Notes under the pieces: generated by a model
Told to the model about the DNA's origin: nothing
Database searches by the model: none
What the model saw: the letters and a program-made list of their open reading frames with translations, nothing else
NCBI GenBank assembly: GCA_040954595.2
Contig: JBECUI020000031.1
Coordinates: 62,001-126,000, forward strand
Length of the DNA stretch: 64,000 nt
Direction of reading: 5' to 3'
Source: Balanoglossus misakiensis
Lineage: Eukaryota; Animalia; Hemichordata
Program-made: the position numbers and the translations under genes
Shown here: positions 1-64,000 of the stretch, piece by piece
How the letters are laid out: every line of letters begins with the position of its first letter
Numbering within the stretch: position 1 is the stretch's first letter

Positions 1-1083
1 ATAGGCAGATTAAATTGCTTAGCGAATTCCCAGTCTCGCTGATCATGGGCGGGTACGGCCATAATGCTTCCAGTGCCATAGGACATCAGTACATATTCAG
101 AAATCCAGATGGGTATCTCGGCTCCGTTTGCAGGATTAATCGCATAGGATCCTGTAAAAATACCGGTTTTTCTCTTCGTTAATTTGCTACGTTCCAATTC
201 TAACTTCGCACAAGCCTGCTTAATGTAGGTTTCTACATTGAAACGGCAATCAGCAGAAATAAGAGAAGCAACCAAGGGATGTTCCGGAGCCAAAACTACA
301 TAGGATACTCCAAAGAGAGTATCCGGTCTGGTAGTAAAAACCTCTATGAATTTTCGGGGATTATCTCCCAAGGGAAATTTAATTAAGGCGCCCTCAGAAC
401 GTCCTATCCAATTTTCTGCATTTGCTTGATGGAAGATGGCCAGTCCAGGTCTTCCAGATTTTCTAAAAGCCGGTCGGCATAGGCTGTAATTTTTAAAACC
501 CATTGCCGTAGGTTACGACGCTCCACAGCCTGGCTACAGCGCTCACATTTCCCATCCCTTTACTTCCTCATTGGCCAGCCCCGTTAAACAGTTGGGACAC
601 CAATTGATGGGCATATCGGTTTCGTAGGCCAAACCTTTTTCCCAAAGTTTAAGAAATATCCACTGGGTCCAGCGGTAGTACTCGGGAGTATGGGTCGCTA
701 ACTTTCTATCCCAATCGTAGCTGAAACCTAAGCTTTTGATTTGTCTGGTAAACTGCTCAGTATTTTTCTCGGTAATAGTCCGGGGGTGAGAAGAGGTTTG
801 GATGGCGTAGTTCTCTGCCGGAAGTCCAAAAGAATCGTAGCCCATAGGATGAAGAACTGTATAACCTTTCATCCGTAGGTAGCGGCAGTAAATATCTGTG
901 GCTGTATAGCCCTTGGGATGCCCTACATGCAGTCCCGATCCCGAAGGATAGGGGAACATATCCAGAATGTACCGGCGTTTTTCCGGCGGTATGCTATTAT
1001 CCTCCACAACCCGAAAAGTTTTTTCTTCTTCCCAATGCTTTTGCCATTTTTTGTTCAATACTTTTGTAGGGATAGGAGCTCAT
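1..1083 (-). CDS. leuS: Leucyl-tRNA synthetase, 5' part (runs off window); three single-base indels that are probably sequencing errors
   Basis: [14 protein letters not shown] (HIGH) motif, [13 protein letters not shown] and NWCPNC. Reading continues in shifted frames ([40 protein letters not shown]). Restored start [14 protein letters not shown] at 1083. Confidence 0.95.
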
Positions 1084-1323
1084 AAGATCAGTTTAAGTAA
1101 TTCCATCGTAAAAATCAAGGACAAGGCAGTTCCAGCAGTAGTGTTTGAGTAAAAATTTTTCCTTATTAAATCAACTAATTATTATTTCCTGGGCAATTTT
1201 TTCTATGGTAATAGTGTACATAGACCTTCTTTTTCTCTACAATATTTTCTTCGGAAGTATCGCCTAAAGTAACTCGGGCGGCGCCTCCCAATTTTTCAGA
1301 GCTGATTTTTGCTGATATAATGC

Positions 1324-2466
1324 GTGGAGGTTTGTTTGGGATTTGTCACGTTCTATTCCATTATGGTTGTTATCGCCGGATCTTGGTTCTTTTTTCTTGC
1401 TCTTAGCAATGCCATCTTCTTTAAATTAAACCGAAGACGTATCTATAAAACAGATGGCCCCTTAGTCTCGGTTCTGATTCCAGCAAGAAATGAGGAAGAA
1501 ACTATCAATATTGTCCTTAAAGAATTGAGGAAACAGACCTATTCTTCCTATGAAGTGTTGGTGATTGATGATAATTCTACTGATAGTACCTGGGCTCTTC
1601 TGGAACAGGAGGCCGCCTCAGACAGCACACTGCAAATTCTTAAAGGTTCCCCCCTTCCTGAAGGCTGGAAGGGGAAACCCTACGCCATGGAACAGCTTGC
1701 CGCTGTAGCCAGAGGAGAAATACTCCTCTTTCTCGATGCCGATATGGAACCGGGTAAGGATCTTATTTCCTGGGTTGTGGGAAACCTGGATTTCCATAAG
1801 GCCGATTCCCTGTCGGGCTACCCTCATCACCGGGCCCGAAGTCTACGGGAATATATCTTTTTTCCTCTCATGTATACCGTCAATATAGGTTTTCTACCCT
1901 TTTGGTGTATAAAGAAATCTAAAACCCCCTTGTTCAGCCATGCCATTGGTCAGATTATGGCTTTTAAAAGAAGGTCTTACGAAGCAGCAGGAGGTTTCAA
2001 GGCAGTACGGGGGAAGATTTTGGAAGATATTCAGATGGGTCGGCACATGAAGGCAAAAGGGTTTCGGCATATCTTTCTGGATGCCAGAGAAGTTCTTTCT
2101 GGATATATGTATGCTTCATGGGAACATCTGGTCTTAGGACAAGAAAGGAATATTTTTGAGTATTTCGATAAGAAAATCTACCCCATTGTCATTCTGTCTG
2201 TTTTCTTACTGTTGTTCTTGATAGCACCACCCTTCCTTACCCTTGTGGGCTTTCTGCTAAAATGGCCAGGAGTTTGGAATATGTTTGCAGGAACTTTGCT
2301 AGCCTTCCTGGCCTGGGCTCTCACCATTTTTGATCGACGCATCCCCTGGTATGTCGCCCTCCCCCTACCCATACAGTTTGCCTACCTTATTTTTTTAGCT
2401 TGGAGATCTGCCATAGATGATCTGACGGGCAAGGGATATCTTTGGAAGGGACGCAAAATAATTTAA
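1324..2466 (+). CDS. GT2-family glycosyltransferase with N- and C-terminal membrane segments
   Basis: VSVLIPARNEE, DDNSTDST, GWKGK, FLDAD and ED motifs; hydrophobic termini. Confidence 0.9.
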   Translation: MEVCLGFVTFYSIMVVIAGSWFFFLALSNAIFFKLNRRRIYKTDGPLVSVLIPARNEEETINIVLKELRKQTYSSYEVLVIDDNSTDSTWALLEQEAASDSTLQILKGSPLPEGWKGKPYAMEQLAAVARGEILLFLDADMEPGKDLISWVVGNLDFHKADSLSGYPHHRARSLREYIFFPLMYTVNIGFLPFWCIKKSKTPLFSHAIGQIMAFKRRSYEAAGGFKAVRGKILEDIQMGRHMKAKGFRHIFLDAREVLSGYMYASWEHLVLGQERNIFEYFDKKIYPIVILSVFLLLFLIAPPFLTLVGFLLKWPGVWNMFAGTLLAFLAWALTIFDRRIPWYVALPLPIQFAYLIFLAWRSAIDDLTGKGYLWKGRKII

Positions 2467-2515
2467 GTAGTGCTTGCCGTCTTGTACCACAGGAATTGCC
2501 GGTGTATAGTGACAC

Positions 2516-3333
2516 ATGAAGAATTTCATATTGATACTTTTAATTCTTCCCATCATTTCACCATGGATATTCGGAGAGGAAACCCTTCCTTCTATAATTC
2601 CGCTAAGAGAAGCTGTATATTTTTCCAATATAGAGGAAGCCACTTTTCTCCGTTCTTTCAACACATTTTTGGAAGACTTGGAAACTCTGGAGCTAAGCAA
2701 TCAAGAAAAAACCTTCTGGCATGCTCAGGCCCTATACTTTGTAGGAAGATTTTATCAGAACTTACCTGATACCGATACCTTTATTGCCTTCTACGAAGAA
2801 AGGCTTAAAGGAAGATTCATGCGTATTAAGCTTTTCTACACCCGCTTGGAAGATAGTGTAGCGGCTTACGAAGAGGGCCTGTCTCTGATGAGCAGCTACC
2901 TAGAAAAAGAACGCAATGCCCGGGGTGTTAGGCTCTACGGCGAAATTCTTAGTCAGCTGGTCACCCTTAAGACTTTAGGGTACTTGTTATCCAATGGTAC
3001 AACTGTGGAAAAGCTTGCCGATGAGGCCATTAAGCTGGATAAAAAGGATGTAAGGGCACTTCTTCTTAAGGCCTCACGTTACGTCTATGCCCCTAAGGGC
3101 ATGGGGAGTAATCCCAGGAAGGGCAAGGCATTACTCTTGGAATCTTGAAACTCAACCCCACAGAACCAGATGATCTTTTCAATATCTACAGTGGTCTCGC
3201 CTATGCCCATGCCCTTTCTCAACAACCAAAGGAAACAAAGTATTGGCTAGAAAAATCTGAAAAAATTTATAACTCGAACATGCTTGTTCTGGGAATGTTT
3301 CAACTTCTTGAAGAAGGGAAATTCAATCCATAA
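2516..3333 (+). CDS. Secreted helical/TPR-like hypothetical protein, split by a frameshift near 3145
   Basis: Signal-peptide-like start MKNFILILLILPIISPW. ORFs 2516-3148 and 3145-3333 abut and continue the helical pattern. Confidence 0.6.
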
Positions 3334-3425
3334 TCTGACTAGGTTGTTCCAGGTGTCAAAAAAAAATCGTAAAAACTAATCCTATAATCAATTGGTCCCC
3401 AGGCTTCCGTTTAGCCAGTTTTTTT

Positions 3426-4118
3426 GTGTACAATTTTACTATCCTTCTGCTCACTATTTTCCTTCCTTTGGTTTATGGCATTAGGGTAAAGGGAAGAAAA
3501 AATTCAAGAAAAGTCAAAAAAGCCCTCCTGGTAGCAAATCACTGCCAATATCTGGAACCGGGTATAAGTGCCTGGGCTGTGTGGCCACGCCGGGTATTCT
3601 TCAGTGCTGAAGAGAACAATGTCACCCGGAAAGATGTGGGGTGGCTGACTAAGCTGGAAGGGGCCTTCGGCATCCCAAAGGATAACCCCATGGCCATTGC
3701 CGGTCCCATTAGGGAGGCCCTGCGGCGAAACTATTTTGTCCATTTCTATCCCGAAGGTGTTTTGAGCTGGCGGAGTCAGGAGCCAGGGCCCTTCTTGGAT
3801 GGTTGTTTCTTTTTTGCTTTTTTTAATAATGTTCCCGTTATTCCCATCACAGAGGTGCTAAAAGAACGCCCCATTCGTCGACTGATTCCCTGGTGGCCGC
3901 CCCAGACAACCTTTGTTATAGGAGAACCTCTTTATCCAGAAACCTTTAGGAAAAAAGGTAGTTCCCGACGGGAACAGGTTCGCCATCTTTCTCTTGCAGT
4001 CCGAAACGTCATAAAGAAGACCATAGAGCAAGAGGGGGGCTGCAGGTTTCTTCCCGAACGGAAAAAAGCAGAATCGATTGAAAAATTTATGATAAAGTCT
4101 CAGGGAGAGTCTTCTTAG
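3426..4118 (+). CDS. Lysophospholipid acyltransferase (PlsC family)
   Basis: ANHCQYLE (NHxxxxD/E block I) and FYPEG (block III) motifs. Confidence 0.8.
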   Translation: MYNFTILLLTIFLPLVYGIRVKGRKNSRKVKKALLVANHCQYLEPGISAWAVWPRRVFFSAEENNVTRKDVGWLTKLEGAFGIPKDNPMAIAGPIREALRRNYFVHFYPEGVLSWRSQEPGPFLDGCFFFAFFNNVPVIPITEVLKERPIRRLIPWWPPQTTFVIGEPLYPETFRKKGSSRREQVRHLSLAVRNVIKKTIEQEGGCRFLPERKKAESIEKFMIKSQGESS

Positions 4119-4212
4119 ACTGACAGGCTTCTCATTCATTTCTATACAGCTGGATTTGGGGCCGAAAAAAGGGGATTTTCCCAACAAGGGCCAACTTATC
4201 CCCAAGTTATTA
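3674..4212 (+). repeat. Direct repeat copy 1 (539 bp; partner 12363-12901)
   Basis: Base-by-base match to 12363-12901 at offset 8689; only about 3 substitutions seen by eye. Confidence 0.95.
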
Positions 4213-4318
4213 GCCATAGATTCCCAAGGATAACGTCTAAGATTTTTTGCACATTGGAGAAATGACATTGAGAAAAATGTCCTCCAATACTGTTCTTTTT
4301 TGGGATATTCCCTTCCCC

Positions 4319-5229
4319 TTATTCTGGATGCTTTGTCATCCCCTCGGGAGGCTTTATAGATTTGACTCCGATGACCAGCACAATCATGGTAATCCCATAA
4401 GGTATAGTTTGAACAAGCTGAGAAGGTATATGGAAATTTTGCAGATAAATTTGCAAGGCCTGGGAAAAGGCAAACACAAGAACAGCGTAAACAATATTTT
4501 TCGGCTCATACTTTGCCAGAATATTAACAACGACAGCAATATAGCCCCGGCCAGCCACCATATCTCGAACAAAAAAATCAACATAGACAATTGAAAGAAA
4601 AACACCTGAAAGTCCCGCCAGAATTCCACATAAAACAACTGCACTAAATTTGTATTTTGTCACGTTTAAACCTAAAACATTAGCAGCACTGGGATTTTCT
4701 CCTATAGAACGAACACGAAGTCCATAAACTGTCTTGTTTAAGAGTATATGTCCTCCGACAAGAAGCAGAATAGTCAGGTAGAAAAAAAGAGACTGTCTGG
4801 CCAAGACGGGACCAATAAAAGGTATAGCTTTGATAAACGAAGGCAAGGGGAATTCGCCGAGGGAAGCCACTGTGGACGAATTGCTACGGCTCCCCCATAG
4901 GACAGACAAGCCCATAGTCGTAGAGGCCAGAACCAGTAAATTTAAAGCAATACCACTGATAACTTGGTTCATTCTGAACTTGACGCTAAAAAGGGCATGG
5001 AGAAAACCTATTAACGCACCCCCTAAAACCCCCACCAAAATACCAATCCCCACGCTGTTTGACAGGTAGGAACCCAACACAGCACAAAAGGCTCCAAAAA
5101 GCATCATTCCTTCCAAGCCCAGAGCCATAACACCGCTGCGGGCGGAGAACACCCCCCCAGAGACGCTAAAGCCAGTGGAATACTGAAAGCGATAGTGGAA
5201 ACCGTTAAAGAAAAAATGATGTCTCCCAT
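4319..5229 (-). CDS. Nucleoside/sugar ABC transporter permease (indel in a G-run near 5155)
   Basis: SARSGVMALGLEGMML, GLRVRSIGENP and AGRGYIA motifs. Upstream ATG at 5229 gives MGDIIFSLTVSTIAFSIPLALASLG in a shifted frame. Confidence 0.88.
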
Positions 5230-5239
5230 TACTTTGCCC

Positions 5240-6322
5240 TTATATGCGGCAATGGAAGCTTTTTCCTACCGGTGAACCGATTAAGATTTTTACAACAGAA
5301 TCTATCAACAACCTGATTATCTGCGGTCCAGCCATAAAGATAATAACCAGTGCCTGAATGACATCAACAAAATCAACAGGTACATCGGTGGTTCTACCCA
5401 AAGACAGAGCACCAGCTCTAAGAGCACCGAAGAAAAGGCCAGAGAAAAGGACTCCCAGCGAATGGTTGACCGCTAACGCAGCCACTGCAATGCCGTCCCA
5501 GCCGTAGCCAGGAGAAAAAGTATCCATGAAACGCTTATCAACCCCCAGGATATGCGAAGCTCCTCCCAGTCCGGCTATCCCGGCACTGAGGGCAAATGTG
5601 ATAATGACTATTCGCCCAACCCGAATTCCTCCTGTTTCTGCTCCTCCAGGATTTAGTCCCACAGCTCTTATTTCAAACCCAAGAGTCGTTTTTCGTAGAA
5701 AAAAGTAGACTAGGAGACAGGCTGTAATAGCAATGAGGAGCCCCACAGTCACTTGGGATCGGGGAAACAACAGAGGAAGCTCCGCTGTTTCAGCCACAGC
5801 TTTCGACTCCGCCGTCCATTCGGTGGCTTTAAGGGGATAGTTTACCAAAAAACTGGTAAAGTAGATAATGACTGAGTTCATCATAATGGTCATTATCACT
5901 TCACTTGTGTCAAATTTTACTTTTAAGTATCCGATAAATGCTCCCATTAATGAAGCCAAAGCAACCGCTACAACCAAGGTAAAAAGGAGATGGATTCCTG
6001 GAGGCATCGGAAGATAGGCACCTACGCAGGCGGCGACTATAGCACCTACATAGAATTGTCCCTCCGTTCCTATGTTGAGTAAACCAGCTTTTGTCCCGAC
6101 AGTGAAGGCTAAACCAGAAAATATTAGTGGAGTGGCTTGAGCCAAAGTCCGCTTTAAGGCTTTAAAGGAACCGATAGATCCGACAACAACCGCTTTATAG
6201 GTTTCCAGAGGGCGATAACCGCTTAGAAGAAGCACTATCCCTCCTAAAACCAGGGCCATTATTAAAGAAATCCCTAATCTCACAAGAGACGAGCTTTTTC
6301 CTATGCTTCTATATTTTATCAT
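5240..6322 (-). CDS. Nucleoside/sugar ABC transporter permease
   Basis: TPLIFSGLA, GLLNIGTEGQF, LGFEIRAVGLNP and GYGWDGIAVA motifs. Confidence 0.9.
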   Translation of the reverse strand: MIKYRSIGKSSSLVRLGISLIMALVLGGIVLLLSGYRPLETYKAVVVGSIGSFKALKRTLAQATPLIFSGLAFTVGTKAGLLNIGTEGQFYVGAIVAACVGAYLPMPPGIHLLFTLVVAVALASLMGAFIGYLKVKFDTSEVIMTIMMNSVIIYFTSFLVNYPLKATEWTAESKAVAETAELPLLFPRSQVTVGLLIAITACLLVYFFLRKTTLGFEIRAVGLNPGGAETGGIRVGRIVIITFALSAGIAGLGGASHILGVDKRFMDTFSPGYGWDGIAVAALAVNHSLGVLFSGLFFGALRAGALSLGRTTDVPVDFVDVIQALVIIFMAGPQIIRLLIDSVVKILIGSPVGKSFHCRI

Positions 6323-6323
6323 T

Positions 6324-7859
6324 TTATACCTTCTTTTCCCAAACTCCGCCAGTCATCAAAAGTCCCAATTCCCGCTCCGTGAAATCGTCCGTAGCCTTTT
6401 CCTTGACTATTTTCCCTTGAAACATAACCATGAGCCGGTCACTAAGAGTACGTATTTCATCCAAATCTGCTGAGATGAGCAAAATCCCCTTCCCCTGATC
6501 CCGCAGATCAAACAGAAGTTTATGGATCATCTCCATCGCTCCCACATCAACACCCCTGGTCGGTTGGGAAATAATAAAAACGTCGGAATTCTCCTGACTG
6601 AAAACCCTGGCTATAACGACTTTCTGCTGATTTCCCCCAGACAGGCTGAAAACATACTCATCAGGAGAACGAGTTTTGACACGGAAGTTTCTAATCAAAT
6701 AGTCCACCCATTTTTTTATAGCCGTGTTTTTGAGTATTCCCCATTTTGTTGCAACTCGTTGTTCATGGTGATAACCAAGAATACTATTCTCTGCGACAGT
6801 CATGGAAAGGATCAGTCCTCTGGAAATTCTGTCTTCGGGAACATGACCGATTCCTTGTTTAATAAACAAATCGGCTTGCCCAGAAATAGGGGCACCTTTT
6901 AACTCCATTTCTCCTTCGTTTGGTGAAAGAAGACCAGTTAAAATTTTCGCAAGCTCCGTCTGTCCGTTCCCTTCCACTCCAGCAATACCAAGTATCTCTC
7001 CCGTTTTCACTTCAAAGGAAATTTTATCAAGAACGATTCTATCTCCGTCAAATAAACTTATTTCTTTAACTTTTAAAAGAGACGCTCCAGTCTTTGTCGC
7101 TCTTCGTCGTATCCCCAAATGGACATCTCGTCCCACCATCAATTCGGCTAAACTGTGGGTGGTCGTGGTCTGATCAACAGGCTCTCCGCAGGAAACCATG
7201 TTTCCGTCCCGCAACACGGAAATTCTATCCGCTAAAGAAAGAGTTTCTTTCAGTTTGTGCGTTATGATAAGGATTGTTTTTCCCTGATCCCTAAGAAGTT
7301 TTAGAACGTTGAAAAGCTGATCGATTTCAGGAGGAGTGAGAACCGCCGTTGGTTCGTCGAGAATAAGTATATCCACGTTTCGGTATAGCAGTTTGATAAT
7401 TTCCACCCGTTGTTTCCCTCCAACCGAAAGCGTATTGACCAGTGCGGAAGGGGCAACGTTGAATTGAAATCGATCTATGATCTCCTGGGTTTTTTTTTCT
7501 GCATTTTCCCCATCGTAAAAAAAATGTTTTTTCCTCGGTTCGACTCCCAGTAGCACATTGTCGGCGACACTCATCCTCTGAACCAGCATAAAGTGCTGGT
7601 GAACCATGCCTATACCAGCGTTGACAGCCTGGCGGGGGGTTTCGGGAAAAAAGGGGGCACCGTCAAGGATGATGCTTCCCTCCTGGGCTGGAGTCATACC
7701 ATAAAGAATTTTCATCAGTGTGGTTTTACCAGCACCGTTTTCTCCCAGAAGAGAATGTATTTCACCTTGTTTAAGAAAAAGATCCACGCCGTTTAAGACT
7801 ATAGAGTCGGGAGAATCATACCATTTAACAATTCCTCTGAGCTCTATTTTATTTTCCAT
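6324..7859 (-). CDS. ABC transporter ATP-binding protein with two NBDs (CUT2 type)
   Basis: GENGAGKTT, LSVGGKQRVEI, DEPT and LSGGNQQK motifs; start taken at MENKIEL. Confidence 0.93.
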   Translation of the reverse strand: MENKIELRGIVKWYDSPDSIVLNGVDLFLKQGEIHSLLGENGAGKTTLMKILYGMTPAQEGSIILDGAPFFPETPRQAVNAGIGMVHQHFMLVQRMSVADNVLLGVEPRKKHFFYDGENAEKKTQEIIDRFQFNVAPSALVNTLSVGGKQRVEIIKLLYRNVDILILDEPTAVLTPPEIDQLFNVLKLLRDQGKTILIITHKLKETLSLADRISVLRDGNMVSCGEPVDQTTTTHSLAELMVGRDVHLGIRRRATKTGASLLKVKEISLFDGDRIVLDKISFEVKTGEILGIAGVEGNGQTELAKILTGLLSPNEGEMELKGAPISGQADLFIKQGIGHVPEDRISRGLILSMTVAENSILGYHHEQRVATKWGILKNTAIKKWVDYLIRNFRVKTRSPDEYVFSLSGGNQQKVVIARVFSQENSDVFIISQPTRGVDVGAMEMIHKLLFDLRDQGKGILLISADLDEIRTLSDRLMVMFQGKIVKEKATDDFTERELGLLMTGGVWEKKV

Positions 7860-7884
7860 GTCACCGCAACCCCCCGCGCATTTC

Positions 7885-8976
7885 CTACCGTTTAAGACTG
7901 TTTTCAGCCACCCAGGAATCAACATTTTCTATTTTGTCTGGTAGTTGGAGCTCTCCTGAAAGGATTTTTGCCTCAATCTCTTTAACTCGATCAACTATAT
8001 CCTGGGGAAGGTTTACGTTGCTGTTTTCTGTTGTATAACCCACCACCCCATCAACTAGACCTAATCGGGAGGCTCCGGCCTTCCAGACGCCTTCAATCGT
8101 ATCTTTAATTTGTGAATAAACAATAAAGTCAACTTTTCTCAAGGCGGTGGCTATAATATGATCCGAATTGATTGTGTTCTGATTGGGACCGATTCCATAG
8201 GCATACCTTTGGGCATCCGCAGCACTGTTAAAAACGCCCAGTCCTGTCCCTCCGGCAATGTGAAGTATCTGATCAACGCCAAGATCATAAAGCTGATCCG
8301 CCTGCGCCTTTCCTGTCGCCGGATCGTTAAAGCTGCCAGCCACCAGGTTAAAGGTTTCTATCTCTGGATCAATATAGCGGGCACCGGCGAAAAAACCAGC
8401 CACTCCAGCTCTCAGATGAGGAGAGTCCATACCCAGAATAGTTCCCACTTTTTTCTCTTGAAGATTAACCAGGGGGAGTCTCTCGTCTGAGGTGATCAGT
8501 CCGGCCAAAACCCCGGTTAAAAAAGTTTGATCTTCAAAACGGGTTGTTATGGAAGAAACGTTAACCAAACCTTCCGCCGAACCATCTATTAAAGCAAAAT
8601 TCTGTTCAGGGTATTCTGCGGCTATCTTCTTTACAGCGTTTTCCTGATTAAACCCTAAAGCCACCAGAAGAGCGTATTCTTCCGAATCGGCGAATAACCG
8701 CAATTGAGCTTCATAATCACTGACCGATTTAGGCTCGCTGATGTCAAAGTCAACGCCAAATTCTTTTTTGGCTCTTTCCATTCCAGCGTACCCCATGTCA
8801 TTAAAGTTTTTGTCTCCCAAACCGCCTATATCGAGCATCAGACCAAAACGTAAGCCTTTTTCTTCGATCTGGGGGGGGCCTTCTGATTCTCCCGACGATT
8901 TCTTCGCACAGGCGGACAAAAGAAAAAAGCTGGCAAGAACTGCCACAACGATAGATACTAATTTAAGAACTTTCAT
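7885..8976 (-). CDS. BMP-family ABC substrate-binding lipoprotein
   Basis: Lipobox LLSAC, GGLGDKNFN, GSFNDPATGK and AGGTGLGVF motifs; RBS GGAGG before MKVLK. Confidence 0.9.
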   Translation of the reverse strand: MKVLKLVSIVVAVLASFFLLSACAKKSSGESEGPPQIEEKGLRFGLMLDIGGLGDKNFNDMGYAGMERAKKEFGVDFDISEPKSVSDYEAQLRLFADSEEYALLVALGFNQENAVKKIAAEYPEQNFALIDGSAEGLVNVSSITTRFEDQTFLTGVLAGLITSDERLPLVNLQEKKVGTILGMDSPHLRAGVAGFFAGARYIDPEIETFNLVAGSFNDPATGKAQADQLYDLGVDQILHIAGGTGLGVFNSAADAQRYAYGIGPNQNTINSDHIIATALRKVDFIVYSQIKDTIEGVWKAGASRLGLVDGVVGYTTENSNVNLPQDIVDRVKEIEAKILSGELQLPDKIENVDSWVAENSLKR

Positions 8977-8996
8977 AATAGTTCCTCCTTGCATAG

Positions 8997-10459
8997 TTAT
9001 GCTTCTTGGAGAGTATCCAGATACTCTCCAAGAGCAGGAGGCAGATTTCCGTAATAAGAATCGTCGTCAAAAACAGACCGATCCAGTAGTTTCTGCCCCA
9101 GTTTCAACAAACCTAAACCTTCGATCCTCTCCCCTGTGTCAAAAGGATCCTCTGTTTTTGCTATCCATTCTGACAGAAGGATCTCCATCTCTTTCTCTGT
9201 AGCGGAAAATTTAGCATTCCCTGCTAAGTTGTTCATCTCCCAGGGGTCTTTCTCCCTATCCACAAGAAACTTTTTCCCTCGGGGATGTTTCCAGCGGGCA
9301 TAGGTGTATCGGCTATTTCTGACCCCTCGCCACATACCTACCCACTCCGTCCTGTTGGGCCAGCCTGTGGCCAGATTCTGCAAATAAACCGAGTCTTCTG
9401 GCGGTTCTTCTGCTTCCGCAATAGCTCTGGAGTGATTTTTCCCCTGACAATCAGGAGAGTCAAACCCACAAAGTCCCAGCAGAGTAGGCATCACATCGAC
9501 GCTACTAAAGAAACCGGTATAACGGTTGTTCTCCCTCCGTATATCTGGTCTCGCATTAAGAACGGGATGTGAACGGATTCTTCATAGGGTGTGCCTTTGG
9601 AGGCCCGCATGGAGGGGTGCAGCCAGGTAAAACCAGGTTGTCCATAACCGTGCGCTCCGATATGATCGCCGTGATCCGAAGTAAAACAGATGAGTGTCTT
9701 GTCGTATATCTTACTTTTTTTCAAGTAGTCGATTAACCGCCCAAAATAATCATCCAGAGAGGTTATCATGGCGTAGTAATCTGCCAACTCTCTTCTTTCA
9801 AAAGGCTCAAATTGGCAGGGGACGTTGGCCCCTACTTCAATTTTCTCAGGGTCGTAAATATCGTATTGGCGGGGATAGATACCGTACCAACGATTCCTAC
9901 CGTTATCCTTAATATTAGGCCCCCAAGAGGGATGAGGCGGTCCCCAGGAAAGGAAAAGTGCAAAAGGATTATCTCCCTGCTCTTCCATGTAGTGTATTGC
10001 CAGGTCTGTCTCCTTTTCCGGGGCATAGCTCACCATAGGAAAAGCGCCTTTTTCGTTGTGCCAGTAATGTGTTTCATAGTAATCATGCGTACAATTATAG
10101 GCGTAGAGATGATCAAAGCCATAACGCTTATCTTTCGAATAAGGTCCATAGCCTAAATGCCATTTTCCTATATAACTTGTACCATAACCATGTTTTTTTA
10201 GTATTTGCGCCATGGTTACCTGCTCCCTGTCGAGAGCGTATTCGTTGCAAATAACCTTATTTCTATGAGAGTAATTTCCTGTAAGTAACTGCCCCCGATA
10301 AGGGGCACAGACAGGACAGCTGCTGAAGGCGTTGTCAAAAACCGTTCCTTCAGCCATAAAACGATCAAGGTTGGGTGTCTTAACATGTCTATTTCCATTA
10401 CCCGCCAAACCGTTGTAGCGCAATTGATCTGCAAAAACAAAGACTATATTTTTCTTCAT
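8997..10459 (-). CDS. Formylglycine-dependent sulfatase (frameshift near 9500)
   Basis: NIVFVFADQ, CAPYRGQLLTG (CxPxR), GKWHLG, SDHG and YEESVHIPF motifs. The C-terminus (MPTLLGL, WRGVR, DPWEMNNLA) is in ORF 8997-9494. Confidence 0.9.
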
Positions 10460-10577
10460 TCTTCTTATCCCCTTAAATAAACGCTCCCACCATTTCCCCC
10501 TCTTCTATAAGAAATGGAATTATGTGTTAGTCAGAATAACTTGGTAACTTTGTACAGATACATGCCTGCTCTCTACA

Positions 10578-10892
10578 TTATCCTATTCGACTTTTAGTTC
10601 CCATAAAGCCCACGTCATTGACCTTCCCCACCGTGTCGGGCAAGATTTCAAACATCCTTGCATGGGCCTTATTCGCTTTTATATATGGCTGATCAATAAG
10701 GCTAGGGTCATAGGGGTTGCCAAATTCAGGATCGCCTCTATGAAAACTTCTCGTATGATCAGTCAGACAAGGTCCTATATTCATGAAGTGATGCTCATGG
10801 AGTACTCCATCGTCCCAAGCAAAATACTCAGCCTTTCCTGTTTTAGAAGAATAGTACTGTCCGCAGTAACCTTTCCCTGCCCAAAAGTCCAA
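10578..10892 (-). CDS. Hypothetical protein or gene remnant
   Basis: ORF on the same strand between the regulator and the sulfatase. An upstream AGGAGG near 11010-11020 is followed by a broken frame. Confidence 0.35.
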   Translation of the reverse strand: MDFWAGKGYCGQYYSSKTGKAEYFAWDDGVLHEHHFMNIGPCLTDHTRSFHRGDPEFGNPYDPSLIDQPYIKANKAHARMFEILPDTVGKVNDVGFMGTKSRIG

Positions 10893-11284
10893 GACAGCTT
10901 AACTTTATTTAAGGCCAGATCCACTTCATATTTGTTTAAACTGGATGTATTATTTTTAGCCAATACGATACCAGCTGTCAGAAACAGTCTGGAAGCTTTC
11001 AGTATGTTTACTCCTCCTCATTGTTTTTTATGAAGCTCCCTGTTATCTTGGGCAGTGTCGCCTCCAGATTTCGGAATCAGCACGAAAGTCACGACATTCA
11101 CACCGCACAGAACAACATTCAGAGTCTTATATAAGGTAGGGAGCCCCAAGAATGTCCCTTTAAATTATCTTTATAAATGAATCTTGAAGAAAGTTTCATT
11201 TACAAGTTTCACATACATGACATGGTTGTAACATTTTTACCTAATAATGTCAACTGTTTTAGTTTCTTCTTAGTTTATGCTTTG

Positions 11285-12082
11285 TCAGACTTTTACAAGC
11301 GTAGTTATAGTAGAAATCTTCTCCTCCCATTCCGGGGATATTACTTTGGATATTTCCTTGCTTGTTATAACAAGATCAAAAGCTTCCAGAGGAGCCACAA
11401 AGTAAGGATATACTTTGCCGAATTTGGAATGGTCCACCAGGAGAAGTTTTCGGGCACTAGTTTGAATAGCCGCCCTTTTGGCGGAGACTTCAGAAACGTT
11501 ACGGCAGGTGACTCCCAGTTTTTCATCTACTCCTGCGGCACTGGCAAAATAGGTGTTGGCTCGAAAATTTTTCAACAAAGAAGCTTCTTCAGCAGAGTAG
11601 AAGGACATGGACTCTGGTTGAAAAAGTCCACCGGAAATAAACAGACTGTCGGTCACCAAAGAATTGACCAGAAGAGAGAGTATGTTGAAGGTAAAGCAAT
11701 ATATCTTAAGGTTAATACATCTATCGTCAAACGCAGAAACCAGGTACTCAGTTGTGGAACCTACATCAATGATAAGGGAGGACTCTGGTTGGATCTCTTG
11801 TACCCCTCTTTCGCCGATCCGCTTTTTTTCCGCTTTGTGGTGAGTGTATTCTCTTATAAGAGAATACTGGGTATTTGCTGGTACTGTGGTGAAAATTAAG
11901 CCATTTTCAATGGTAAATTCCTCTTTTCCCTCCAGATCCCGGCGAATGGTCATGGTGGAAACATCCACCAACTCGGCCATTTTCCATAAAGGTAAAAAAG
12001 GTTTTACCCGCAGAATACTTCGCAATTTTTCTATCCGAGAGTTTTTACTGTATCGTTCCATGCCTAAGAGTATAACATACAT
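11285..12082 (-). CDS. DeoR/GlpR-family transcriptional regulator
   Basis: HTH DVSTMTIRRDL, KAEKKRIG, IIDVGSTT and LLVDHSKFG motifs. Confidence 0.92.
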   Translation of the reverse strand: MYVILLGMERYSKNSRIEKLRSILRVKPFLPLWKMAELVDVSTMTIRRDLEGKEEFTIENGLIFTTVPANTQYSLIREYTHHKAEKKRIGERGVQEIQPESSLIIDVGSTTEYLVSAFDDRCINLKIYCFTFNILSLLVNSLVTDSLFISGGLFQPESMSFYSAEEASLLKNFRANTYFASAAGVDEKLGVTCRNVSEVSAKRAAIQTSARKLLLVDHSKFGKVYPYFVAPLEAFDLVITSKEISKVISPEWEEKISTITTLVKV

Positions 12083-12083
12083 G

Positions 12084-12901
12084 GATTCTTTTAATTCTAC
12101 CCATCATTTCTTCATGGATATTAGGAAAGGAAACTCTTCCTGCTATAATCCCGCTAAGAGAAGCTGTATATTTTTCCAATGTAGAGGAGGCCATTTTTCT
12201 CCGTTCTTTCAACACATTTTTGGAAGATTTGGAAACTTTGGAGCTAAGCAATCAATAAAAACCTTCTGGTATGCTCAGGCCCTATACTTTGTAGGAAGAT
12301 TTTACCAGAACTTACCTGATACCGATACCCTTATTGCCTTTTATCAAGAAAGGCTTAAAGGGCCCAAAGGATAACCCCATGGCCATTGCCGGTCCCATTA
12401 GGGAGGCCCTGCGGCGAAACTATTTTGTCCATTTCTATCCCGAAGGTGTTTTGAGCTGGCGGAGTCAGGAGCCAGGGCCCTTCTTGGATGGTTGTTTCTT
12501 TTTTGCTTTTTTTAATAATGTTCCCGTTATTCCCATCACAGAGGTGCTAAAAGAACGCCCCATTCGTCGACTGATTCCCTGGTGGCCGCCCCAGACAACC
12601 TTTGTTATAGGAGAACCTCTTCATCCAGAAACCTTTAGGAAAAAAGGTAGTTCCCGACGGGAACAGGTTCGCCATCTTTCTCTTGCAGTCCGAAACGTCA
12701 TAAAGAAGACCATAGAGCAAGAGGGGGGCTGCAGATTTCTTCCCGAACGGAAAAAAGCAGAATCGATTGAAAAATTTATGATAAAGTCTCAGGGAGAGTC
12801 TTCTTAGACTGACAGGCTTCTCATTTATTTCTATACAGCTGGATTTGGGGCCGAAAAAAGGGGATTTTCCCAACAAGGGCCAACTTATCCCCAAGTTATT
12901 A
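12084..12901 (+). pseudogene. Chimeric duplicated remnant: diverged copy of 2533-2811 fused to a near-identical copy of 3674-4212
   Basis: 12084-12361 matches the 5' part of the TPR-like gene (many substitutions, one indel). 12363-12901 matches the acyltransferase 3' half and its downstream DNA. The intervening 2812-3673 is absent. Confidence 0.9.
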
Positions 12902-12996
12902 ACAATGATGCGCCAACGTCATAGAAAGCTTTTTCTTTTCAAATTCATCTTGTATTAAGGAAAGCAGATAAAAAATTCTATCTGCCCTGATTGTGC

Positions 12997-13350
12997 TTAA
13001 TATTTCTCACAATTCTCCTTCAATTCACTTAAAACAAAAATCTTTAAAACCCTACTCACTTCAAAAAAGAAAACAATCAAAGAATAACAGAGAACACCCA
13101 TGGAATGACAACTCAAGGAAAGACCAGGACGATAAACCAGAAACTTCCATGGGAGAAAATTCTCTGTTTTAAAAAGGGAACCAAAGAATAAACTGAATTT
13201 TATGTTGAATTGAGCTGTAGAGCCTACACGGAGATCATTGAACAGACTTAAAGCTATGAAATAGCTTAATTCTTTTTCTGTTAAAGAGTTACAATGTAAT
13301 GCTATGGATCCTTTTGACTTTAGACACTCAGGAATGACCTTAAGCTCCAC
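12997..13350 (-). CDS. Doubtful hypothetical ORF in an AT-rich gap
   Basis: 117-aa ORF only; no recognisable motif. Confidence 0.2.
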   Translation of the reverse strand: MELKVIPECLKSKGSIALHCNSLTEKELSYFIALSLFNDLRVGSTAQFNIKFSLFFGSLFKTENFLPWKFLVYRPGLSLSCHSMGVLCYSLIVFFFEVSRVLKIFVLSELKENCEKY

Positions 13351-13658
13351 TTAAAACCTTTTTACTCTGCTCAATTCCAAAGCCCACAACTCCAGTAAAA
13401 ATTTTACTCATGCTAATTCAGAAGCAGATTTATGGGCCCAAGTTGCTAAAGCAGCCCGGAAGAGCGGTCCTATTATTAAAATCCACCGAGGTTTTCCTTT
13501 AAGGGGGGCCCTAAAGCATCCCTTGGTCGTCATAGATGTGAATATTCTGAAAAAATAAACAAAATCCTGATCAGAAACTCAAATTTTAACGGGGTTTAAA
13601 GGTACTGAGAAAAAAATGGAAAGAAGAAACTACTGTTAAGTTCACTATTGTCCATAAC

Positions 13659-13667
13659 TTATCCACA
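13659..13667 (+). promoter_or_regulatory. Perfect DnaA box TTATCCACA
   Basis: Exact consensus; degenerate boxes adjacent (TTGTCCATA at 13648) and near 12885-12904. Confidence 0.4.
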
Positions 13668-13722
13668 GAAAACCTTACTTAAGAGAAAGCTACCCTCCAT
13701 CGGAAAAAAAAGGAGGCTAAGC

Positions 13723-14529
13723 TTAGGTCTGCACTCCCCAGGAACGAAGTTTTTCGGCTATAAAACTAACGACTTCCCGATGCTCTTTCCGGCCCTGTCC
13801 CGAAGGTAATAGAGAGGAACCAAACTCAATATAAACCGTCTGATCTGAATTTAGAGGTCCGAAATCCTTAATGAGTTTTCCATTGCCCCAAAAATCAGTT
13901 CTTAGAGCCACAGGAATTACCCGAACACCAGCTCTGACTGCCAGTTTGACGGCCAAGGAATTGAATTGAGCAATGTTGAACGAAGAGTTGCGGGTTCCTT
14001 GAGGAAAAAGAATAATGGAGACTCCAGAAGCAAGAAGTTCCTTCCCCTCCTTCAACACCGTCATGAGATCTTCCATAGGATGATGCCGTTTTACAGCAAT
14101 AGTTTGAAGACGGCGCAGCACCTCTCCAAAGAAGGGAACCTTTAAAAGAGATGTTTTTACCACAAAGGTCATGGGAATACGGGAAGCTATCAATCCTGGA
14201 AGTACATTGACCTCCAGGCTGCTCATATGGTTACAAGCAAACACATAGGGACCTTCTGAGGCTGGGAAAGAGTCCAAACCTTCTATATGAAAGTTTGCCC
14301 CGTTGTTTTCGGCAATTCTTATGCAGCGGCGCGCCTGAAGAACCACGAATTTTTGGGGGTTCTCCCGATAAAAGGGAATTCTAATGCCGGACCAGATAAC
14401 CAACAGAATGTAACGAAGATACATTCTTACAGGGTGTCCGGCCAAAAACCCCTTAAGGGCTTTTTCCCGACGCTTTAGAGATGTGTAGTAAAAACTACCG
14501 GAAATATCAGGCAAAGAGGAAGTTTTCAC
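13723..14529 (-). CDS. plsC: 1-acyl-sn-glycerol-3-phosphate acyltransferase
   Basis: CNHMSSLE, FVVKTSLLKVPFFG, LFPQGTR and VIPVAL motifs. Confidence 0.85.
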   Translation of the reverse strand: MKTSSLPDISGSFYYTSLKRREKALKGFLAGHPVRMYLRYILLVIWSGIRIPFYRENPQKFVVLQARRCIRIAENNGANFHIEGLDSFPASEGPYVFACNHMSSLEVNVLPGLIASRIPMTFVVKTSLLKVPFFGEVLRRLQTIAVKRHHPMEDLMTVLKEGKELLASGVSIILFPQGTRNSSFNIAQFNSLAVKLAVRAGVRVIPVALRTDFWGNGKLIKDFGPLNSDQTVYIEFGSSLLPSGQGRKEHREVVSFIAEKLRSWGVQT

Positions 14530-15342
14530 CTACACTCCTAGGTTCCACTGAGAAACCGTACTATCCAGAGGAAATTTAGACTCCCAGGATGCTTCTTCTT
14601 CAGAGGGAAGCTCATTGTAAGCCACCTTAAAATCCGTCAGCGAGACAAGAGTACCCAGGGCAGAGGGAAGAGACTTAAGAAGATTTTGAGAAAGATCCAG
14701 CTGCTTGAGATTCTGAAACCGCTGCATTCCCGGTGGTAGTAATCTAAGTCGGTTGCTCTGAAGGTTCAAGGCCACCAGCTGCTTCATCTGTCCGATGGAT
14801 TCTGGTAGATACTCCAACCTGTTGTAAGCCATATTCAAAGCTACCAACAAAGGAAGCTTGAGCAACTCCTCAGGAAATACTTTAATGCAGTTTCCACGAA
14901 GATCAAGGTATTTAAGTCCTTTAGCTTTTGCCAGATCTTTTGGAAGACAGGTAATCCCTATCCCAGAGATGGTAAGAGATTCCAACCTTGGCAGGGTGAA
15001 AATCGCCTTGGGAATGCGGAATTTCCCCGCAAGATGCTTACGTTGAAGAACTACCCGAACAACCCGATGCTTCAACAAAAAAGTGTCTGGGGCCCTTCCT
15101 AGAAGCTCATAGAGAGCATAGATAAGGGAGGCACTTGCTTGGTCATCATAAAAAAAACCTTTGGGTACCAAGCGCCCTCGGTCATCAATGATACACTCAA
15201 AAAAAAACTCTTCACAAAGCTCCTCAAAGTTGTCTTTGTCTTGGAGCCCGGCAATAAGCTCATCAATCCCTTCGTAGGGAGCAGTCATGAAAGTATCGTG
15301 CAAACGTCTAATCAGTTCATTTCGCTCTGCAACCGCAGTCAT
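14530..15342 (-). CDS. Leucine-rich repeat protein (typical LxxLxLxxNxLxxLP class)
   Basis: Repeats LKYLDLRGNCI, LVALNMAYNRLEYLP, LVALNLQSNRLRLLP and LKQLDLSQNLLKSLP; RBS AGGAGG. Confidence 0.9.
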   Translation of the reverse strand: MTAVAERNELIRRLHDTFMTAPYEGIDELIAGLQDKDNFEELCEEFFFECIIDDRGRLVPKGFFYDDQASASLIYALYELLGRAPDTFLLKHRVVRVVLQRKHLAGKFRIPKAIFTLPRLESLTISGIGITCLPKDLAKAKGLKYLDLRGNCIKVFPEELLKLPLLVALNMAYNRLEYLPESIGQMKQLVALNLQSNRLRLLPPGMQRFQNLKQLDLSQNLLKSLPSALGTLVSLTDFKVAYNELPSEEEASWESKFPLDSTVSQWNLGV

Positions 15343-15399
15343 ACTCCTCCTTATTTATTTAAAGAACAGTATAATAGAATATTAAAAAGAATGAAGCCT

Positions 15400-15612
15400 T
15401 CAGTTTAATTCCCAAGGATCGCCCTCCAATGGCTCTTCCTCAACTTCAGTGTTATACTGGCGATCCCAGGCTTCACTATCCATGTCGTTATAAAAATCAC
15501 TCCAATCTTCGTCTAAGTTCTTCTCAGTATCTTCCTGGTCGTTTTCAAGATTTTCCAGATCCTCCAAGGAGATATGCTCTTCTTCGAGTTGATCGTCAAA
15601 CTCCTCAAACAC
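15400..15612 (-). CDS. Small highly acidic hypothetical protein
   Basis: 70 aa, D/E-rich, preceded by GAGGAGG. Confidence 0.6.
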   Translation of the reverse strand: MFEEFDDQLEEEHISLEDLENLENDQEDTEKNLDEDWSDFYNDMDSEAWDRQYNTEVEEEPLEGDPWELN

Positions 15613-15935
15613 GCGACCAGCCCTCCTCGCTGCATTTTATTCTTATACAAATATCCCTTCAAAAGGAAAATACAAAATCATTTCAGACCTGCCTCAATAA
15701 AGCTCAATCCAAAAAAGAGAATACCGATAATTCAAAATGAAGGAAGAATTCCTTCGAAGGAAAAAATATGCATCAATATGATAAGTTAAGGCAAGATATT
15801 ATTGTTATTGAACGAAAACTTCCCATTCTCAACGATATTTTACACGAACTAAAGACAAAGCTTCCCACAGAAGATTCCCATGGAAAAACCGCTAATACCC
15901 AATCTTTCTCAAGCTTCAATCCCATCAAAAGCCGT

Positions 15936-16427
15936 TCAGTTCAACTTAATAGCATCGGCTCCTCCCAATCTGATTATGGCTTTGCGAAGATCCTCCACAT
16001 GGGGCTTTAACTGCACTTTGCTTACTGGGGAATAGATAAGAGATTTGCTAATACCCAGAATTGCTGCCTGACGATGCCAAGCCGCCGCCACATGGCCGGC
16101 ATCTTCACCTTCCCCAGCCGCTTTCAAAAGGATTTCTCTAGTCCGGTAGTTCCATTGTTTCAAGGTGTTCTCTTCGAGCCGGGCTCCCAATTGGATCTGA
16201 GGACTTCCCCTCAAAGTTAGCTTCACATTATAGGAGAATACCTTAGCCCCCAGCTCCTTTAAACTTGCTTTGTAACCCAGGCTAAGATCGAGGGCAGCTC
16301 CTACAAGCCGCTCAGACTCCTCTAAAACCCTTAGGATCATGTTGATGCTGGGAATAAACTGATCACGGCCTTCACCGACATCAAGCAGGAAAAACTGTAT
16401 GCGGTAGATAACAATTAGACACATCAA
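15936..16427 (-). CDS. Hypothetical protein
   Basis: 163-aa ORF co-oriented with and directly downstream of the fusA operon. Confidence 0.55.
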   Translation of the reverse strand: MMCLIVIYRIQFFLLDVGEGRDQFIPSINMILRVLEESERLVGAALDLSLGYKASLKELGAKVFSYNVKLTLRGSPQIQLGARLEENTLKQWNYRTREILLKAAGEGEDAGHVAAAWHRQAAILGISKSLIYSPVSKVQLKPHVEDLRKAIIRLGGADAIKLN

Positions 16428-16450
16428 GTTTCAGAGACCAACCTTTTTTC

Positions 16451-17163
16451 TCAGACCTCCGCAATAAGCAGAGTCCTGGGGTCAAGTCTCAACGGCAGGT
16501 CTTCTTTATGGAGTGTTTCATGTTCCTTAGTAAGATACATATGAAGGTAGTCTTTTTCCGCCTTCAAGGTCACAATGACATCAATATCGTCAAGAAATGG
16601 AACGAGGTTCTCAGGAATACCATTCTCATTGAGCACCGGCCCGTCAATACCCTCCCGATGGTAGGAGTCCGTAAACCATAACTCTACGCTTTTCCTCTTG
16701 GCAAAGCTCTTAAAGGACTTCATCTCAGAAACAGAAGTTGCTGTAAAGTCAAACCCGTCAATCACTACTGTATCTGTATTGAGATGTCCGTTATTCATCA
16801 TCGCTTCAAGGCTGACAAGGACCTGATCGACACCTATGTCGTTCTGGCTGAAATTCATGATGACCCGATTGCGGATAAGCTCATCATGAATTTCCATTGC
16901 ATTTTCTAGATTGCGCTTCTTACTGATTTCTGTAAAGATATCTTCGTACCAATTAATAATATGGTCTACCCTCTTAGCATAAGAAATATGGATAACATGT
17001 CTGTCAGCCATGAGCTTATCCGTGGCAATATGAACCAGACAGGCCGTTTTGCCTATACCCTGACGAGAGGCAATCACCCGATGTTTCCCTTACCTACACC
17101 ACCATGTAATGATCTATCAAACACCCTTAACGGACTTTTTTCAAGAAGTTCTTCCTTAACCAT
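16451..17163 (-). CDS. RecA/KaiC-like P-loop protein downstream of fusA (indel near 17078)
   Basis: ASRQGIGKT Walker A and VVIDG Walker B. The N-terminus MVKEELLEKSPLRVFDRSLHGGVGKGNIG starts right at the fusA stop, in a shifted frame. Confidence 0.75.
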
Positions 17164-19251
17164 TCATTTCTCCCTGTTTCTTCCTGATTTCTCTACCTCA
17201 GATTTCTTCATTAGCTCGTTGGTCAGAGACTGGGGCAATCTGCCGTACTTGGAAAATTCCATGGAGAACTCCGCTTTACCCTGAGACAAGGAACGCAAGA
17301 CCGTGGAATAACCAAACATTTCGCTCAAGGGTACCTCCGCTTCCACAGAACAATTTACTCCCTCTTCCAAGGCAGAAATGATTATGCCCCGACGTTGATT
17401 TATGCTAGCAAAAATATTGCCCTGGAATTCCGTGGGACCTTCCACAACCACCTTCATCAAAGGTTCAAGAATCCGGGGCTTGGCTTTTGTATAGACTTCC
17501 CGGAAAGACATGAGCCCCGCCGTAGAAAAGGCCAGATCCGAGGAGTCCACAGGATGATGCTGCCCATCAATAACAACTACCTTGACTCCTACCACAGGAA
17601 AGCCTAAAAGTCCTCCCTTTTTCATGGCTTTCTGGAAACCTTTATCGCAGGAGGGTATGTATTCGGTGGGAATATTACCTCCTTTGACCATGCTTTCAAA
17701 TTCGTAGTCGTTGTCTTCAAGCGGTTCTATTCGACCAATAATCTTAGCATACTGTCCGGCACCTCCGGTTTGCTTCCTGTGGGTGTAGTTAAATTCGGCA
17801 ATGCGTCCGATGGTCTCTCTATAGGCTACCTGCGGAGCTCCGGTTTCTACGTCAGCCTTGTATTCCCGCTTCATCCTCTCTATATAGACCTCCAGATGAA
17901 GTTCTCCCATGCCCTGGATGATGGTGTCATTGGTCTCGCTGTCCACAAAGGAATGGAAAGTGGGATCTTCCTTAGTAAACCGGGCTAGAGCCTTGGCCAT
18001 TCTATCAGAAGAAGTCTTATCCTTAGAATTTACCGAAAGAGATATGACCGGCTTGGGAACAAACATGGAAGTCATGGAATAATTAAGGTCCCCCCCACAG
18101 AAGGTGTCTCCAGAGGCACAATCAATCCCAAAAAGGGCAACAATGTCTCCCATGTTCGCCTCGGAAATATCTTCCATGGAATCGGCATGCATCCTCACAA
18201 GTCTTCCCACTTTTATTTTGCGTCGAGTACGGACATTGATAAGCTCAGTTCCTTTTTTGATGCTGCCTTGATAAACACGGATATAGGTAAGCTGACCGTA
18301 CTGCCCGTCTTCCAGCTTAAAGGCTAGAACCACTGGAGCTTTTCCAGGTTCGGCAGAAAGGGGTTCTTCTGTTTCGTCCATATCCAGGTTCAAGGCCACA
18401 TTAACAACATCTGAAGGATCCGGCATGTACCGGACAATAGCATTCAGAAGAGGCTGGACCCCTTTATTTTTGTAGGCCGAACCAATATAAACTGGCACAA
18501 GGGCATTGCTCAGGGTTCCACGGCGAACAGCGGAATAAATAAGGTCTTCGGGGAATTCCTCGCCTTCCATGACTTTTTCCATTAAAGAGTCGTCAAACAT
18601 GGAAACGGCTTCCAGCAGAACCTCACGTCTCTGCTCAGCTTCATCCCGAAGTTCCTCAGGGATGGGGGCTTCCCGAACCCCGTAGTGTTCATTATCAAAA
18701 TAAAGGGCTTTCATGGTAATAAGATCCACAACGCCTTTGTGTTTCTCTTCTAAGCCGATAGGAATTTGCATCATTACCGCATTGAGATCCAACTTTTCCA
18801 CAAGCTGTTCCTGAACCTTATAGGGATCGGCCCCAGTACGGTCAACCTTATTAACAAAAGCCAGTCGAGGTACTTTGTAGCGTTTGAGCTGCCGGTCTAC
18901 GGTAATAGACTGGCTTTGCACTCCTCCCACAGAACAAAGGACAAGAACCGCTCCATCCAGAACCCTCAAGGCCCGTTCCACTTCAATTGTAAAGTCTACA
19001 TGTCCAGGAGTATCGATAATGTTGATTGAGTGGTCCTCCCACTCTACATTGGTAGCTGCCGAAGAGATCGTAATTCCCCGTTCTTTCTCTAACTCCATAG
19101 AATCCATGGTGGCCCCGACACCGTCTTTTCCCCGGACCTCGTGAATGGCGTGAATCTTCCGGCAGAAAAAGAGGATTCTCTCCGTAAGAGTTGTTTTGCC
19201 TGAGTCAATGTGGGCACTAATGCCTATGTTTCGTAATTTTTGGATTTCCAT
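17164..19251 (-). CDS. fusA: Elongation factor G
   Basis: [41 protein letters not shown] and PQVAYRETI motifs. Confidence 0.98.
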
Positions 19252-20174
19252 GCCTATAATATTTGTTTACCTTACGTCCTTTCTTTCCTACTTCCCAATA
19301 GGCTGTATTACTATTTCCGTTTTACACCTGTGTAGTAGGTAATCGGAAACCAGCACAGTGTAGCTAATTCTTATCGGTTGGTCTACACAGTTCCCCTTGA
19401 AACAACAAACTATAATGTAAATTCTAATACACTTCTTAATTACCGTTTTGTATAGTCTGGCAAAAGTGAAACATTCTGGGCAAGAACAGTTATACGGCTC
19501 GCCTTCCCTAAAAATATGGTTATGACCCTATCTCCTACTCTGATCCAGGGAAGGCTTACCTGTCGTGATAGCCTTCACATGATCACCTTCAAAGGTGCGG
19601 ATTCTTCTCCTTAGATAAGTTCTCTTATCCAGAATATTACAAGACTTTATTGAGAGATTGACTCCATGAGGAAAAACCCTCTGGTCTTGCTTAACGACAA
19701 AAAAATCCCAGGCCTGGACCACGATTTCTTTATGCTGGAAATGACTATGAAGATGAATCGCTAAAAAACTGTTGAACCCCTTATGCCTATGTTATCCATA
19801 GGGGAAAAGTTAACCCGAGTCAAAATAGGTATGTCGACAGAATCAGTCCTCTGCCAGAAAGCTTAGCGAAGCAGTACTACATGCGGCATGTGTAGCTCAT
19901 GGAAACTACCGACCATGGCTTCCCTGACTTTCCGATGAGCACGGTGAGAGCTTCAGATAAAAAGATTCGCCAAGAACTGTTTTTTGTAACAGAAATTCCC
20001 ATATTGACTCGATTTGTCCAGACCCCTTGAATTCTACGGTTGCCGTTATGTTAAAAAGGCTTCTATCTTACTCTCCGCAGGGCCATAAAGTGTCCTTTAT
20101 CAAGAAAAAAAAGAATTGTTAGCAAAATTTTTTTATTAACTTGATCTTTCGTTCAGCTTAATATAGTATGGACC

Positions 20175-20723
20175 ATGGAAAAGCTATTCTATTCGTACAA
20201 TCAAATTCATAGCATTATCAGAGTTTTAGCTCGGACGATCCAGAAAGACAATCATGACTTTGACCACATGATTGCCATTGGTACGGGCGGCTTTATTCCT
20301 GCTCGAATAATGAAGACCTACATCGACTGTCCCATTATTACCGTAGGAATGGCCTACTACGACCTAAATGGCAATAAAAAAGAACATCCTGTGCTTACCC
20401 AATGGCTAGATAAACCTGAAGAACAAGTTACGGGGCGCCAGATCCTTTTGGTAGACGAAATCGACGATACCCGCTCGACGATAGGGCTAGCCTTAGAGAA
20501 GCTTTTGGCCTACAACCCTCAAAAAATCGCCGTTGCCGTGATACACAATAAGAAGAAGCCTAAGACCCGAAGCATTCCTTCTGAAATTAAAAATTACTAT
20601 GTGGGCCAAGAAGTAAAGAACTGCTGGATCTGTTATCCATGGGAAAGTGAAGATATCCATGATCAGGAAAGACAGGACTATTGGGTCAATTCTCCAATTG
20701 GCAATTTAGAGAACAGAGCTTAG
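20175..20723 (+). CDS. Type I phosphoribosyltransferase (xanthine/hypoxanthine PRT-like)
   Basis: AIGTGGFIPAR, PRPP loop ILLVDEIDDTRST and WICYPWE motifs. Confidence 0.88.
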   Translation: MEKLFYSYNQIHSIIRVLARTIQKDNHDFDHMIAIGTGGFIPARIMKTYIDCPIITVGMAYYDLNGNKKEHPVLTQWLDKPEEQVTGRQILLVDEIDDTRSTIGLALEKLLAYNPQKIAVAVIHNKKKPKTRSIPSEIKNYYVGQEVKNCWICYPWESEDIHDQERQDYWVNSPIGNLENRA

Positions 20724-20948
20724 ATTCTTGGGGAGATGTTTTTAAAACCATCTCCGGTCATCAGTTTGTTTAACTTCATGGTAACCAGTGCTAAGGGAAG
20801 CCGTATCCAAGGTAAGGTAAGAGGCCATCGTACTGGGACTGTGTTCTCCTCCCTCCAAGGCAAGCATCATATTACCCTTCAATGTCTGGAACATCTTCTT
20901 GTTCCTTCCTCAAAGAAAAAAACATAAAAAATTCATATTTTAGACATC

Positions 20949-21037
20949 ATATATCTAAATAATATATATTCCCCTGGTATATATTATTCAGATAGTGTTA
21001 TATTACTTAGATAGTGATATATATTATTTAGATATAT
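20949..21037. promoter_or_regulatory. Operator-like array: perfect 21-bp inverted repeat plus internal direct copies of TATATTAyTyAGATA
   Basis: 20949-20969 ATATATCTAAATAATATATAT is the exact reverse complement of 21017-21037; further copies start at 20980 and 20999. Confidence 0.7.
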
Positions 21038-21179
21038 ATGCTGTCGATTTGGAGGAATGCAACGAAATTCCCCCAACAGACAGAAGGTGATTAAGGAGTT
21101 TTGTGCTCAACGCTTCACAGTGGAGAGCCGAGCACGAAAAATTAAGCCTAGAGGCATAGAATCTTTTGGAGGTTCAATA

Positions 21180-21914
21180 ATGAAAAAATGGGGATTGGTA
21201 GTAGTGTTCGCAACTGCCGCTTTGACGGCCTGGACTCAGGAACTGATATGGGGAAGCTTTTACGACAGAAGTTCTGACATTGAAGAAGCTCTGTCGGTTC
21301 CTCTTAATTCTCAGGATGCAACAGAACTTAGAAGAGCTGGCGTCTACTTCTTTTCTTCTGCCCACGGAGCTACGGGTTTGGAGATTGATCAGAAGAACAG
21401 GGAAAAGAATAGCACCCGAGCCATCGAGTATCTGCAGGCAGCCCACACTCTGGATAGAAGAGATTCCAGAATTACAACGTGGTACGCCACAGCTAACCTG
21501 GCGCATGGGGGTTACAGCAAGAAAATATCCGACAAAATCAAATATAGCAACAAAGGGATTAGTCTTTTTGACCTGGTCCCAACTGCAGACAGGGAGAAAC
21601 TGGATTATCTTTTTATGCGTGTAGCCTCCTATACCAATGTTCCAAAAAGCTTCAAAGATCTGACTAAAATTGTTCAAAACGATGGGAAGAAGTACCTTGC
21701 TTCCTTTGAGAAACTTCATGAGACCGATCAAGAATTTCATCGTTTCCTAAGGGACTCTGTTCTAGTGGGTCTGTCCAATTCTTACTACACCACAAGGAAC
21801 AAGGCTGAAGCAAGAAAATACTTGGCGATGGTAAATGAATCGCAGCTTATGGAAAATAACCCCAGAGATTCCAGCATTGTTCAGCTTTATTTGAAATTGA
21901 AAAAGAAACTGTAG
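21180..21914 (+). CDS. Secreted TPR-like hypothetical protein
   Basis: RBS GGAGG, signal peptide MKKWGLVVVFATAALTAWT, helical repeat character. Confidence 0.7.
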   Translation: MKKWGLVVVFATAALTAWTQELIWGSFYDRSSDIEEALSVPLNSQDATELRRAGVYFFSSAHGATGLEIDQKNREKNSTRAIEYLQAAHTLDRRDSRITTWYATANLAHGGYSKKISDKIKYSNKGISLFDLVPTADREKLDYLFMRVASYTNVPKSFKDLTKIVQNDGKKYLASFEKLHETDQEFHRFLRDSVLVGLSNSYYTTRNKAEARKYLAMVNESQLMENNPRDSSIVQLYLKLKKKL

Positions 21915-21925
21915 GAGGTAGTTTT

Positions 21926-22615
21926 GTGAACAACAACAATACCGTTGTCAAACTGGAAAATCTGTCTAAATCCTATACTATGGGTAAGGTGCTAGTACCT
22001 GCCTTAAAAACTCTGAATTACGAGTTTAAAGAAGGTTTTACAGTTGTTGCTGGTCCTTCAGGAAGCGGAAAGAGTACCTTGCTCAATATAGTTGGCTGCC
22101 TAGACTCACCCACAAAGGGCAGTGTCTACCTGGACGGTCGAGAAATCACTAAAATGAACGAAGCCTCGCAGAGCCAACTTCGCCGCAGTTACATTGGCTT
22201 CATTTTTCAGAGCTTTAGCCTTATTCCCGTGCTTTCAGTCTTTGATAATGTAGAGTACCCCATTTTACGTTCTAATCTGGAGAAAACAGAACGGAAAGAG
22301 CGGGTCATACAACTTCTCCATGATGTGGGGCTGGAAGATTTTAAGTCACGATTCCCTCGGGAACTTTCTGGAGGACAAATGCAGCGGGTAGCTATTGCCC
22401 GAGCCCTGGTAAGCCATCCTAAGCTCATTATTGCCGACGAACCGACGGCAAACCTGGATTCAAAAACAGGAGACACGATTATCCAGCTACTGGGACGAAT
22501 GCAGAAGGAACAGGGAGCATCGGTTATCATTGCCTCCCATGATGGCAATGTTCTGGAACAAATCAGCACAAAATTATATCTAAGGGATGGAGAACTAAGT
22601 CATGAAACTCATTGA
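21926..22615 (+). CDS. ABC ATP-binding protein (LolD/MacB type)
   Basis: [32 protein letters not shown] and ADEPTANLD motifs. Confidence 0.95.
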
Positions 22616-23830
22616 AGCAAAAATAGCCGTAAGGAATTTACTGGCCAATTCCCGAAGAACACTTCTGACACTGTTTATCATCATTATTGGTTTGACGGCC
22701 ATATTATTTATTTCTGGCTATATCGCCATGGTAAGAGTGGGATTCGGAGAACTTCTAATCAGCGAGAAGTATGCCCATTTTCAAATTTATAAAACGGGTT
22801 ATCTTGAACAGGATGACATAACGACAATGAAGTATTCGTTAACACCGGAAGAAGTTTCTAAGATCAAAACTATCCTAGAACCTCTAGAAGAGGTGGATTT
22901 CATTTCTCCTCGAACCAACCTTCAAGGGTTTGTGGGGAACTACGAGAGGTCCAAACTTTTTCTCGGCTATGGGGCGGATCCTTCCTTGGAAAATTTTATG
23001 ACCTATGGCCGAATGACCGAGGGAATCAAATTATCTCTTGATGATCCCTCCCAAAGTGTCATTGGGGAGGGACTTGCGGAAAAACTGGGAGTGGCCCTCG
23101 GTGATCAACTACAGGTTACTGTTCCCAACGAAAGGGGAGGACTTGAAGCTGAACTGATCACCGTGGGGGGAATTGCCAACTTTGGCCCCAAGGAGCTTAA
23201 CGACACCACATTGCTGACCTCCATAGGTATAGCTCAGTCCTTGGGTTATACCGATAATGTGCAATTGCTCATGGTGATGCTTCGGGAAACCTCTTCCCTT
23301 GACGAGGTCTACAGTTATTTTCAACAGGAGGCTCAGAAAGCTGGGCTGGAAATTGAAACCAAAACATGGTTGGATATGGATCCTTTTTATAATCAGGTAC
23401 TCCGGGACTATACTTTCCAACTCAATTTGATAGCCACCATCTTCTTGTTTGTTATACTTCTGGCAGTAAGCAACACCATCTACATGTCCATTATCGAACG
23501 GACCCCGGAAATCGGCACTCTTAGGGCCATTGGAATTTCCAAACTGAGGTTGTGCGAACGGTCTTATTAGAAGGGATCATCCTGGGAATTCTCGGGGCTC
23601 TGATTGGGGTTGGCATTGCCCTTATTATGCAGTTTGTTTTTCAGAGGTTCTACATTGAACTTCCCCCTCCGCCGTCCAGAACAGACCCCATTCGCTTGGC
23701 TATTCTGTTGCATCCCAAAGAAGTTCTGTTCTACAGCATTTTATTGGCAACGGCTTCGTCTCTAGCTACGCTTCCACCTGCAATGAAAGCCTCTAACACT
23801 AATATAGTCTCGGCTATTCGACATGCCTAA
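22602..23830 (+). CDS. FtsX/LolC-E-like ABC permease (frameshift near 23550)
   Basis: RNLLANSRRTLLT and SIIERTPEIGTLRAIG; the C-terminus LLEGIILGILG...AIRHA is in the next frame. Confidence 0.88.
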
Positions 23831-23839
23831 GGAGAATTT

Positions 23840-24563
23840 ATGAAAAAGTTCATGCTATTATTGTTTCTGTTATCAACCTGGGGACTGTTTTGCTCAAAAC
23901 ACAGATGAGGAATTTCTAAAATTTCTTCGCGTTGAGTCCAACTTTGCCCCTATTTTTAAGTCAACAATGGAATTTGAAGCTCATACACCAGGGGGGGAGA
24001 CAACGACTGCAACCTTTACATTGTATGAAAACAAGGGAGAGTCCATAGTCATTTTCCTCAATCCTGCCAGAGACAGGGGTAAGGTAATACTGCAAATCAA
24101 AAACAAATACTGGCTGTACTTCCCGAAAACCAAGCGGGCATCAGTGCTTTCGCCCTTGGCCAGTCTGGTGGGAAATGCCTCTAACGCCGATGTTCTCAGA
24201 CCTCCGACCTCTCTGCTTTACAACATCACTTTAGAAGAACACACGCATTCTGTAGGAAATAGAACAGTCCGGTATACGGCCATTGACCGGGAAGCCCCCT
24301 ATGGAGAAGTTCTTTCCTACTTTGATGAAGAAAAGATCTTAGAGTCAAGGATATACTCCCGCAGTGGTATTCTCTTAAAAGAAGTTCTCTATGAAAACCA
24401 CATAGCCAATGCAGCCGGACCAGGGTATTTTGCTACCAAAATCAGAATTGTGGATGGGGTCAACAAGGAGCGGTATACCCTTATCGACTTTTCCGATGTG
24501 GAAGAGCTTGATTCCATTAATGCAAATTGGTTCAATCCCAATAACCTAGGGAGGATACGGTAA
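23840..24563 (+). CDS. Outer-membrane lipoprotein-sorting (LolA-like fold) protein (indel near 23890)
   Basis: RBS AAGGAG and MKKFMLLLFLLSTWGLF signal peptide; FLNPARDRGKVIL..YWLYFP and WFNPNNL motifs typical of the family. Confidence 0.8.
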
Positions 24564-25993
24564 TGACCAGTTTGTTGAAAGCATGTAATGGCTACACCCT
24601 ACCAGCAAGGTTAAAAATTTCTATTTTTTGTATGCTCTTGCTTACCTTGAGAGGAATACCTTTATTCGCCCAAGGACTGGAATCTGCCGTTTCCATGGAC
24701 TTCTCCTGGTATCCCTATGCGGCCGTGAGAAACAAAACATCAGCCCTTAATCCCAATAACTACCTCCAAAGGCAGGAATTGGTTAACCAGGCAAAGTCCT
24801 CTCTGTGGTTTGATCTCTATTTTGACTATTTTTTGCATTTTAGTGGGAATTTTGAACTAGCAGTTCACACCGCCGGAAGCCAGGCCTTGATGGATGAGGC
24901 TCCCGAAGGTACCGATCGTTCTCCTTTGGGAAATATCACCCTGGGGTTTGATCAGATTTATTTGGAGTGGACTACACCAAATTATTGGTATGTTGGTTAT
25001 GGAAAATTTCCGATCCGTTATGGTTTTTCCCGTATTTTTTCTCCTTTAAACTACACTTCTCAAGAAGTGGATTTTCAGACAACTTTAGGACAGCAGAGCT
25101 TCTGGCTTAAAGGAAACCTTGGACCAATAAACTTCTCCCTTAATTATTTTCCTTCCATTAGTTTCAAGGATAATCCCAATGCTAAAACGCCAGTGGAAAA
25201 TTTCTTTTCGACCTTTGAAACGGTTCTGAAAAGACAGACCCTTTCTGTACAATTTTCGGGATTTTTCTTTGATAGCCTGGATATTTCCCTACACTATTTT
25301 CTACAAGATAAAGGGGACTACAAATTAGAAGATTTCTACATGGCAGGCGGCGGTGGAGTATCGTGGTCCATTCTCGACAAATTTATCTGGAGAGGTGAGG
25401 TGATTGCCGGAAATGGCTATGATAGTATCAAGATTCTCAAGGCCAGTCAATTTGCGGAGAATCCTGTACTGGAGACCTATCCCCAATGGGATCTGGTTGA
25501 TCGCAATCTCGATGAATTACGTGTGAAATTCCTTACGGGTTTCACAGTGATCCTTCCAGGAGACATTGAACTTTCTTTGGACTATTACTACAACGGAAAT
25601 GGTCTTAGCAATGAAGAAAGAAAGGCTTTTATTGATGCCCTGATTGTTTCGGGCGACTACTATGATATTCCAGATGCCCAGGGCAGAGATCAAGCGCATC
25701 GCAGCTTCCTGGGGGCAGGACTGTCCAACTGGAAAATTTATGATCTGGGGCAGCACTATCTCTTCCTACAGTTTCTTAAACTAGGAATCTTTCAAAGAAT
25801 GGATGTTACCAATACTTCAATATTCTTAGTTTCTGACCTTTCTTTCTTTAATATAAGTGAACTTAGCTACAACTTAAGCGATCATTTCTCCATTGGGGCA
25901 AAGTGGCAATTTGTATTATTTCCTGAGAATGGGGCCTATAGTCTATCCCCCAATCTCTTTCGCTTCGAACTGATACTGCGTTATAGTATCTAA
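24563..25993 (+). CDS. Putative outer-membrane beta-barrel protein
   Basis: Signal peptide, aromatic-rich alternating strands, C-terminal FELILRYSI. Confidence 0.65.
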   Translation: MTSLLKACNGYTLPARLKISIFCMLLLTLRGIPLFAQGLESAVSMDFSWYPYAAVRNKTSALNPNNYLQRQELVNQAKSSLWFDLYFDYFLHFSGNFELAVHTAGSQALMDEAPEGTDRSPLGNITLGFDQIYLEWTTPNYWYVGYGKFPIRYGFSRIFSPLNYTSQEVDFQTTLGQQSFWLKGNLGPINFSLNYFPSISFKDNPNAKTPVENFFSTFETVLKRQTLSVQFSGFFFDSLDISLHYFLQDKGDYKLEDFYMAGGGGVSWSILDKFIWRGEVIAGNGYDSIKILKASQFAENPVLETYPQWDLVDRNLDELRVKFLTGFTVILPGDIELSLDYYYNGNGLSNEERKAFIDALIVSGDYYDIPDAQGRDQAHRSFLGAGLSNWKIYDLGQHYLFLQFLKLGIFQRMDVTNTSIFLVSDLSFFNISELSYNLSDHFSIGAKWQFVLFPENGAYSLSPNLFRFELILRYSI

Positions 25994-26014
25994 GAATCAG
26001 TATAAGGAAAACGT

Positions 26015-27202
26015 ATGAAAAAAATTTTCTTGGTATTGTTTTGCTTTTTTTCCCTAGGGATTTTCTCATCTTGGGCTGCTGAGGGAGAAGAATTGTGGAC
26101 CATCAAAGAGATTCTCATAACCGGGTCAGAGCTCTCAGAGAAATTTATACGACTTTTTGTCACCATTGAAGAGGGTGATGTTATGACGGAATCCGATCTG
26201 AAGAAAGCAATCCGCCTAAGTCAGGTACGGGCACAAGATAACGAAAACATTTACTTACTCGATGCGGAATACATTGTTGAATCTTCAGAGGTTTTTATTA
26301 CCTTTTTTGTATCCGATAACTTAATTAAATTAAGTTTCAGTGCCTTTGACACCGGCCCTATTTTAGGATATAGGAACCTCTTAGGAGAAGGCATCAATGC
26401 TTACCTTTATCTTGGTTATTCAAAGCAGATGGCTAAGCTTGATTGGACCAGAATTGCTGGAAGCTTTGTAGGCTTCTCCATTCTCACCGGTCACCAGATA
26501 TTCAATCCTTTTGAAAAGGAACATAGCTCCTACTCCCTGGGTACCGAAAATCGTCTCTACCTCTGGCTGAATCCCTATATAAAGGTGGGGCTTATAAACG
26601 ATGTTTTCTGGAACATGGGCATGAAAAATCACGACAATCTGCTCAGCCTGGCCTTGGGCAGCTATCTTGATGTGAATTATAGCTATCTTCTTGATATCAT
26701 TCGAATGAATTTCAAGTTTCAGTTGGAATATCGTTACCATATAAAGGATCTAAATGACGGTGTACATAAAGTTGATTTTAATAATTCAATGGTTTTTCGC
26801 CCATTCCTTACCGATCGTTTACTTCTTAACATGAAATTCTCTCTAACCTGGGCCAGTAATGACCTAGTTAATCGAGGAAGGAACTCCCTATCTTCTAACT
26901 CAGGAAGATCGGCCTGGGCCCTTGGGATTTATGCACCTGTACAGATATTCAAATTAGAAAGAGGTGCCAACTTCTATTGGGGACTGGAGCCAGGATTCCT
27001 TGTGGGTAAGTCCCATATGGAGACTTTGAGTTTTTCCAACCCAGATCTGGGAATTTCTCTGGGCCCCACTTTCCAGGTGGGATTCCCTGCTTCCATATTC
27101 CTTGCTCCCCGGCTTATTTATAATTTCACGCAGAACAGTCTTGGTTTTTCCTTTTATTTCAGCACCTTGCCCTACACTACGGAAGTGGAATTGGGTTGGT
27201 AA
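26015..27202 (+). CDS. Putative outer-membrane protein with POTRA-like N-terminus
   Basis: Signal peptide, IKEILITG...IEEGD, YRNLLGEG (Omp85-like NxxGxG), terminal Trp. Confidence 0.6.
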   Translation: MKKIFLVLFCFFSLGIFSSWAAEGEELWTIKEILITGSELSEKFIRLFVTIEEGDVMTESDLKKAIRLSQVRAQDNENIYLLDAEYIVESSEVFITFFVSDNLIKLSFSAFDTGPILGYRNLLGEGINAYLYLGYSKQMAKLDWTRIAGSFVGFSILTGHQIFNPFEKEHSSYSLGTENRLYLWLNPYIKVGLINDVFWNMGMKNHDNLLSLALGSYLDVNYSYLLDIIRMNFKFQLEYRYHIKDLNDGVHKVDFNNSMVFRPFLTDRLLLNMKFSLTWASNDLVNRGRNSLSSNSGRSAWALGIYAPVQIFKLERGANFYWGLEPGFLVGKSHMETLSFSNPDLGISLGPTFQVGFPASIFLAPRLIYNFTQNSLGFSFYFSTLPYTTEVELGW

Positions 27203-27232
27203 GGAATTCGATTTTATTTCAATGGAGTAGTC

Positions 27233-28894
27233 ATGGCTAAGAAAAAAATAATTATTATCAATGGATCGCCAAAGCAGACATCCAATACGATGGTACTGGT
27301 TAGAAAATTTTTGACAGGCTACACCCAGAACCATCCTGAATCAGAAATAATGGAGTACCCTTTGCGTAAGCTGTCTATTACGCCCTGCACCGGTTGCTAC
27401 AGCTGTTGGTATGAAACCCCAGGGCTCTGTATTTTCCGAGACAAAATGGATACGCTCATTCCCAGCATCGGAGAGGCCGACCTTGTTGTCTGGTCGACTC
27501 CTCTTTACAACTACGGTATGTCATCATGGCTAAAGACGGTACTTGAACGGACTCTACCAGTGATGCTTCCGGAAATTGTCCAAAAGAAGGTGGGGGGAAA
27601 GCTCACTTACAGCAATCTTCCCCGAGCAAACCTCCGATTTTTTGACCGCCCCCACATGCTGATCAGTAGCAGCGGTTTACCCGATCAGGATGTCTTTAGG
27701 CCCATGCTGGAAGCTTGGGCCAAACTAGCCATTAACAATGAAGAGAACGTTATTACCTGTGTTATGGGTGATTTGCTGGGGACTCCCATGAGGGGACGGT
27801 TCATCCCCTATCTGAACCATGTGGAAAATGCAGGAAGAGAAATGGATTTGGAAGGTAGGATTTCAGATCAGACCAAAGAAAAACTCCTGCGCCCCATCGT
27901 TCCTGTGGACGAATTTATTGAACTGGCAAGGAATTATTTCTCTGTGAACACGGACAAGGACGAGAAGCCAAATGATGTTGAAAAAATGCTTCTTCTCATG
28001 AAGGCTTCTTTTAATCCCGCAGCATTACCCCAGGAAAGGAAGATTCTGGAGATGTCCTTTCTGGAACCGAAAACCCATTTCCATTTTGTTATGGAAAACT
28101 GCCAATGTGAACTACGGGAAGGTAGACCGAACACGACCCCTCAGGGAGTCATAGAAACCACAGCCTCCAACTGGAAGTTAATAAGCAACGGCCTATATGA
28201 TTGGCACGAAGCCCTACAAAAGGGACTCTACCGCATTTGGGGAGAACTCAAGTTTCTGGAGTGGATGCAAAGCAAACTCTTCCAAAATGAAAACACAGCA
28301 GGAAAGACAGAAGGATTGCAAAAGAATTCCAGAGGACAGCAGATTAGGCCCAGCCGCCTTATCATGGACCTTCTACCATGGATAACTTTCTTCTTTGTAA
28401 GTAACTACTCCCTTATGGGGGGACTACTTGGGGCCTTGGGGATTTCCCTTTGTAACCTGCTGTTCAGTCATCTCCGACAGTCGCTAACCCGTTTGGCAAT
28501 CCTTTCCCCCTCGCTCTTTTTTCTGGGCTTACTGGTAGTAGAAAATTTTCAGCTTTCGGGAATGCTAATCGCCGCTTCGTACTACCTGGTGCTCGCCACA
28601 ATCTGGGGGGCTACGCTTTTTACAGCAACGCCTCTTACAAGCGAATACCATGAGAGCACCTCCCCTCAATCTAGTGTAAAAACAGGCCTTTTTAAACGGA
28701 CACACCATGCCACTACCCTTGTATGGGCCGCAATCTATGCCTTTGTTGGTGGAGGAAAACTGTTGATGCTGTACCTTAATTACAATTCTCAAGCCCAACT
28801 ACTGAACCTTGCTTTCTTGGGAGGAATAGCTTTCACAGCTTTCTTTACCCGTTATTATCCCCGAAGCCAAGCGTTAAAAGGCTTGCTTCTATAA
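27233..28894 (+). CDS. Flavodoxin-like Fe-S flavoprotein fused to an SCP2 lipid-binding domain and a multi-TM domain
   Basis: INGSPK..SNT, PCTGCYSCW...C and STPLY motifs; SCP2-like segment ending ALQKGLYRIWGEL; hydrophobic C-terminus. Confidence 0.8.
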   Translation: MAKKKIIIINGSPKQTSNTMVLVRKFLTGYTQNHPESEIMEYPLRKLSITPCTGCYSCWYETPGLCIFRDKMDTLIPSIGEADLVVWSTPLYNYGMSSWLKTVLERTLPVMLPEIVQKKVGGKLTYSNLPRANLRFFDRPHMLISSSGLPDQDVFRPMLEAWAKLAINNEENVITCVMGDLLGTPMRGRFIPYLNHVENAGREMDLEGRISDQTKEKLLRPIVPVDEFIELARNYFSVNTDKDEKPNDVEKMLLLMKASFNPAALPQERKILEMSFLEPKTHFHFVMENCQCELREGRPNTTPQGVIETTASNWKLISNGLYDWHEALQKGLYRIWGELKFLEWMQSKLFQNENTAGKTEGLQKNSRGQQIRPSRLIMDLLPWITFFFVSNYSLMGGLLGALGISLCNLLFSHLRQSLTRLAILSPSLFFLGLLVVENFQLSGMLIAASYYLVLATIWGATLFTATPLTSEYHESTSPQSSVKTGLFKRTHHATTLVWAAIYAFVGGGKLLMLYLNYNSQAQLLNLAFLGGIAFTAFFTRYYPRSQALKGLLL

Positions 28895-28906
28895 AAGGAG
28901 ACAGAA

Positions 28907-29500
28907 GTGAACATGTTGTATAAATCAATGAAATTGGGCCGTCTCTATGTGGATCTCATACCATGGATTGTTGTCTGGTCCTTGAGTAACTATAACAGTC
29001 GCTGGGGACTCATCGCTGCTTTGATTATTTCTTTGTTTACCTCCTTGCTGATAGGTCATTACCAGCGGCCACTTTCGCGATCGGAAAAAATTTCTCCTCT
29101 TATTTTTGTTCTTGGCCTTCTATTTCTGGAATTTTATCAACCTATAGGAATAAGTTTGGTTGGTGTATATTACACAATTCAAGGACTGTTCTGGTGTCTT
29201 TCGCTCTTTAGCGCAAGCTCCATAGCTGAAGAATACAGAAGTGGCGACTACCAAAAAAATCCAGAGCATAAAAGAATCCTCAAGCAAAGTTTCTTGGTTC
29301 TCACCTTTGTCTGGGGGGTAACTTTCTGCATTGTTGGTATAGCCAAATTGGTTTTTTTGACCTTAGATATTTATAACCTGGCACTGTTAGCAGACCTGCT
29401 TATCATCGGTACTCTTCTTTTTGAGCAAATCTATACTCGAAAGAACTCCCCACAGCAAATATCAAAAAAGTTAGCCACTTCACAAAGGAGCAAAGAATAG
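28907..29500 (+). CDS. Membrane protein paralogous to the TM domain of the preceding gene
   Basis: RLYVDLIPWI vs RLIMDLLPWI; ISPLIFVLGLL vs LSPSLFFLGLL; LTFVWG vs TTLVWA. Confidence 0.75.
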   Translation: MNMLYKSMKLGRLYVDLIPWIVVWSLSNYNSRWGLIAALIISLFTSLLIGHYQRPLSRSEKISPLIFVLGLLFLEFYQPIGISLVGVYYTIQGLFWCLSLFSASSIAEEYRSGDYQKNPEHKRILKQSFLVLTFVWGVTFCIVGIAKLVFLTLDIYNLALLADLLIIGTLLFEQIYTRKNSPQQISKKLATSQRSKE

Positions 29501-29661
29501 AACTTGGAAAGTTTTATTCTTGTTAAGTAGGTAGATCATGTTTAAGATACTAAAAGTTGTTTACTCCCAAAAATTAAACTTAAAGGAGTGTAATGCAAAA
29601 GTAAGCTTTTTTTCTCTCTTACTTAGAGCAAGAGGGAAGCAATCGTTTTGTAACAATAATT

Positions 29662-30321
29662 ATGTCCCGTAAGAATACAACTCGCTACTCTATTTTGGGT
29701 ATGCTCAGCTATATGCCCATGTCTGGCTATGACATGAAGAATTTCACTAATGAGAGTCTTAGCCATTTCTGGAAAGAAAACTATGGAGCTATTTACCCAC
29801 AAATTAAAAACTTGGAAAAGGAAGGACTTGTTAAGCATTGGGAGGAAGATAACAGCGGCCGTCCCGAAAGAAAAGTCTATGTCATTACTCCCATGGGAGA
29901 AACGGTTCTACAAGAATGGCTCCAATCGTCAGCTGCTCCGCCGTTTCAACGGATAGAGATTCTTCTGAAACTATTTTTTGGGCATAGAGGCAGCAAAGAC
30001 AAGATGATAACTTTGGTGGAGGAACATCTTGCTTATTGCCGTAAAAAGTTAGAAACCTTGGAAACCATTGAATCTAACATCCGTGACGGAACCCAGCAGA
30101 TGAAAAGCATAAAAACTGCTCAGAAAAAAGTAAAACTGAGAAAAATGCACGCCCTTTCCCGGGAGGGAAGCCCCTACTGGTTATTCACGATCAACTATGG
30201 CCGTCTGCATTACTATGCAGGGATTACCTGGGCCGAAGAAACTTTGAAAGCATTACGAAGTCCTTCAGGGCTTAACGATGAGTTTATTGAAAGGCCTGGC
30301 CAGTGGCACGAAGTGTCATAG
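29662..30321 (+). CDS. PadR-family transcriptional regulator (AphA-like, with C-terminal domain)
   Basis: ILGML..PMSGYD, FW..NYGAIYP, LEKEGLV, RKVYVITPMG and LLKLFF motifs. Confidence 0.93.
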   Translation: MSRKNTTRYSILGMLSYMPMSGYDMKNFTNESLSHFWKENYGAIYPQIKNLEKEGLVKHWEEDNSGRPERKVYVITPMGETVLQEWLQSSAAPPFQRIEILLKLFFGHRGSKDKMITLVEEHLAYCRKKLETLETIESNIRDGTQQMKSIKTAQKKVKLRKMHALSREGSPYWLFTINYGRLHYYAGITWAEETLKALRSPSGLNDEFIERPGQWHEVS

Positions 30322-30399
30322 TTCCTTGAAGTTCCTGATTTAAGTCAAAACCATATTTCCTCTTGACTGGAGGGGTTAGCAAACTGCTATGATAAGGTA

Positions 30400-31101
30400 A
30401 TGCAAAAACTTACTGTTTATTGTTTTTTTCGCTCTGGAATTCTGCTTCTATTTTTCTTGGGCTCCCTTGTCTCTGGAACAGCTCAGGAAACAGCTCTACA
30501 GTTTTTTGACAGCGTTTCAAAGCGTTACAATGAAATTTTAGACTACCAGGCCAACTTGACCATTAAAAAGGGAGATGCCGTTCAGGCAGCAGTCGTGCAG
30601 TATAAGGCACCTAACCTTCTTCGGTTGGATTTTTCCGAACCGGAGGGAATGGTTATTGCCGTCGATGGTGAACGGCTACAAGTTTATGTTCCCCAATACC
30701 AGGTGACTTTCTCACAGCCATTAAAACGCCACAGTGATTCCACACTAGCAGCGATGATCAATGCCAAAGGCTTGGAGCTGATGAAGAAGAATTACACCAT
30801 TGCCTACGCTTTGAGTCCAGACTTTGTTCCTCTGGAGCCCGGCCATTCAGAGCAAGTAATTAAACTCAAACTCTATTGGAGGTCCTCTAGCGAAGGTTTT
30901 CGAGAAATGGAACTGAGCGTAGATAACAATCTTCTCATACGCCGTGTCAAGGGTATTAGCACCCTCAACGAGGTGCTGGTCTTTGATTTTACAGATTACG
31001 ACATTAATAGAGGTATTCCTGATATGCGGTTTGTCTATGACAGTCCTCCAGCAAGTAACACCATCGATAACTTTCTCTTTGCCCCCGAGGATCCCCAGTG
31101 A
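30400..31101 (+). CDS. lolA: Outer-membrane lipoprotein carrier protein LolA-like
   Basis: Signal peptide, YKAPNLLRLDFSEP, DGERLQVYVP and FVYDSPP motifs; lies upstream of a rodZ-like gene. Confidence 0.75.
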   Translation: MQKLTVYCFFRSGILLLFFLGSLVSGTAQETALQFFDSVSKRYNEILDYQANLTIKKGDAVQAAVVQYKAPNLLRLDFSEPEGMVIAVDGERLQVYVPQYQVTFSQPLKRHSDSTLAAMINAKGLELMKKNYTIAYALSPDFVPLEPGHSEQVIKLKLYWRSSSEGFREMELSVDNNLLIRRVKGISTLNEVLVFDFTDYDINRGIPDMRFVYDSPPASNTIDNFLFAPEDPQ

Positions 31102-32189
31102 AGTCTTTGGGCGATACACTCATTGAGGCCAGAGAAAAACGCGAAATCACATTAGATCAAGCGGTCCATGAAACCAACATCTCTCATCACTATCTGGAAG
31201 CCTTGGAGGCAGAGAATTTTAAAATTTTCCCCGCCGAAGCTTATATAATTGGGTTTTTAAAAATCTATGCCGAATTTCTGGGCATAGACCCCAAAAAAGC
31301 CGTAAGTCTCTTCAAAAACTACAAGCTCAGTGAGCAACCAGCCCCCATCGAGCAACTCGTCGGACCACCGAAGGGAAGAATGTCACGCAAGATTTTCTGG
31401 GGAGGTTTCTTCCTTTCTCTACTGTTTGTAGCTGGTGTTTTGCTTTGGCCCTACCTTATGGACTTGCTGGAAAATCGGCAGGAACTCCGACAGCAGGAAG
31501 TTGTGACGGAAGCTCCACCTGAACGAGAAATTTTTCCCACGCTGCCCCTTTGGGAGGGCGAGGTTCGAATTGAAGACACCATTATCTTCTCCCAGGAAGA
31601 TCAGGAGCGCCGATTCTCCGTCAGCGGAACTGAAGAAACTCTAGTTTTCAGAGAACCTGGAGGAGAACCATGGACCCTGGCTTTGGGAGAAGAGCAGTAT
31701 ATTCCAGGCAGTACGGAAGGTTCCCTTTGGCGCTTTTATCTTAAAGACATAGGATTACCCAGCGGTGGAGGGGTCTTGGAAATTCAACAAATCTTTCAGG
31801 AAACCGAAGCCCCGGAAGACAGCATTCTAGAAGAAGCTCCTCCCCCCAGTACGAACAGGATTCGTCAGATCCCCCCCCAAGTAGTTATGTCCTCCAAAAC
31901 CAGGGTAACGTTTACTATAGAAATTATTTTCCGAGGCTTCTGTTTATTCCGCTATCAACAGGAGAATCAACCACCCAACGTTGCTTTTTATGCCGAAGGA
32001 GAAACTCTTCGTCTTACTGTTGGCCGTTCGGTAATTCTTGGAGCTTCGGATGCAGGTGCACTAACTGTAAAAACTGCGGGTAATGAGATTCCCTTGGGCC
32101 GCCGTGGGGAAGTCATTGTGAAACAGGTTCATTGGAAGTGGAATGAAGAGACTGAGTTCTATGAGCTTAGAGCCACCCCCCTCTACTAA
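31098..32189 (+). CDS. rodZ: RodZ-like HTH membrane protein
   Basis: LGDTLIEARE..ITL, YLEALEAENF..FP...YIIGFLKIYAEFLG, one TM, C-terminal DAGAL. Confidence 0.8.
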   Translation: MKSLGDTLIEAREKREITLDQAVHETNISHHYLEALEAENFKIFPAEAYIIGFLKIYAEFLGIDPKKAVSLFKNYKLSEQPAPIEQLVGPPKGRMSRKIFWGGFFLSLLFVAGVLLWPYLMDLLENRQELRQQEVVTEAPPEREIFPTLPLWEGEVRIEDTIIFSQEDQERRFSVSGTEETLVFREPGGEPWTLALGEEQYIPGSTEGSLWRFYLKDIGLPSGGGVLEIQQIFQETEAPEDSILEEAPPPSTNRIRQIPPQVVMSSKTRVTFTIEIIFRGFCLFRYQQENQPPNVAFYAEGETLRLTVGRSVILGASDAGALTVKTAGNEIPLGRRGEVIVKQVHWKWNEETEFYELRATPLY

Positions 32190-32392
32190 GCTGGAAGAAG
32201 GGCCAATGATACAGAACTGGTCTGCATGGATGTATAAATAGACGTTGAGGGAAGCTCCAGGGAAAACCCGATTCTCCCTCCCAACCAATTTCCCTGTTCC
32301 CCAGTGAGAGCCTGCTTGGGGTTTACATTTTTTTCGATTGAAATTCCTGTGCGATGAGAAGAATCAGGTCTACCCATAAGGAGGATCAGGTA

Positions 32393-34513
32393 ATGCGGAA
32401 TCGCGGAACCAGCAGACCAGCTGTACAACCATATTTAGCCAACCTGAATGACCGTCAAAAAGAGGCGGTACTTCATGGTAACACCCCTCTACTGATCCTG
32501 GCTGGAGCGGGTTCAGGAAAAACCCGGGTGCTCATTTCCCGCATTGCCTACCTGGTAGCGGAAAAAGGCATAGCACCCCATTCCATTCTTGCTCTTACCT
32601 TTACCAACAAAGCAGCCAAGGAGATGAGGGAGCGAGCCCTGGTCATGGTTCCTGAGGCACAGAATATTATGGTTCGGACCTTCCATTCCTTTGGGGCCTG
32701 GCTGCTTCGGAGAAATGGAGAGTCCCTGGGGCTTGCTTCTTCCTTTACTATTTACGATGACGATGATCAAATATCCCTGCTGGGTCAGGTCTTGGAGAAT
32801 CTCTCCAAGAGGGAGCTTCGTGGCTTGATTCACCAGATCAGCTGGGCCAAAAATAAAGCTTGGGGGCCGGAAAACAAGCATTTTTCGACAAATCCTACCT
32901 TCTTAAAAATTTATCAGGAATATGAACAACAGCTTAGAAAAATCGGAAATGTGGATTTTGGAGATCTGATCTTCCTGCCCATAAAACTTCTCCGCATGGA
33001 TACTGCCATCCGAGATCGGATTCGACAGCGGTTTCAGTTTATTTTGGTAGACGAATATCAGGACACCAATATAGCTCAATATCAACTCTTACAGGAAATT
33101 AGCGGCCCTCGTACGGCCTTGGCTGTCGTAGGAGACGACGATCAGTCCATCTATGGCTTCCGCGGAGCCGAAGTAGGCAACATTCTTAGCTTTTCGGAAC
33201 ATTTTCCCAAGACTACCATTATCAAACTGGAACAAAATTACCGCTCTACCAGCACCATCCTCAATATTGCTGGAGCTGTGGTAGCCAAGAACAAGAACCG
33301 TATGGGTAAGCACCTTTGGAGTGATAAGGGAGCCGGAGAAAAACCCCGCCTTATTTACATGGATGACCACGAATCCGAGGCCAAATGGTGCGCCGATCTT
33401 GTAAAAAAGGATGGCAACTATGGAGATACAGCCATTCTCTATCGAACCAATGCCCAGTCCAGGAATTTTGAGACCTGTTTCCGTAGGCGCAACATTCCCT
33501 ACCGTCTGGTAGGCTCCCTCAGTTTTTACCAGAGGGAAGAAATTAAGGACCTTTTAGCCTACTTGTCCTTCCTGGTCAACGGCCGGGACGAGGTGGCCTT
33601 CAGGCGCATTGCCAACAAACCCCCCCGCGGTTTGGGAAAGATAAGCCTGGACCAGCTTATCCTTTCTGCCACACAAGATTTTGGGGGAGACATAGCTCAG
33701 TGCTGTTCCTTTCCTCATCCCAATCTTCATGGAAAGGCCCAAAGGGCTATTGAATTTCACCATGAATTGCAAGAACGTTACCACGGCAAAACAAACTTTG
33801 ATCATCTGGGATTCCTCATCCTGGACCTTGCCCGGCAATCGGGGCTCCTGGAATACTATAAGACAATAGACAAGATAGAAAAGTCCCAGCGTATCCAGAA
33901 TCTGGAAGAACTGGTGGCCGCCGCATCGGAATACCCCGACACTCCCGAAGCCCTGAGTTCTTTTCTTGAGCTGATGGAACTGGATCAAAGCCTCATGGAA
34001 GAAGAAGATACAGATCAAAAGAGAGTGACTTTGATCACCATACACAACACCAAGGGCCTGGAATTTGATCGGGTTTTGATTACTGGAATGGAAGAAGGCC
34101 TATTCCCCATGGGAGACGAAAAGGATGAAGAGGAAATTGAAGAAGAGCGGCGTCTTCTCTATGTGGCTCTTACCCGAGCCAGAAAAACCTTGATACTTAC
34201 CAGCTGCAGGAGAAGGTTGATCTGGGGGAAGGTCCGCAAATCCTCACCGTCCCGTTTTCTGGAAGAAATTCCTCAAGATATGATGGTGATTGAAGGAAAT
34301 AAGGTTCCTCAAGACTTCAGGAGTGATCCATGGCAACGGGGGACAAAAATTTTTCACGAAGAATACGGGGTGGGAATTATCCAGAAACGACTGTCCAACG
34401 AAGGTCAGATACTTATCCGTGCCATCTTTGAATCGGGTCGAACTGCCACCTTGTTACCAGAATTTTCTTCCCATAAAATGGAGGCTTTGGGAACCTCAGA
34501 GGAGATATGGTGA
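32393..34513 (+). CDS. uvrD: UvrD/PcrA ATP-dependent DNA helicase
   Basis: AGAGSGKT, TFTNKAA, VDEYQDTN, VGDDDQSIYGFRGA, QNYRS, TIHNTKGLEF and EERRLLYVALTRAR motifs; RBS AGGAGG before ATG 32393. Confidence 0.95.
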   Translation: MRNRGTSRPAVQPYLANLNDRQKEAVLHGNTPLLILAGAGSGKTRVLISRIAYLVAEKGIAPHSILALTFTNKAAKEMRERALVMVPEAQNIMVRTFHSFGAWLLRRNGESLGLASSFTIYDDDDQISLLGQVLENLSKRELRGLIHQISWAKNKAWGPENKHFSTNPTFLKIYQEYEQQLRKIGNVDFGDLIFLPIKLLRMDTAIRDRIRQRFQFILVDEYQDTNIAQYQLLQEISGPRTALAVVGDDDQSIYGFRGAEVGNILSFSEHFPKTTIIKLEQNYRSTSTILNIAGAVVAKNKNRMGKHLWSDKGAGEKPRLIYMDDHESEAKWCADLVKKDGNYGDTAILYRTNAQSRNFETCFRRRNIPYRLVGSLSFYQREEIKDLLAYLSFLVNGRDEVAFRRIANKPPRGLGKISLDQLILSATQDFGGDIAQCCSFPHPNLHGKAQRAIEFHHELQERYHGKTNFDHLGFLILDLARQSGLLEYYKTIDKIEKSQRIQNLEELVAAASEYPDTPEALSSFLELMELDQSLMEEEDTDQKRVTLITIHNTKGLEFDRVLITGMEEGLFPMGDEKDEEEIEEERRLLYVALTRARKTLILTSCRRRLIWGKVRKSSPSRFLEEIPQDMMVIEGNKVPQDFRSDPWQRGTKIFHEEYGVGIIQKRLSNEGQILIRAIFESGRTATLLPEFSSHKMEALGTSEEIW

Positions 34514-35313
34514 TAGGCCCATTAAACAAACTGGAAGAGGAAAGATTGAGTATCCTACCAGAAATCAACCGTGCCCGGGAATATCATCTCTATGGAAGAG
34601 ATGGGAGCCGTTGGCTGGACTGTTGGCTAGAGGATGGCCGGGCTCTACTGGGGCATCGTCCTGAAGGACTTTCCCTTAGGCTGAAGCGAACTCTCTCTCA
34701 AGGTGTTTATGCCGCTTACCCCAGCCGTTGGGACAATCGTATGATAGGAGCTCTGCGGAGCATCCGGTTGGGCTTTACCGCCATAAGACTCTACCGAAGT
34801 CTTCGAAGAGCTCTAGAACTTTTAAAGCTGCCGGAACCAAAAGACCCTCTTGAGGAGCCTGCGGCAAGAGTTTCCTGGGCTCGCCCCTACCTCCCGACGG
34901 CACCGGAAACCCAAATTCTCTTTCCCCGCCTTCCCCTCCCTGGCTTGACTGAAGTTCAGGCTGTTTTATTCCGCTCTCTACCCAAGGACGCTCCCCCTTC
35001 AGAGCCTTTTTCACCAGTTATTGAGGGCGCCCTGACCCTGGTAGCTTTTTCCTGGATCAGGGCAGAAAGGATAGCCCAAGAAAACCAGGACCTATGGGAT
35101 TTCCCTTTGCAATTTGGCCCATGGAAAAGAACCGAATCCTACCTGAACTTTACAGGAGATTCCACGAAGTACGGAGAAATCTTTGAGAACTATGCCATGA
35201 GAAGAATCCTTATTGCCCCCTCTCCACGACGTCCAACAATTATTCCCCCACTCTGGTCATCCTGGGAGAAAAAGCTTTTCATGGAAGGGCTAAGCGGGAC
35301 AGAGACTATCTAA
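34507..35313 (+). CDS. Hypothetical protein with a class-III aminotransferase-like N-terminus
   Basis: INRAREYHLYGRDGSRWLD...LLGH resembles the AT-III N-terminal motif; the PLP-lysine region is not recognisable. Confidence 0.6.
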   Translation: MVIGPLNKLEEERLSILPEINRAREYHLYGRDGSRWLDCWLEDGRALLGHRPEGLSLRLKRTLSQGVYAAYPSRWDNRMIGALRSIRLGFTAIRLYRSLRRALELLKLPEPKDPLEEPAARVSWARPYLPTAPETQILFPRLPLPGLTEVQAVLFRSLPKDAPPSEPFSPVIEGALTLVAFSWIRAERIAQENQDLWDFPLQFGPWKRTESYLNFTGDSTKYGEIFENYAMRRILIAPSPRRPTIIPPLWSSWEKKLFMEGLSGTETI

Positions 35314-35328
35314 GCCTGTCAAACCCAA

Positions 35329-36786
35329 CTAAGTCTCATAAACCGTAGAAGATACCTTTCCACTTCTGCCAGTCCAGTCGGTATGAAAAAATTCACCCTG
35401 GTCCCGGTCCGTTCTTTCATAAGTGTGGGCACCAAAGTAGTCTCGCTGAGCTTGAAGCAAATTGGCAGGAAGGCGTTCCCTTCGGTAGCCATCATAGAAG
35501 GCTAGGGCTGAAGACATGGCTGGCAGGGGAATCCCCTGGATTGCGGCCTCGGCCACTACCCTCCTCCAGGCTTCCTGAGAATCCCGCAAAACTTGGCAAA
35601 AATAGTCATCCAGAAGAAGATTTCTGAGATTCGGATTTTTTTTGTACGATTCGGTGATTTTCTTTAAAAACACACTGCGGATAATGCAGCCTCCCCTCCA
35701 CATAAGGGCTATCTTTCCATAGTCCAGTTTCCAATCATACACCCCGGCGGCATGCCTCATGAGCATGAAACCCTGGGCATAGGAAACAATTTTGGAAGCT
35801 AGGAGAGCTTTTTCTAAATTATTAATGAAAACCTCAGCGTCGCCGGAAAATTTCTTTGGAGGCATTGCCATAAGTTTTGAAGCTTCTGTACGTTCCTTTT
35901 TCAGAGAAGAAAGGTAACGGGAAAAAACGGCTTCTCCTATAAGAGTGATCGGCACACCTAGTTCCATTGCATTAATTCCCATCCACTTCCCTGTGCCCTT
36001 CTGTCCTGCTGTATCCAGAATTTTTTCTATGAGGGGGCTGCCATCTTCATCTCGGAAGGCCAGAATATCCCGGGTGATTTCTATAAGGTAGGAACTTAAG
36101 GGGCCTGTAGCCCATTGGGAAAAAATTTGCTGCATGCGTTTTGTATTGAAACCAAGCAGCTCCTTCATAAAATGGTAGGCTTCGGCAATAAGCTGCATAT
36201 CTCCGTACTCAATTCCATTATGGACCATTTTAACGTAATGACCAGCACCGTCATTGCCTACCCATTCACAGCAAATTTCTCCTTCTGTGCTTCTGGCAGC
36301 AATGTCTTGAAAGATTTTCTTGACCAGGGGCCAGGCATCGAGCCGCCCGCCAGGCATGATGGAAGGTCCCTGTCTGGCTCCTTCTTCTCCGCCGGAAATT
36401 CCAGCACCCACAAAAAGGATCCCCTTCATTCCTAGTTTTTCTGTACGTCTGCGGGTGTCAGAAAAGTGAGAATTGCCACCATCGATAAGAATATCTCCTT
36501 TGACCAACAGGGGAGAGAGTTTCTCAATGAATTGATCAACCACTTCACCCGCTTTGACCATAAACATTATTTTGCGGGGACTCCTAAGGGAACTCAGAAG
36601 CTCTTTGAGGCTGTAGACCCCAACAATACCGTCTCGTCCAGCAGCCTGATCAGAAAGAAACTCTTCTGTTTTTTTTGGGCTGCGGTTGTAGACAGCCACC
36701 GTGTAGCCGTGGTCATTCATGTTCAAAACGAGGTTCTGCCCCATTACCGCCAAACCAATAAGACCAATATCCATTTCAACTTTCAT
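35329..36786 (-). CDS. gndA: 6-phosphogluconate dehydrogenase, NADP-dependent, decarboxylating
   Basis: GLAVMGQN, DGGNS, SGGEEGA, VKMVHNGIEYGDMQ, QKGTGKW and QRDYFGAHTY motifs. Confidence 0.97.
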   Translation of the reverse strand: MKVEMDIGLIGLAVMGQNLVLNMNDHGYTVAVYNRSPKKTEEFLSDQAAGRDGIVGVYSLKELLSSLRSPRKIMFMVKAGEVVDQFIEKLSPLLVKGDILIDGGNSHFSDTRRRTEKLGMKGILFVGAGISGGEEGARQGPSIMPGGRLDAWPLVKKIFQDIAARSTEGEICCEWVGNDGAGHYVKMVHNGIEYGDMQLIAEAYHFMKELLGFNTKRMQQIFSQWATGPLSSYLIEITRDILAFRDEDGSPLIEKILDTAGQKGTGKWMGINAMELGVPITLIGEAVFSRYLSSLKKERTEASKLMAMPPKKFSGDAEVFINNLEKALLASKIVSYAQGFMLMRHAAGVYDWKLDYGKIALMWRGGCIIRSVFLKKITESYKKNPNLRNLLLDDYFCQVLRDSQEAWRRVVAEAAIQGIPLPAMSSALAFYDGYRRERLPANLLQAQRDYFGAHTYERTDRDQGEFFHTDWTGRSGKVSSTVYET

Positions 36787-36803
36787 TTTTTATCCATTTG
36801 ATA

Positions 36804-38072
36804 CTACACATTTGATTGTGTAAATCGAGATTCTGCTGCCCACAAGGCCAAGGCAGGGTTGGAAATATAATAAGTATCTACTCCCTCTATGTTGTTCCAT
36901 CCGGCCTCTAAAGAAGAAGGATCATACTTGTTCCTCATAGTCTCCCAATCCTCATAGGCATAGTTCACCCCTTGAATTTCTTCCCGACCCAAGACTCCAG
37001 AACAGTAGGTAATGTGGAAACGCCCCTCGGAGGAACCGTGAATAAGGTGAGCCGCTGCACTCAAATTTACTTTCAGATCTGCTTCTGAACCTACCAGGGT
37101 AAGAATCTTTTCCCTGCCCACATAGCCGTATTTCCTAATAAGCTTGTCTATTTCCTGGTCTTCTCCAAATTCTTTTAATCCAGGCGCCAGAATGATTAAT
37201 TCTCCCCCGTCAGCCAGGGCCATCCTGGTACGATAAATGGCCTTGTTCCCCAACCAGGTACTGCGAAACTCCTTAGGATCCAGATAGACAAGAACACGTT
37301 TGAGAGGTTCCTTCAGCATGGTGAAGTTAAGCTTTAACGACAAAGCAGCAGCCTTGAGAAAACAACGCTCATCATCTCCGGCAAAAAATCCTTGTATAGC
37401 CAAATTCCCCGAAGAATCCGGGGCGAGCACGGTTAAAATGTAAACGATTGGTAAGTCCTTAAGAAAATTCTGGGAAGCATAATTCAGAACTCTCCGGACA
37501 GGACTGTCTGCCCTACCCATAATCCGCTCCATTCCAAAAGCAGCTCCCAAGAAATGGCTTTTATTGAGGCACTCACCTCCGCCAACACCTATGAGAATGT
37601 TTTTGTTGTGGTTGGCCATTCCAATAACCTCGTGAGGTACCACTTGACCGATGGAAAGAATCAGGTCATGACCTCCTTCAATAAGAAGACGATTTACCTC
37701 TACGGGTATGGAATAAGAAACAAGCCCTTCAGAGATTTCCTGGACATAGTCAGAAGGAACCTCTCCAACCTTTACCAGACCACTTCTCCAGTTATGGGTC
37801 CGGAACAAACTTTCCGGAATGGTTTGAAACATGCGCAGCTGCTCCTGGTGGGTCATGGGAGAGTGCGTTCCCAGAGCCGGAAGCACATCGGTGAGAGCCT
37901 TACCGTAGTACTTCCATACCTCTTCGGTAATCCTTCCAGCTCCGCTGTGAAACCGGGTAATATCTGGAGGAATGGCCAGAACTTTCTTCTTTTTGCCCAG
38001 CGAATCCATAAAAGAATGGAGTTCCCCGACCAATTCTTCCTGGGAAAAGTTTTTTTCTTTTAACCAAAGCAT
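36804..38072 (-). CDS. Lactate racemase (LarA/DUF2088) domain protein
   Basis: PPDITR, ALGTHSPM and VVPHEVIG motifs. Confidence 0.8.
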   Translation of the reverse strand: MLWLKEKNFSQEELVGELHSFMDSLGKKKKVLAIPPDITRFHSGAGRITEEVWKYYGKALTDVLPALGTHSPMTHQEQLRMFQTIPESLFRTHNWRSGLVKVGEVPSDYVQEISEGLVSYSIPVEVNRLLIEGGHDLILSIGQVVPHEVIGMANHNKNILIGVGGGECLNKSHFLGAAFGMERIMGRADSPVRRVLNYASQNFLKDLPIVYILTVLAPDSSGNLAIQGFFAGDDERCFLKAAALSLKLNFTMLKEPLKRVLVYLDPKEFRSTWLGNKAIYRTRMALADGGELIILAPGLKEFGEDQEIDKLIRKYGYVGREKILTLVGSEADLKVNLSAAAHLIHGSSEGRFHITYCSGVLGREEIQGVNYAYEDWETMRNKYDPSSLEAGWNNIEGVDTYYISNPALALWAAESRFTQSNV

Positions 38073-38269
38073 AGCGAGCCTGTACTTTATTCCACTTAAT
38101 TCCTTTGAGATTGTACAGGAAAAATCATATCTCCCTCAAGCCTAAAGTTTTATGGCATTCCCCAATCTCCTTGTCCCTTGTTTAAGGTGCATTTTAGGTT
38201 GCGTTGAGGTTGGGAGGGAGGAGTTGGGGAGCTGCTCTGGTCTGGGCGGGATTGTTTGATAAAGGCAGC

Positions 38270-38290
38270 CCCCCCAGGTCTACTGGGGGG
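38270..38290 (-). terminator. GC hairpin after the terminal array gene
   Basis: CCCCCCAG-GTCTA-CTGGGGGG just downstream of the stop at 38298; only a short T-run follows. Confidence 0.45.
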
Positions 38291-38297
38291 ATGAAGG

Positions 38298-40947
38298 TTA
38301 GGGGCTTGGGAGGGCGGTGGGGGGCTGGCCTGGGAGGTCTTTGATGTGGGGGTGGTAGGCGGGACTGCCGTTCACCCGGCCTTCAATGACCCAATCGTTG
38401 ACGGACCAGCCTAGCTTGCCAGTTTCGGTCCCGGTGTACCAGCTTGGGGTTTTTAGTTGATCCAGGCTGACGGTGCTTCCAGAGGTGTTGGGGCTGGCTT
38501 GGGCATTGCCGTCAGGGTCTGTGATACTCTGATTCGCATAGCGGTAGCTCTTCGTTATGGTGCCAGCAAAGGATGCTCCGACCAAACCACCCACCTGGGT
38601 GGAGTCACTCTGACCCAAGACATTCCCTGTAGCATAGCTATTCGTTATGGTGCCTTGATTGAGGAATCCTATCAAACCACCCACACCAGAGGTCCCCGAG
38701 ACATCTCCAGTCGCATAGCTATCTGTTATGCGACCACCTGAACTATTCATATCCCCGACCAGACCACCCACGCCGCTACTTTGCCCCGTGACACCCCCAG
38801 TGTCCGTGACATCCCCAGCCCCAGTGCCCGTGACATCCCCAGTGGCATAGCTGCCTGTTATGCTAGCAGTGCTGTACCCGGCCAAGCCGCCCACAAAGTC
38901 TTTCATCCCCGAGACATCTCCAGTAGCATAGCTGCCTGTTATGGAGGCGTTATTATCTCCGACCAAACCACCCACCTGGAGGTCCCCCGAGACATCTCCA
39001 GTGGCATAGCTAGCCCTTATGCTGCCGCTGCTGTCTCCAACCAAACCACCCACGTTATTTCCCTGGCCCGAGACATCTCCGGTGGCATAGCTATCCCTTA
39101 TGATACCGCCGCTGTACCCAGCCAAGCCTCCCACGTTATTCCCCTGTCCCGAGACATCTCCGGTGGAATAGCTAGCCCTTATGCTGCCGCTGCTGGACCC
39201 AGCCAAGCCACCCACGTTGCTGCCACCCGTGACAGAACCCGTGGTATAGCTGCCTGTTATGGTTCCACCCGAGACTCCAGCCAAACCACCAACGCTTCTG
39301 CTACCCGTGACAGAACCCGTAGCATAGCTGCCTATAATCTCTCCCTCGTTATAACCCAACCAAACTACCTACGTTAGTATCCCCCGAGAAAGAGCCACCC
39401 AGCAGTTCCAAATCCTTAATTTGACCTCCAGCAAGCATAAAATTAAAGAAACCGACTCTATTAGCTAAAGGTGTCGTGACGGTCATTCCCTCGATACTGT
39501 GGTTTTTACCATCAAAACTCCCAGCATATCCACCGCTTAGGTAGTTGCCATCGTCGTCATAAGTTCCAGGCTAAGAGGGTCCAGTTTCCGTTGTCGGCAT
39601 CATCGTCGCTGTCGAAGGGGTCATCCCTGATCCCGTCGTTGTCAGCGTCAGCGAAGTTGAGGTCCATGCTTAGCTCGTAGTTCCAGTTATCGGGGTAGTT
39701 TTCACTATCCACTCCGATTTTGGCCAGTTCACTCAGGCGGTGGATGTACTGCTTGCCGTCGGCGGTGGGGATGAGGGGGGTGGTGTAACGGTATTCAGCG
39801 CTGCCGTCGCTGAGCAGGGCACGCAGGTAGTAGGGCCTTTCATTGCTGAGTCCGCTTAGTTCCACTGTCTGAGGGCCGAGGCTGCCTGTAAAGGAAACCT
39901 TCTTGACCATGATGCTTAAAGCCTGGTCGGTGAAGGCTTGGAGTTCTGTTTCTAGTCCTAGGGGAGCGTCAACTTCAACCATGATTTTTCCAGAACGGGG
40001 AACGGCATCGGTAATGACGATGCCATGGGGAGAATAAGGATTAGGAAGCGTTATCCAATCCGTGGAGGCCTCCGGGGAGACCTGATTCCCTTTGGCCCGC
40101 AGGCGGTAGGAGGTACCGTCGGTCAGGCCAGTCAGGCTTATCTCCTGGGATGTTGCTGCCGTCGGTTCGGAAACTGCTGTTGCGGTGGTAGAGCCAGCTT
40201 CGGTGAGAGCTTCTACGGTAATGCTAACGCCGGGTAGGGGCTTGAGGGTGATGATGAGGCTTTGGTAAGCCTGTCTTATGTTTTCAATGACAGCGGGGTC
40301 CAAGGCCCGTTCCGGACCGCCGAAGTCGCTCCAGGGGGCTTCAGTGTAGCCTGTTGTTTCTCCGATGGGGTAAAGGAGGGTGATCCCGGTCAAGGGAGTG
40401 GGAAAGGCCTCGGCGGGGCTGCCTGTAAAGCTGGGAGCCCTGGGGGCCAGGATTGTCAGCTTGTTGAGAGCCGTTCCGGCGAAGGCCAGATTGCCGATGG
40501 AGGTGATACCGTTACCTATCTGCACTTCGCTCAAGGAGGCAGATGAGCTGAAGGCCTCGTCTCCTATAGTCGTGACGCTGTTGGGAATATTTATGCTGGT
40601 GAGGGTGGAGTTTTTAAAGGCTGCCTCGGCTATGGCCGTAACGGGCTTGTTATAAATGAAAGAGGGTATGCTGAGGTCGGTGCTCTCTCGTCTTGCCAGA
40701 CCAGTTATAGTGATTTCCCTGCCTTCGTCCTGGTAGGTAAGTGCGTCGAAACTAGGGGGGGCGGTGAGGTTGCTGCAGGAAGTTATCAGGTAGAAAACGA
40801 AAAGGGAAAGACCAACTTTAGTGGCTAGGGTTTTTCTATGCTGTCTTACGCGGGGAAATAAGTGAGTGAGTGAGTGAGTGAGTGAGTGAGTGAGTGAGTG
40901 AGTGAGTGAGTGAGTGAGTGAGTGAGTGAGTTGGTAAATAAATTCAT
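38298..40947 (-). CDS. Phase-variable LRR/GLUG lipoprotein, copy 1 (OFF; extra indels near 39355 and 39570)
   Basis: AAGGAG-9nt-ATG, (CACT)17+TATT, signal peptide PRVRQHRKTLATKVGLSLFVFYLITSC, BspA LRR LTSINIPNSVTTIGDEAF, GLUG repeats (VGGLVG...SYATGDV). Confidence 0.85.
40861..40931 (-). repeat. SSR (CACT)17 plus one degenerate TATT unit, copy 1
   Basis: (AGTG)17AGT on the + strand, preceded by an extra AATA. Confidence 0.97.
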
Positions 40948-40979
40948 ATGCTGGATCTCCTTACAAATTTGATTGGTCT

Positions 40980-41008
40980 ACCCTATCGTAGTTATTCTTT
41001 TCTGTCAA
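40980..41008 (-). promoter_or_regulatory. Sigma70 promoter, TAGGGT allele (also 50296-50324, 56569-56597, 59831-59859)
   Basis: TTGACA-N17-TAGGGT, ending about 33 nt upstream of the ATG. Confidence 0.7.
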
Positions 41009-41279
41009 GTCTTTGCCATAGGTAAAAGACTTTTTGATTGAGCAGTGATATTGAATAATGACACTACGCTTCTAAAGCTTATTGCGTTTTAGAGGGAAAG
41101 CCAAGTTTTTTGGAATTATTTTCTGTTTTTGGGGAAGACTTCGGGGTTGGGGCGGCGATAGAGAGGTCCAGGGGGGGCTGGTTTGGGGAGATGTGCCTTA
41201 CAAGGCCCACACGGACTGCGGGGCTTGGAGGGCGGGACTACTGGTAGAGGCATCATCCCCGCATTTGCGGGGGTGATGG

Positions 41280-43876
41280 CTAGGGGGTTGGTAGGGGGGT
41301 GTCGGGCTGGCCGGGGAGGTTGGTGATGTGGGGGTGGTTTGGGGGGGTGCCGTTCACCCGGCCTTCAATGACCCAATCGTTGACGGACCAGCCTAGCTTG
41401 CCAGTTTCGGTCCCGGTGTACCAGCTTGGGGTTTTTAGTTGATCCAGGCTGACGGTGCTGCCAGAGGTGTTGGGGCTGGCTTGGGCATTGCCGTCAGGGT
41501 CTGTGATACTCTGATTCGCATAGCGGTAGCTGTTCGTTATGGTGCCAAAGGATAATCCGACCAAACCACCCACCTGGGCGCTGCCACTCTTCCCCAAGAC
41601 ATTCCCTGTAGCATAGCTATTCGTTATGGTGCCTTGATTGAATACTCCTATCAAGCCGCCCACCACAGGAGAGAACATCCCCGAGACATCTCCAGTCGCA
41701 TAGCTATCTGTTATGCCACCACCTGAACTAGTCATATCCCCGACCAGACCACCCACAGAAGAAGACTGCCCCGTGACATCCCCAGTGGCATAGCTGCCTG
41801 TTATGCTAGCAGAGCTGTACCCGGCCAAGCCGCCCACAAGGTCGTTCATCCCCGAGACATCTCCAGTAGCATAGCTGCCTGTTATGGAGGCGTTATTATC
41901 TCCGACCAAACCACCCACCTGGAGGTTCCCCGAGACATCTCCAGTGGCATAGCTAGCCCTTATGCTGCCGCTGCTGTCTCCAACCAAACCACCCACGTTA
42001 TTTCCCTGGCCCGAGACATCTCCGGTGGCATAGCTATCCCTTATGATACCGCCGCTGTACCCAGCCAAGCCTCCCACGTTATTCCCCTGTCCCGAGACAT
42101 CTCCGGTGGAATAGCTATCCCTTATGCTGCCGCCGCTGTACCCAGCCAAGCCACCCACGTTGCTGCTACCCGTGACAGAACCCGTGGTATAGCTGTCTGT
42201 TATGGTTCCACCCGATACTCCAGCCAAACCACCAACGCTTCTGCTACCCGTGACAGAACCCGTAGCATAGCTGCCTATAATCTCTCCCTCGTTATACCCA
42301 ACCAAACTACCTACGTTAGTATCCCCCGAGAAAGAGCCACCCAGCAGTGCCAGATCCTTAATTTGACCTCCAGCAAGCATAAAATTAAAGAAACCGACTC
42401 TATTAGCTAAAGGTGTCGTGACGGTCATTCCCTCGATACTGTGGTTTTTACCATCAAAGTTCCCAGCATATCCACCGCTTAGGTAGTTGCCATCGTCGTC
42501 ATAAGTTCCAGGGCTAAGAGGGGTCCAGTTTCCGTTGTCGGCATCATCGTCGCTGTCGAAGGGGTCATCCCTGATCCCGTCGTTGTTCGCGTCAGCGAAG
42601 TTGAGGTCCATGCTTAGCTCGTAGTTCCAGTTATCGGGGTAGTTTTCCATATCCACTCCGATTTTGGCCAGTTCACTTAGGCGGTGGATGTACTGCTTGC
42701 CATTGGCGGTGGGGATGAGGGGAGTGGAATAGCGGTATTCAGCGCTGCCATCGCTAAGCTTGGCATGCAGGTAGTAGGGCCTTTCATTGCTGACCCCGCT
42801 GAGTTCCACTGTCTGAGGGCCGAGGCTGCCTGTAAAGGAAACCTGCTTGACCATGATGCTTAAAGCCTGGTCGGTGAAGGCCTGGAGTTCTGATTCTAGT
42901 CCTAGGGGAGCGTCAACTTCAACCATGATTTTTCCAGAACGGGGAACGGCATCGGTAATGACGATGCCATGGGGAGAATAAGGATTAGGAAGCGTTATCC
43001 AATCCGTGGAGGCCTCCGGGGAGACCTGGCTCCCTTTGGCCCGCAGGTGGTAGGAGGTACCGTCGGTCAGGCCAGTCAGGCTTATCTCCTGGGATGTTGC
43101 TGCCGTTGGTTCGGAAACTGCTGTTGCGGTAGCTTCACTGCTAAAGTCAGCTTCGGTGTGAGCTTCTACGGTAATGCTAACGCCGGGTAGGGGCTTGAGG
43201 GTGATGATGAGGCTTTGGTAAGCCTGTCTTATATTTTCAATGACAGAGGGGTCCAAGGCCCGTTCCGGACCGCCGAAGTCGCTCCAGGGGGCTTCAGTGT
43301 AGCCTGTTGTTTCTCCGATGGGGTAAAGGAGGCTGATCCCGGTCAAGGGAGCGGGAAAGGCCTCGGCGGGGCTGCCTGTAAGGCTGGGGGCCCTGGGGGC
43401 CAGGATGCTTAGCTTGTTAAGGGCCGTTCCGGCGAAGGCCAGATTGCCGATGGAGGTGATACCGTTACCTATCTGCACTTCGCTCAAGGAGGCAGCTGAG
43501 CTGAAGGCCTCGTCTCCTATAGTCGTGACGCTGTTGGGAATATTTATGCTGGTAAGGATAGAGTTTTTAAAGGCTGCCTCGGCTATGGCCGTAACGGGCT
43601 TGTTATAAATGAAAGAGGGTATGCTGAGGTCGGTGCTGTCTTGTCTTGCCAGACCAGTTATAGTGATTTCCCTGCCTTCGTCCTGGTAGGTAAGTGCGTC
43701 GAAACTAGGGGGGGCAGTGGGGTTGCTGCAGGAAGTTATCAGGTAGAAAACGAAAAGGGAAAGACCAACTTTAGTGGCTAGGGTTTTTCTATGCTGTCTT
43801 ACGCGGGGAAGTGAGTGAGTGAGTGAGTGAGTGAGTGAGTGAGTGAGTGAGTGAGTGAGTTGATAGATAAATTCAT
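41280..43876 (-). CDS. Phase-variable LRR/GLUG lipoprotein, copy 2 (OFF, n=12; otherwise intact)
   Basis: ATG lies 389 nt upstream of the track ORF start (2 mod 3); frame open from signal peptide to stop. Confidence 0.9.
43810..43860 (-). repeat. SSR (CACT)12, copy 2
   Basis: 51 bp = (AGTG)12AGT. Confidence 0.97.
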
Positions 43877-43908
43877 ATGCTGGATCTCCTTACAAATTTG
43901 ATTGGTCT

Positions 43909-43937
43909 ATCCTATCGTAGTTATTCTTTTTTGTCAA
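43909..43937 (-). promoter_or_regulatory. Sigma70 promoter, TAGGAT allele (also 47002-47030, 53419-53447, 62749-62777)
   Basis: TTGACA-N17-TAGGAT, ending about 33 nt upstream of the ATG. Confidence 0.8.
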
Positions 43938-44364
43938 GTCTTTTCCATAGGTAAAAGACTTTTTGATTGAGCAGTGATATTGAATAATGACACTACGCTT
44001 CTAAAGCTTATGACGTTTTAGAGAGAATGCTAAGTTTTTTGGAATTATTTTCTGTTTTTGGGGAAGACTTCGGGGTTGGGGTGGCGAGGGAGGGGTCCAG
44101 GGGGGGCAGGTTGGGGGAGATGTGCCTTCCAAGGCCCGCACGGACTGCGGGGCTTGGAGGGCTGGACTGCTGGTAGATCCATCATCCCCGCATTTGCGGG
44201 GGTGATGGCTAGGGGGTTGGCAGGGGGGTGTCGGGCTGGCCGGGGAAGTTGGTGATGTGGGGGTGGTAGGGGGAGATGTGCCTTCCAAGGCCCGCACGGA
44301 CTGCGGGGCTTGGAGGGCGGGATTGCTGGTAGAGCCATCATCCCCGCATTTGCGGGGGTGATGG

Positions 44365-46969
44365 CTAGGGGGTTGGCAGGGGGGTGTCGGGCTGGCCGGA
44401 GAGGTTGGTGATGTGGGGGTGGTAGGGGGGGGTGCCGTTCACCCGGCCTTCAATGACCCAATCGTTGACGGACCAGCCTAGCTTGCCAGTTTCGGTTCCA
44501 GTGTACCAGCTTGGGGTTTTTAGTTGATCCAGGCTGACGGTGCTGCCATAGGTGTTGGGTGTAGCGTGGGCATTGCCGTCAGGGTCTGTGATACTCTGAT
44601 TCGCATAGCGGTAGCTGCTCGTTATGGAGCCAAAGAATGCTCCGACCAAACCACCCACCTGGGGGGCCACCTGGGGGGAGCCTCTCTGCCCCAAGACATT
44701 CCCTGTAGCATAGCTATTCGTTATGGTGCCATGATCAAGGATTCCTATCAAACCACCCACCGCACTGGTCCCCGAGACATCTCCAGCCGCATAGCTGTCT
44801 GTTATGCCCCCCTCACTAATAGATCCAACCAAACCACCCACGCTGTCACTTTGCCCCGAGACATCTCCAGTGGCATAGCTGTTCGTTATAGTGGTATCAA
44901 ATACCTGTCCGGCCAAGCCGCCCACAAAATTCCTCTGACCCGAGACATCTCCAGTGGCATAGCTAGCCATTATACTACCTCTGCTGTCTCCAACCAAGCC
45001 GCCCACGCTACTTCCCTGACCCGTGACATCTCCAGTGGCATGGCTATCTGTTATGGAGGCTCTATTATCTCCAACCAAACCACCCACGTTATTCCCCTGT
45101 CCCGAGACATCTCCGGTGGAATAGCTATCCCTTATGCTGCCGCTGCTGTACCCAACCAAACCACCCACGGTACCCCCCTGCCCCGAGACATCTCCGGTGG
45201 AATAGCTATCCCTTATGCTGCCGCTGCTGGACCCAGCCACGCCACCCACGTTGCTGCTACCCGTGACAGAACCCGTGGTATAGCTGCCTGTTATGGTTCC
45301 ACCCGATACTCCAGCCAAACCACCAACGCTTCTGCTACCCGTGACAGAACCCGTAGCATAGCTGCCTATAATCTCTCCCTCGTTATACCCAACCAAACTA
45401 CCTACGTTAGTATCCCCCGAGAAAGAGCCACCCAGCAGTTCCAAATCCTTAATTTGACCTCCAGCAAGCATAAAATTAAAAAACCGACTCTATTAGCTAA
45501 GGTGTCGTGACGGTCATTCCCTCGATACTGTGGTTTTTACCATCAAAACTCCCAGCATATCCACCGCTTAGGTAGTTTCCATCGTCGTCATAAGTTCCAG
45601 GGCTAAGAGGGGTCCAGTTTCCGTTGTCGGCATCATCGTCGCTGTCGAAGGGGGTCATCCCTGATCCCGTCGTTGTCGGCGTCAGCGAAGTTGAGGTCCA
45701 TGCTTAGCTCGTAGTTCCAGTTATCGGGGTAGTTTTCACTATCCACTCCGATTTTGGCCAGTTCACTCAGGCGGTGGATGTACTGCTTGCCATTGGCGGC
45801 GGGAATAAGGGGGGTGGTGTAACGGTATTCAGCGCTGCCGTCGCTGAGCTGAGCACGCAGGTAGTAGGGCCTTTCATTGCTGACCCCGCTGAGTTCCACT
45901 GTCTGAGGGCCAAGGCTGCCTGTAAAGGAAACCTGCTTGACCATGATGCTTAAAGCCTGGTCGGTGAAGGCTTGGAGTTCTGATTCTAGTCCTAGGGGAG
46001 CGTCAACTTCAACCATGATTTTTCCAGAACGGGGAACGGCATCGGTAATGACGATGCCATGGGGAGAATAAGGATTAGGAAGCGTTATCCAATCCGTGAA
46101 GGCCTCCGGGGAGACCTGGCTCCCTTTGGCCCGCAGGCGGTAGGAGGTACCGTCGGTCAGGCCAGTCAGGCTTATCTCCTGGGATGTTGTTGCCGTCGGT
46201 TCGGAAACTGCTGTTGCGGTGGTAACGCCAGCTTCGGTGCGAGCTTCTACGGTAATGCTAACGCCGGGTAGGGGCTTGAGGGTAATGATGAGGCTTTGGT
46301 AAGCCTGTCTTATGTTTTCAATGACAGAGGGGTCCAAGGCCCGTTCCGGACCGCCGAAGCCGCTCCAGAGGCCTTCAGTGTAGCCTGTTGTTTCTCCGAT
46401 GGGGTAAAGGAGGGTGATCCCGGTCAAGGGGGCAGGAAAGGCCTCGGCGGGCTGCCTATAAAGCTGGGGGCCCTGGGGGCCAGGACGGTGAGTTTATTAA
46501 GGGCCGTTCCGGCGAAGGCCAGATTGCCGATGGAGGTGATACCGTTACCTACATGTACTTCGCTCAAGGAGGCAGCTGAGCTGAAGGCCTCGTCTCCTAT
46601 AGTCGTGACGCTGTTGGGAATATTTATGCTGGTAAGGGTGGAATTTTTAAAGGCTGCCTCGGCTATGGCCGTAACGGGCTTGTTATAAATGAAAGAGGGT
46701 ATGCTGAGGTCGGTGCTGTCTTGTCTTGCCAGACCAGTTATAGTGATTTCCCTGCCTTCGTCCTGGTAGGTAAGTGCGTCGAAACTAGGGGGGGCGGTGA
46801 GGTTGCTGCAGGGAAGTTATCAGGTAGAAAACGAAAAGGAAAAGACCAACTTTAGTGGCTAGGGTTTTTCTATGCTGTCTTACGCGGGGAAGTGAGTGAG
46901 TGAGTGAGTGAGTGAGTGAGTGAGTGAGTGAGTGAGTGAGTGAGTGAGTGAGTTGATAGATAAATTCAT
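44365..46969 (-). CDS. Phase-variable LRR/GLUG lipoprotein, copy 3 (OFF, n=15; homopolymer indels near 46811, 46449, 45650, 45499)
   Basis: Same architecture; indels found by comparison with sister copies. Confidence 0.82.
46891..46953 (-). repeat. SSR (CACT)15, copy 3
   Basis: 63 bp = (AGTG)15AGT. Confidence 0.97.
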
Positions 46970-47199
46970 ATGCTGGATCTCCTTACAAATTTGATTGGTC
47001 TATCCTATCGTAGGTATTCTTTTTTGTCAAGTCTTTTCTATAGGTAAAAGACTTTTTGATTGAGCAGTGATCTTGAATAAGGACACTACGCTTCTAAAGC
47101 TTATGACGTTTTAGAGAGAATGCTAAGTTTTTTGGAATTATTTTCTGTTTTGGGGAAGACTTCAGGGTTGGGGCGGCGATGGAGAGGTCCAGGGGGGGG

Positions 47200-47670
47200 G
47201 TGGTTTGGGGAGATGTGCCTTCCAAGGCCCGCACGGACTACGGGCCTTGGAGGGCGGGATTGCTGGTAGAGGCATCATCCCCGCATTTGCGGGGGTGATG
47301 GCTAGGGGGTTGGCAGGGGGGTGTCGGGCTGGCCGGGGAGGTTGGTGATGTGGGGGTGGTTGGGGGAGATGAGCCCTCCAAGGCCCGCACGGACTGCGGG
47401 GCTTGGAGGGCGGGATTGCTGGTAGAGGCATCATCCCCGCATTTGCGGGGGTGATGGCTAGGGGGTTGGTAGGGGGGTGTCGGGCTGGCCGGGGAGGTTG
47501 GTGATGGGGGGCTGGTTGGGGGAGATGTGCCTTCCAAGGCCCGCACGGACTGCGGGGCTTGGAGGGCGGGATTGCTGGTAGAGGCATCATCCCCGCATTT
47601 GCGGGGGTGATGGCTAGGGGGTTGGCAGGGGGGTGTCGGGCTGGCCGGGGAAGTTAGTGATGTGGGGGTG
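47200..47670. repeat. 156-bp double-hairpin tandem repeat (3 copies here; 1-3 after each of copies 2-9)
   Basis: GGCATCATCCCCGCATTTGCGGGGGTGATG recurs at 47271, 47427 and 47583 (period 156). Each unit also has the hairpin CCTyCAAGGCCCGCA-CGGAC-TGCGGGGCTTGGAGG and a copy of the gene's last ~55 nt. Confidence 0.95.
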
Positions 47671-50263
47671 GTTGGGGGGGTGCCGTTCACCCGACCTGTG
47701 ATGACCCAGTCCTCGGCGGTCCAGCCTAGATTGCTTGAGTCGGTGGAGGTGTACCAGCTTGGGGTTTTTAGTTGAACCAGGGTTACGGTGCTGCCGAAGG
47801 TGGTGGGTGTAGCGTGGGCATTGCCGTCAGGGTCCGTGATACTCTGATTCGCATAGCGGTAGCTGTTCGTTATGGTGCCAAAGGATACTCCGACCAAACC
47901 ACCCACGCTATTACTCTGTCCCGAGACATCCCCTGTAGCATAGCTATTCGTTAGGGTACCTCCATCGAGTACTCCTATCAAACCACCCCCAGCATCGTTA
48001 CACGTGACATCACCAGTAGCATAGCTGCCTGTTATGATAGCAGTGCTCTGTCCAACCAAACCACCCACAAGATTGAACCCCGAAACAGTACCAGTGGCAT
48101 AGCTGCCTGTTATGATAGCAGTGCTGTTCCCGGCCAAACCACCTACCTGATGACTCTGCCCCGAGACATCTCCAGTGGCATAGCTGCCTGTTATGCTACT
48201 AGTGCTGAGCCCAGCCAAACCACCCACAATGTCACTCATCCCCGAGACATCTCCAGTAGCATAGCTGCCTGTTATGCTAGCAGTGCTGTGCCCGGCCAAG
48301 CCGCCGACATACCCCTGACCCGTGACATCTCCAGTGGCATGGCTATCTGTTATGGAAGCACGGCTCTGTCCAACCAAACCACCCACGGTACCCCCCTGCC
48401 CCGAGACATCTCCGGTGGAATAGCTATCCCTTATGCTACCGCCGCTGTACCCAGCCAAACCACCAACGTTGCTGCTACCCGTGACAGAACCCGTGGTATA
48501 GCTGTCTGTTATGGTTCCATCCGATACTCCAGCCAAACCACCAACGTTGCTGCTACCCGTGACAGAACCCGTGGTATAGCTGCCTGTTATGGTTCCACCC
48601 GATACTCCAGCCAAACCACCAACGCTTCTGCTACCCGTGACAGAACCCGTAGAATAGCTGCCTATGATCTCTCCCTCGTTATACCCAACCAAACTACCTA
48701 CGTTAGAATTACCCGAGAAAGAGCCACCCAGCAGTTCCAGATCCTTAATTTGACCTCCAGCAAGCATCAAATTAAAAAAACCTACTCTATTAGCTAAAGG
48801 TGTCGTGACGGTCATTCCCTCGATACTGTGGTTTTTACCATCAAAGTTCCCACCATACCCACCGCTTAGGTAGTTTCCATCGTCGTCATAAGTTCCAGGG
48901 CTAAGAGGGGTCCAGTTTCCGTTGTCGGCATCATCGTCGCTGTCGAAGGGGTCATCTCTGATCCCGTCGTTGTCAGCGTCAGCGAAGTTGAGGTCCATGC
49001 TTAGCTCGTAGTTCCAGTTATCGGGGTAGTTTTCACTATCCACTCCGATTTTGGCCAGTTCACTTAGGCGGTGGATGTACTGCTTGCCGTCGGCGGTGGG
49101 GATGAGGGGGGTGGTGTAACGGTATTCAGCGCTGCCGTCGCTGAGCTGGGCACGCAGGTAGTAGGGCCTTTCATTGCTGACCCCGCTGAGTTCCACTGTC
49201 TGAGGGCCGGGGCTGCCTGTAAAGGAAACCTTCTTGACCATGATGCTTAAAGCCTGGTCGGTGAAGGCTTGGAGTTCTGATTCTAGTCCTAGGGGAGCGT
49301 CAACTTCAACCATGATTTTTCCAGAACGGGGAACGGCATCGGTAATGACGATGCCATGGGGAGAGTAAGGATTAGGAAGCGTTATCCAATCCGTGGAGGC
49401 CTCCGGGGAGACCTGGCTCCCTTTGGCCCGCAGGTGGTAGGAGGTACCATCGGTCAGGCCAGTCAGGCTTATCTCCTGGGATGTTGTTGCCGTCGGTTCG
49501 GAAACTGCTGTTGCGGTAGCTTCACTGCTAAAGTCAGCTTCGGTGTGAGCTTCTACGGTAATGCTAACGCCGGGTAGGGGCTTGAGGGTGATGATGAGGC
49601 TTTGGTAAGCCTGTCTTATGTTTTCAATGACAGAGGGGTCCAAGGCCCGTTCCGGACCGCCGAAGCCGCTCCAGGGGGCTTCAGTGTAGCCTGTTGTTTC
49701 TCCGATGGGGTAAAGGAGGGTGATCCCGGTCAAGGGGGCGGGAAAGGCCTCGGCGGGGCTGCCTATAAAGCTGGGGGCCATAGGGGCCAGGACGGTGAGT
49801 TTGTTAAGGGCCGTTCCGGCGAAGGCCAGATTGCCGATGGAGGTGATACCGTTACCTATCTGCACTTCGCTCAAGGAGGCAGCTGAGTTGAAGGCCTCGT
49901 CTCCTATAGTCGTGACGCTGTTGGGAATATTTATGCTGGTAAGGATAGAGTTTTTAAAGGCTGCCTCGGCTATGGCCGTAACGGGCTTGTTATAAATGAA
50001 AGAGGGTATGCTGAGGTCGGTGCTCTCTCGTCTTGCCAGACCAGTTATAGTGATTTCCCTGCCTTCGTCCTGGTAGGTAAGTGCGTCGAAACTAGGGGGG
50101 GCGGTGAGGTTGCTGCAGGAAGTTATCAGGTAGAAAACGAAAAGGAAAAGACCAACTTTAGTGGCTAGGGTTTTTCTATGCTGTCTTACGCGGGGAAGTG
50201 AGTGAGTGAGTGAGTGAGTGAGTGAGTGAGTGAGTGAGTGAGTGAGTTGATAAATAAATTCAT
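47614..50263 (-). CDS. Phase-variable LRR/GLUG lipoprotein, copy 4 (OFF, n=12; 1-nt deletion near 47672 gives read-through into downstream repeats)
   Basis: Same architecture; homologous TAG at 47614-47616. Confidence 0.87.
50197..50247 (-). repeat. SSR (CACT)12, copy 4
   Basis: 51 bp = (AGTG)12AGT. Confidence 0.97.
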
Positions 50264-50751
50264 ATGCTGGATCTCCTTACAAATTTGATTGGTCTACCCT
50301 ATCGTAGTTATTCTTGTTTGTCAAGACTTTTCCATAGGTAAAAGACTTTTTGATTGAGCAGTGATATTGAATAATGACACTACGCTTCTAAAGCTTATGA
50401 CGTTTTAGAGAGAATGCTAAGTTTTTTGGAATCATTTTCTGTTTTTTGGGAAGACTTCGGGGTTGGGGCGGCGATGGAGAGGTCCAGGGGGGGGTGGTTT
50501 GGGGAGATGAGCCTTCCAAGGCCCGCACGGACTGCGGGGCTTGGAGGGCGGGACTGCTGGTAGAGGCATCATCCCCGCATTTGCGGGGGTGATGGCTAGG
50601 GGGTTGGCAGGGGAGTGTCGGGCTGGCCGGGGAGGTTGGTGATGTGGGGCTGGTTTGGGGAGATGTGCCTTCCAAGGCCCGCACGGACTGCGGGGCTTGG
50701 AGGGCGGGATTGCTGGTAGAGGCATCATCCCCGCATTTGCGGGGGTGATGG

Positions 50752-53386
50752 CTAGGGGGTTGGCAGGGGGGTGTCGGGCTGGCCGGGGAAGTTGGTGATG
50801 TGGGGTGGTAGGGGGGGGTGCCGTTCACCCGGCCTTCAATGACCCAATCGTTGACGGACCAGCCTAGCTTGCCAGTTTCGGTTCCAGTGTACCAGCTTGG
50901 GGTTTTTAGTTGATCCAGGCTGACGGTGCTGCCGAAGGTGGTGGGTGTAGCCTGGGCATTGCCGTCAGGGTCCGTGATACTCTGATTCGCATAGCGGTAG
51001 CTGTTCGTTATGGTGCCAAAGGATACTCCGACCAAACCACCCACCTGGGTGCTGCCACTCTTCCCTAAGACATTCCCTGTAGCATAGCTATTCGTTAGGG
51101 TGCCTTCATTGATGAATCCTATCAAACCACCCACGACAGCCCCTTGCCCCAAGACATCTCCAGTCGCATAGCTGCCTGTTATGCCACCACCTGAACTAAC
51201 GAAGTCTCCGACCAAACCACCCACCCCTCCGACCAAACCATCCACCCCATTACTGGTCCCCGAGACATCTCCAGTAGCATAGCTGCCTGTTATGCTAGCA
51301 GTGCTGAGCCCAGCCAAGCCACCCGGACTAAAGTTACCCGTGACATCCCCTGTAGCATAGCTGCCTGTTATGGAGGCATTATTCTCTCCCACCAAACCAC
51401 CCACCTTTTCGTTCCCCGAGACATCTCCAGTGGCATAGCTAGCCCTTATGCTGCCGTTGCTGTCTCCAACCAAACCACCCACGTTATTTCCCTGTCCCGA
51501 GACATCTCCGGTGGCATAGCTATCCCTTATGATACCGCCGCTGTACCCAGCCAAGCCTCCCACGTTATTCCCCTGTCCCGAGACATCTCCGGTGGAATAG
51601 CTAGCCCTTATGCTGCCGCTGCTGGACCCAGCCAAGCCACCCACGTTGCTGCCACCCGTGACAGAACCCGTGGTATAGCTGCCTGTTATGGTTCCACCCG
51701 ATACTCCAGCCAAACCACCAACGCTTCTGCTACCCGTGACAGAACCCGTAGCATAGCTGCCTATAATCTCTCCCTCGTTATACCCAACCAAACTACCTAC
51801 GTTAGTATCCCCCGAGAAAGAGCCACCCAGCAGTTCCAAATCCTTAATTTGACCTCCAGCAAGCATAAAATTAAAGAAACCTACTCTATTAGCTAAAGGT
51901 GTCGTGACGGTCATTCCCTCGATACTGTGGTTTTTACCATCAAAGTTCCCAGCATATCCACCGCTTAGGTAGTTGCCATCGTCGTCATAAGTTCCAGGGC
52001 TAAGAGGGGTCCAGTTTCCGTTGTCGGCATCATCGTCGCTGTCGAAGGGGTCATCCCTGATCCCGTCGTTGTCAGCGTCAGCGAAGTTGAGGTCCATGCT
52101 TAGCTCGTAGTTCCAGTTATCGGGGTAGTTTTCCGTATCCACTCCGATTTTGGCCAGTTCACTCAGGCGGTGGATGTACTGCTTACCATTGGCGGCGGGA
52201 ATAAGGGGAGTGGAATAGCGGTATTCAGCGCTGCCGTCGCTAAGCTTGGCATGCAGGTAGTAGGCGGTCTCGTTACTGACCCCGCTGAGTTCCACTGTCT
52301 GAGGGCCAAGGCTGCCTGTAAAGGAAACCTGCTTGACCATGATGTTTAAAGCCTGGTCGGTGAAGGCTTGGAGTTCTGCTTCTAGTCCTACAGGAATGCC
52401 AACTTCAACCATGATTTTTCCAGAACGGGGAACGGCATCGGTAATGACGATGCCATGGGGAGAATAAGGATTAGGAAGCGTTATCCAATCCGTGGAGGCC
52501 TCCGGGGAGACCTGGCTCCCTTTGGCCCGCAGGTGGTAGGAAGTACCGTCGGTCAGGCCAGTCAAGCTTATCTCCTGGGATGTTGCTGCCGTCGGTTCGG
52601 AAACTGCTGTTGCGGTAGCTTCACTGGTAAAGCCAGCTTCGGTGTGAGCTTCTACGGTAATGCTAACGCCGGGTAGGGGCTTGAGGGTGATGATGAGGCT
52701 TTGGTAAGCCTGTCTTATGTTTTCAATGACAGCGGGGTCCAAGGCCCGTTCCGGACCGCCGAAGTCGCTCCAGGGGGCTTCAGTGTAGCCTGTTGTTTCT
52801 CCGATGGGGTAAAGGAGGGTGATCCCGGTCAAGGGAGTGGGAAAGGCCTCGGCGGGGCTGCCTGTAAAGCTGGGAGCCCTGGGGGCCAGGATGGTCAGCT
52901 TGTTGAGAGCCGTTCCGGCGAATACCAGGTTGCCGATGGAGGTGATACCGTTACCTATCTGCACTTCGCTCAAGGAGGCAGCTGAGCTGAAGGCCTCGTC
53001 TCCTATAGTCGTGACGCTGTTGGGAATATTTATGCTGGTGAGAGTGGAGTTTTTAAAGGCTGCCTCGGCTATGGCCGTAACGGGCTTGTTATAAATGAAA
53101 GAGGGTATGCTGAGGTCGGTGCTCTCTCGTCTTGCCAGACCAGTTATAGTGATTTCCCTGCCTTCGTCCTGGTAGGTAAGTGCGTCGAAACTAGGGGGGG
53201 CGGTGAGGTTGCTGCAGGAAGTTATCAGGTAGAAAACAAAAAGGAAAAGACCAACTTTAGTGGCTAGGGTTTTTCTATGTTGTCTTACGCGGGGAAGTGA
53301 GTGAGTGAGTGAGTGAGTGAGTGAGTGAGTGAGTGAGTGAGTGAGTGAGTGAGTGAGTGAGTGAGTGAGTTGATAGATAAATTCAT
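50752..53386 (-). CDS. Phase-variable LRR/GLUG lipoprotein, copy 5 (OFF, n=18; 1-nt deletion near 50803 gives read-through)
   Basis: Same architecture; homologous TAG at 50752-50754. Confidence 0.87.
53296..53370 (-). repeat. SSR (CACT)18, copy 5
   Basis: 75 bp = (AGTG)18AGT. Confidence 0.97.
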
Positions 53387-53874
53387 ATGCTGGATCTCCT
53401 TACAAATTTGATTGGTCTATCCTATCGTAGGTATTCTTTTTTGTCAAGTCTTTTCTATAGGTAAAAGACTTTTTGATTGAGCAGTGATCTTGAATAAGGA
53501 CACTACGCTTCTAAAGCTTATGACGTTTTAGAGAGAATGCTAAGTTTTTTGGAATTATTTTCTGTTTTTGGGGAAGACTTCAGGGTTGGGGCGGCGATGG
53601 AGAGGTCCAGGGGGGGGTGGTTTGGGGAGATGTGCCTTCCAAGGCCCGCACGGACTGCGGGGCTTGGAGGGCGGGACTGCTGGTAGAGGCATCATCCCCG
53701 CATTTGCGGGGGTGATGGCTAGGGGGTTGGCAGGGGGGTGTCGGGCTGGCCGGGGAGGTTGGTGATGGGGGGCTGGTTTGGGGAGATGTGCCTTCCAAGG
53801 CCCGCACGGACTGCGGGGCTTGGAGGGCGGGATTGCTGGTAGAGGCATCATCCCCGCATTTGCGGGGGTGATGG

Positions 53875-56536
53875 CTAGGGGGTTGGCAGGGGGGTGTCGG
53901 GCTGGCCGGGGAAGTTGGTGATGTGGGGGTGGTAGGGGGGGGTGCCGTTCACCCGGCCTTCAATGACCCAATCGTTGACGGACCAGCCTAGCTTGCCAGT
54001 TTCGGTTCCAGTGTACCAGCTTGGGGTTTTTAGTTGATCCAGGCTGACGGTGCTGCCGAAGGTGGTGGGTGTAGCCTGGGCATTGCCGTCAGGGTCCGTG
54101 ATACTCTGATTCGCATAGCGGTAGCTGTTCGTTATGGTGCCAAAGGATACTCCGACCAAACCACCCACCTGGGTGCTGCCACTCTTCCCTAAGACATTCC
54201 CTGTAGCATAGCTATTCGTTAGGGTGCCTTCACTGAGTACTCCTATCAAACCACCCCCAGCATCGTTACACGTGACATCACCAGTAGCATAGCTGCCTGT
54301 TATGCCACGGCTCTGTCCAACCAAACCACCTACCTGATTACTCTGCCCCGAGACATCTCCAGTGGCATAGCTGCCTGTTATGATAGCAGTGCTGAGCCCA
54401 GCCAAGCCACCCACGGTACCCCCCTGCCCCGAGACATCTCCAGTGGCATAGCTGCCTGTTATGCTACTAGTGCTGAGCCCAGCCAAGCCACCCACAATGT
54501 CACTCATCCCCGAGACATCTCCAGTAGCATAGCTGCCTGTTATGCTAGCAGTGCTGTGCCCGGCCAAGCCGCCCACGTTAGCTCCCTGACCCGTGACATC
54601 TCCAGTGGCATGGCTATCTGTTATGGAAGCACGGCTCTGTCCAACCAAACCACCCACGGTACCCCCCTGCCCCGAGACATCTCCGGTGGCATAGCTATCC
54701 CTTATGATACCGCCGCTGTACCCAGCCAAGCCTCCCACGTTATTCCCCTGTCCCGAGACATCTCCGGTGGAATAGCTATCCCTTATGCTGCCGCTGCTGG
54801 ACCCAGCCAAACCACCCACGTTGCTGCTACCCGTGACAGAACCCGTGGTATAGCTGCCTGTTATGGTTCCACCCGATACTCCAGCCAAACCACCAACGCT
54901 TCTGCTACCCGTGACAGAAGCCGTAGCATAGCTGCCTATAATCTCTCCCTCGTTATACCCAACCAAACTACCTACGTTAGTATCCCCCGAGAAAGAGCCA
55001 CCCAGCAGTTCCAAATCCTTAATTTGACCTCCAGCAAGCATAAAATTAAAAAAACCTACTCTATTAGCTAAAGGTGTCGTGACGGTCATTCCCTCGATAC
55101 TGTGGTTTTTACCATCAAAGTTCCCAGCATATCCACCGCTTAGGTAGTTGCCATCGTCGTCATAAGTTCCAGGGCTAAGAGGGGTCCAGTTTCCGTTGTC
55201 GGCATCATCGTCGCTGTCGAAGGGGTCATCCCTGATCCCGTCGTTGTTCGCGTCAGCGAAGTTGAGGTCCATGCTTAGCTCGTAGTTCCAGTTATCGGGG
55301 TAGTTTTCCGTATCCACTCCGATTTTGGCCAGTTCACTCAGGCGGTGGATGTACTGCTTACCATTGGCGGCGGGAATAAGGGGAGTGGAATAGCGGTATT
55401 CAGCGCTGCCGTCGCTGAGCTGGGCACGCAGGTAGTAGGGCCTTTCATTGCTGAGTCCGCTTAGTTCCACTGTCTGAGGGCCGAGGCTGCCTGTAAAGGA
55501 AACCTTCTTGACCATGATGCTTAAAGCCTGGTCGGTGAAGGCTTGGAGTTCTGATTCTAGTCCTAGGGGAGCGTCAACTTCAACCATGATTTTTCCAGAA
55601 CGGGGAACGGCATCGGTAATGACGATGCCATGGGGAGAATAAGAATTAGGAAGCGTTATCCAATCCGTGGAGGCCTCCGGGGAGACCTGGCTCCCTTTGG
55701 CCCGCAGGTGGTAGGAGGTACCGTCGGTCAGGCCAGTCAAGCTTATCTCCTGGGATGTTGTTGCCGTCGGTTCGGAAACTGCTGTTGCGGTGGTAGAGCC
55801 AGCTTCGGTGAGAGCTTCAACGGTAATGCTAACGCCGGGTAGGGGCTTGAGGGTGATGATGAGGCTTTGGTAAGCCTGTCTTATGTTTTCAATGACAGAG
55901 GGGTCCAAGGCCCGTTCCGGACCGCCGAAGCCGCTCCAGAGGCCTTCAGTGTAGCCTGTTGTTTCTCCGATGGGGTAAAGGAGGGTGATCCCGGTCAAGG
56001 GGGCAGGAAAGGCCTCGGCGGGGCTGCCTATAAAGCTGGGGGCCATAGGAGCCAGGATGGTCAGCTTGTTGAGGGCCGTTCCGGCGAAGGCCAGATTGCC
56101 GATGGAGGTGATACCGTTACCTACATGTACTTCGCTCAAGGAGGCAGCTGAGCTGAAGGCCTCGTCTCCTATAGTCGTGACGCTGTTGGGAATATTTATG
56201 CTGGTAAGGGTGGAATTTTTAAAGGCTGCCTCGGCTATGGCCGTAACGGGCTTGTTATAAATGAAAGAGGGTATGCTGAGGTCGGTGCTGTCTTGTCTTG
56301 CCAGACCAGTTATAGTGATTTCCCTGCCTTCGTCCTGGTAGGTAAGTGCGTCGAAACTAGGGGGGGCGGTGAGGTTGCTGCAGGAAGTTATCAGGTAGAA
56401 AACGAAAAGGAAAAGACCAACTTTAGTGGCTAGGGTTTTTCTATGCTGTCTTACGCGGGGAAGTGAGTGAGTGAGTGAGTGAGTGAGTGAGTGAGTGAGT
56501 GAGTGAGTGAGTGAGTGAGTTGATAAATAAATTCAT
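53875..56536 (-). CDS. Phase-variable LRR/GLUG lipoprotein, copy 6 (OFF, n=14; otherwise intact)
   Basis: ATG lies 397 nt upstream of the track ORF start (1 mod 3). Confidence 0.9.
56462..56520 (-). repeat. SSR (CACT)14, copy 6
   Basis: 59 bp = (AGTG)14AGT. Confidence 0.97.
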
Positions 56537-56764
56537 ATGCTGGATCTCCTTACAAATTTGATTGGTCTACCCTATCGTAGTTATTCTTTTTTGTCAAGAC
56601 TTTTCCATAGGTAAAAGACTTTTTGATTGAGCAGTGATCTTGAATAAGGACACTACGCTTCTAAAGCTTATGACGTTTTAGAGGGAATGCCAAATTTTTT
56701 GGAATTATTTTCTGTTTTTGGGGAAGACCTCGGGGTTGGGGCGGCGATGGAGAGGTCCAGGGGG

Positions 56765-57235
56765 GGCAGGTTGGGGGAGATGTGCCTTCCAAGGCCCGCA
56801 CGGACTGCGGGGCTTGGAGGGCGGGACTACTGGTAGAGGCATCATCCCCGCATTTGCGGGGGTGATGGCTAGGGGGTTGGCAGGGGGGTGTCGGGCTGGC
56901 CGGGGAAGTTGGTGATGTGGGGCTGGTTGGGGGAGATGTGCCTTCCAAGGCCCGCACAGACTGCGGGGCTTGGAGGGCGGGACTGCTGGTAGAGGCATCA
57001 CCCCCGCATTTGCGGGGGTGATGGCTAGGGGGTTGGCAGGGGGGTGTCGGGCTGGCCGGGGAAGTTGGTGATGTGGGGCTGGTTGGGGGAGATGTGCCTT
57101 CCAAGGCCCGCACGGACTGCGGGCCTTGGAGGGCGGGACTACTGGTAGAGGCATCATCCCCGCATTTGCGGGGGTGATGGCTAGGGGGTTGGTAGGGGGG
57201 TGTCGGGCTGGCCGGGGAGGTTGGTGATGTGGGGG
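56765..57235. repeat. 156-bp double-hairpin tandem repeat, 3 copies
   Basis: Hairpin starts near 56840, 56996 and 57152. Confidence 0.93.
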
Positions 57236-59798
57236 TGGTTTGGGGGGGTGCCGTTCACCCGGCCTTCAATGACCCAATCGTTGACGGACCAGCCTAGCTT
57301 GCCAGTTTCGGTCCCGGTGTACCAGCTTGGGGTTTTTAGTTGATCCAGGCTGACGGTGCTGCCAGAGGTGTTGGGGCTGGCTTGGGCATTGCCGTCAGGG
57401 TCTGTGATACTCTGATTCGCATAGCGGTAGCTGTTCGTTATGGTGCCAAAGGATGCTCCGACCAAACCACCCACCTGGGCACTGCCACTCTTCCCCAAGA
57501 CATTCCCTGTAGCATAGCTATTCGTTATGGTGCCTTGATTGAATACTCCTATCAAGCCGCCCACCACAGGAGAGAACATCCCCGAGACATCTCCAGTCGC
57601 ATAGCTATCTGTTATGCCACCACCTGAACTAGTCATATCCCCGACCAGACCACCCAGGGTCCTTTGCCCCGTGACATCCCCAGTGGCATAGCTGCCTGTT
57701 ATGCTAGCAGAGCTGTACCCGGCCAAGCCGCCCACAAGGTCGTTCATCCCCGAGACATCTCCAGTAGCATAGCTGCCTGTTATGGAGGCGTTATTATCTC
57801 CGACCAAACCACCCACCAGGAAGTTCCCCGAGACATCTCCAGTGGCATAGCTAGCCCTTATGCTGCCGCTGCTGTCTCCAACCAAACCACCCACGTTATT
57901 TCCCTGGCCCGAGACATCTCCAGTGGCATAGCTATCCCTTATGCTACCGCCGCTGTACCCAGCCAAGCCGCCCACGTTATTTCCCTGGCCCGAGACATTT
58001 CCGGTGGAATAGCTATCCCTTATGCTGCCGCTGCTGGACCCAACCAAGCCACCCACGTTGCTGCTACCCGTGACAGAACCCGTGGTATAGCTGCCTGTTA
58101 TGGTTCCACCCGATACTCCAGCCAAACCACCAACGCTTCTGCTACCCGTGACAGAACCCGTAGCATAGCTGCCTATAATCTCTCCCTCGTTATACCCAAC
58201 CAAACTACCTACGTTAGAATTACCCGAGAAAGAGCCACCCAGCAGTGCCAGATCCTTAATTTGACCTCCAGCAAGCATAAAATTAAAAAAACCGACTCTA
58301 TTAGCTAAAGGTGTCGTGACGGTCATTCCCTCGATACTGTGGTTTTTACCATCAAAGTTCCCAGCATATCCACCACTTAGGTACTTTCCATCGTCGTCAT
58401 AAGTTCCAGGGCTAAGAGGGGTCCAGTTTCCGTTGTCGGCATCATCGTCGCTGTCGAAGGGGTCATCCCTGATCCCGTCGTTGTCGGCGTCAGCGAAGTT
58501 GAGGTCCATGCTTAGCTCGTAGTTCCAGTTATCGGGGTAGTTTTCCGTATCCACTCCGATTTTGGCCAGTTCACTTAGGCGGTGGATGTACTGCTTGCCA
58601 TTGGCGGTGGGGATGAGGGGGGTGGTGTAACGGTATTCAGCGCTGCCGTCGCTAAGCTTGGCATGCAGGTAGTAGAGCCTTTCATTGCTGACCCCGCTGA
58701 GTTCCACTGTCTGAGGGCCGGGGCTGCCTGTAAAGGAAACCTTCTTGACCATGATGCTTAAAGCCTGGTCGGTGAAGGCTTGGAGTTCTGATTCTAGTCC
58801 TAGGGGAGCGTCAACTTCAACCATGATTTTTCCAGAACGGGGAACGGCATCGGTAATGACGATGCCATGGGGAGAGTAAGGATTAGGAAGCGTTATCCAA
58901 TCCGTGAAGGCCTCCGGGGAGACCTGATTCCCTTTGGCCCGCAGGCGGTAGGAGGTACCGTCGGTCAGGCCAGTCAGGCTTATCTCCTGGGAAGTTGTTG
59001 CCGTCGGTTCGGAAACTGCTGTTGCGGTAGCTTCACTGCTAAAGTCAGCTTCGGTGTGAGCTTCAACGGTAATGCTAACGCCGGGTAGGGGCTTGAGGGT
59101 GATGATGAGGCTTTGGTAAGCCTGTCTTATGTTTTCAATGACAGAGGGGTCCAAGGCCCGTTCTAGACCGCCGAAGCCGCTCCAGAGGCCTTCAGTGTAG
59201 CCTGTTGTTTCTCCGATGGGGTAAAGGAAGGTGATCCCGGTCAAGGGGGCAGGAAAGGCCTCGGCGGGGCTGCCTATAAAGCTGGGGGCCATGGGGGCCA
59301 AGACGGTGAGTTTGTTAAGGGCCGTTCCGGCGAAGGCCAGATTGCCGATGGAGGTGATACCGTTACCTATCTGCACTTCGCTCAAGGAGGCAGATGAGCT
59401 GAAGGCCTCGTCTCCTATAGTCGTGACGCTGTTGGGAATATTTATGCTGGTGAGGGTGGAGTTTTTAAAGGCTGCCTCGGCTATGGCCGTAACGGGCTTG
59501 TTATAAATGAAAGAGGGTATGCTGAGGTCGGTGCTCTCTCGTCTTGCCAGACCAGTTATAGTGATTTCCCTGCCTTCGTCCTGGTAGGTAAGTGCGCCGA
59601 AACTAGGGGGGGCGGTGAGGTTGCTGCAGGAAGTTATCAGGTAGAAAACGAAAAGGAAAAGACCAACTTTGGCGGCTAGGGTTTTTCTATGTTGTCTTAC
59701 GCGGGGAAGTGAGTGAGTGAGTGAGTGAGTGAGTGAGTGAGTGAGTGAGTGAGTGAGTGAGTGAGTGAGTGAGTGAGTGAGTTGATAGATAAATTCAT
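57181..59798 (-). CDS. Phase-variable LRR/GLUG lipoprotein, copy 7 (OFF, n=18; otherwise intact)
   Basis: ATG lies 413 nt upstream of the track ORF start (2 mod 3). Confidence 0.9.
59708..59782 (-). repeat. SSR (CACT)18, copy 7
   Basis: 75 bp = (AGTG)18AGT. Confidence 0.97.
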
Positions 59799-60128
59799 AT
59801 GCTGGATCTCCTTACAAATTTGATTGGTCTACCCTATCGTAGTTATTCTTTTCTGTCAAGTCTTTGCCATAGGTAAAAGACTTTTTGATTGAGCAGTGAT
59901 CTTGAATAAGGACACTACGCTTCAAAGCTTATTGCGTTTTAGAGGGAAAGCCAAGTTTTTTGGAATTATTTTCTGTTTTTGGGGAAGACTTCGGGGTTGG
60001 GGCAGCGATGGAGAGGTCCAGGGGGGCTGGTTGGGGGAGATGAGCCCTCCAAGGCCCGCACGGACTGCGGGGCTTGGAGGGCGGGACTGCTGGTAGAGCC
60101 ATCATCCCCGCATTTGCGGGGGTGATGG

Positions 60129-62716
60129 CTAGGGGGTTGGCAGGGGGGTGTCGGGCTGGCCGGGGAAGTTGGTGATGTGGGGGTGGTAGGGGGGGGTGCC
60201 GTTCACCCGGCCTGTGATGACCCAGTCCTCGGCGGTCCAGCCTAGATTGCTTGAGTCGGTGGAGGTGTACCAGCTTGGGGTTTTTAGTTGATCCAGGCTG
60301 ACGGTGCTGCCATAGGTGTTGGGTGTAGCGTGGGCATTGCCGTCAGGGTCTGTGATACTCTGATTCGCATAGCGGTAGCTCTTCGTTATGGTGCCAAAGG
60401 ATACTCCGACCAAACCACCCACGTTATTGCTCTGTCCCGAGACATCCCCTGTAGCATAGCTATTCGTTAGGGTACCTCCATTGAGTACTCCTATCAAACC
60501 ACCCGCAGCATCGTTACACGTGACATCACCAGTAGCATAGCTGCCTGTTATGCCACGGCTCTGTCCAACCAAACCACCTACCTGATTACTCTGCCCCGAG
60601 ACATCTCCAGTGGCATAGCTGCCTGTTATGATAGCAGTGCTGTGCCCGGCCAAACCACCTACCTGAGAATCCTGCCCCGAGACATCTCCAGTGGCATAGC
60701 TGCCTGTTATGCTACTAGTGCTGAGCCCAGCCAAGCCACCCACAATGTCACTCATCCCCGAGACATCTCCAGTAGCATAGCTGCCTGTTATGCTAGCAGT
60801 GCTGTGCCCGGCCAAGCCGCCCACGTTAGTTCCCTGACCCGTGACATCTCCAGTGGCATGGCTATCTGTTATGGAAGCACGGCTCTGTCCAACCAAACCA
60901 CCCACGGTACCCCCCTGCCCCGAGACATCTCCGGTGGAATAGCTATCCCTTATGCTACCGCCGCTGTACCCAGCCAAACCACCAACGTTGCTGCTACCCG
61001 TGACAGAACCCGTGGTATAGCTGCCTGTTATGGTTCCACCCGATACTCCAGCCAAACCACCAACGCTTCTGCTACCCGTGACAGAACCCGTAGCATAGCT
61101 GCCTATAATCTCTCCCTCGTTATACCCAACCAAACTACCTACGTTAGAATTGCCCGAGAAAGAGCCACCCAGCAGTGCCAGATCCTTAATTTGACCTCCA
61201 GCAAGCATAAAATTAAAAAAACCGACTCTATTAGCTAAAGGTGTCGTGACGGTCATTCCCTCGATACTGTGGTTTTTACCATCAAAGTTCCCAGCATATC
61301 CACCGCTTAGGTAGTTGCCATCGTCGTCATAAGTTCCAGGGCTAAGAGGGGTCCAGTTTCCGTTGTCGGCATCATCGTCGCTGTCGAAGGGGTCATCCCT
61401 GATCCCGTCGTTGTCAGCGTCAGCGAAGTTGAGGTCCATGCTTAGCTCGTAGTTCCAGTTATCGGGGTAGTTTTCCGTATCCACTCCGATTTTGGCCAGT
61501 TCACTTAGGCGGTGGATGTACTGCTTGCCGTCGGCGGTGGGGATGAGGGGGGTGGTGTAACGGTATTCAGCGCTGCCGTCGCTAAGCTTGGCATGCAGGT
61601 AGTAGGGCCTTTCATTGCTGACCCCGCTGAGTTCCACTGTCTGAGGGCCGGGGCTGCCTGTAAAGGAAACCTGCTTGACCATGATGCTTAAAGCCTGGTC
61701 GGTGAAGGCTTGGAGTTCTGCTTCTAGTCCTAGGGGAGCGTCAACTTCAACCATGATTTTTCCAGAACGGGGAACGGCATCGGTAATGACGATGCCATGG
61801 GGAGAATAAGGATTAGGAAGCGTTATCCAATCCGTGGAGGCCTCCGGGGAGACCTGGCTCCCTTTGGCCCGCAGGTGGTAGGAGGTACCATCGGTCAGGC
61901 CAGTCAGGCTTATCTCCTGGGATGTTGTTGCCGTCGGTTCGGAAACTGCTGTTGCGGTAGCTTCACTGCTAAAGTCAGCTTCGGTGTGAGCTTCTACGGT
62001 AATGCTAACGCCGGGTAGGGGCTTGAGGGTGATGATGAGGCTTTGGTAAGCCTGTCTTATGTTTTCAATGACAGCGGGGTCCAAGGCCTGTTCTGGACCG
62101 CCGAAGCCGCTCCAGAGGCCTTCAGTGTAGCCTGTTGTTTCTCCGATGGGGTAAAGGAGGGTGATCCCGGTCAAGGGGGCGGGAAAGGCCTCGGGAGGAC
62201 TGCCTATAAAGCTGGGGGCCCTAGAGGCCAGGATGCTTAGCTTGTTGAGAGCCGTTCCGGCGAAGGCCAGATTGCCGATGGAGGTGATACCGTTACCTAT
62301 CTGCACTTCGCTCAAGGAGGCAGCTGAGCTGAAGGCCTCGTCTCCTATAGTCGTGACGCTGTTGGGAATATTTATGCTGGTAAGGGTGGAATTTTTAAAG
62401 GCTGCCTCGGCTATGGCCGTAACGGGCTTGTTATAAATGAAAGAGGGTATGCTGAGGTCGGTGCTGTCTTGTCTTGCCAGACCAGTTATAGTGATTTCCC
62501 TGCCTTCGTCCTGGTAGGTAAGTGCGTCGAAACTAGGGGGGGCGGTGAGGTTGCTGCAGGAAGTTATCAGGTAGAAAACGAAAAGGAAAAGACCAACTTT
62601 AGTGGCTAGGGTTTTTCTATGTTGTCTTACGCGGGGAAGTGAGTGAGTGAGTGAGTGAGTGAGTGAGTGAGTGAGTGAGTGAGTGAGTGAGTGAGTGAGT
62701 TGATAGATAAATTCAT
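60129..62716 (-). CDS. Phase-variable LRR/GLUG lipoprotein, copy 8 (OFF, n=15; otherwise intact)
   Basis: ATG lies 401 nt upstream of the track ORF start (2 mod 3). Confidence 0.9.
62638..62700 (-). repeat. SSR (CACT)15, copy 8
   Basis: 63 bp = (AGTG)15AGT. Confidence 0.97.
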
Positions 62717-63049
62717 ATGCTGGATCTCCTTACAAATTTGATTGGTCTATCCTATCGTAGGTATTCTTTTTTGTCAAGTCTTTTCTATAGGTAAAAGACT
62801 TTTTGATTGAGCAGTGATCTTGAATAAGGACACTACGCTTCTAAAGCTTATGACGTTTTAGAGAGAATGCTAAGTTTTTTGGAATTATTTTCTGTTTTTG
62901 GGGAAGACTTCAGGGTTGGGGCGGCGATGGAGAGGTCCAGGGGGGGGCTGGTTGGGGGAGATGAGCCCTCCAAGGCCCGCACGGACTGCGGGGCTTGGAG
63001 GGCGGGATTGCTGGTAGAGGCATCATTCCCGCATTTGCGGGGGTGATGG

Positions 63050-64000
63050 CTAGGGGGTTGGTAGGGGGGTGTCGGGCTGGCCGGGGAAGTTGGTGATGTG
63101 GGGGTGGTAGGCGGGGGTGCCGTTCACCCGGCCTTCAATGACCCAATCGTTGACGGACCAGCCTAGCTTGCCAATTTCGGTTCCAGTGTACCAGCTTGGG
63201 GTTTTTAGTTGATCCAGGCTGACGGTGCTGCCAGAGGTGTTGGGGCTGGCTTGGGCATTGCCGTCAGGGTCTGTGAAACTCTGATTCACATAGCGGTAGC
63301 TGTTGGTTATGGTGCCTGTATCAATTAGTCCTATCAAACCACCCAGGTCGGCCCCTTGCCCCGAGACATTCCCAGTGGCATAGCTGTTTGTTATGCTACC
63401 GAAGCTGTGATTACCGACCAAACCACCCACGATGTTCCCTTGCCCCGAGAGATCCCCAGTGGCATAGCTGTTCTCTATGCTGCCTGAGTTGAATCCCGCC
63501 AAGCCGCCCAAATTGTCGCTGACCCCCGAAACAGTACCGGTGGCATAGCTGTCTGTTATGGAAGAAGTGTTGGTTCCAGCCAAACCACCCACAGTACCGT
63601 CCCCCGAGACATCTCCAGTGGCATAGTTGCCTGTCATGGAGGCTCTATTATTTCCAACCAAACCACCTACGTCCCTACCCTGACCTGAGACATTCCCGGT
63701 GGCATAGCTGCCTGTTATGGTGAATTGGCTGTGTCCAACCAAACCACCTACACTAGCGTCCCCCGAAACAGTACCAGTGGCATAGCTGTCTGTTATGGGA
63801 GCAAAGTTCCTTCCGACCAAACCACCTACAATGTGACTCTGCCCTGAGACATTCCCGGTGGCATAGCTGCTCGTTATGCTTCCCATTATCCAGCTGAATC
63901 CAACCAAACCACCCACGTAGTCCCCCTGACCCGAGACATCTCCAGTGGTATAGCTAGCCTTTATACTGCCGTCGTTGTACCCAGCCAAGCCACCCACATA
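63050..64000 (-). CDS. GLUG lipoprotein, copy 9, 3' part only
   Basis: GLUG repeats and the conserved C-terminus DQLKTPSWY...PGQPDTPLPTP; the 5' end lies outside the window. Confidence 0.9.
   Translation of the reverse strand, partial: YVGGLAGYNDGSIKASYTTGDVSGQGDYVGGLVGFSWIMGSITSSYATGNVSGQSHIVGGLVGRNFAPITDSYATGTVSGDASVGGLVGHSQFTITGSYATGNVSGQGRDVGGLVGNNRASMTGNYATGDVSGDGTVGGLAGTNTSSITDSYATGTVSGVSDNLGGLAGFNSGSIENSYATGDLSGQGNIVGGLVGNHSFGSITNSYATGNVSGQGADLGGLIGLIDTGTITNSYRYVNQSFTDPDGNAQASPNTSGSTVSLDQLKTPSWYTGTEIGKLGWSVNDWVIEGRVNGTPAYHPHITNFPGQPDTPLPTP

Follow-up and report, generated by a model that had tools for sequence, protein, structure and literature searches.

On the minus strand of the analysed window (the whole stretch of 64,000 nucleotides), positions 38298–64000 hold a tandem row of eight complete units and one cut unit, which encode near-identical predicted surface lipoproteins. 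The array is probably, though by no means securely, a case of slipped-strand phase variation of the Opa/AutB type, in which a copy would be ON when its number of CACT units (n) equals 1 mod 3, combined with recombination among the copies. The gain or loss of one CACT unit by a slipped-strand event would turn each copy on or off independently, at a slippage rate resembling that of other tetranucleotide tracts.

Organization of the array

Every complete unit is built in the order promoter, Shine-Dalgarno (SD) site, ATG, (CACT)12–18 and lipoprotein gene (BspA LRR, probable Fn3 and GLUG beta-helix parts). The promoter TTGACA-17-TAGG[A/G]T was found in all eight. A motif scan of the window recovered eight starts in the context given by the original prediction, and the claim of a separate tract for each unit was borne out for eight of the nine, the tract of unit 9 lying past the window end. 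The features, all on the minus strand, are as follows.

Unit 1, 38298..41008 (-): -35 box at 41008; ATG at 40947; tract 40861–40928, 17 units plus TATT (18 effective), out of frame
Unit 2, 41280..43937 (-): ATG at 43876; tract 43810–43857, n = 12, out of frame; lipobox Cys codon at 43730; intact 842-codon frame
Unit 3, 44365..47030 (-): ATG at 46969; tract 46891–46950, n = 15, out of frame
Unit 4, 47614..50324 (-): ATG at 50263; tract 50197–50244, n = 12, out of frame
Unit 5, 50752..53447 (-): ATG at 53386; tract 53296–53367, n = 18, out of frame
Unit 6, 53875..56597 (-): ATG at 56536; tract 56462–56517, n = 14, the sole copy with n = 2 mod 3; intact 861-codon frame
Unit 7, 57181..59859 (-): ATG at 59798; tract 59708–59779, n = 18, out of frame; intact 841-codon frame
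Unit 8, 60129..62777 (-): promoter 62777–62749; ATG at 62716; tract 62638–62697, n = 15, out of frame
Unit 8, further sites (-): GTA/TAA overlap at 62630; Cys codon at 62558; intact 835-codon frame
Unit 8, protein parts: signal peptide; LRR_5 at residues 63–135; probable Fn3-like middle part; GLUG beta-helix
Unit 9, 63050..64000 (-): 3' end only, with the C-terminus and GLUG repeats; truncated at the window end, leader and tract outside view
Hairpins, 41100..63050 (-): GC-rich hairpin directly after the stop codon of units 2–9, within a 156-bp tail present in one to three copies per unit

The hairpin gave 15 matches in all; the five that were folded had energies of -16 to -27 kcal/mol and were without a U tail.

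Reading-frame logic of the CACT tracts

The tract begins 19 nt past the ATG in eight units, with 12–18 CACT each, where none is expected by chance. The motif (CACT)4 has 97 matches in the window, every one inside the eight tracts, and none in 100 shuffles. A tract scan of the whole window revealed no other tetranucleotide tract of at least four units. A long perfect repeat, with a unit that is not a multiple of three, thus lies between the start codon and the coding region. The tract lengths of 18 effective (17 plus TATT), 12, 15, 12, 18, 14, 18 and 15 units were exactly those listed before, and the frame logic proposed with them was confirmed, since the ATG joins the lipoprotein frame only at n = 1 mod 3. 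In the background of copy 8, n of 13, 16 or 19 yields 859, 863 or 867 aa, and the other length classes yield 25–35 aa. In the seven copies with n = 0 mod 3 the frame ends in FPA followed by a stop, and in copy 6 it ends at a TAG a few codons on. The CACT tract itself has no stop in any of the three frames.

No candidate start other than the ATG has a good SD site (duplex energy of -9.2 kcal/mol for the ATG, -4.2 or weaker for the others), and the lipoprotein frame contains no ATG, GTG or TTG from the upstream stop to the Cys codon. A rerun of the ORF call placed the starts at an internal TTG, as had been predicted. If the reading is right, annotation pipelines miss both switch and signal peptide, and arrays of this kind would end up annotated as truncated cytoplasmic genes.

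Tract lengths proved to be independent of the surrounding sequence: n is 15, 18 and 15 in three copies whose 128-nt leaders are identical. The tract would appear to be mutable, the differences being those between copies of one assembly and not within a population.

Assembly support and indels

The bases flanking one tract on both sides agree with contigs of a public sequencing run of the same strain (X1), and a 260-bp contig of this run extends from the C-run into the tract with no gaps. Among the matches listed, the X1 contigs had no one-base indel at the ATG side of the tract. A junction error of one base in a homopolymer, by which n = 0 would become the ON class, found no support in these contigs and was rejected. 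Contig depth was 63 at the signal-peptide contig versus 8.3 in unique DNA, which fits about eight collapsed copies but does not amount to a copy-number estimate. X1 also contains contigs of paralogues that are more diverged.

Downstream of the tract, copies 2, 6, 7 and 8 are intact. Copies 4 and 5 are each one base short near the 3' end, and copy 1 has three one-base indels. Copy 3 has at least five, mostly in homopolymer runs, with one extra base just before the Cys codon. The one-base indels of the array are likely assembly errors because they fall mostly in homopolymer runs and because the intact form of copy 1 is present in the X1 contigs; those of copy 3 may be error or decay.

Selection and mosaicism among copies

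Over the first 490 codons of six copies pN/pS was 0.30, with 50 of the 108 variable codons synonymous (P = 2e-7). As far as codon substitutions indicate, this shows genes under purifying selection, which implies past expression. The ratio rules out an array of dead pseudogenes and upholds the earlier view of the genes as functional. Positive selection was not shown for the GLUG part, where pN/pS was 0.61, although pN was 0.13 versus 0.024.

The four-gamete test was failed by 1555 of 2556 informative site pairs, and DNA identity between copies was 95–98% in the 5' part and 79–97% in the GLUG part. By these comparisons the copies are mosaics with the GLUG part most variable, and recombination between them likely reshuffles the variable beta-helix. 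In the manner of an opa-like multigene system, the array has a promoter and a tract belonging to each copy, identical leaders with different n, and mosaicism, an arrangement in which the copies would be expected to switch independently.

Strong mosaicism, together with the OFF state of all visible copies and the diverged paralogues in X1, would also suit a silent archive in the manner of vls, vlp or pilS, whose locked-off copies donate sequence to an expression site elsewhere through gene conversion, the tract only keeping them silent. However, each complete unit keeps a consensus promoter, SD site, ATG and signal peptide, known silent copies have no promoters according to the available text of PMC4534519, and a tract of 12–18 units would be a poor lock. 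This alternative is considered improbable. The class of silent cassettes represented by vls and pilS, with donors lacking promoter and start, was rejected, as all eight complete units have promoter, SD site and ATG.

The predicted protein

The lipoprotein architecture proposed earlier was supported by Pfam matches to LRR_5 and Glug above the cut-offs. By inspection, with the usual lipobox rule for lipoprotein signals, the signal peptide has a basic N-region, a hydrophobic core and a lipobox ending in Cys in seven of the eight copies (not in copy 3). The product is a predicted lipoprotein with putative lipidation, surface display and adhesion. Its precursor leader of 50–58 residues would be cut off by signal peptidase II, and the mature protein would be displayed on the surface with a role in adhesion.

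Sequence matches in the PDB were TpLRR (6mlx) and the beta-helix region of an IgA1 protease (6xja), with E about 1e-7, and protein searches returned repeat-domain matches only. An alignment-based model formed a beta-helix with pLDDT mostly above 85 at residues 430–730 and below 50 in the N-terminal 340 residues; a single-sequence fold was uninformative (mean pLDDT of 42). The middle part is probably Fn3-like. Because the N-terminal 340 residues were modelled at such low pLDDT, this assignment rests on an atlas lead of 0.86, and a search of the middle 340 residues against 5265 scored candidates of 459–1462 aa gave no match.

The fold search gave no match at E ≤ 0.001, its best-ranked entries being IgA1-protease-like. 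No M26 protease domain was detected with Pfam and copy 8 contains no HExxH. An identity as an IgA1 protease or Zmp (M26) was rejected, as the catalytic domain is absent by Pfam and the beta-helix alone matches. Membership of the Opa protein family was likewise rejected, Pfam detecting only LRR_5 and Glug: the logic is opa-like but the protein is not an Opa.

Skew of the tracts to one out-of-frame class

None of the eight visible copies is in frame (P = 0.04 with classes equal) and seven of the eight fall in the class n = 0 mod 3 (P about 0.008 with classes equal). The original prediction of phase variation stands in its frame logic, architecture and tract lengths, but it had left this skew to one OFF class unweighed. 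A plain model with two OFF states gave P of 0.20–0.37 only with deletion bias and a recent passage through ON, and 0.003–0.09 otherwise. Under constant purging of ON alleles, the class expected from deletion bias would be n = 2 rather than n = 0 (P of 0.005–0.011). For tetranucleotide tracts of H. influenzae, the available part of PMC3401435 reports deletions in excess, and such an excess would favour n = 0 one step after ON. Under slipped-strand phase variation, ON alleles would mostly switch off through the loss of one unit, and an ON copy would be rare in the population or located beyond the window. The meningococcal autB gene was in frame in one of 102 isolates yet otherwise intact (PMC5118866).

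The skew may also mean that n = 0 is itself an expressed state, or that the consensus lacks one unit. In the latter case the long-read consensus would have dropped one unit from most tracts, so that the true lengths would be 13, 16 and 19 and seven of the eight copies ON. Such an offset would explain directly why the lengths 12, 15 and 18 resemble a frame-keeping ladder, and the window does contain indel errors, two across 17.5 kb of unique sequence and a higher number within the array. Against it, one-base errors at both tract junctions are without support, to lose exactly one unit every time from tracts 12–18 units long would be an odd error, random errors would be expected to blur a mod-3 pattern and not to create it, and three of the four copies free of other indels still have n = 0. 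This explanation is regarded as improbable.

Expression at n = 0 mod 3 would make the tract a three-state switch, with low-level expression from seven of the eight copies and none from copy 6, which is doubtful but deserves more weight than the offset. The shared n = 0 of these seven copies argues for it. Between ATG and tract the copies vary at two sites, where the changes are silent in the reading frame that is open at n = 0 but nonsynonymous in the ATG frame, which counts against the preferred reading (a weak signal, there being two sites). Translation could proceed by a -1 ribosomal shift into the lipoprotein frame or by re-initiation at the GTA of that frame, which overlaps the leader TAA. 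The geometry of this overlap is that of the common ATGA/GTGA type, and a start there would give a signal peptide of normal length. Both routes are rather unlikely. The GTA/TAA overlap is present in all eight copies. Coupling through overlapping stop and start codons is established, as the accessible portion of PMC6728339 describes, and a title cited in PMC3960869 reports ribosomal frameshifting in gonococcal opa. However, GTA is not a start codon in translation table 11 and has no SD site here (duplex of +3.6), and IF3 disfavours non-canonical starts and SD-less re-initiation, according to the available text of PMC2268962. A -1 shift is commonly recognized by a slippery heptamer. The canonical form of this heptamer precedes the stop in copy 1 only.

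Occurrence in spirochaetes

Sequence searches supported the proposed spirochaete affinity of the window. Among 401 other spirochaete genomes, four have tracts of (CACT)7 or more, for the most part directly after an ATG but as separate leader ORFs. None of the 401 genomes in the class sample, and none of the 20 in the family/order of G150, contained the array's pattern of ATG plus tract. The exact motif had no match in metagenome contigs, two motifs had none in viral contigs and a plasmid search added nothing. Searches with the gene adjoining the array reached distant loci only (64% at best), and a lipoprotein match was seen in 0 of the 80 loci listed. The host of the array is a spirochaete without a close relative among the genomes searched.

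In support of expression at n = 0, two Brachyspira-like genomes carry the CACT tract as a leader ORF of its own ahead of a methyltransferase gene, and in one of them (G284, n = 20) the leader stop overlaps the ATG of this gene. On the other hand, the downstream genes in the Brachyspira-like genomes have their own SD site and ATG, and the overlap is at present seen in one of the four ATG-led tracts. A broader proposal, which can be put forward only tentatively, is that the tract acts via its leader peptide, re-initiation or a -1 shift at n = 0 making it a high/low/off dial on each gene. The ATG-coupled form recurs among spirochaetes, Brachyspira-like ones included, and on this proposal phase variation by translational coupling would be a general mechanism that has been overlooked. 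For genes that have a start codon of their own, the leader ORFs of other spirochaetes may offer repeats a second route of control.

Comparison with known systems

The claim that this combination had not been described was overstated, as opa and autA/autB share the same logic. A coding tetranucleotide switch was not found described for spirochaetes in the literature searched.

The LRR_5 part of the array proteins resembles BspA/TpLRR proteins, and their Glug part resembles the GLUG beta-helix found in streptococcal IgA1 proteases, from which they differ in having no M26 domain by Pfam.

Variable lipoprotein banks in which each gene has its own repeat are also known as vlhA of M. gallisepticum and vlp of M. 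hyorhinis (available parts of PMC4534519 and PMC11868660). In vlhA, as these parts present it, a trinucleotide upstream of the promoter acts on transcription, whereas the repeat of the array sits inside the reading frame. Within the same phylum, variable surface families with gene conversion are represented by Borrelia vls/vlp/vsp and Treponema pallidum tprK, as covered by the available text of PMC4534519. These systems use silent cassettes or promoter homopolymers, whereas the array has a coding tetranucleotide switch on every complete gene. Promoter homopolymers include the poly-G tracts of T. pallidum tpr genes; the mycoplasmal vlp promoter carries a poly-A tract.

With Neisseria autA/autB and the Haemophilus contingency genes the array shares a tetranucleotide tract right after the start codon, within the signal sequence. 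Meningococcal autA and autB have AAGC repeats in this position and are mostly OFF (PMC5118866); they differ in the motif and in being single autotransporter genes without a paralogue family. The gonococcal opa system comprises up to 11 genes with CTCTT repeats in the leader peptide and recombination among copies, and so has in common with the array a surface multigene family, a frameshift switch by leader repeats and inter-copy recombination, as far as the available text of PMC3960869 goes. It differs in its pentamer, in its eight-stranded beta-barrel outer-membrane proteins and in its separate scattered loci, whereas the array has a tetramer, large lipoproteins and a single tandem arrangement in a spirochaete. 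If the preferred reading is right, an Opa-like combinatorial surface switch, with up to 2^9 states plus recombination, arose in a spirochaete.

Array organisation and frame logic

Eight complete units, at intervals of 2.9-3.3 kb, and a ninth of which only the 3' end is visible occupy the minus strand between 38298 and the end of the window. At least nine units, each with its own tract, had been claimed; this held for the eight complete ones, the ninth being visible as a 3' end only. The order within each complete unit was TTGACA-17-TAGG[A/G]T, AAGGAG, ATG, five further codons, (CACT)n and the lipoprotein frame, the latter encoding a predicted lipoprotein signal peptide and a mature protein of 810-835 residues. 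The -10 box was TAGGAT in four copies and TAGGGT in four, and these two forms may give promoters of different strength. The GC content of the array was 54% versus 44% in the flank. The CACT motif gave 97 matches, none outside the eight tracts, and none in 100 shuffles.

The ATG was joined to the lipoprotein only at n = 1 mod 3, the other classes ending after 25-35 codons, in agreement with the original prediction. The tract lengths it gave were also those counted here (copies 1-8: 17+TATT, 12, 15, 12, 18, 14, 18 and 15). None of the eight copies was in frame and seven had n = 0 mod 3.

Accuracy of the sequence

This DNA was detected in one sample (three runs), possibly the window's own, so the comparison bears on the assembly rather than on the biology. 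In run X1, a contig of 25.5 kb matched 20900-38355 with no substitutions and two one-base indels, stopping at the array edge; the window thus carries occasional indel errors. At 22602-23900, an ABC permease was broken by indels at 23540 and 23888, both corrected by the X1 contig. At all three frame-breaking indels of copy 1, the run contigs had the intact form.

A one-base error at the tract junction, considered as the cause of the out-of-frame state, was not supported by the contigs on either side of the tract. Since a 260-bp contig ran gapless from the signal peptide through the C-run into the tract, and one-base indels on the ATG side were absent among the matches listed, such an error does not account for that state. 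The matched stretches stopped 10-15 bases into the tracts, and contigs are unable to size tracts of this kind, so the lengths come from the assembly alone. A consensus one unit short, which would turn 7/8 copies ON, is considered improbable.

Two contigs (559 and 1080 bp), both with the depth of single-copy DNA, matched 40918-43824 only partially (runs X1/X2), which suggests that paralogues of greater divergence lie elsewhere in the genome. A 6-base insertion directly past the start codon (40934) was carried by one contig, and diverged variants of the same region were present in run X2 at low depth.

Evolution of the copies

Six copies were compared over their first 490 codons (copies 1 and 3 being excluded for indels); pN/pS was 0.30 and 50 of 108 variable codons were synonymous (P = 2e-7), which indicates that the genes have been expressed and selected. 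That the array is a silent archive is judged to have little probability. Between copies, DNA identity fell from 95-98% in the 5' part to 79-97% in the GLUG part, entire repeats having been gained or lost in the latter, and 1555 of 2556 informative site pairs were incompatible with one tree. Three copies shared identical 128-nt leaders, yet had n = 15, 18 and 15, so the tracts evolve faster than their flanks.

Proposed switching mechanism and frame skew

The ATG alone among candidate starts had a good SD, and no ATG, GTG or TTG preceded the Cys in the lipoprotein frame. The simplest reading, which we regard as probable, is that each gene would phase-vary by slipped-strand change of its tract, being ON at n = 1 mod 3, that the leader of 50-58 residues would be taken off at lipidation and that the beta-helix would be renewed via recombination. 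Its weak point is the 7:1 frame skew. The probability of this skew was 0.008 with three equal classes, 0.20-0.37 with copies a single deletion-biased step away from ON, and 0.005-0.09 with constant purging of ON, all figures being softened by the copies not being wholly independent. Deletions are reported to be in excess in the tetranucleotide tracts of H. influenzae (available text of PMC3401435). For an all-OFF snapshot there is a precedent in autB, whose frame was open in a single isolate out of 102 (accessible part of PMC5118866).

Expression from the n = 0 state, through re-initiation at GTA or a -1 shift, is rather unlikely. The GTA overlaps the TAA of the leader in 8/8 copies. Phase variation, an expressed n = 0 and a consensus one unit short share a common core claim, namely that the tract controls each gene via frame. 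The skew could point to something newer.

Encoded protein

Three full copies were scanned with Pfam, and each had LRR_5 (aa 63-135) together with 6-8 Glug motifs. PDB sequence matches were to repeats of the BspA/TpLRR type and to streptococcal IgA1 protease in its beta-helix region; the protease domain was absent from the lipoprotein. A structure model (13 sequences) gave a confident beta-helix at residues ~430-730, the first 340 being without confidence, and a fold search with it returned nothing at E <= 0.001, the best entries being IgA1-protease-like. The middle region resembled Fn3/LRR_5 clusters fairly strongly by language-model features, which is a lead only, and matched none of 5265 candidates scored by sequence. 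The domain families point to a putative adhesin role. A separate 270-aa protein at 14530-15342 has LRR_8-type repeats, a class different from the LRR_5 of the array.

CACT tracts in other genomes

Of 401 Spirochaetota genomes sampled, four contained (CACT)7+, with the tract start <=13 nt past an ATG in six of the seven tracts; fusion to the next gene occurred in none of the seven. Four tracts belonged to one genome (G128), two of them possibly one locus assembled twice. The loci were as follows:

L146:5906-7910, L148:5585-5665 and L179: (CACT)16-20 leader ORFs in G128 and G284, 5' of class I methyltransferase genes
L147:3128-5911: CACT tract just past an ATG in genome G037, upstream of a predicted lipoprotein with Listeria-Bacteroides repeats (B-repeat)
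L180:5375-5800: CACT tract just past an ATG in genome G389, upstream of a membrane-protein gene, an assembly gap splitting the tract

G128 and G284 are AT-rich genomes which we take, from composition and gene content, to be Brachyspira-like. Their methyltransferase genes have their own SD and ATG behind the CACT leader, whose stop overlaps the methyltransferase ATG in G284; one G128 tract lacked a preceding ATG. Phase variation by translational coupling is possible for these leader ORFs. Within the G128 family, no more than 2 of the 38 genomes had the tract, and the ATG-plus-tract pattern was present in 0/401 genomes of the class sample. A metagenome scan gave five CACT loci, one a clearly bacterial leader ahead of a regulator-like gene (L117:2512-2600, tract just past the ATG) and four in microsatellite-rich-looking or unclear DNA. 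In three small-genome spirochaetes (G408, G420 and G422), LRR_5 matches numbered 20, 45 and 56, and the 25 loci taken from them (L121-L145) had no tetranucleotide tract of at least four units.

Source organism and other regions

The predicted spirochaete affinity was borne out by three proteins. Named LolA matches were Spirochaetaceae, among them a spirochaete associated with clams (56%), and LolA identity in the 401-genome sample was <=50%; 6-phosphogluconate dehydrogenase was closest to Spirochaetales loci (65-70%), and EF-G had 69-72% identity to 25 spirochaete genomes. By these sequence comparisons, the source is a spirochaete with no close relative among the genomes searched, presumably host-associated.

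The region 12081-12901 is a fused partial duplication of two adjacent genes (versus 2530-2811, 282 bp, 92%, and 3674-4212, 539 bp, 99%). At 1-1058, a gene which we take from its sequence to be leucyl-tRNA-synthetase-like is split by a frameshift near 550.

Comparison with known systems

The array with its predicted switch is a real, clean and testable feature, and its lineage is unexpected. In the literature searched, which included few subscription papers, no spirochaete switch of this kind, CACT in Brachyspira or GLUG with phase variation was described. The array would work like gonococcal opa (as far as the available text of PMC3960869 goes) and meningococcal autA/autB. It is also similar to mycoplasma lipoprotein banks, but the mycoplasma repeats act on transcription (accessible portions of PMC4534519 and PMC11868660). 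The array protein stands outside the protein families of all these systems.

Follow-up and report, generated by a model that had tools for sequence, protein, structure and literature searches.

A tandem array of predicted GLUG beta-helix lipoprotein genes in an uncultured spirochaete lineage, with likely conversion-driven mosaicism and a likely (CACT)n switch

A deep, uncultured lineage of spirochaetes carries a tandem minus-strand array of near-identical genes for predicted surface lipoproteins of LRR/GLUG beta-helix type. With good confidence we read the array copies as whole-length mosaics that likely arose by ordinary homologous gene conversion and unequal crossover, each complete copy likely being switched by slippage in a (CACT)n leader tract; the mosaicism is read from one strain. 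Nine copies lie in the window, which is the whole stretch of 64,000 nucleotides analysed, with c1 leftmost and c9 cut by the window end at 64000. The array runs on past this position, and the copy number is a lower bound of at least nine. On the best reading, the array would work like Neisseria opa and Mycoplasma vlhA, a known way in which microbes vary their coat and here a new example, and the mechanism itself is unsurprising to a specialist.

The copies and their spacers are listed in Table 1. As predicted from inspection of the letters, GLUG repeat number and loop residues vary among copies, with eight full repeats in c1, c2, c3, c5, c7 and c8, nine in c4 and c6, and at least eight in c9, whose repeats are the most divergent (best nucleotide identity 75-86% to any other repeat). 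c1, which sits at the array end, carries frameshifts near 39572 and 39354 and a divergent 3' end. The five 1-bp indels of c3, all in base runs, are either assembly errors or marks of a pseudogene; c4 and c5 have a C-run indel of 1 bp each, near 47680 in c4 and near 50805 in c5. All eight complete copies are full-length and co-oriented, with a lipobox (LITSC-like in c7, Cys codon at 59628) and start signals consisting of TTGACA, AAGGAG and ATG. A near-identical spacer, itself mosaic, lies upstream of all eight, and their start signals are putatively each copy's own expression signals, as in SSR phase-variable families. A consensus promoter scan of one spacer, the example in Table 1, gave no site above threshold. 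The array also carries 156-bp units, present singly after c2, c8 and c9, with a hairpin fold z of -7.8 and found only in the array within the window; the hairpins have no real match in Rfam, and as pairs they resemble REP elements.

Table 1. Positions of array copies, 156-bp units and an example spacer in the window
Feature	Position	Strand	Description
c1	38298..40947	-	ATG to stop; SSR 40861-40931 (17 units + 1 degenerate); GLUG 38538-39290
c2	41280..43876	-	SSR 43810-43860 (12 units); GLUG 41520-42233; frame open 3' of SSR
c3	44365..46969	-	SSR 46891-46953 (15 units); GLUG 44605-45324
c4	47614..50263	-	SSR 50197-50247 (12 units); GLUG 47853-48620, early repeat duplicated
c5	50752..53386	-	SSR 53296-53370 (18 units); GLUG 50991-51719
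c6	53875..56536	-	SSR 56462-56520 (14 units); GLUG 54115-54894; clearest mosaic of the array
c7	57181..59798	-	SSR 59708-59782 (18 units); LRR_5; GLUG 57421-58131; copy used for structure model
c8	60129..62716	-	SSR 62638-62700 (15 units); GLUG 60369-61061; without one early repeat
c9	63050..64000	-	3' part only; array continues beyond window
156-bp unit (gene 3' end + two strong hairpins)	56763..57246	.	3.1 copies
156-bp unit	44109-44429; 50491-50809; 53611-53933		2.1 copies each
156-bp unit	47196-47678		3.1 copies
Example spacer	59799..60128	-	Hairpins, TTGACA hexamer, AAGGAG Shine-Dalgarno-like site 9 nt 5' of ATG

The SSR switch of the original prediction is present as a coding (CACT)12-18 tract between the ATG and the lipobox, with each complete copy having its own. 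The number of units differs among copies, and the ON state needs 13, 16 or 19 of them. None of the eight tracts is in frame, their offsets being 1 or 2 mod 3, and no copy is ON in the assembly; this frame state is that of the assembly sequence only, as contig mapping reached neither the SSR nor the bases just after it. Tract length would likely set each copy on or off by slippage. Simple slippage gives no explanation for the single frame class shared by seven of the eight tracts (p = 0.008 if uniform). A (CACT)8 tract was absent from the 401 Spirochaetia genomes searched. It is conceivable, at long odds, that a host-associated (invertebrate or other) spirochaete builds a two-layer combinatorial coat with turns and loops as modules, in which the seven-copy frame class reflects regulated low expression via ribosomal frameshifting and the 156-bp hairpin units possibly promote array recombination.

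Identification of the products relies on domain and structure prediction. The Pfam GLUG family (PF07581) is matched well above cut-off at 119-139 bits, as in GLUG-repeat proteins, and the proposed beta-solenoid agrees with a confident beta-helix model of c7 (pLDDT mostly >90 over the repeats). Of the acidic, FN3-like character assigned to the N-terminal part, FN3 has no more than a Pfam match below threshold in its favour (PF16656, E = 0.033), and a single-sequence model of this stalk is unusable (pLDDT 40.7). The top Foldseek match is 3N6Z, Bacteroides BACOVA_03286 (E = 1e-5, TMq only 0.32), followed by 7UVL and 6XJA; the modelled helix also resembles that of the pneumococcal IgA1 protease. 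In contrast with that protease, the copies scanned gave only Glug and LRR_5 matches and no peptidase domain, and an M26 IgA1 protease was rejected on the lack of a detected metallopeptidase domain. Homologue searches, with ~8000 candidates scored each, returned generic GLUG or LRR proteins and no full-length homologue. Likewise, there was no match in a PDB sequence search or in a metagenome scan with the N-terminal half as query, none of 10 window proteins was present in a 15-billion-protein collection, and no GLUG-like ORF turned up in any of the 83 loci that surround relatives of the LarA-like neighbour gene.

The original prediction placed the shuffling in the GLUG repeats, on a nearly invariant N-terminal part. 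Shuffling is real in the GLUG part but is not limited to it, the N-terminal part and spacers being equally scrambled. Nor is the N-terminal part nearly invariant: copies differ there by a mean of 3.65% (2.4-5.1%), with 136 of 1495 sites segregating, compared with 14.0% in the GLUG part and 7.3% in the tail. In this N-terminal part, 1555 of 2556 informative-site pairs are incompatible, which corresponds to at least 25 exchanges (Rm) in 1.5 kb. Incompatibility grows with distance, from 0.07 within 10 bp to 0.41 at 10-30 bp and ~0.7 past 500 bp, as predicted by recombination and not by recurrent mutation; 43 incompatible pairs lie no more than 30 bp apart. A PHI-type permutation gave p = 5e-5 for the N-terminal part (the floor for 20000 permutations) and p = 0.003-0.012 for the tail, and the signal persists without c1 and c3, the most frameshifted copies (759 of 1378 pairs incompatible, p = 2e-4). 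A single tree for all segments would have spoken against mosaicism; AU tests rejected the whole-gene tree in five of seven segments, with significance overstated because the trees come from the same data, a flaw of which the permutation test is free. GLUG relationships do not follow those of the N-terminus of the same gene (Mantel r = 0.07, p = 0.38). Incompatible sites, AU tests and the patchwork of c6 together support the proposed gene conversion or unequal crossover among copies.

The block sharing noted between non-adjacent copies holds in every case. c2 and c7 have the MNDLV...DMTSSGGG...MFSPVV repeats in common, repeats 5 and 7 being 100% identical, and QSRAS...MSDIV...CNDA is common to c4, c6 and c8. 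The distinct TSTDSSN tail of c4 and c8 is marked by 13 diagnostic sites in alignment columns 2509-2558, and c6, unlike these two, has the common tail, identical to that of c5 (distance 0.000). The extra early repeat of c4 was likewise confirmed, the duplicate being 97% identical to the neighbouring repeat. c6 is a clean c5/c8/c5 patchwork with main switches at ~54670-54689 and 54233-54236; its painting gives 205 bp c5-like (3 mismatches), 248 bp c8-like (1), a 30-bp loop common to c3, c4 and c8 (0), 175 bp c8-like (4) and 308 bp c5-like (1). Variable loops are reassorted among paralogues, as in SSR phase-variable families.

Constraint is uneven along the gene: pN/pS is 0.16-0.30 for the scaffold and 0.31 for the stalk, and the loops reach 0.92-1.04, indistinguishable from neutral (p = 0.64-0.81). 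These ratios indicate purifying selection on scaffold and stalk and loops that tolerate amino-acid change; in this within-array comparison from one strain, pN/pS gives no support for positive selection on the loops. The neutral loop ratio, the out-of-frame state of all eight copies and the indels of c3 are consistent with a neutral account, in which concerted evolution acts on an array that is redundant and mostly silent, and the loops vary from lack of constraint. This explanation shares the mechanism of the preferred reading and differs in the 'why' only. We consider it the less probable account, though one of some weight: the scaffold and stalk are constrained and every complete copy retains tract, lipobox and start signals, which together imply at least intermittent expression.

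Under the preferred reading, short tracts of RecA-type exchange would keep the scaffold, the stalk and the spacers homogeneous. Where the 78-81-bp repeats pair out of register, whole beta-helix turns would be added or removed, as in c4, c6 and c8, and loops would shift from turn to turn. Purifying selection would hold the scaffold, loop changes being tolerated or favoured, and the outcome would be a reshuffled stock of helix surfaces with few expressed at once. Such shuffling may, as originally suggested, create new binding or antigenic surfaces, and the family probably serves in host-surface binding or in evasion of host defence or phage.

The reliability of the mosaics depends on the assembly. 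Error-prone long-read assembly or mixed strains might have produced them largely as assembly or polishing chimeras, and assembly indel errors do occur: nine sites of the array are affected, and so is an essential gene, the split class I tRNA synthetase gene. Depth is also low, at ~8, and no read or contig was seen bridging a mosaic junction. Run X1 is possibly the source sample; its contigs are identical to the flank over 3856 bp (0 differences) at a depth of 8.3, which rises to 63-87 inside the array. They carry five of nine looked-up loop motifs marking window copies, with copy-specific loops at single- to double-copy depth (8.1-14.8), and 11 of the 16 contig ends on c6 fall at branch points that the window sequence predicts (chance 7% for each end). 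These same-strain public contigs support both the copy number and the copy-specific loops. Exact contigs on c6 leave 54187-54258 and 54691-54726, hence both main junctions, uncovered, and such holes prove nothing; similarly, the c1 indels missing from the contigs were not taken as errors, because alleles common to two or three copies are missing too. Polishing tends to homogenise copies, and each copy here keeps private variants. Together with the density of N-terminal exchanges and their distance-dependent linkage, the contig evidence makes a largely chimeric origin improbable.

The position of exchanges bears on how they arise. Thirteen localised switches, not fully independent of one another, remain from 18 high-confidence calls after removal of one that is 108 bp wide, two from the c5 C-run indel and two in the tail. 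The crossover proposed specifically at SYATGDVSG does not emerge: three of the 13 lie there, against ~4 expected from length alone, the others falling in GGLxG (five), in or next to loop 1 (four) and in loop 2 (one). Programmed shuffling directed by this motif, by a cassette-to-expression-site scheme or by the 156-bp hairpins as nicking sites draws on the strong conservation of scaffold codons, on the array-only hairpins and on four of nine looked-up read-derived motifs that are missing from the window's array, from which it follows that further donors exist, but it is the least probable explanation and very unlikely, given the scarcity of switches at the motif, an exchange density in stalk and spacers that matches the GLUG part even though the stalk lacks the motif, the full-length, co-oriented copies with their own start signals, and a scan of 38 ORFs in the window that found no recombinase, transposase or RT family. 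Site-specific shuffling of the shufflon or vsp type was rejected on the motif count, the shared orientation and the lack of a recombinase in these 38. A diversity-generating retroelement was also rejected: the scaffold ATA codon is kept in 69 of 74 repeats and never becomes ATT or ATC, loop lengths vary, and no RT was among those ORFs. Loop differences involve A in 67% of cases vs ~50% from composition, and transitions predominate.

Opa proteins are beta-barrels, whereas the array product is a predicted GLUG beta-helix lipoprotein of variable turn number, and no homology is claimed; the vlhA repeat lies upstream of the gene, and the array tract lies in the leader and acts on frame. The opa family is described as several full-length paralogues with a frame-setting coding repeat near the start, in-frame genes rarer than chance, and loops reassorted by recombination and gene conversion (10.64898/2026.02.02.703239), all of which have counterparts in the array. 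The array differs in its tetranucleotide CACT repeat (CTCTT in opa) and in being tandem, opa genes being dispersed. In Mycoplasma gallisepticum, vlhA is a tandem set of full-length lipoprotein genes that have an ORF and a promoter apiece and are controlled by a variable short repeat (PMC4534519), again as in the array, although the vlhA repeat is a trinucleotide and the fold and phylum are others. The same source describes Borrelia vlsE and Treponema tprK, spirochaete surface antigens that diversify through short tracts of conversion between conserved and variable blocks (PMC4534519), a likeness to the array. A vls/tprK cassette system was nevertheless rejected, the window holding no single expression site or silent partial cassettes and all eight complete copies having their own start signals and switch. 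The lpl genes of Staphylococcus aureus are a tandem set of lipoprotein paralogues as well; homologous recombination shuffles them, and the 5' and 3' halves of a gene are incongruent (PMC2568036). Exchange in the array is not confined to one central block, in contrast with lpl, and an lpl-type 3'-spacer-next-5' unit was rejected: each of 12 Mantel comparisons with the downstream gene gave p >=0.37 (r -0.39 to 0.09); tail and spacer gave r = 0.13 (p = 0.24).

With this array, phase and antigenic variation in the style of opa and vlhA would reach a deep, uncultured lineage of spirochaetes and also the GLUG beta-helix. In this repeat fold, whole turns can be gained, lost or exchanged by recombination. 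The array points to the surface protein that the organism varies most, hence to a likely host or phage interface. No paper linking GLUG with spirochaetes or symbionts was found in the literature searched. Among four paralogue pairs from other spirochaete genomes, two show a near-identical stalk with GLUG-focused differences and two do not.

The array lies in the genome of an organism whose EF-G finds its best matches in Spirochaetia (top identity 79% among the matches listed) and whose UvrD is 59-62% identical to those of the two nearest genomes tried; the organism is therefore a distant, uncultured spirochaete. On the minus strand, nine units in the same orientation, each 2.9-3.3 kb long and numbered c1 (leftmost) to c9 (cut at the window end), encode a predicted surface lipoprotein consisting of an N-terminal stalk and C-terminal GLUG repeats (PF07581). 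The beta-solenoid proposed for these repeats agrees with the AlphaFold model (40-row alignment), in which the GLUG part forms a confident beta-helix (mean pLDDT 83.7, pTM 0.85) with PDB 3N6Z as the top structural match (E = 1e-5, TMq 0.32). By eye, the hexamer 17 nt past TTGACA reads TAGGAT in c2, c3, c5, and c8 and TAGGGT in c1, c4, c6, and c7; judging from these motifs, promoter strength may also be shuffled among copies.

Features of the array and its flank (window positions)
Feature	Position	Description
Array	38298-64000	nine units
Complete unit, 5' part		TTGACA hexamer, AAGGAG, ATG, (CACT)n, basic, hydrophobic leader with LITSC at its end (presumably the lipobox)
Complete unit, rest		LRR_5, middle region, acidic segment, GLUG repeats, proline-rich tail
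156-bp units, 1-3 after stop	e.g. 56763-57246	last codons, stop, two strong GC-rich hairpins (REP-like in appearance); hairpins confined to the array within the window
(CACT)n tracts	40861-62700	c1-c8
GC content	38000-64000	50-59%, vs ~39-50% in flank
X1 contig match	40197-40795	1080-nt single-copy contig, depth 8.25, ~85% like stalk
Apparent frameshifts	~543, 9494, 23570, 24100	class I tRNA synthetase, sulfatase, FtsX-type permease, LolA-like gene near start (~23967-24030)
Partial duplication of two genes	2530-2811 + 3674-4143; 12081-12832	91-100% identical

Every instance of block sharing between copies put forward in the original prediction was borne out, and a single tree does not explain the array, as the AU test rejects the whole-gene tree in five of seven segments (p 5e-5 to 0.033); segment G1 gave no rejection (p = 0.084) and the G2 topology is that of the whole gene. 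Under a copying model, c6 is painted as c5-like, c8-like, a 30-bp loop swap, c8-like, and again c5-like, with 9 mismatches in 966 bp. An early helix turn was gained in c4 and lost in c8. The N-terminal part, expected to be nearly invariant, proved to diverge by a mean of 3.65% over 1.5 kb and carries a recombination signal of its own (permutation p = 5e-5): of the 2556 pairs that its 72 informative sites form, 1555 are incompatible, and Rm is at least 25. Incompatibility rises with distance, being 0.07 for sites up to 10 bp apart, 0.41 at 10-30 bp, and ~0.7 beyond 500 bp; exchange tracts are therefore short and found everywhere, spacers included. Crossover at the SYATGDVSG codons was not upheld, since only three of the 13 switches localised in repeats (5 of 18 were dropped) fall there, against ~4 expected from length, the remainder lying in GGLxG (5), loop 1 (4), and loop 2 (1). 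Switches always appear inside conserved codons because they can be placed only between variable sites.

Selection within the repeats was assessed on minimum spanning trees, with every difference between alleles entering the count a single time. The pN/pS ratio is 0.16-0.18 in GGLxG and 0.29-0.30 in the IxxSYATGxVxG block; the loops, at 0.92-1.04, differ from the scaffold of conserved repeat blocks (Fisher p below 1e-8) and show no departure from neutrality (p = 0.64-0.81). The stalk has a ratio of 0.31. Variability peaks on either side of the VGGLxG turn (entropy 2.4-3.1 bits), at positions that probably make up one helix face.

Indels are present in the assembly. The array contains nine such sites, most of them single-base changes within base runs, and in unique DNA the gene of a class I tRNA synthetase, probably LeuRS-like, is split. 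The apparent frameshifts in the synthetase, sulfatase, permease, and LolA-like genes point to assembly indel errors. Chimeric assembly of the mosaics was judged against X1, a public sequencing run of the same strain (0 differences in 3856 bp, depth 8.3), whose contigs in the array have a depth of 63-87, or ~8-10 copies. Of 12 X1 inserts shown, nine were looked up; five are loops marking c2, c3, c4, c8, and c4/c6 (depth 8.1-14.8), and the four missing from the window's array indicate further paralogues. The 1080-nt X1 contig, going by its sequence, represents a putative paralogue that is more distant and lies at another place in the genome. For c6, 11 of the 16 ends of eight listed contigs (of 58) coincide with branch points that the window sequence predicts, and none of these eight crosses a main c6 junction. 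Chimerism is unlikely, and is put no more firmly because no listed contig bridges a main junction and X1 is perhaps the assembly's own source sample.

The leader is in frame solely at 13, 16, or 19 (CACT) units. The assembled c1-c8 tracts have 18-equivalent, 12, 15, 12, 18, 14, 18, and 15 units, so that none of the eight is in frame (p = 0.04); seven of them, those with 12, 15, or 18 units, share a frame class (p = 0.008 under a uniform expectation). This single-class bias may reflect slippage bias, systematic base error, or frameshift read-through. The opa genes are likewise reported to be in frame less often than chance (mean 1.7 vs 3.4 expected; 10.64898/2026.02.02.703239).

The array did not behave as a vls/tprK cassette system, a DGR, or site-specific shuffling, nor does it correspond to the lpl-type unit (PMC2568036). 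By analogy, it appears to work like opa and vlhA (PMC4534519), and it has those features of such families that can be tested; it is a real, clean case of a strategy already known, here in a lineage and a fold that are new for it. GLUG matches occur in 13 of 61 related genomes. In several of these, GLUG lipoprotein families are enlarged and partly tandem, and one has six neighbouring genes. Tandem clusters of up to six neighbours, with no coding repeat tract visible, were noted in other spirochaete genomes at L117 (G043:C10), L109-L111 (G049), and L089 (G003), and genome G049 holds ~20 GLUG genes in 2.3 Mb. No coding repeat tract comparable to (CACT)n was found in 25 stretches from related genomes with GLUG genes, nor (CACT)8 in the 401 class-level genomes searched, many of them incomplete MAGs. 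Two of four outside paralogue pairs have a near-identical stalk with differences concentrated in the GLUG loops; one other pair differs in the N-terminus and one is divergent throughout. In the flank, parts of two genes are fused into a fragmented copy ~9 kb from the originals.
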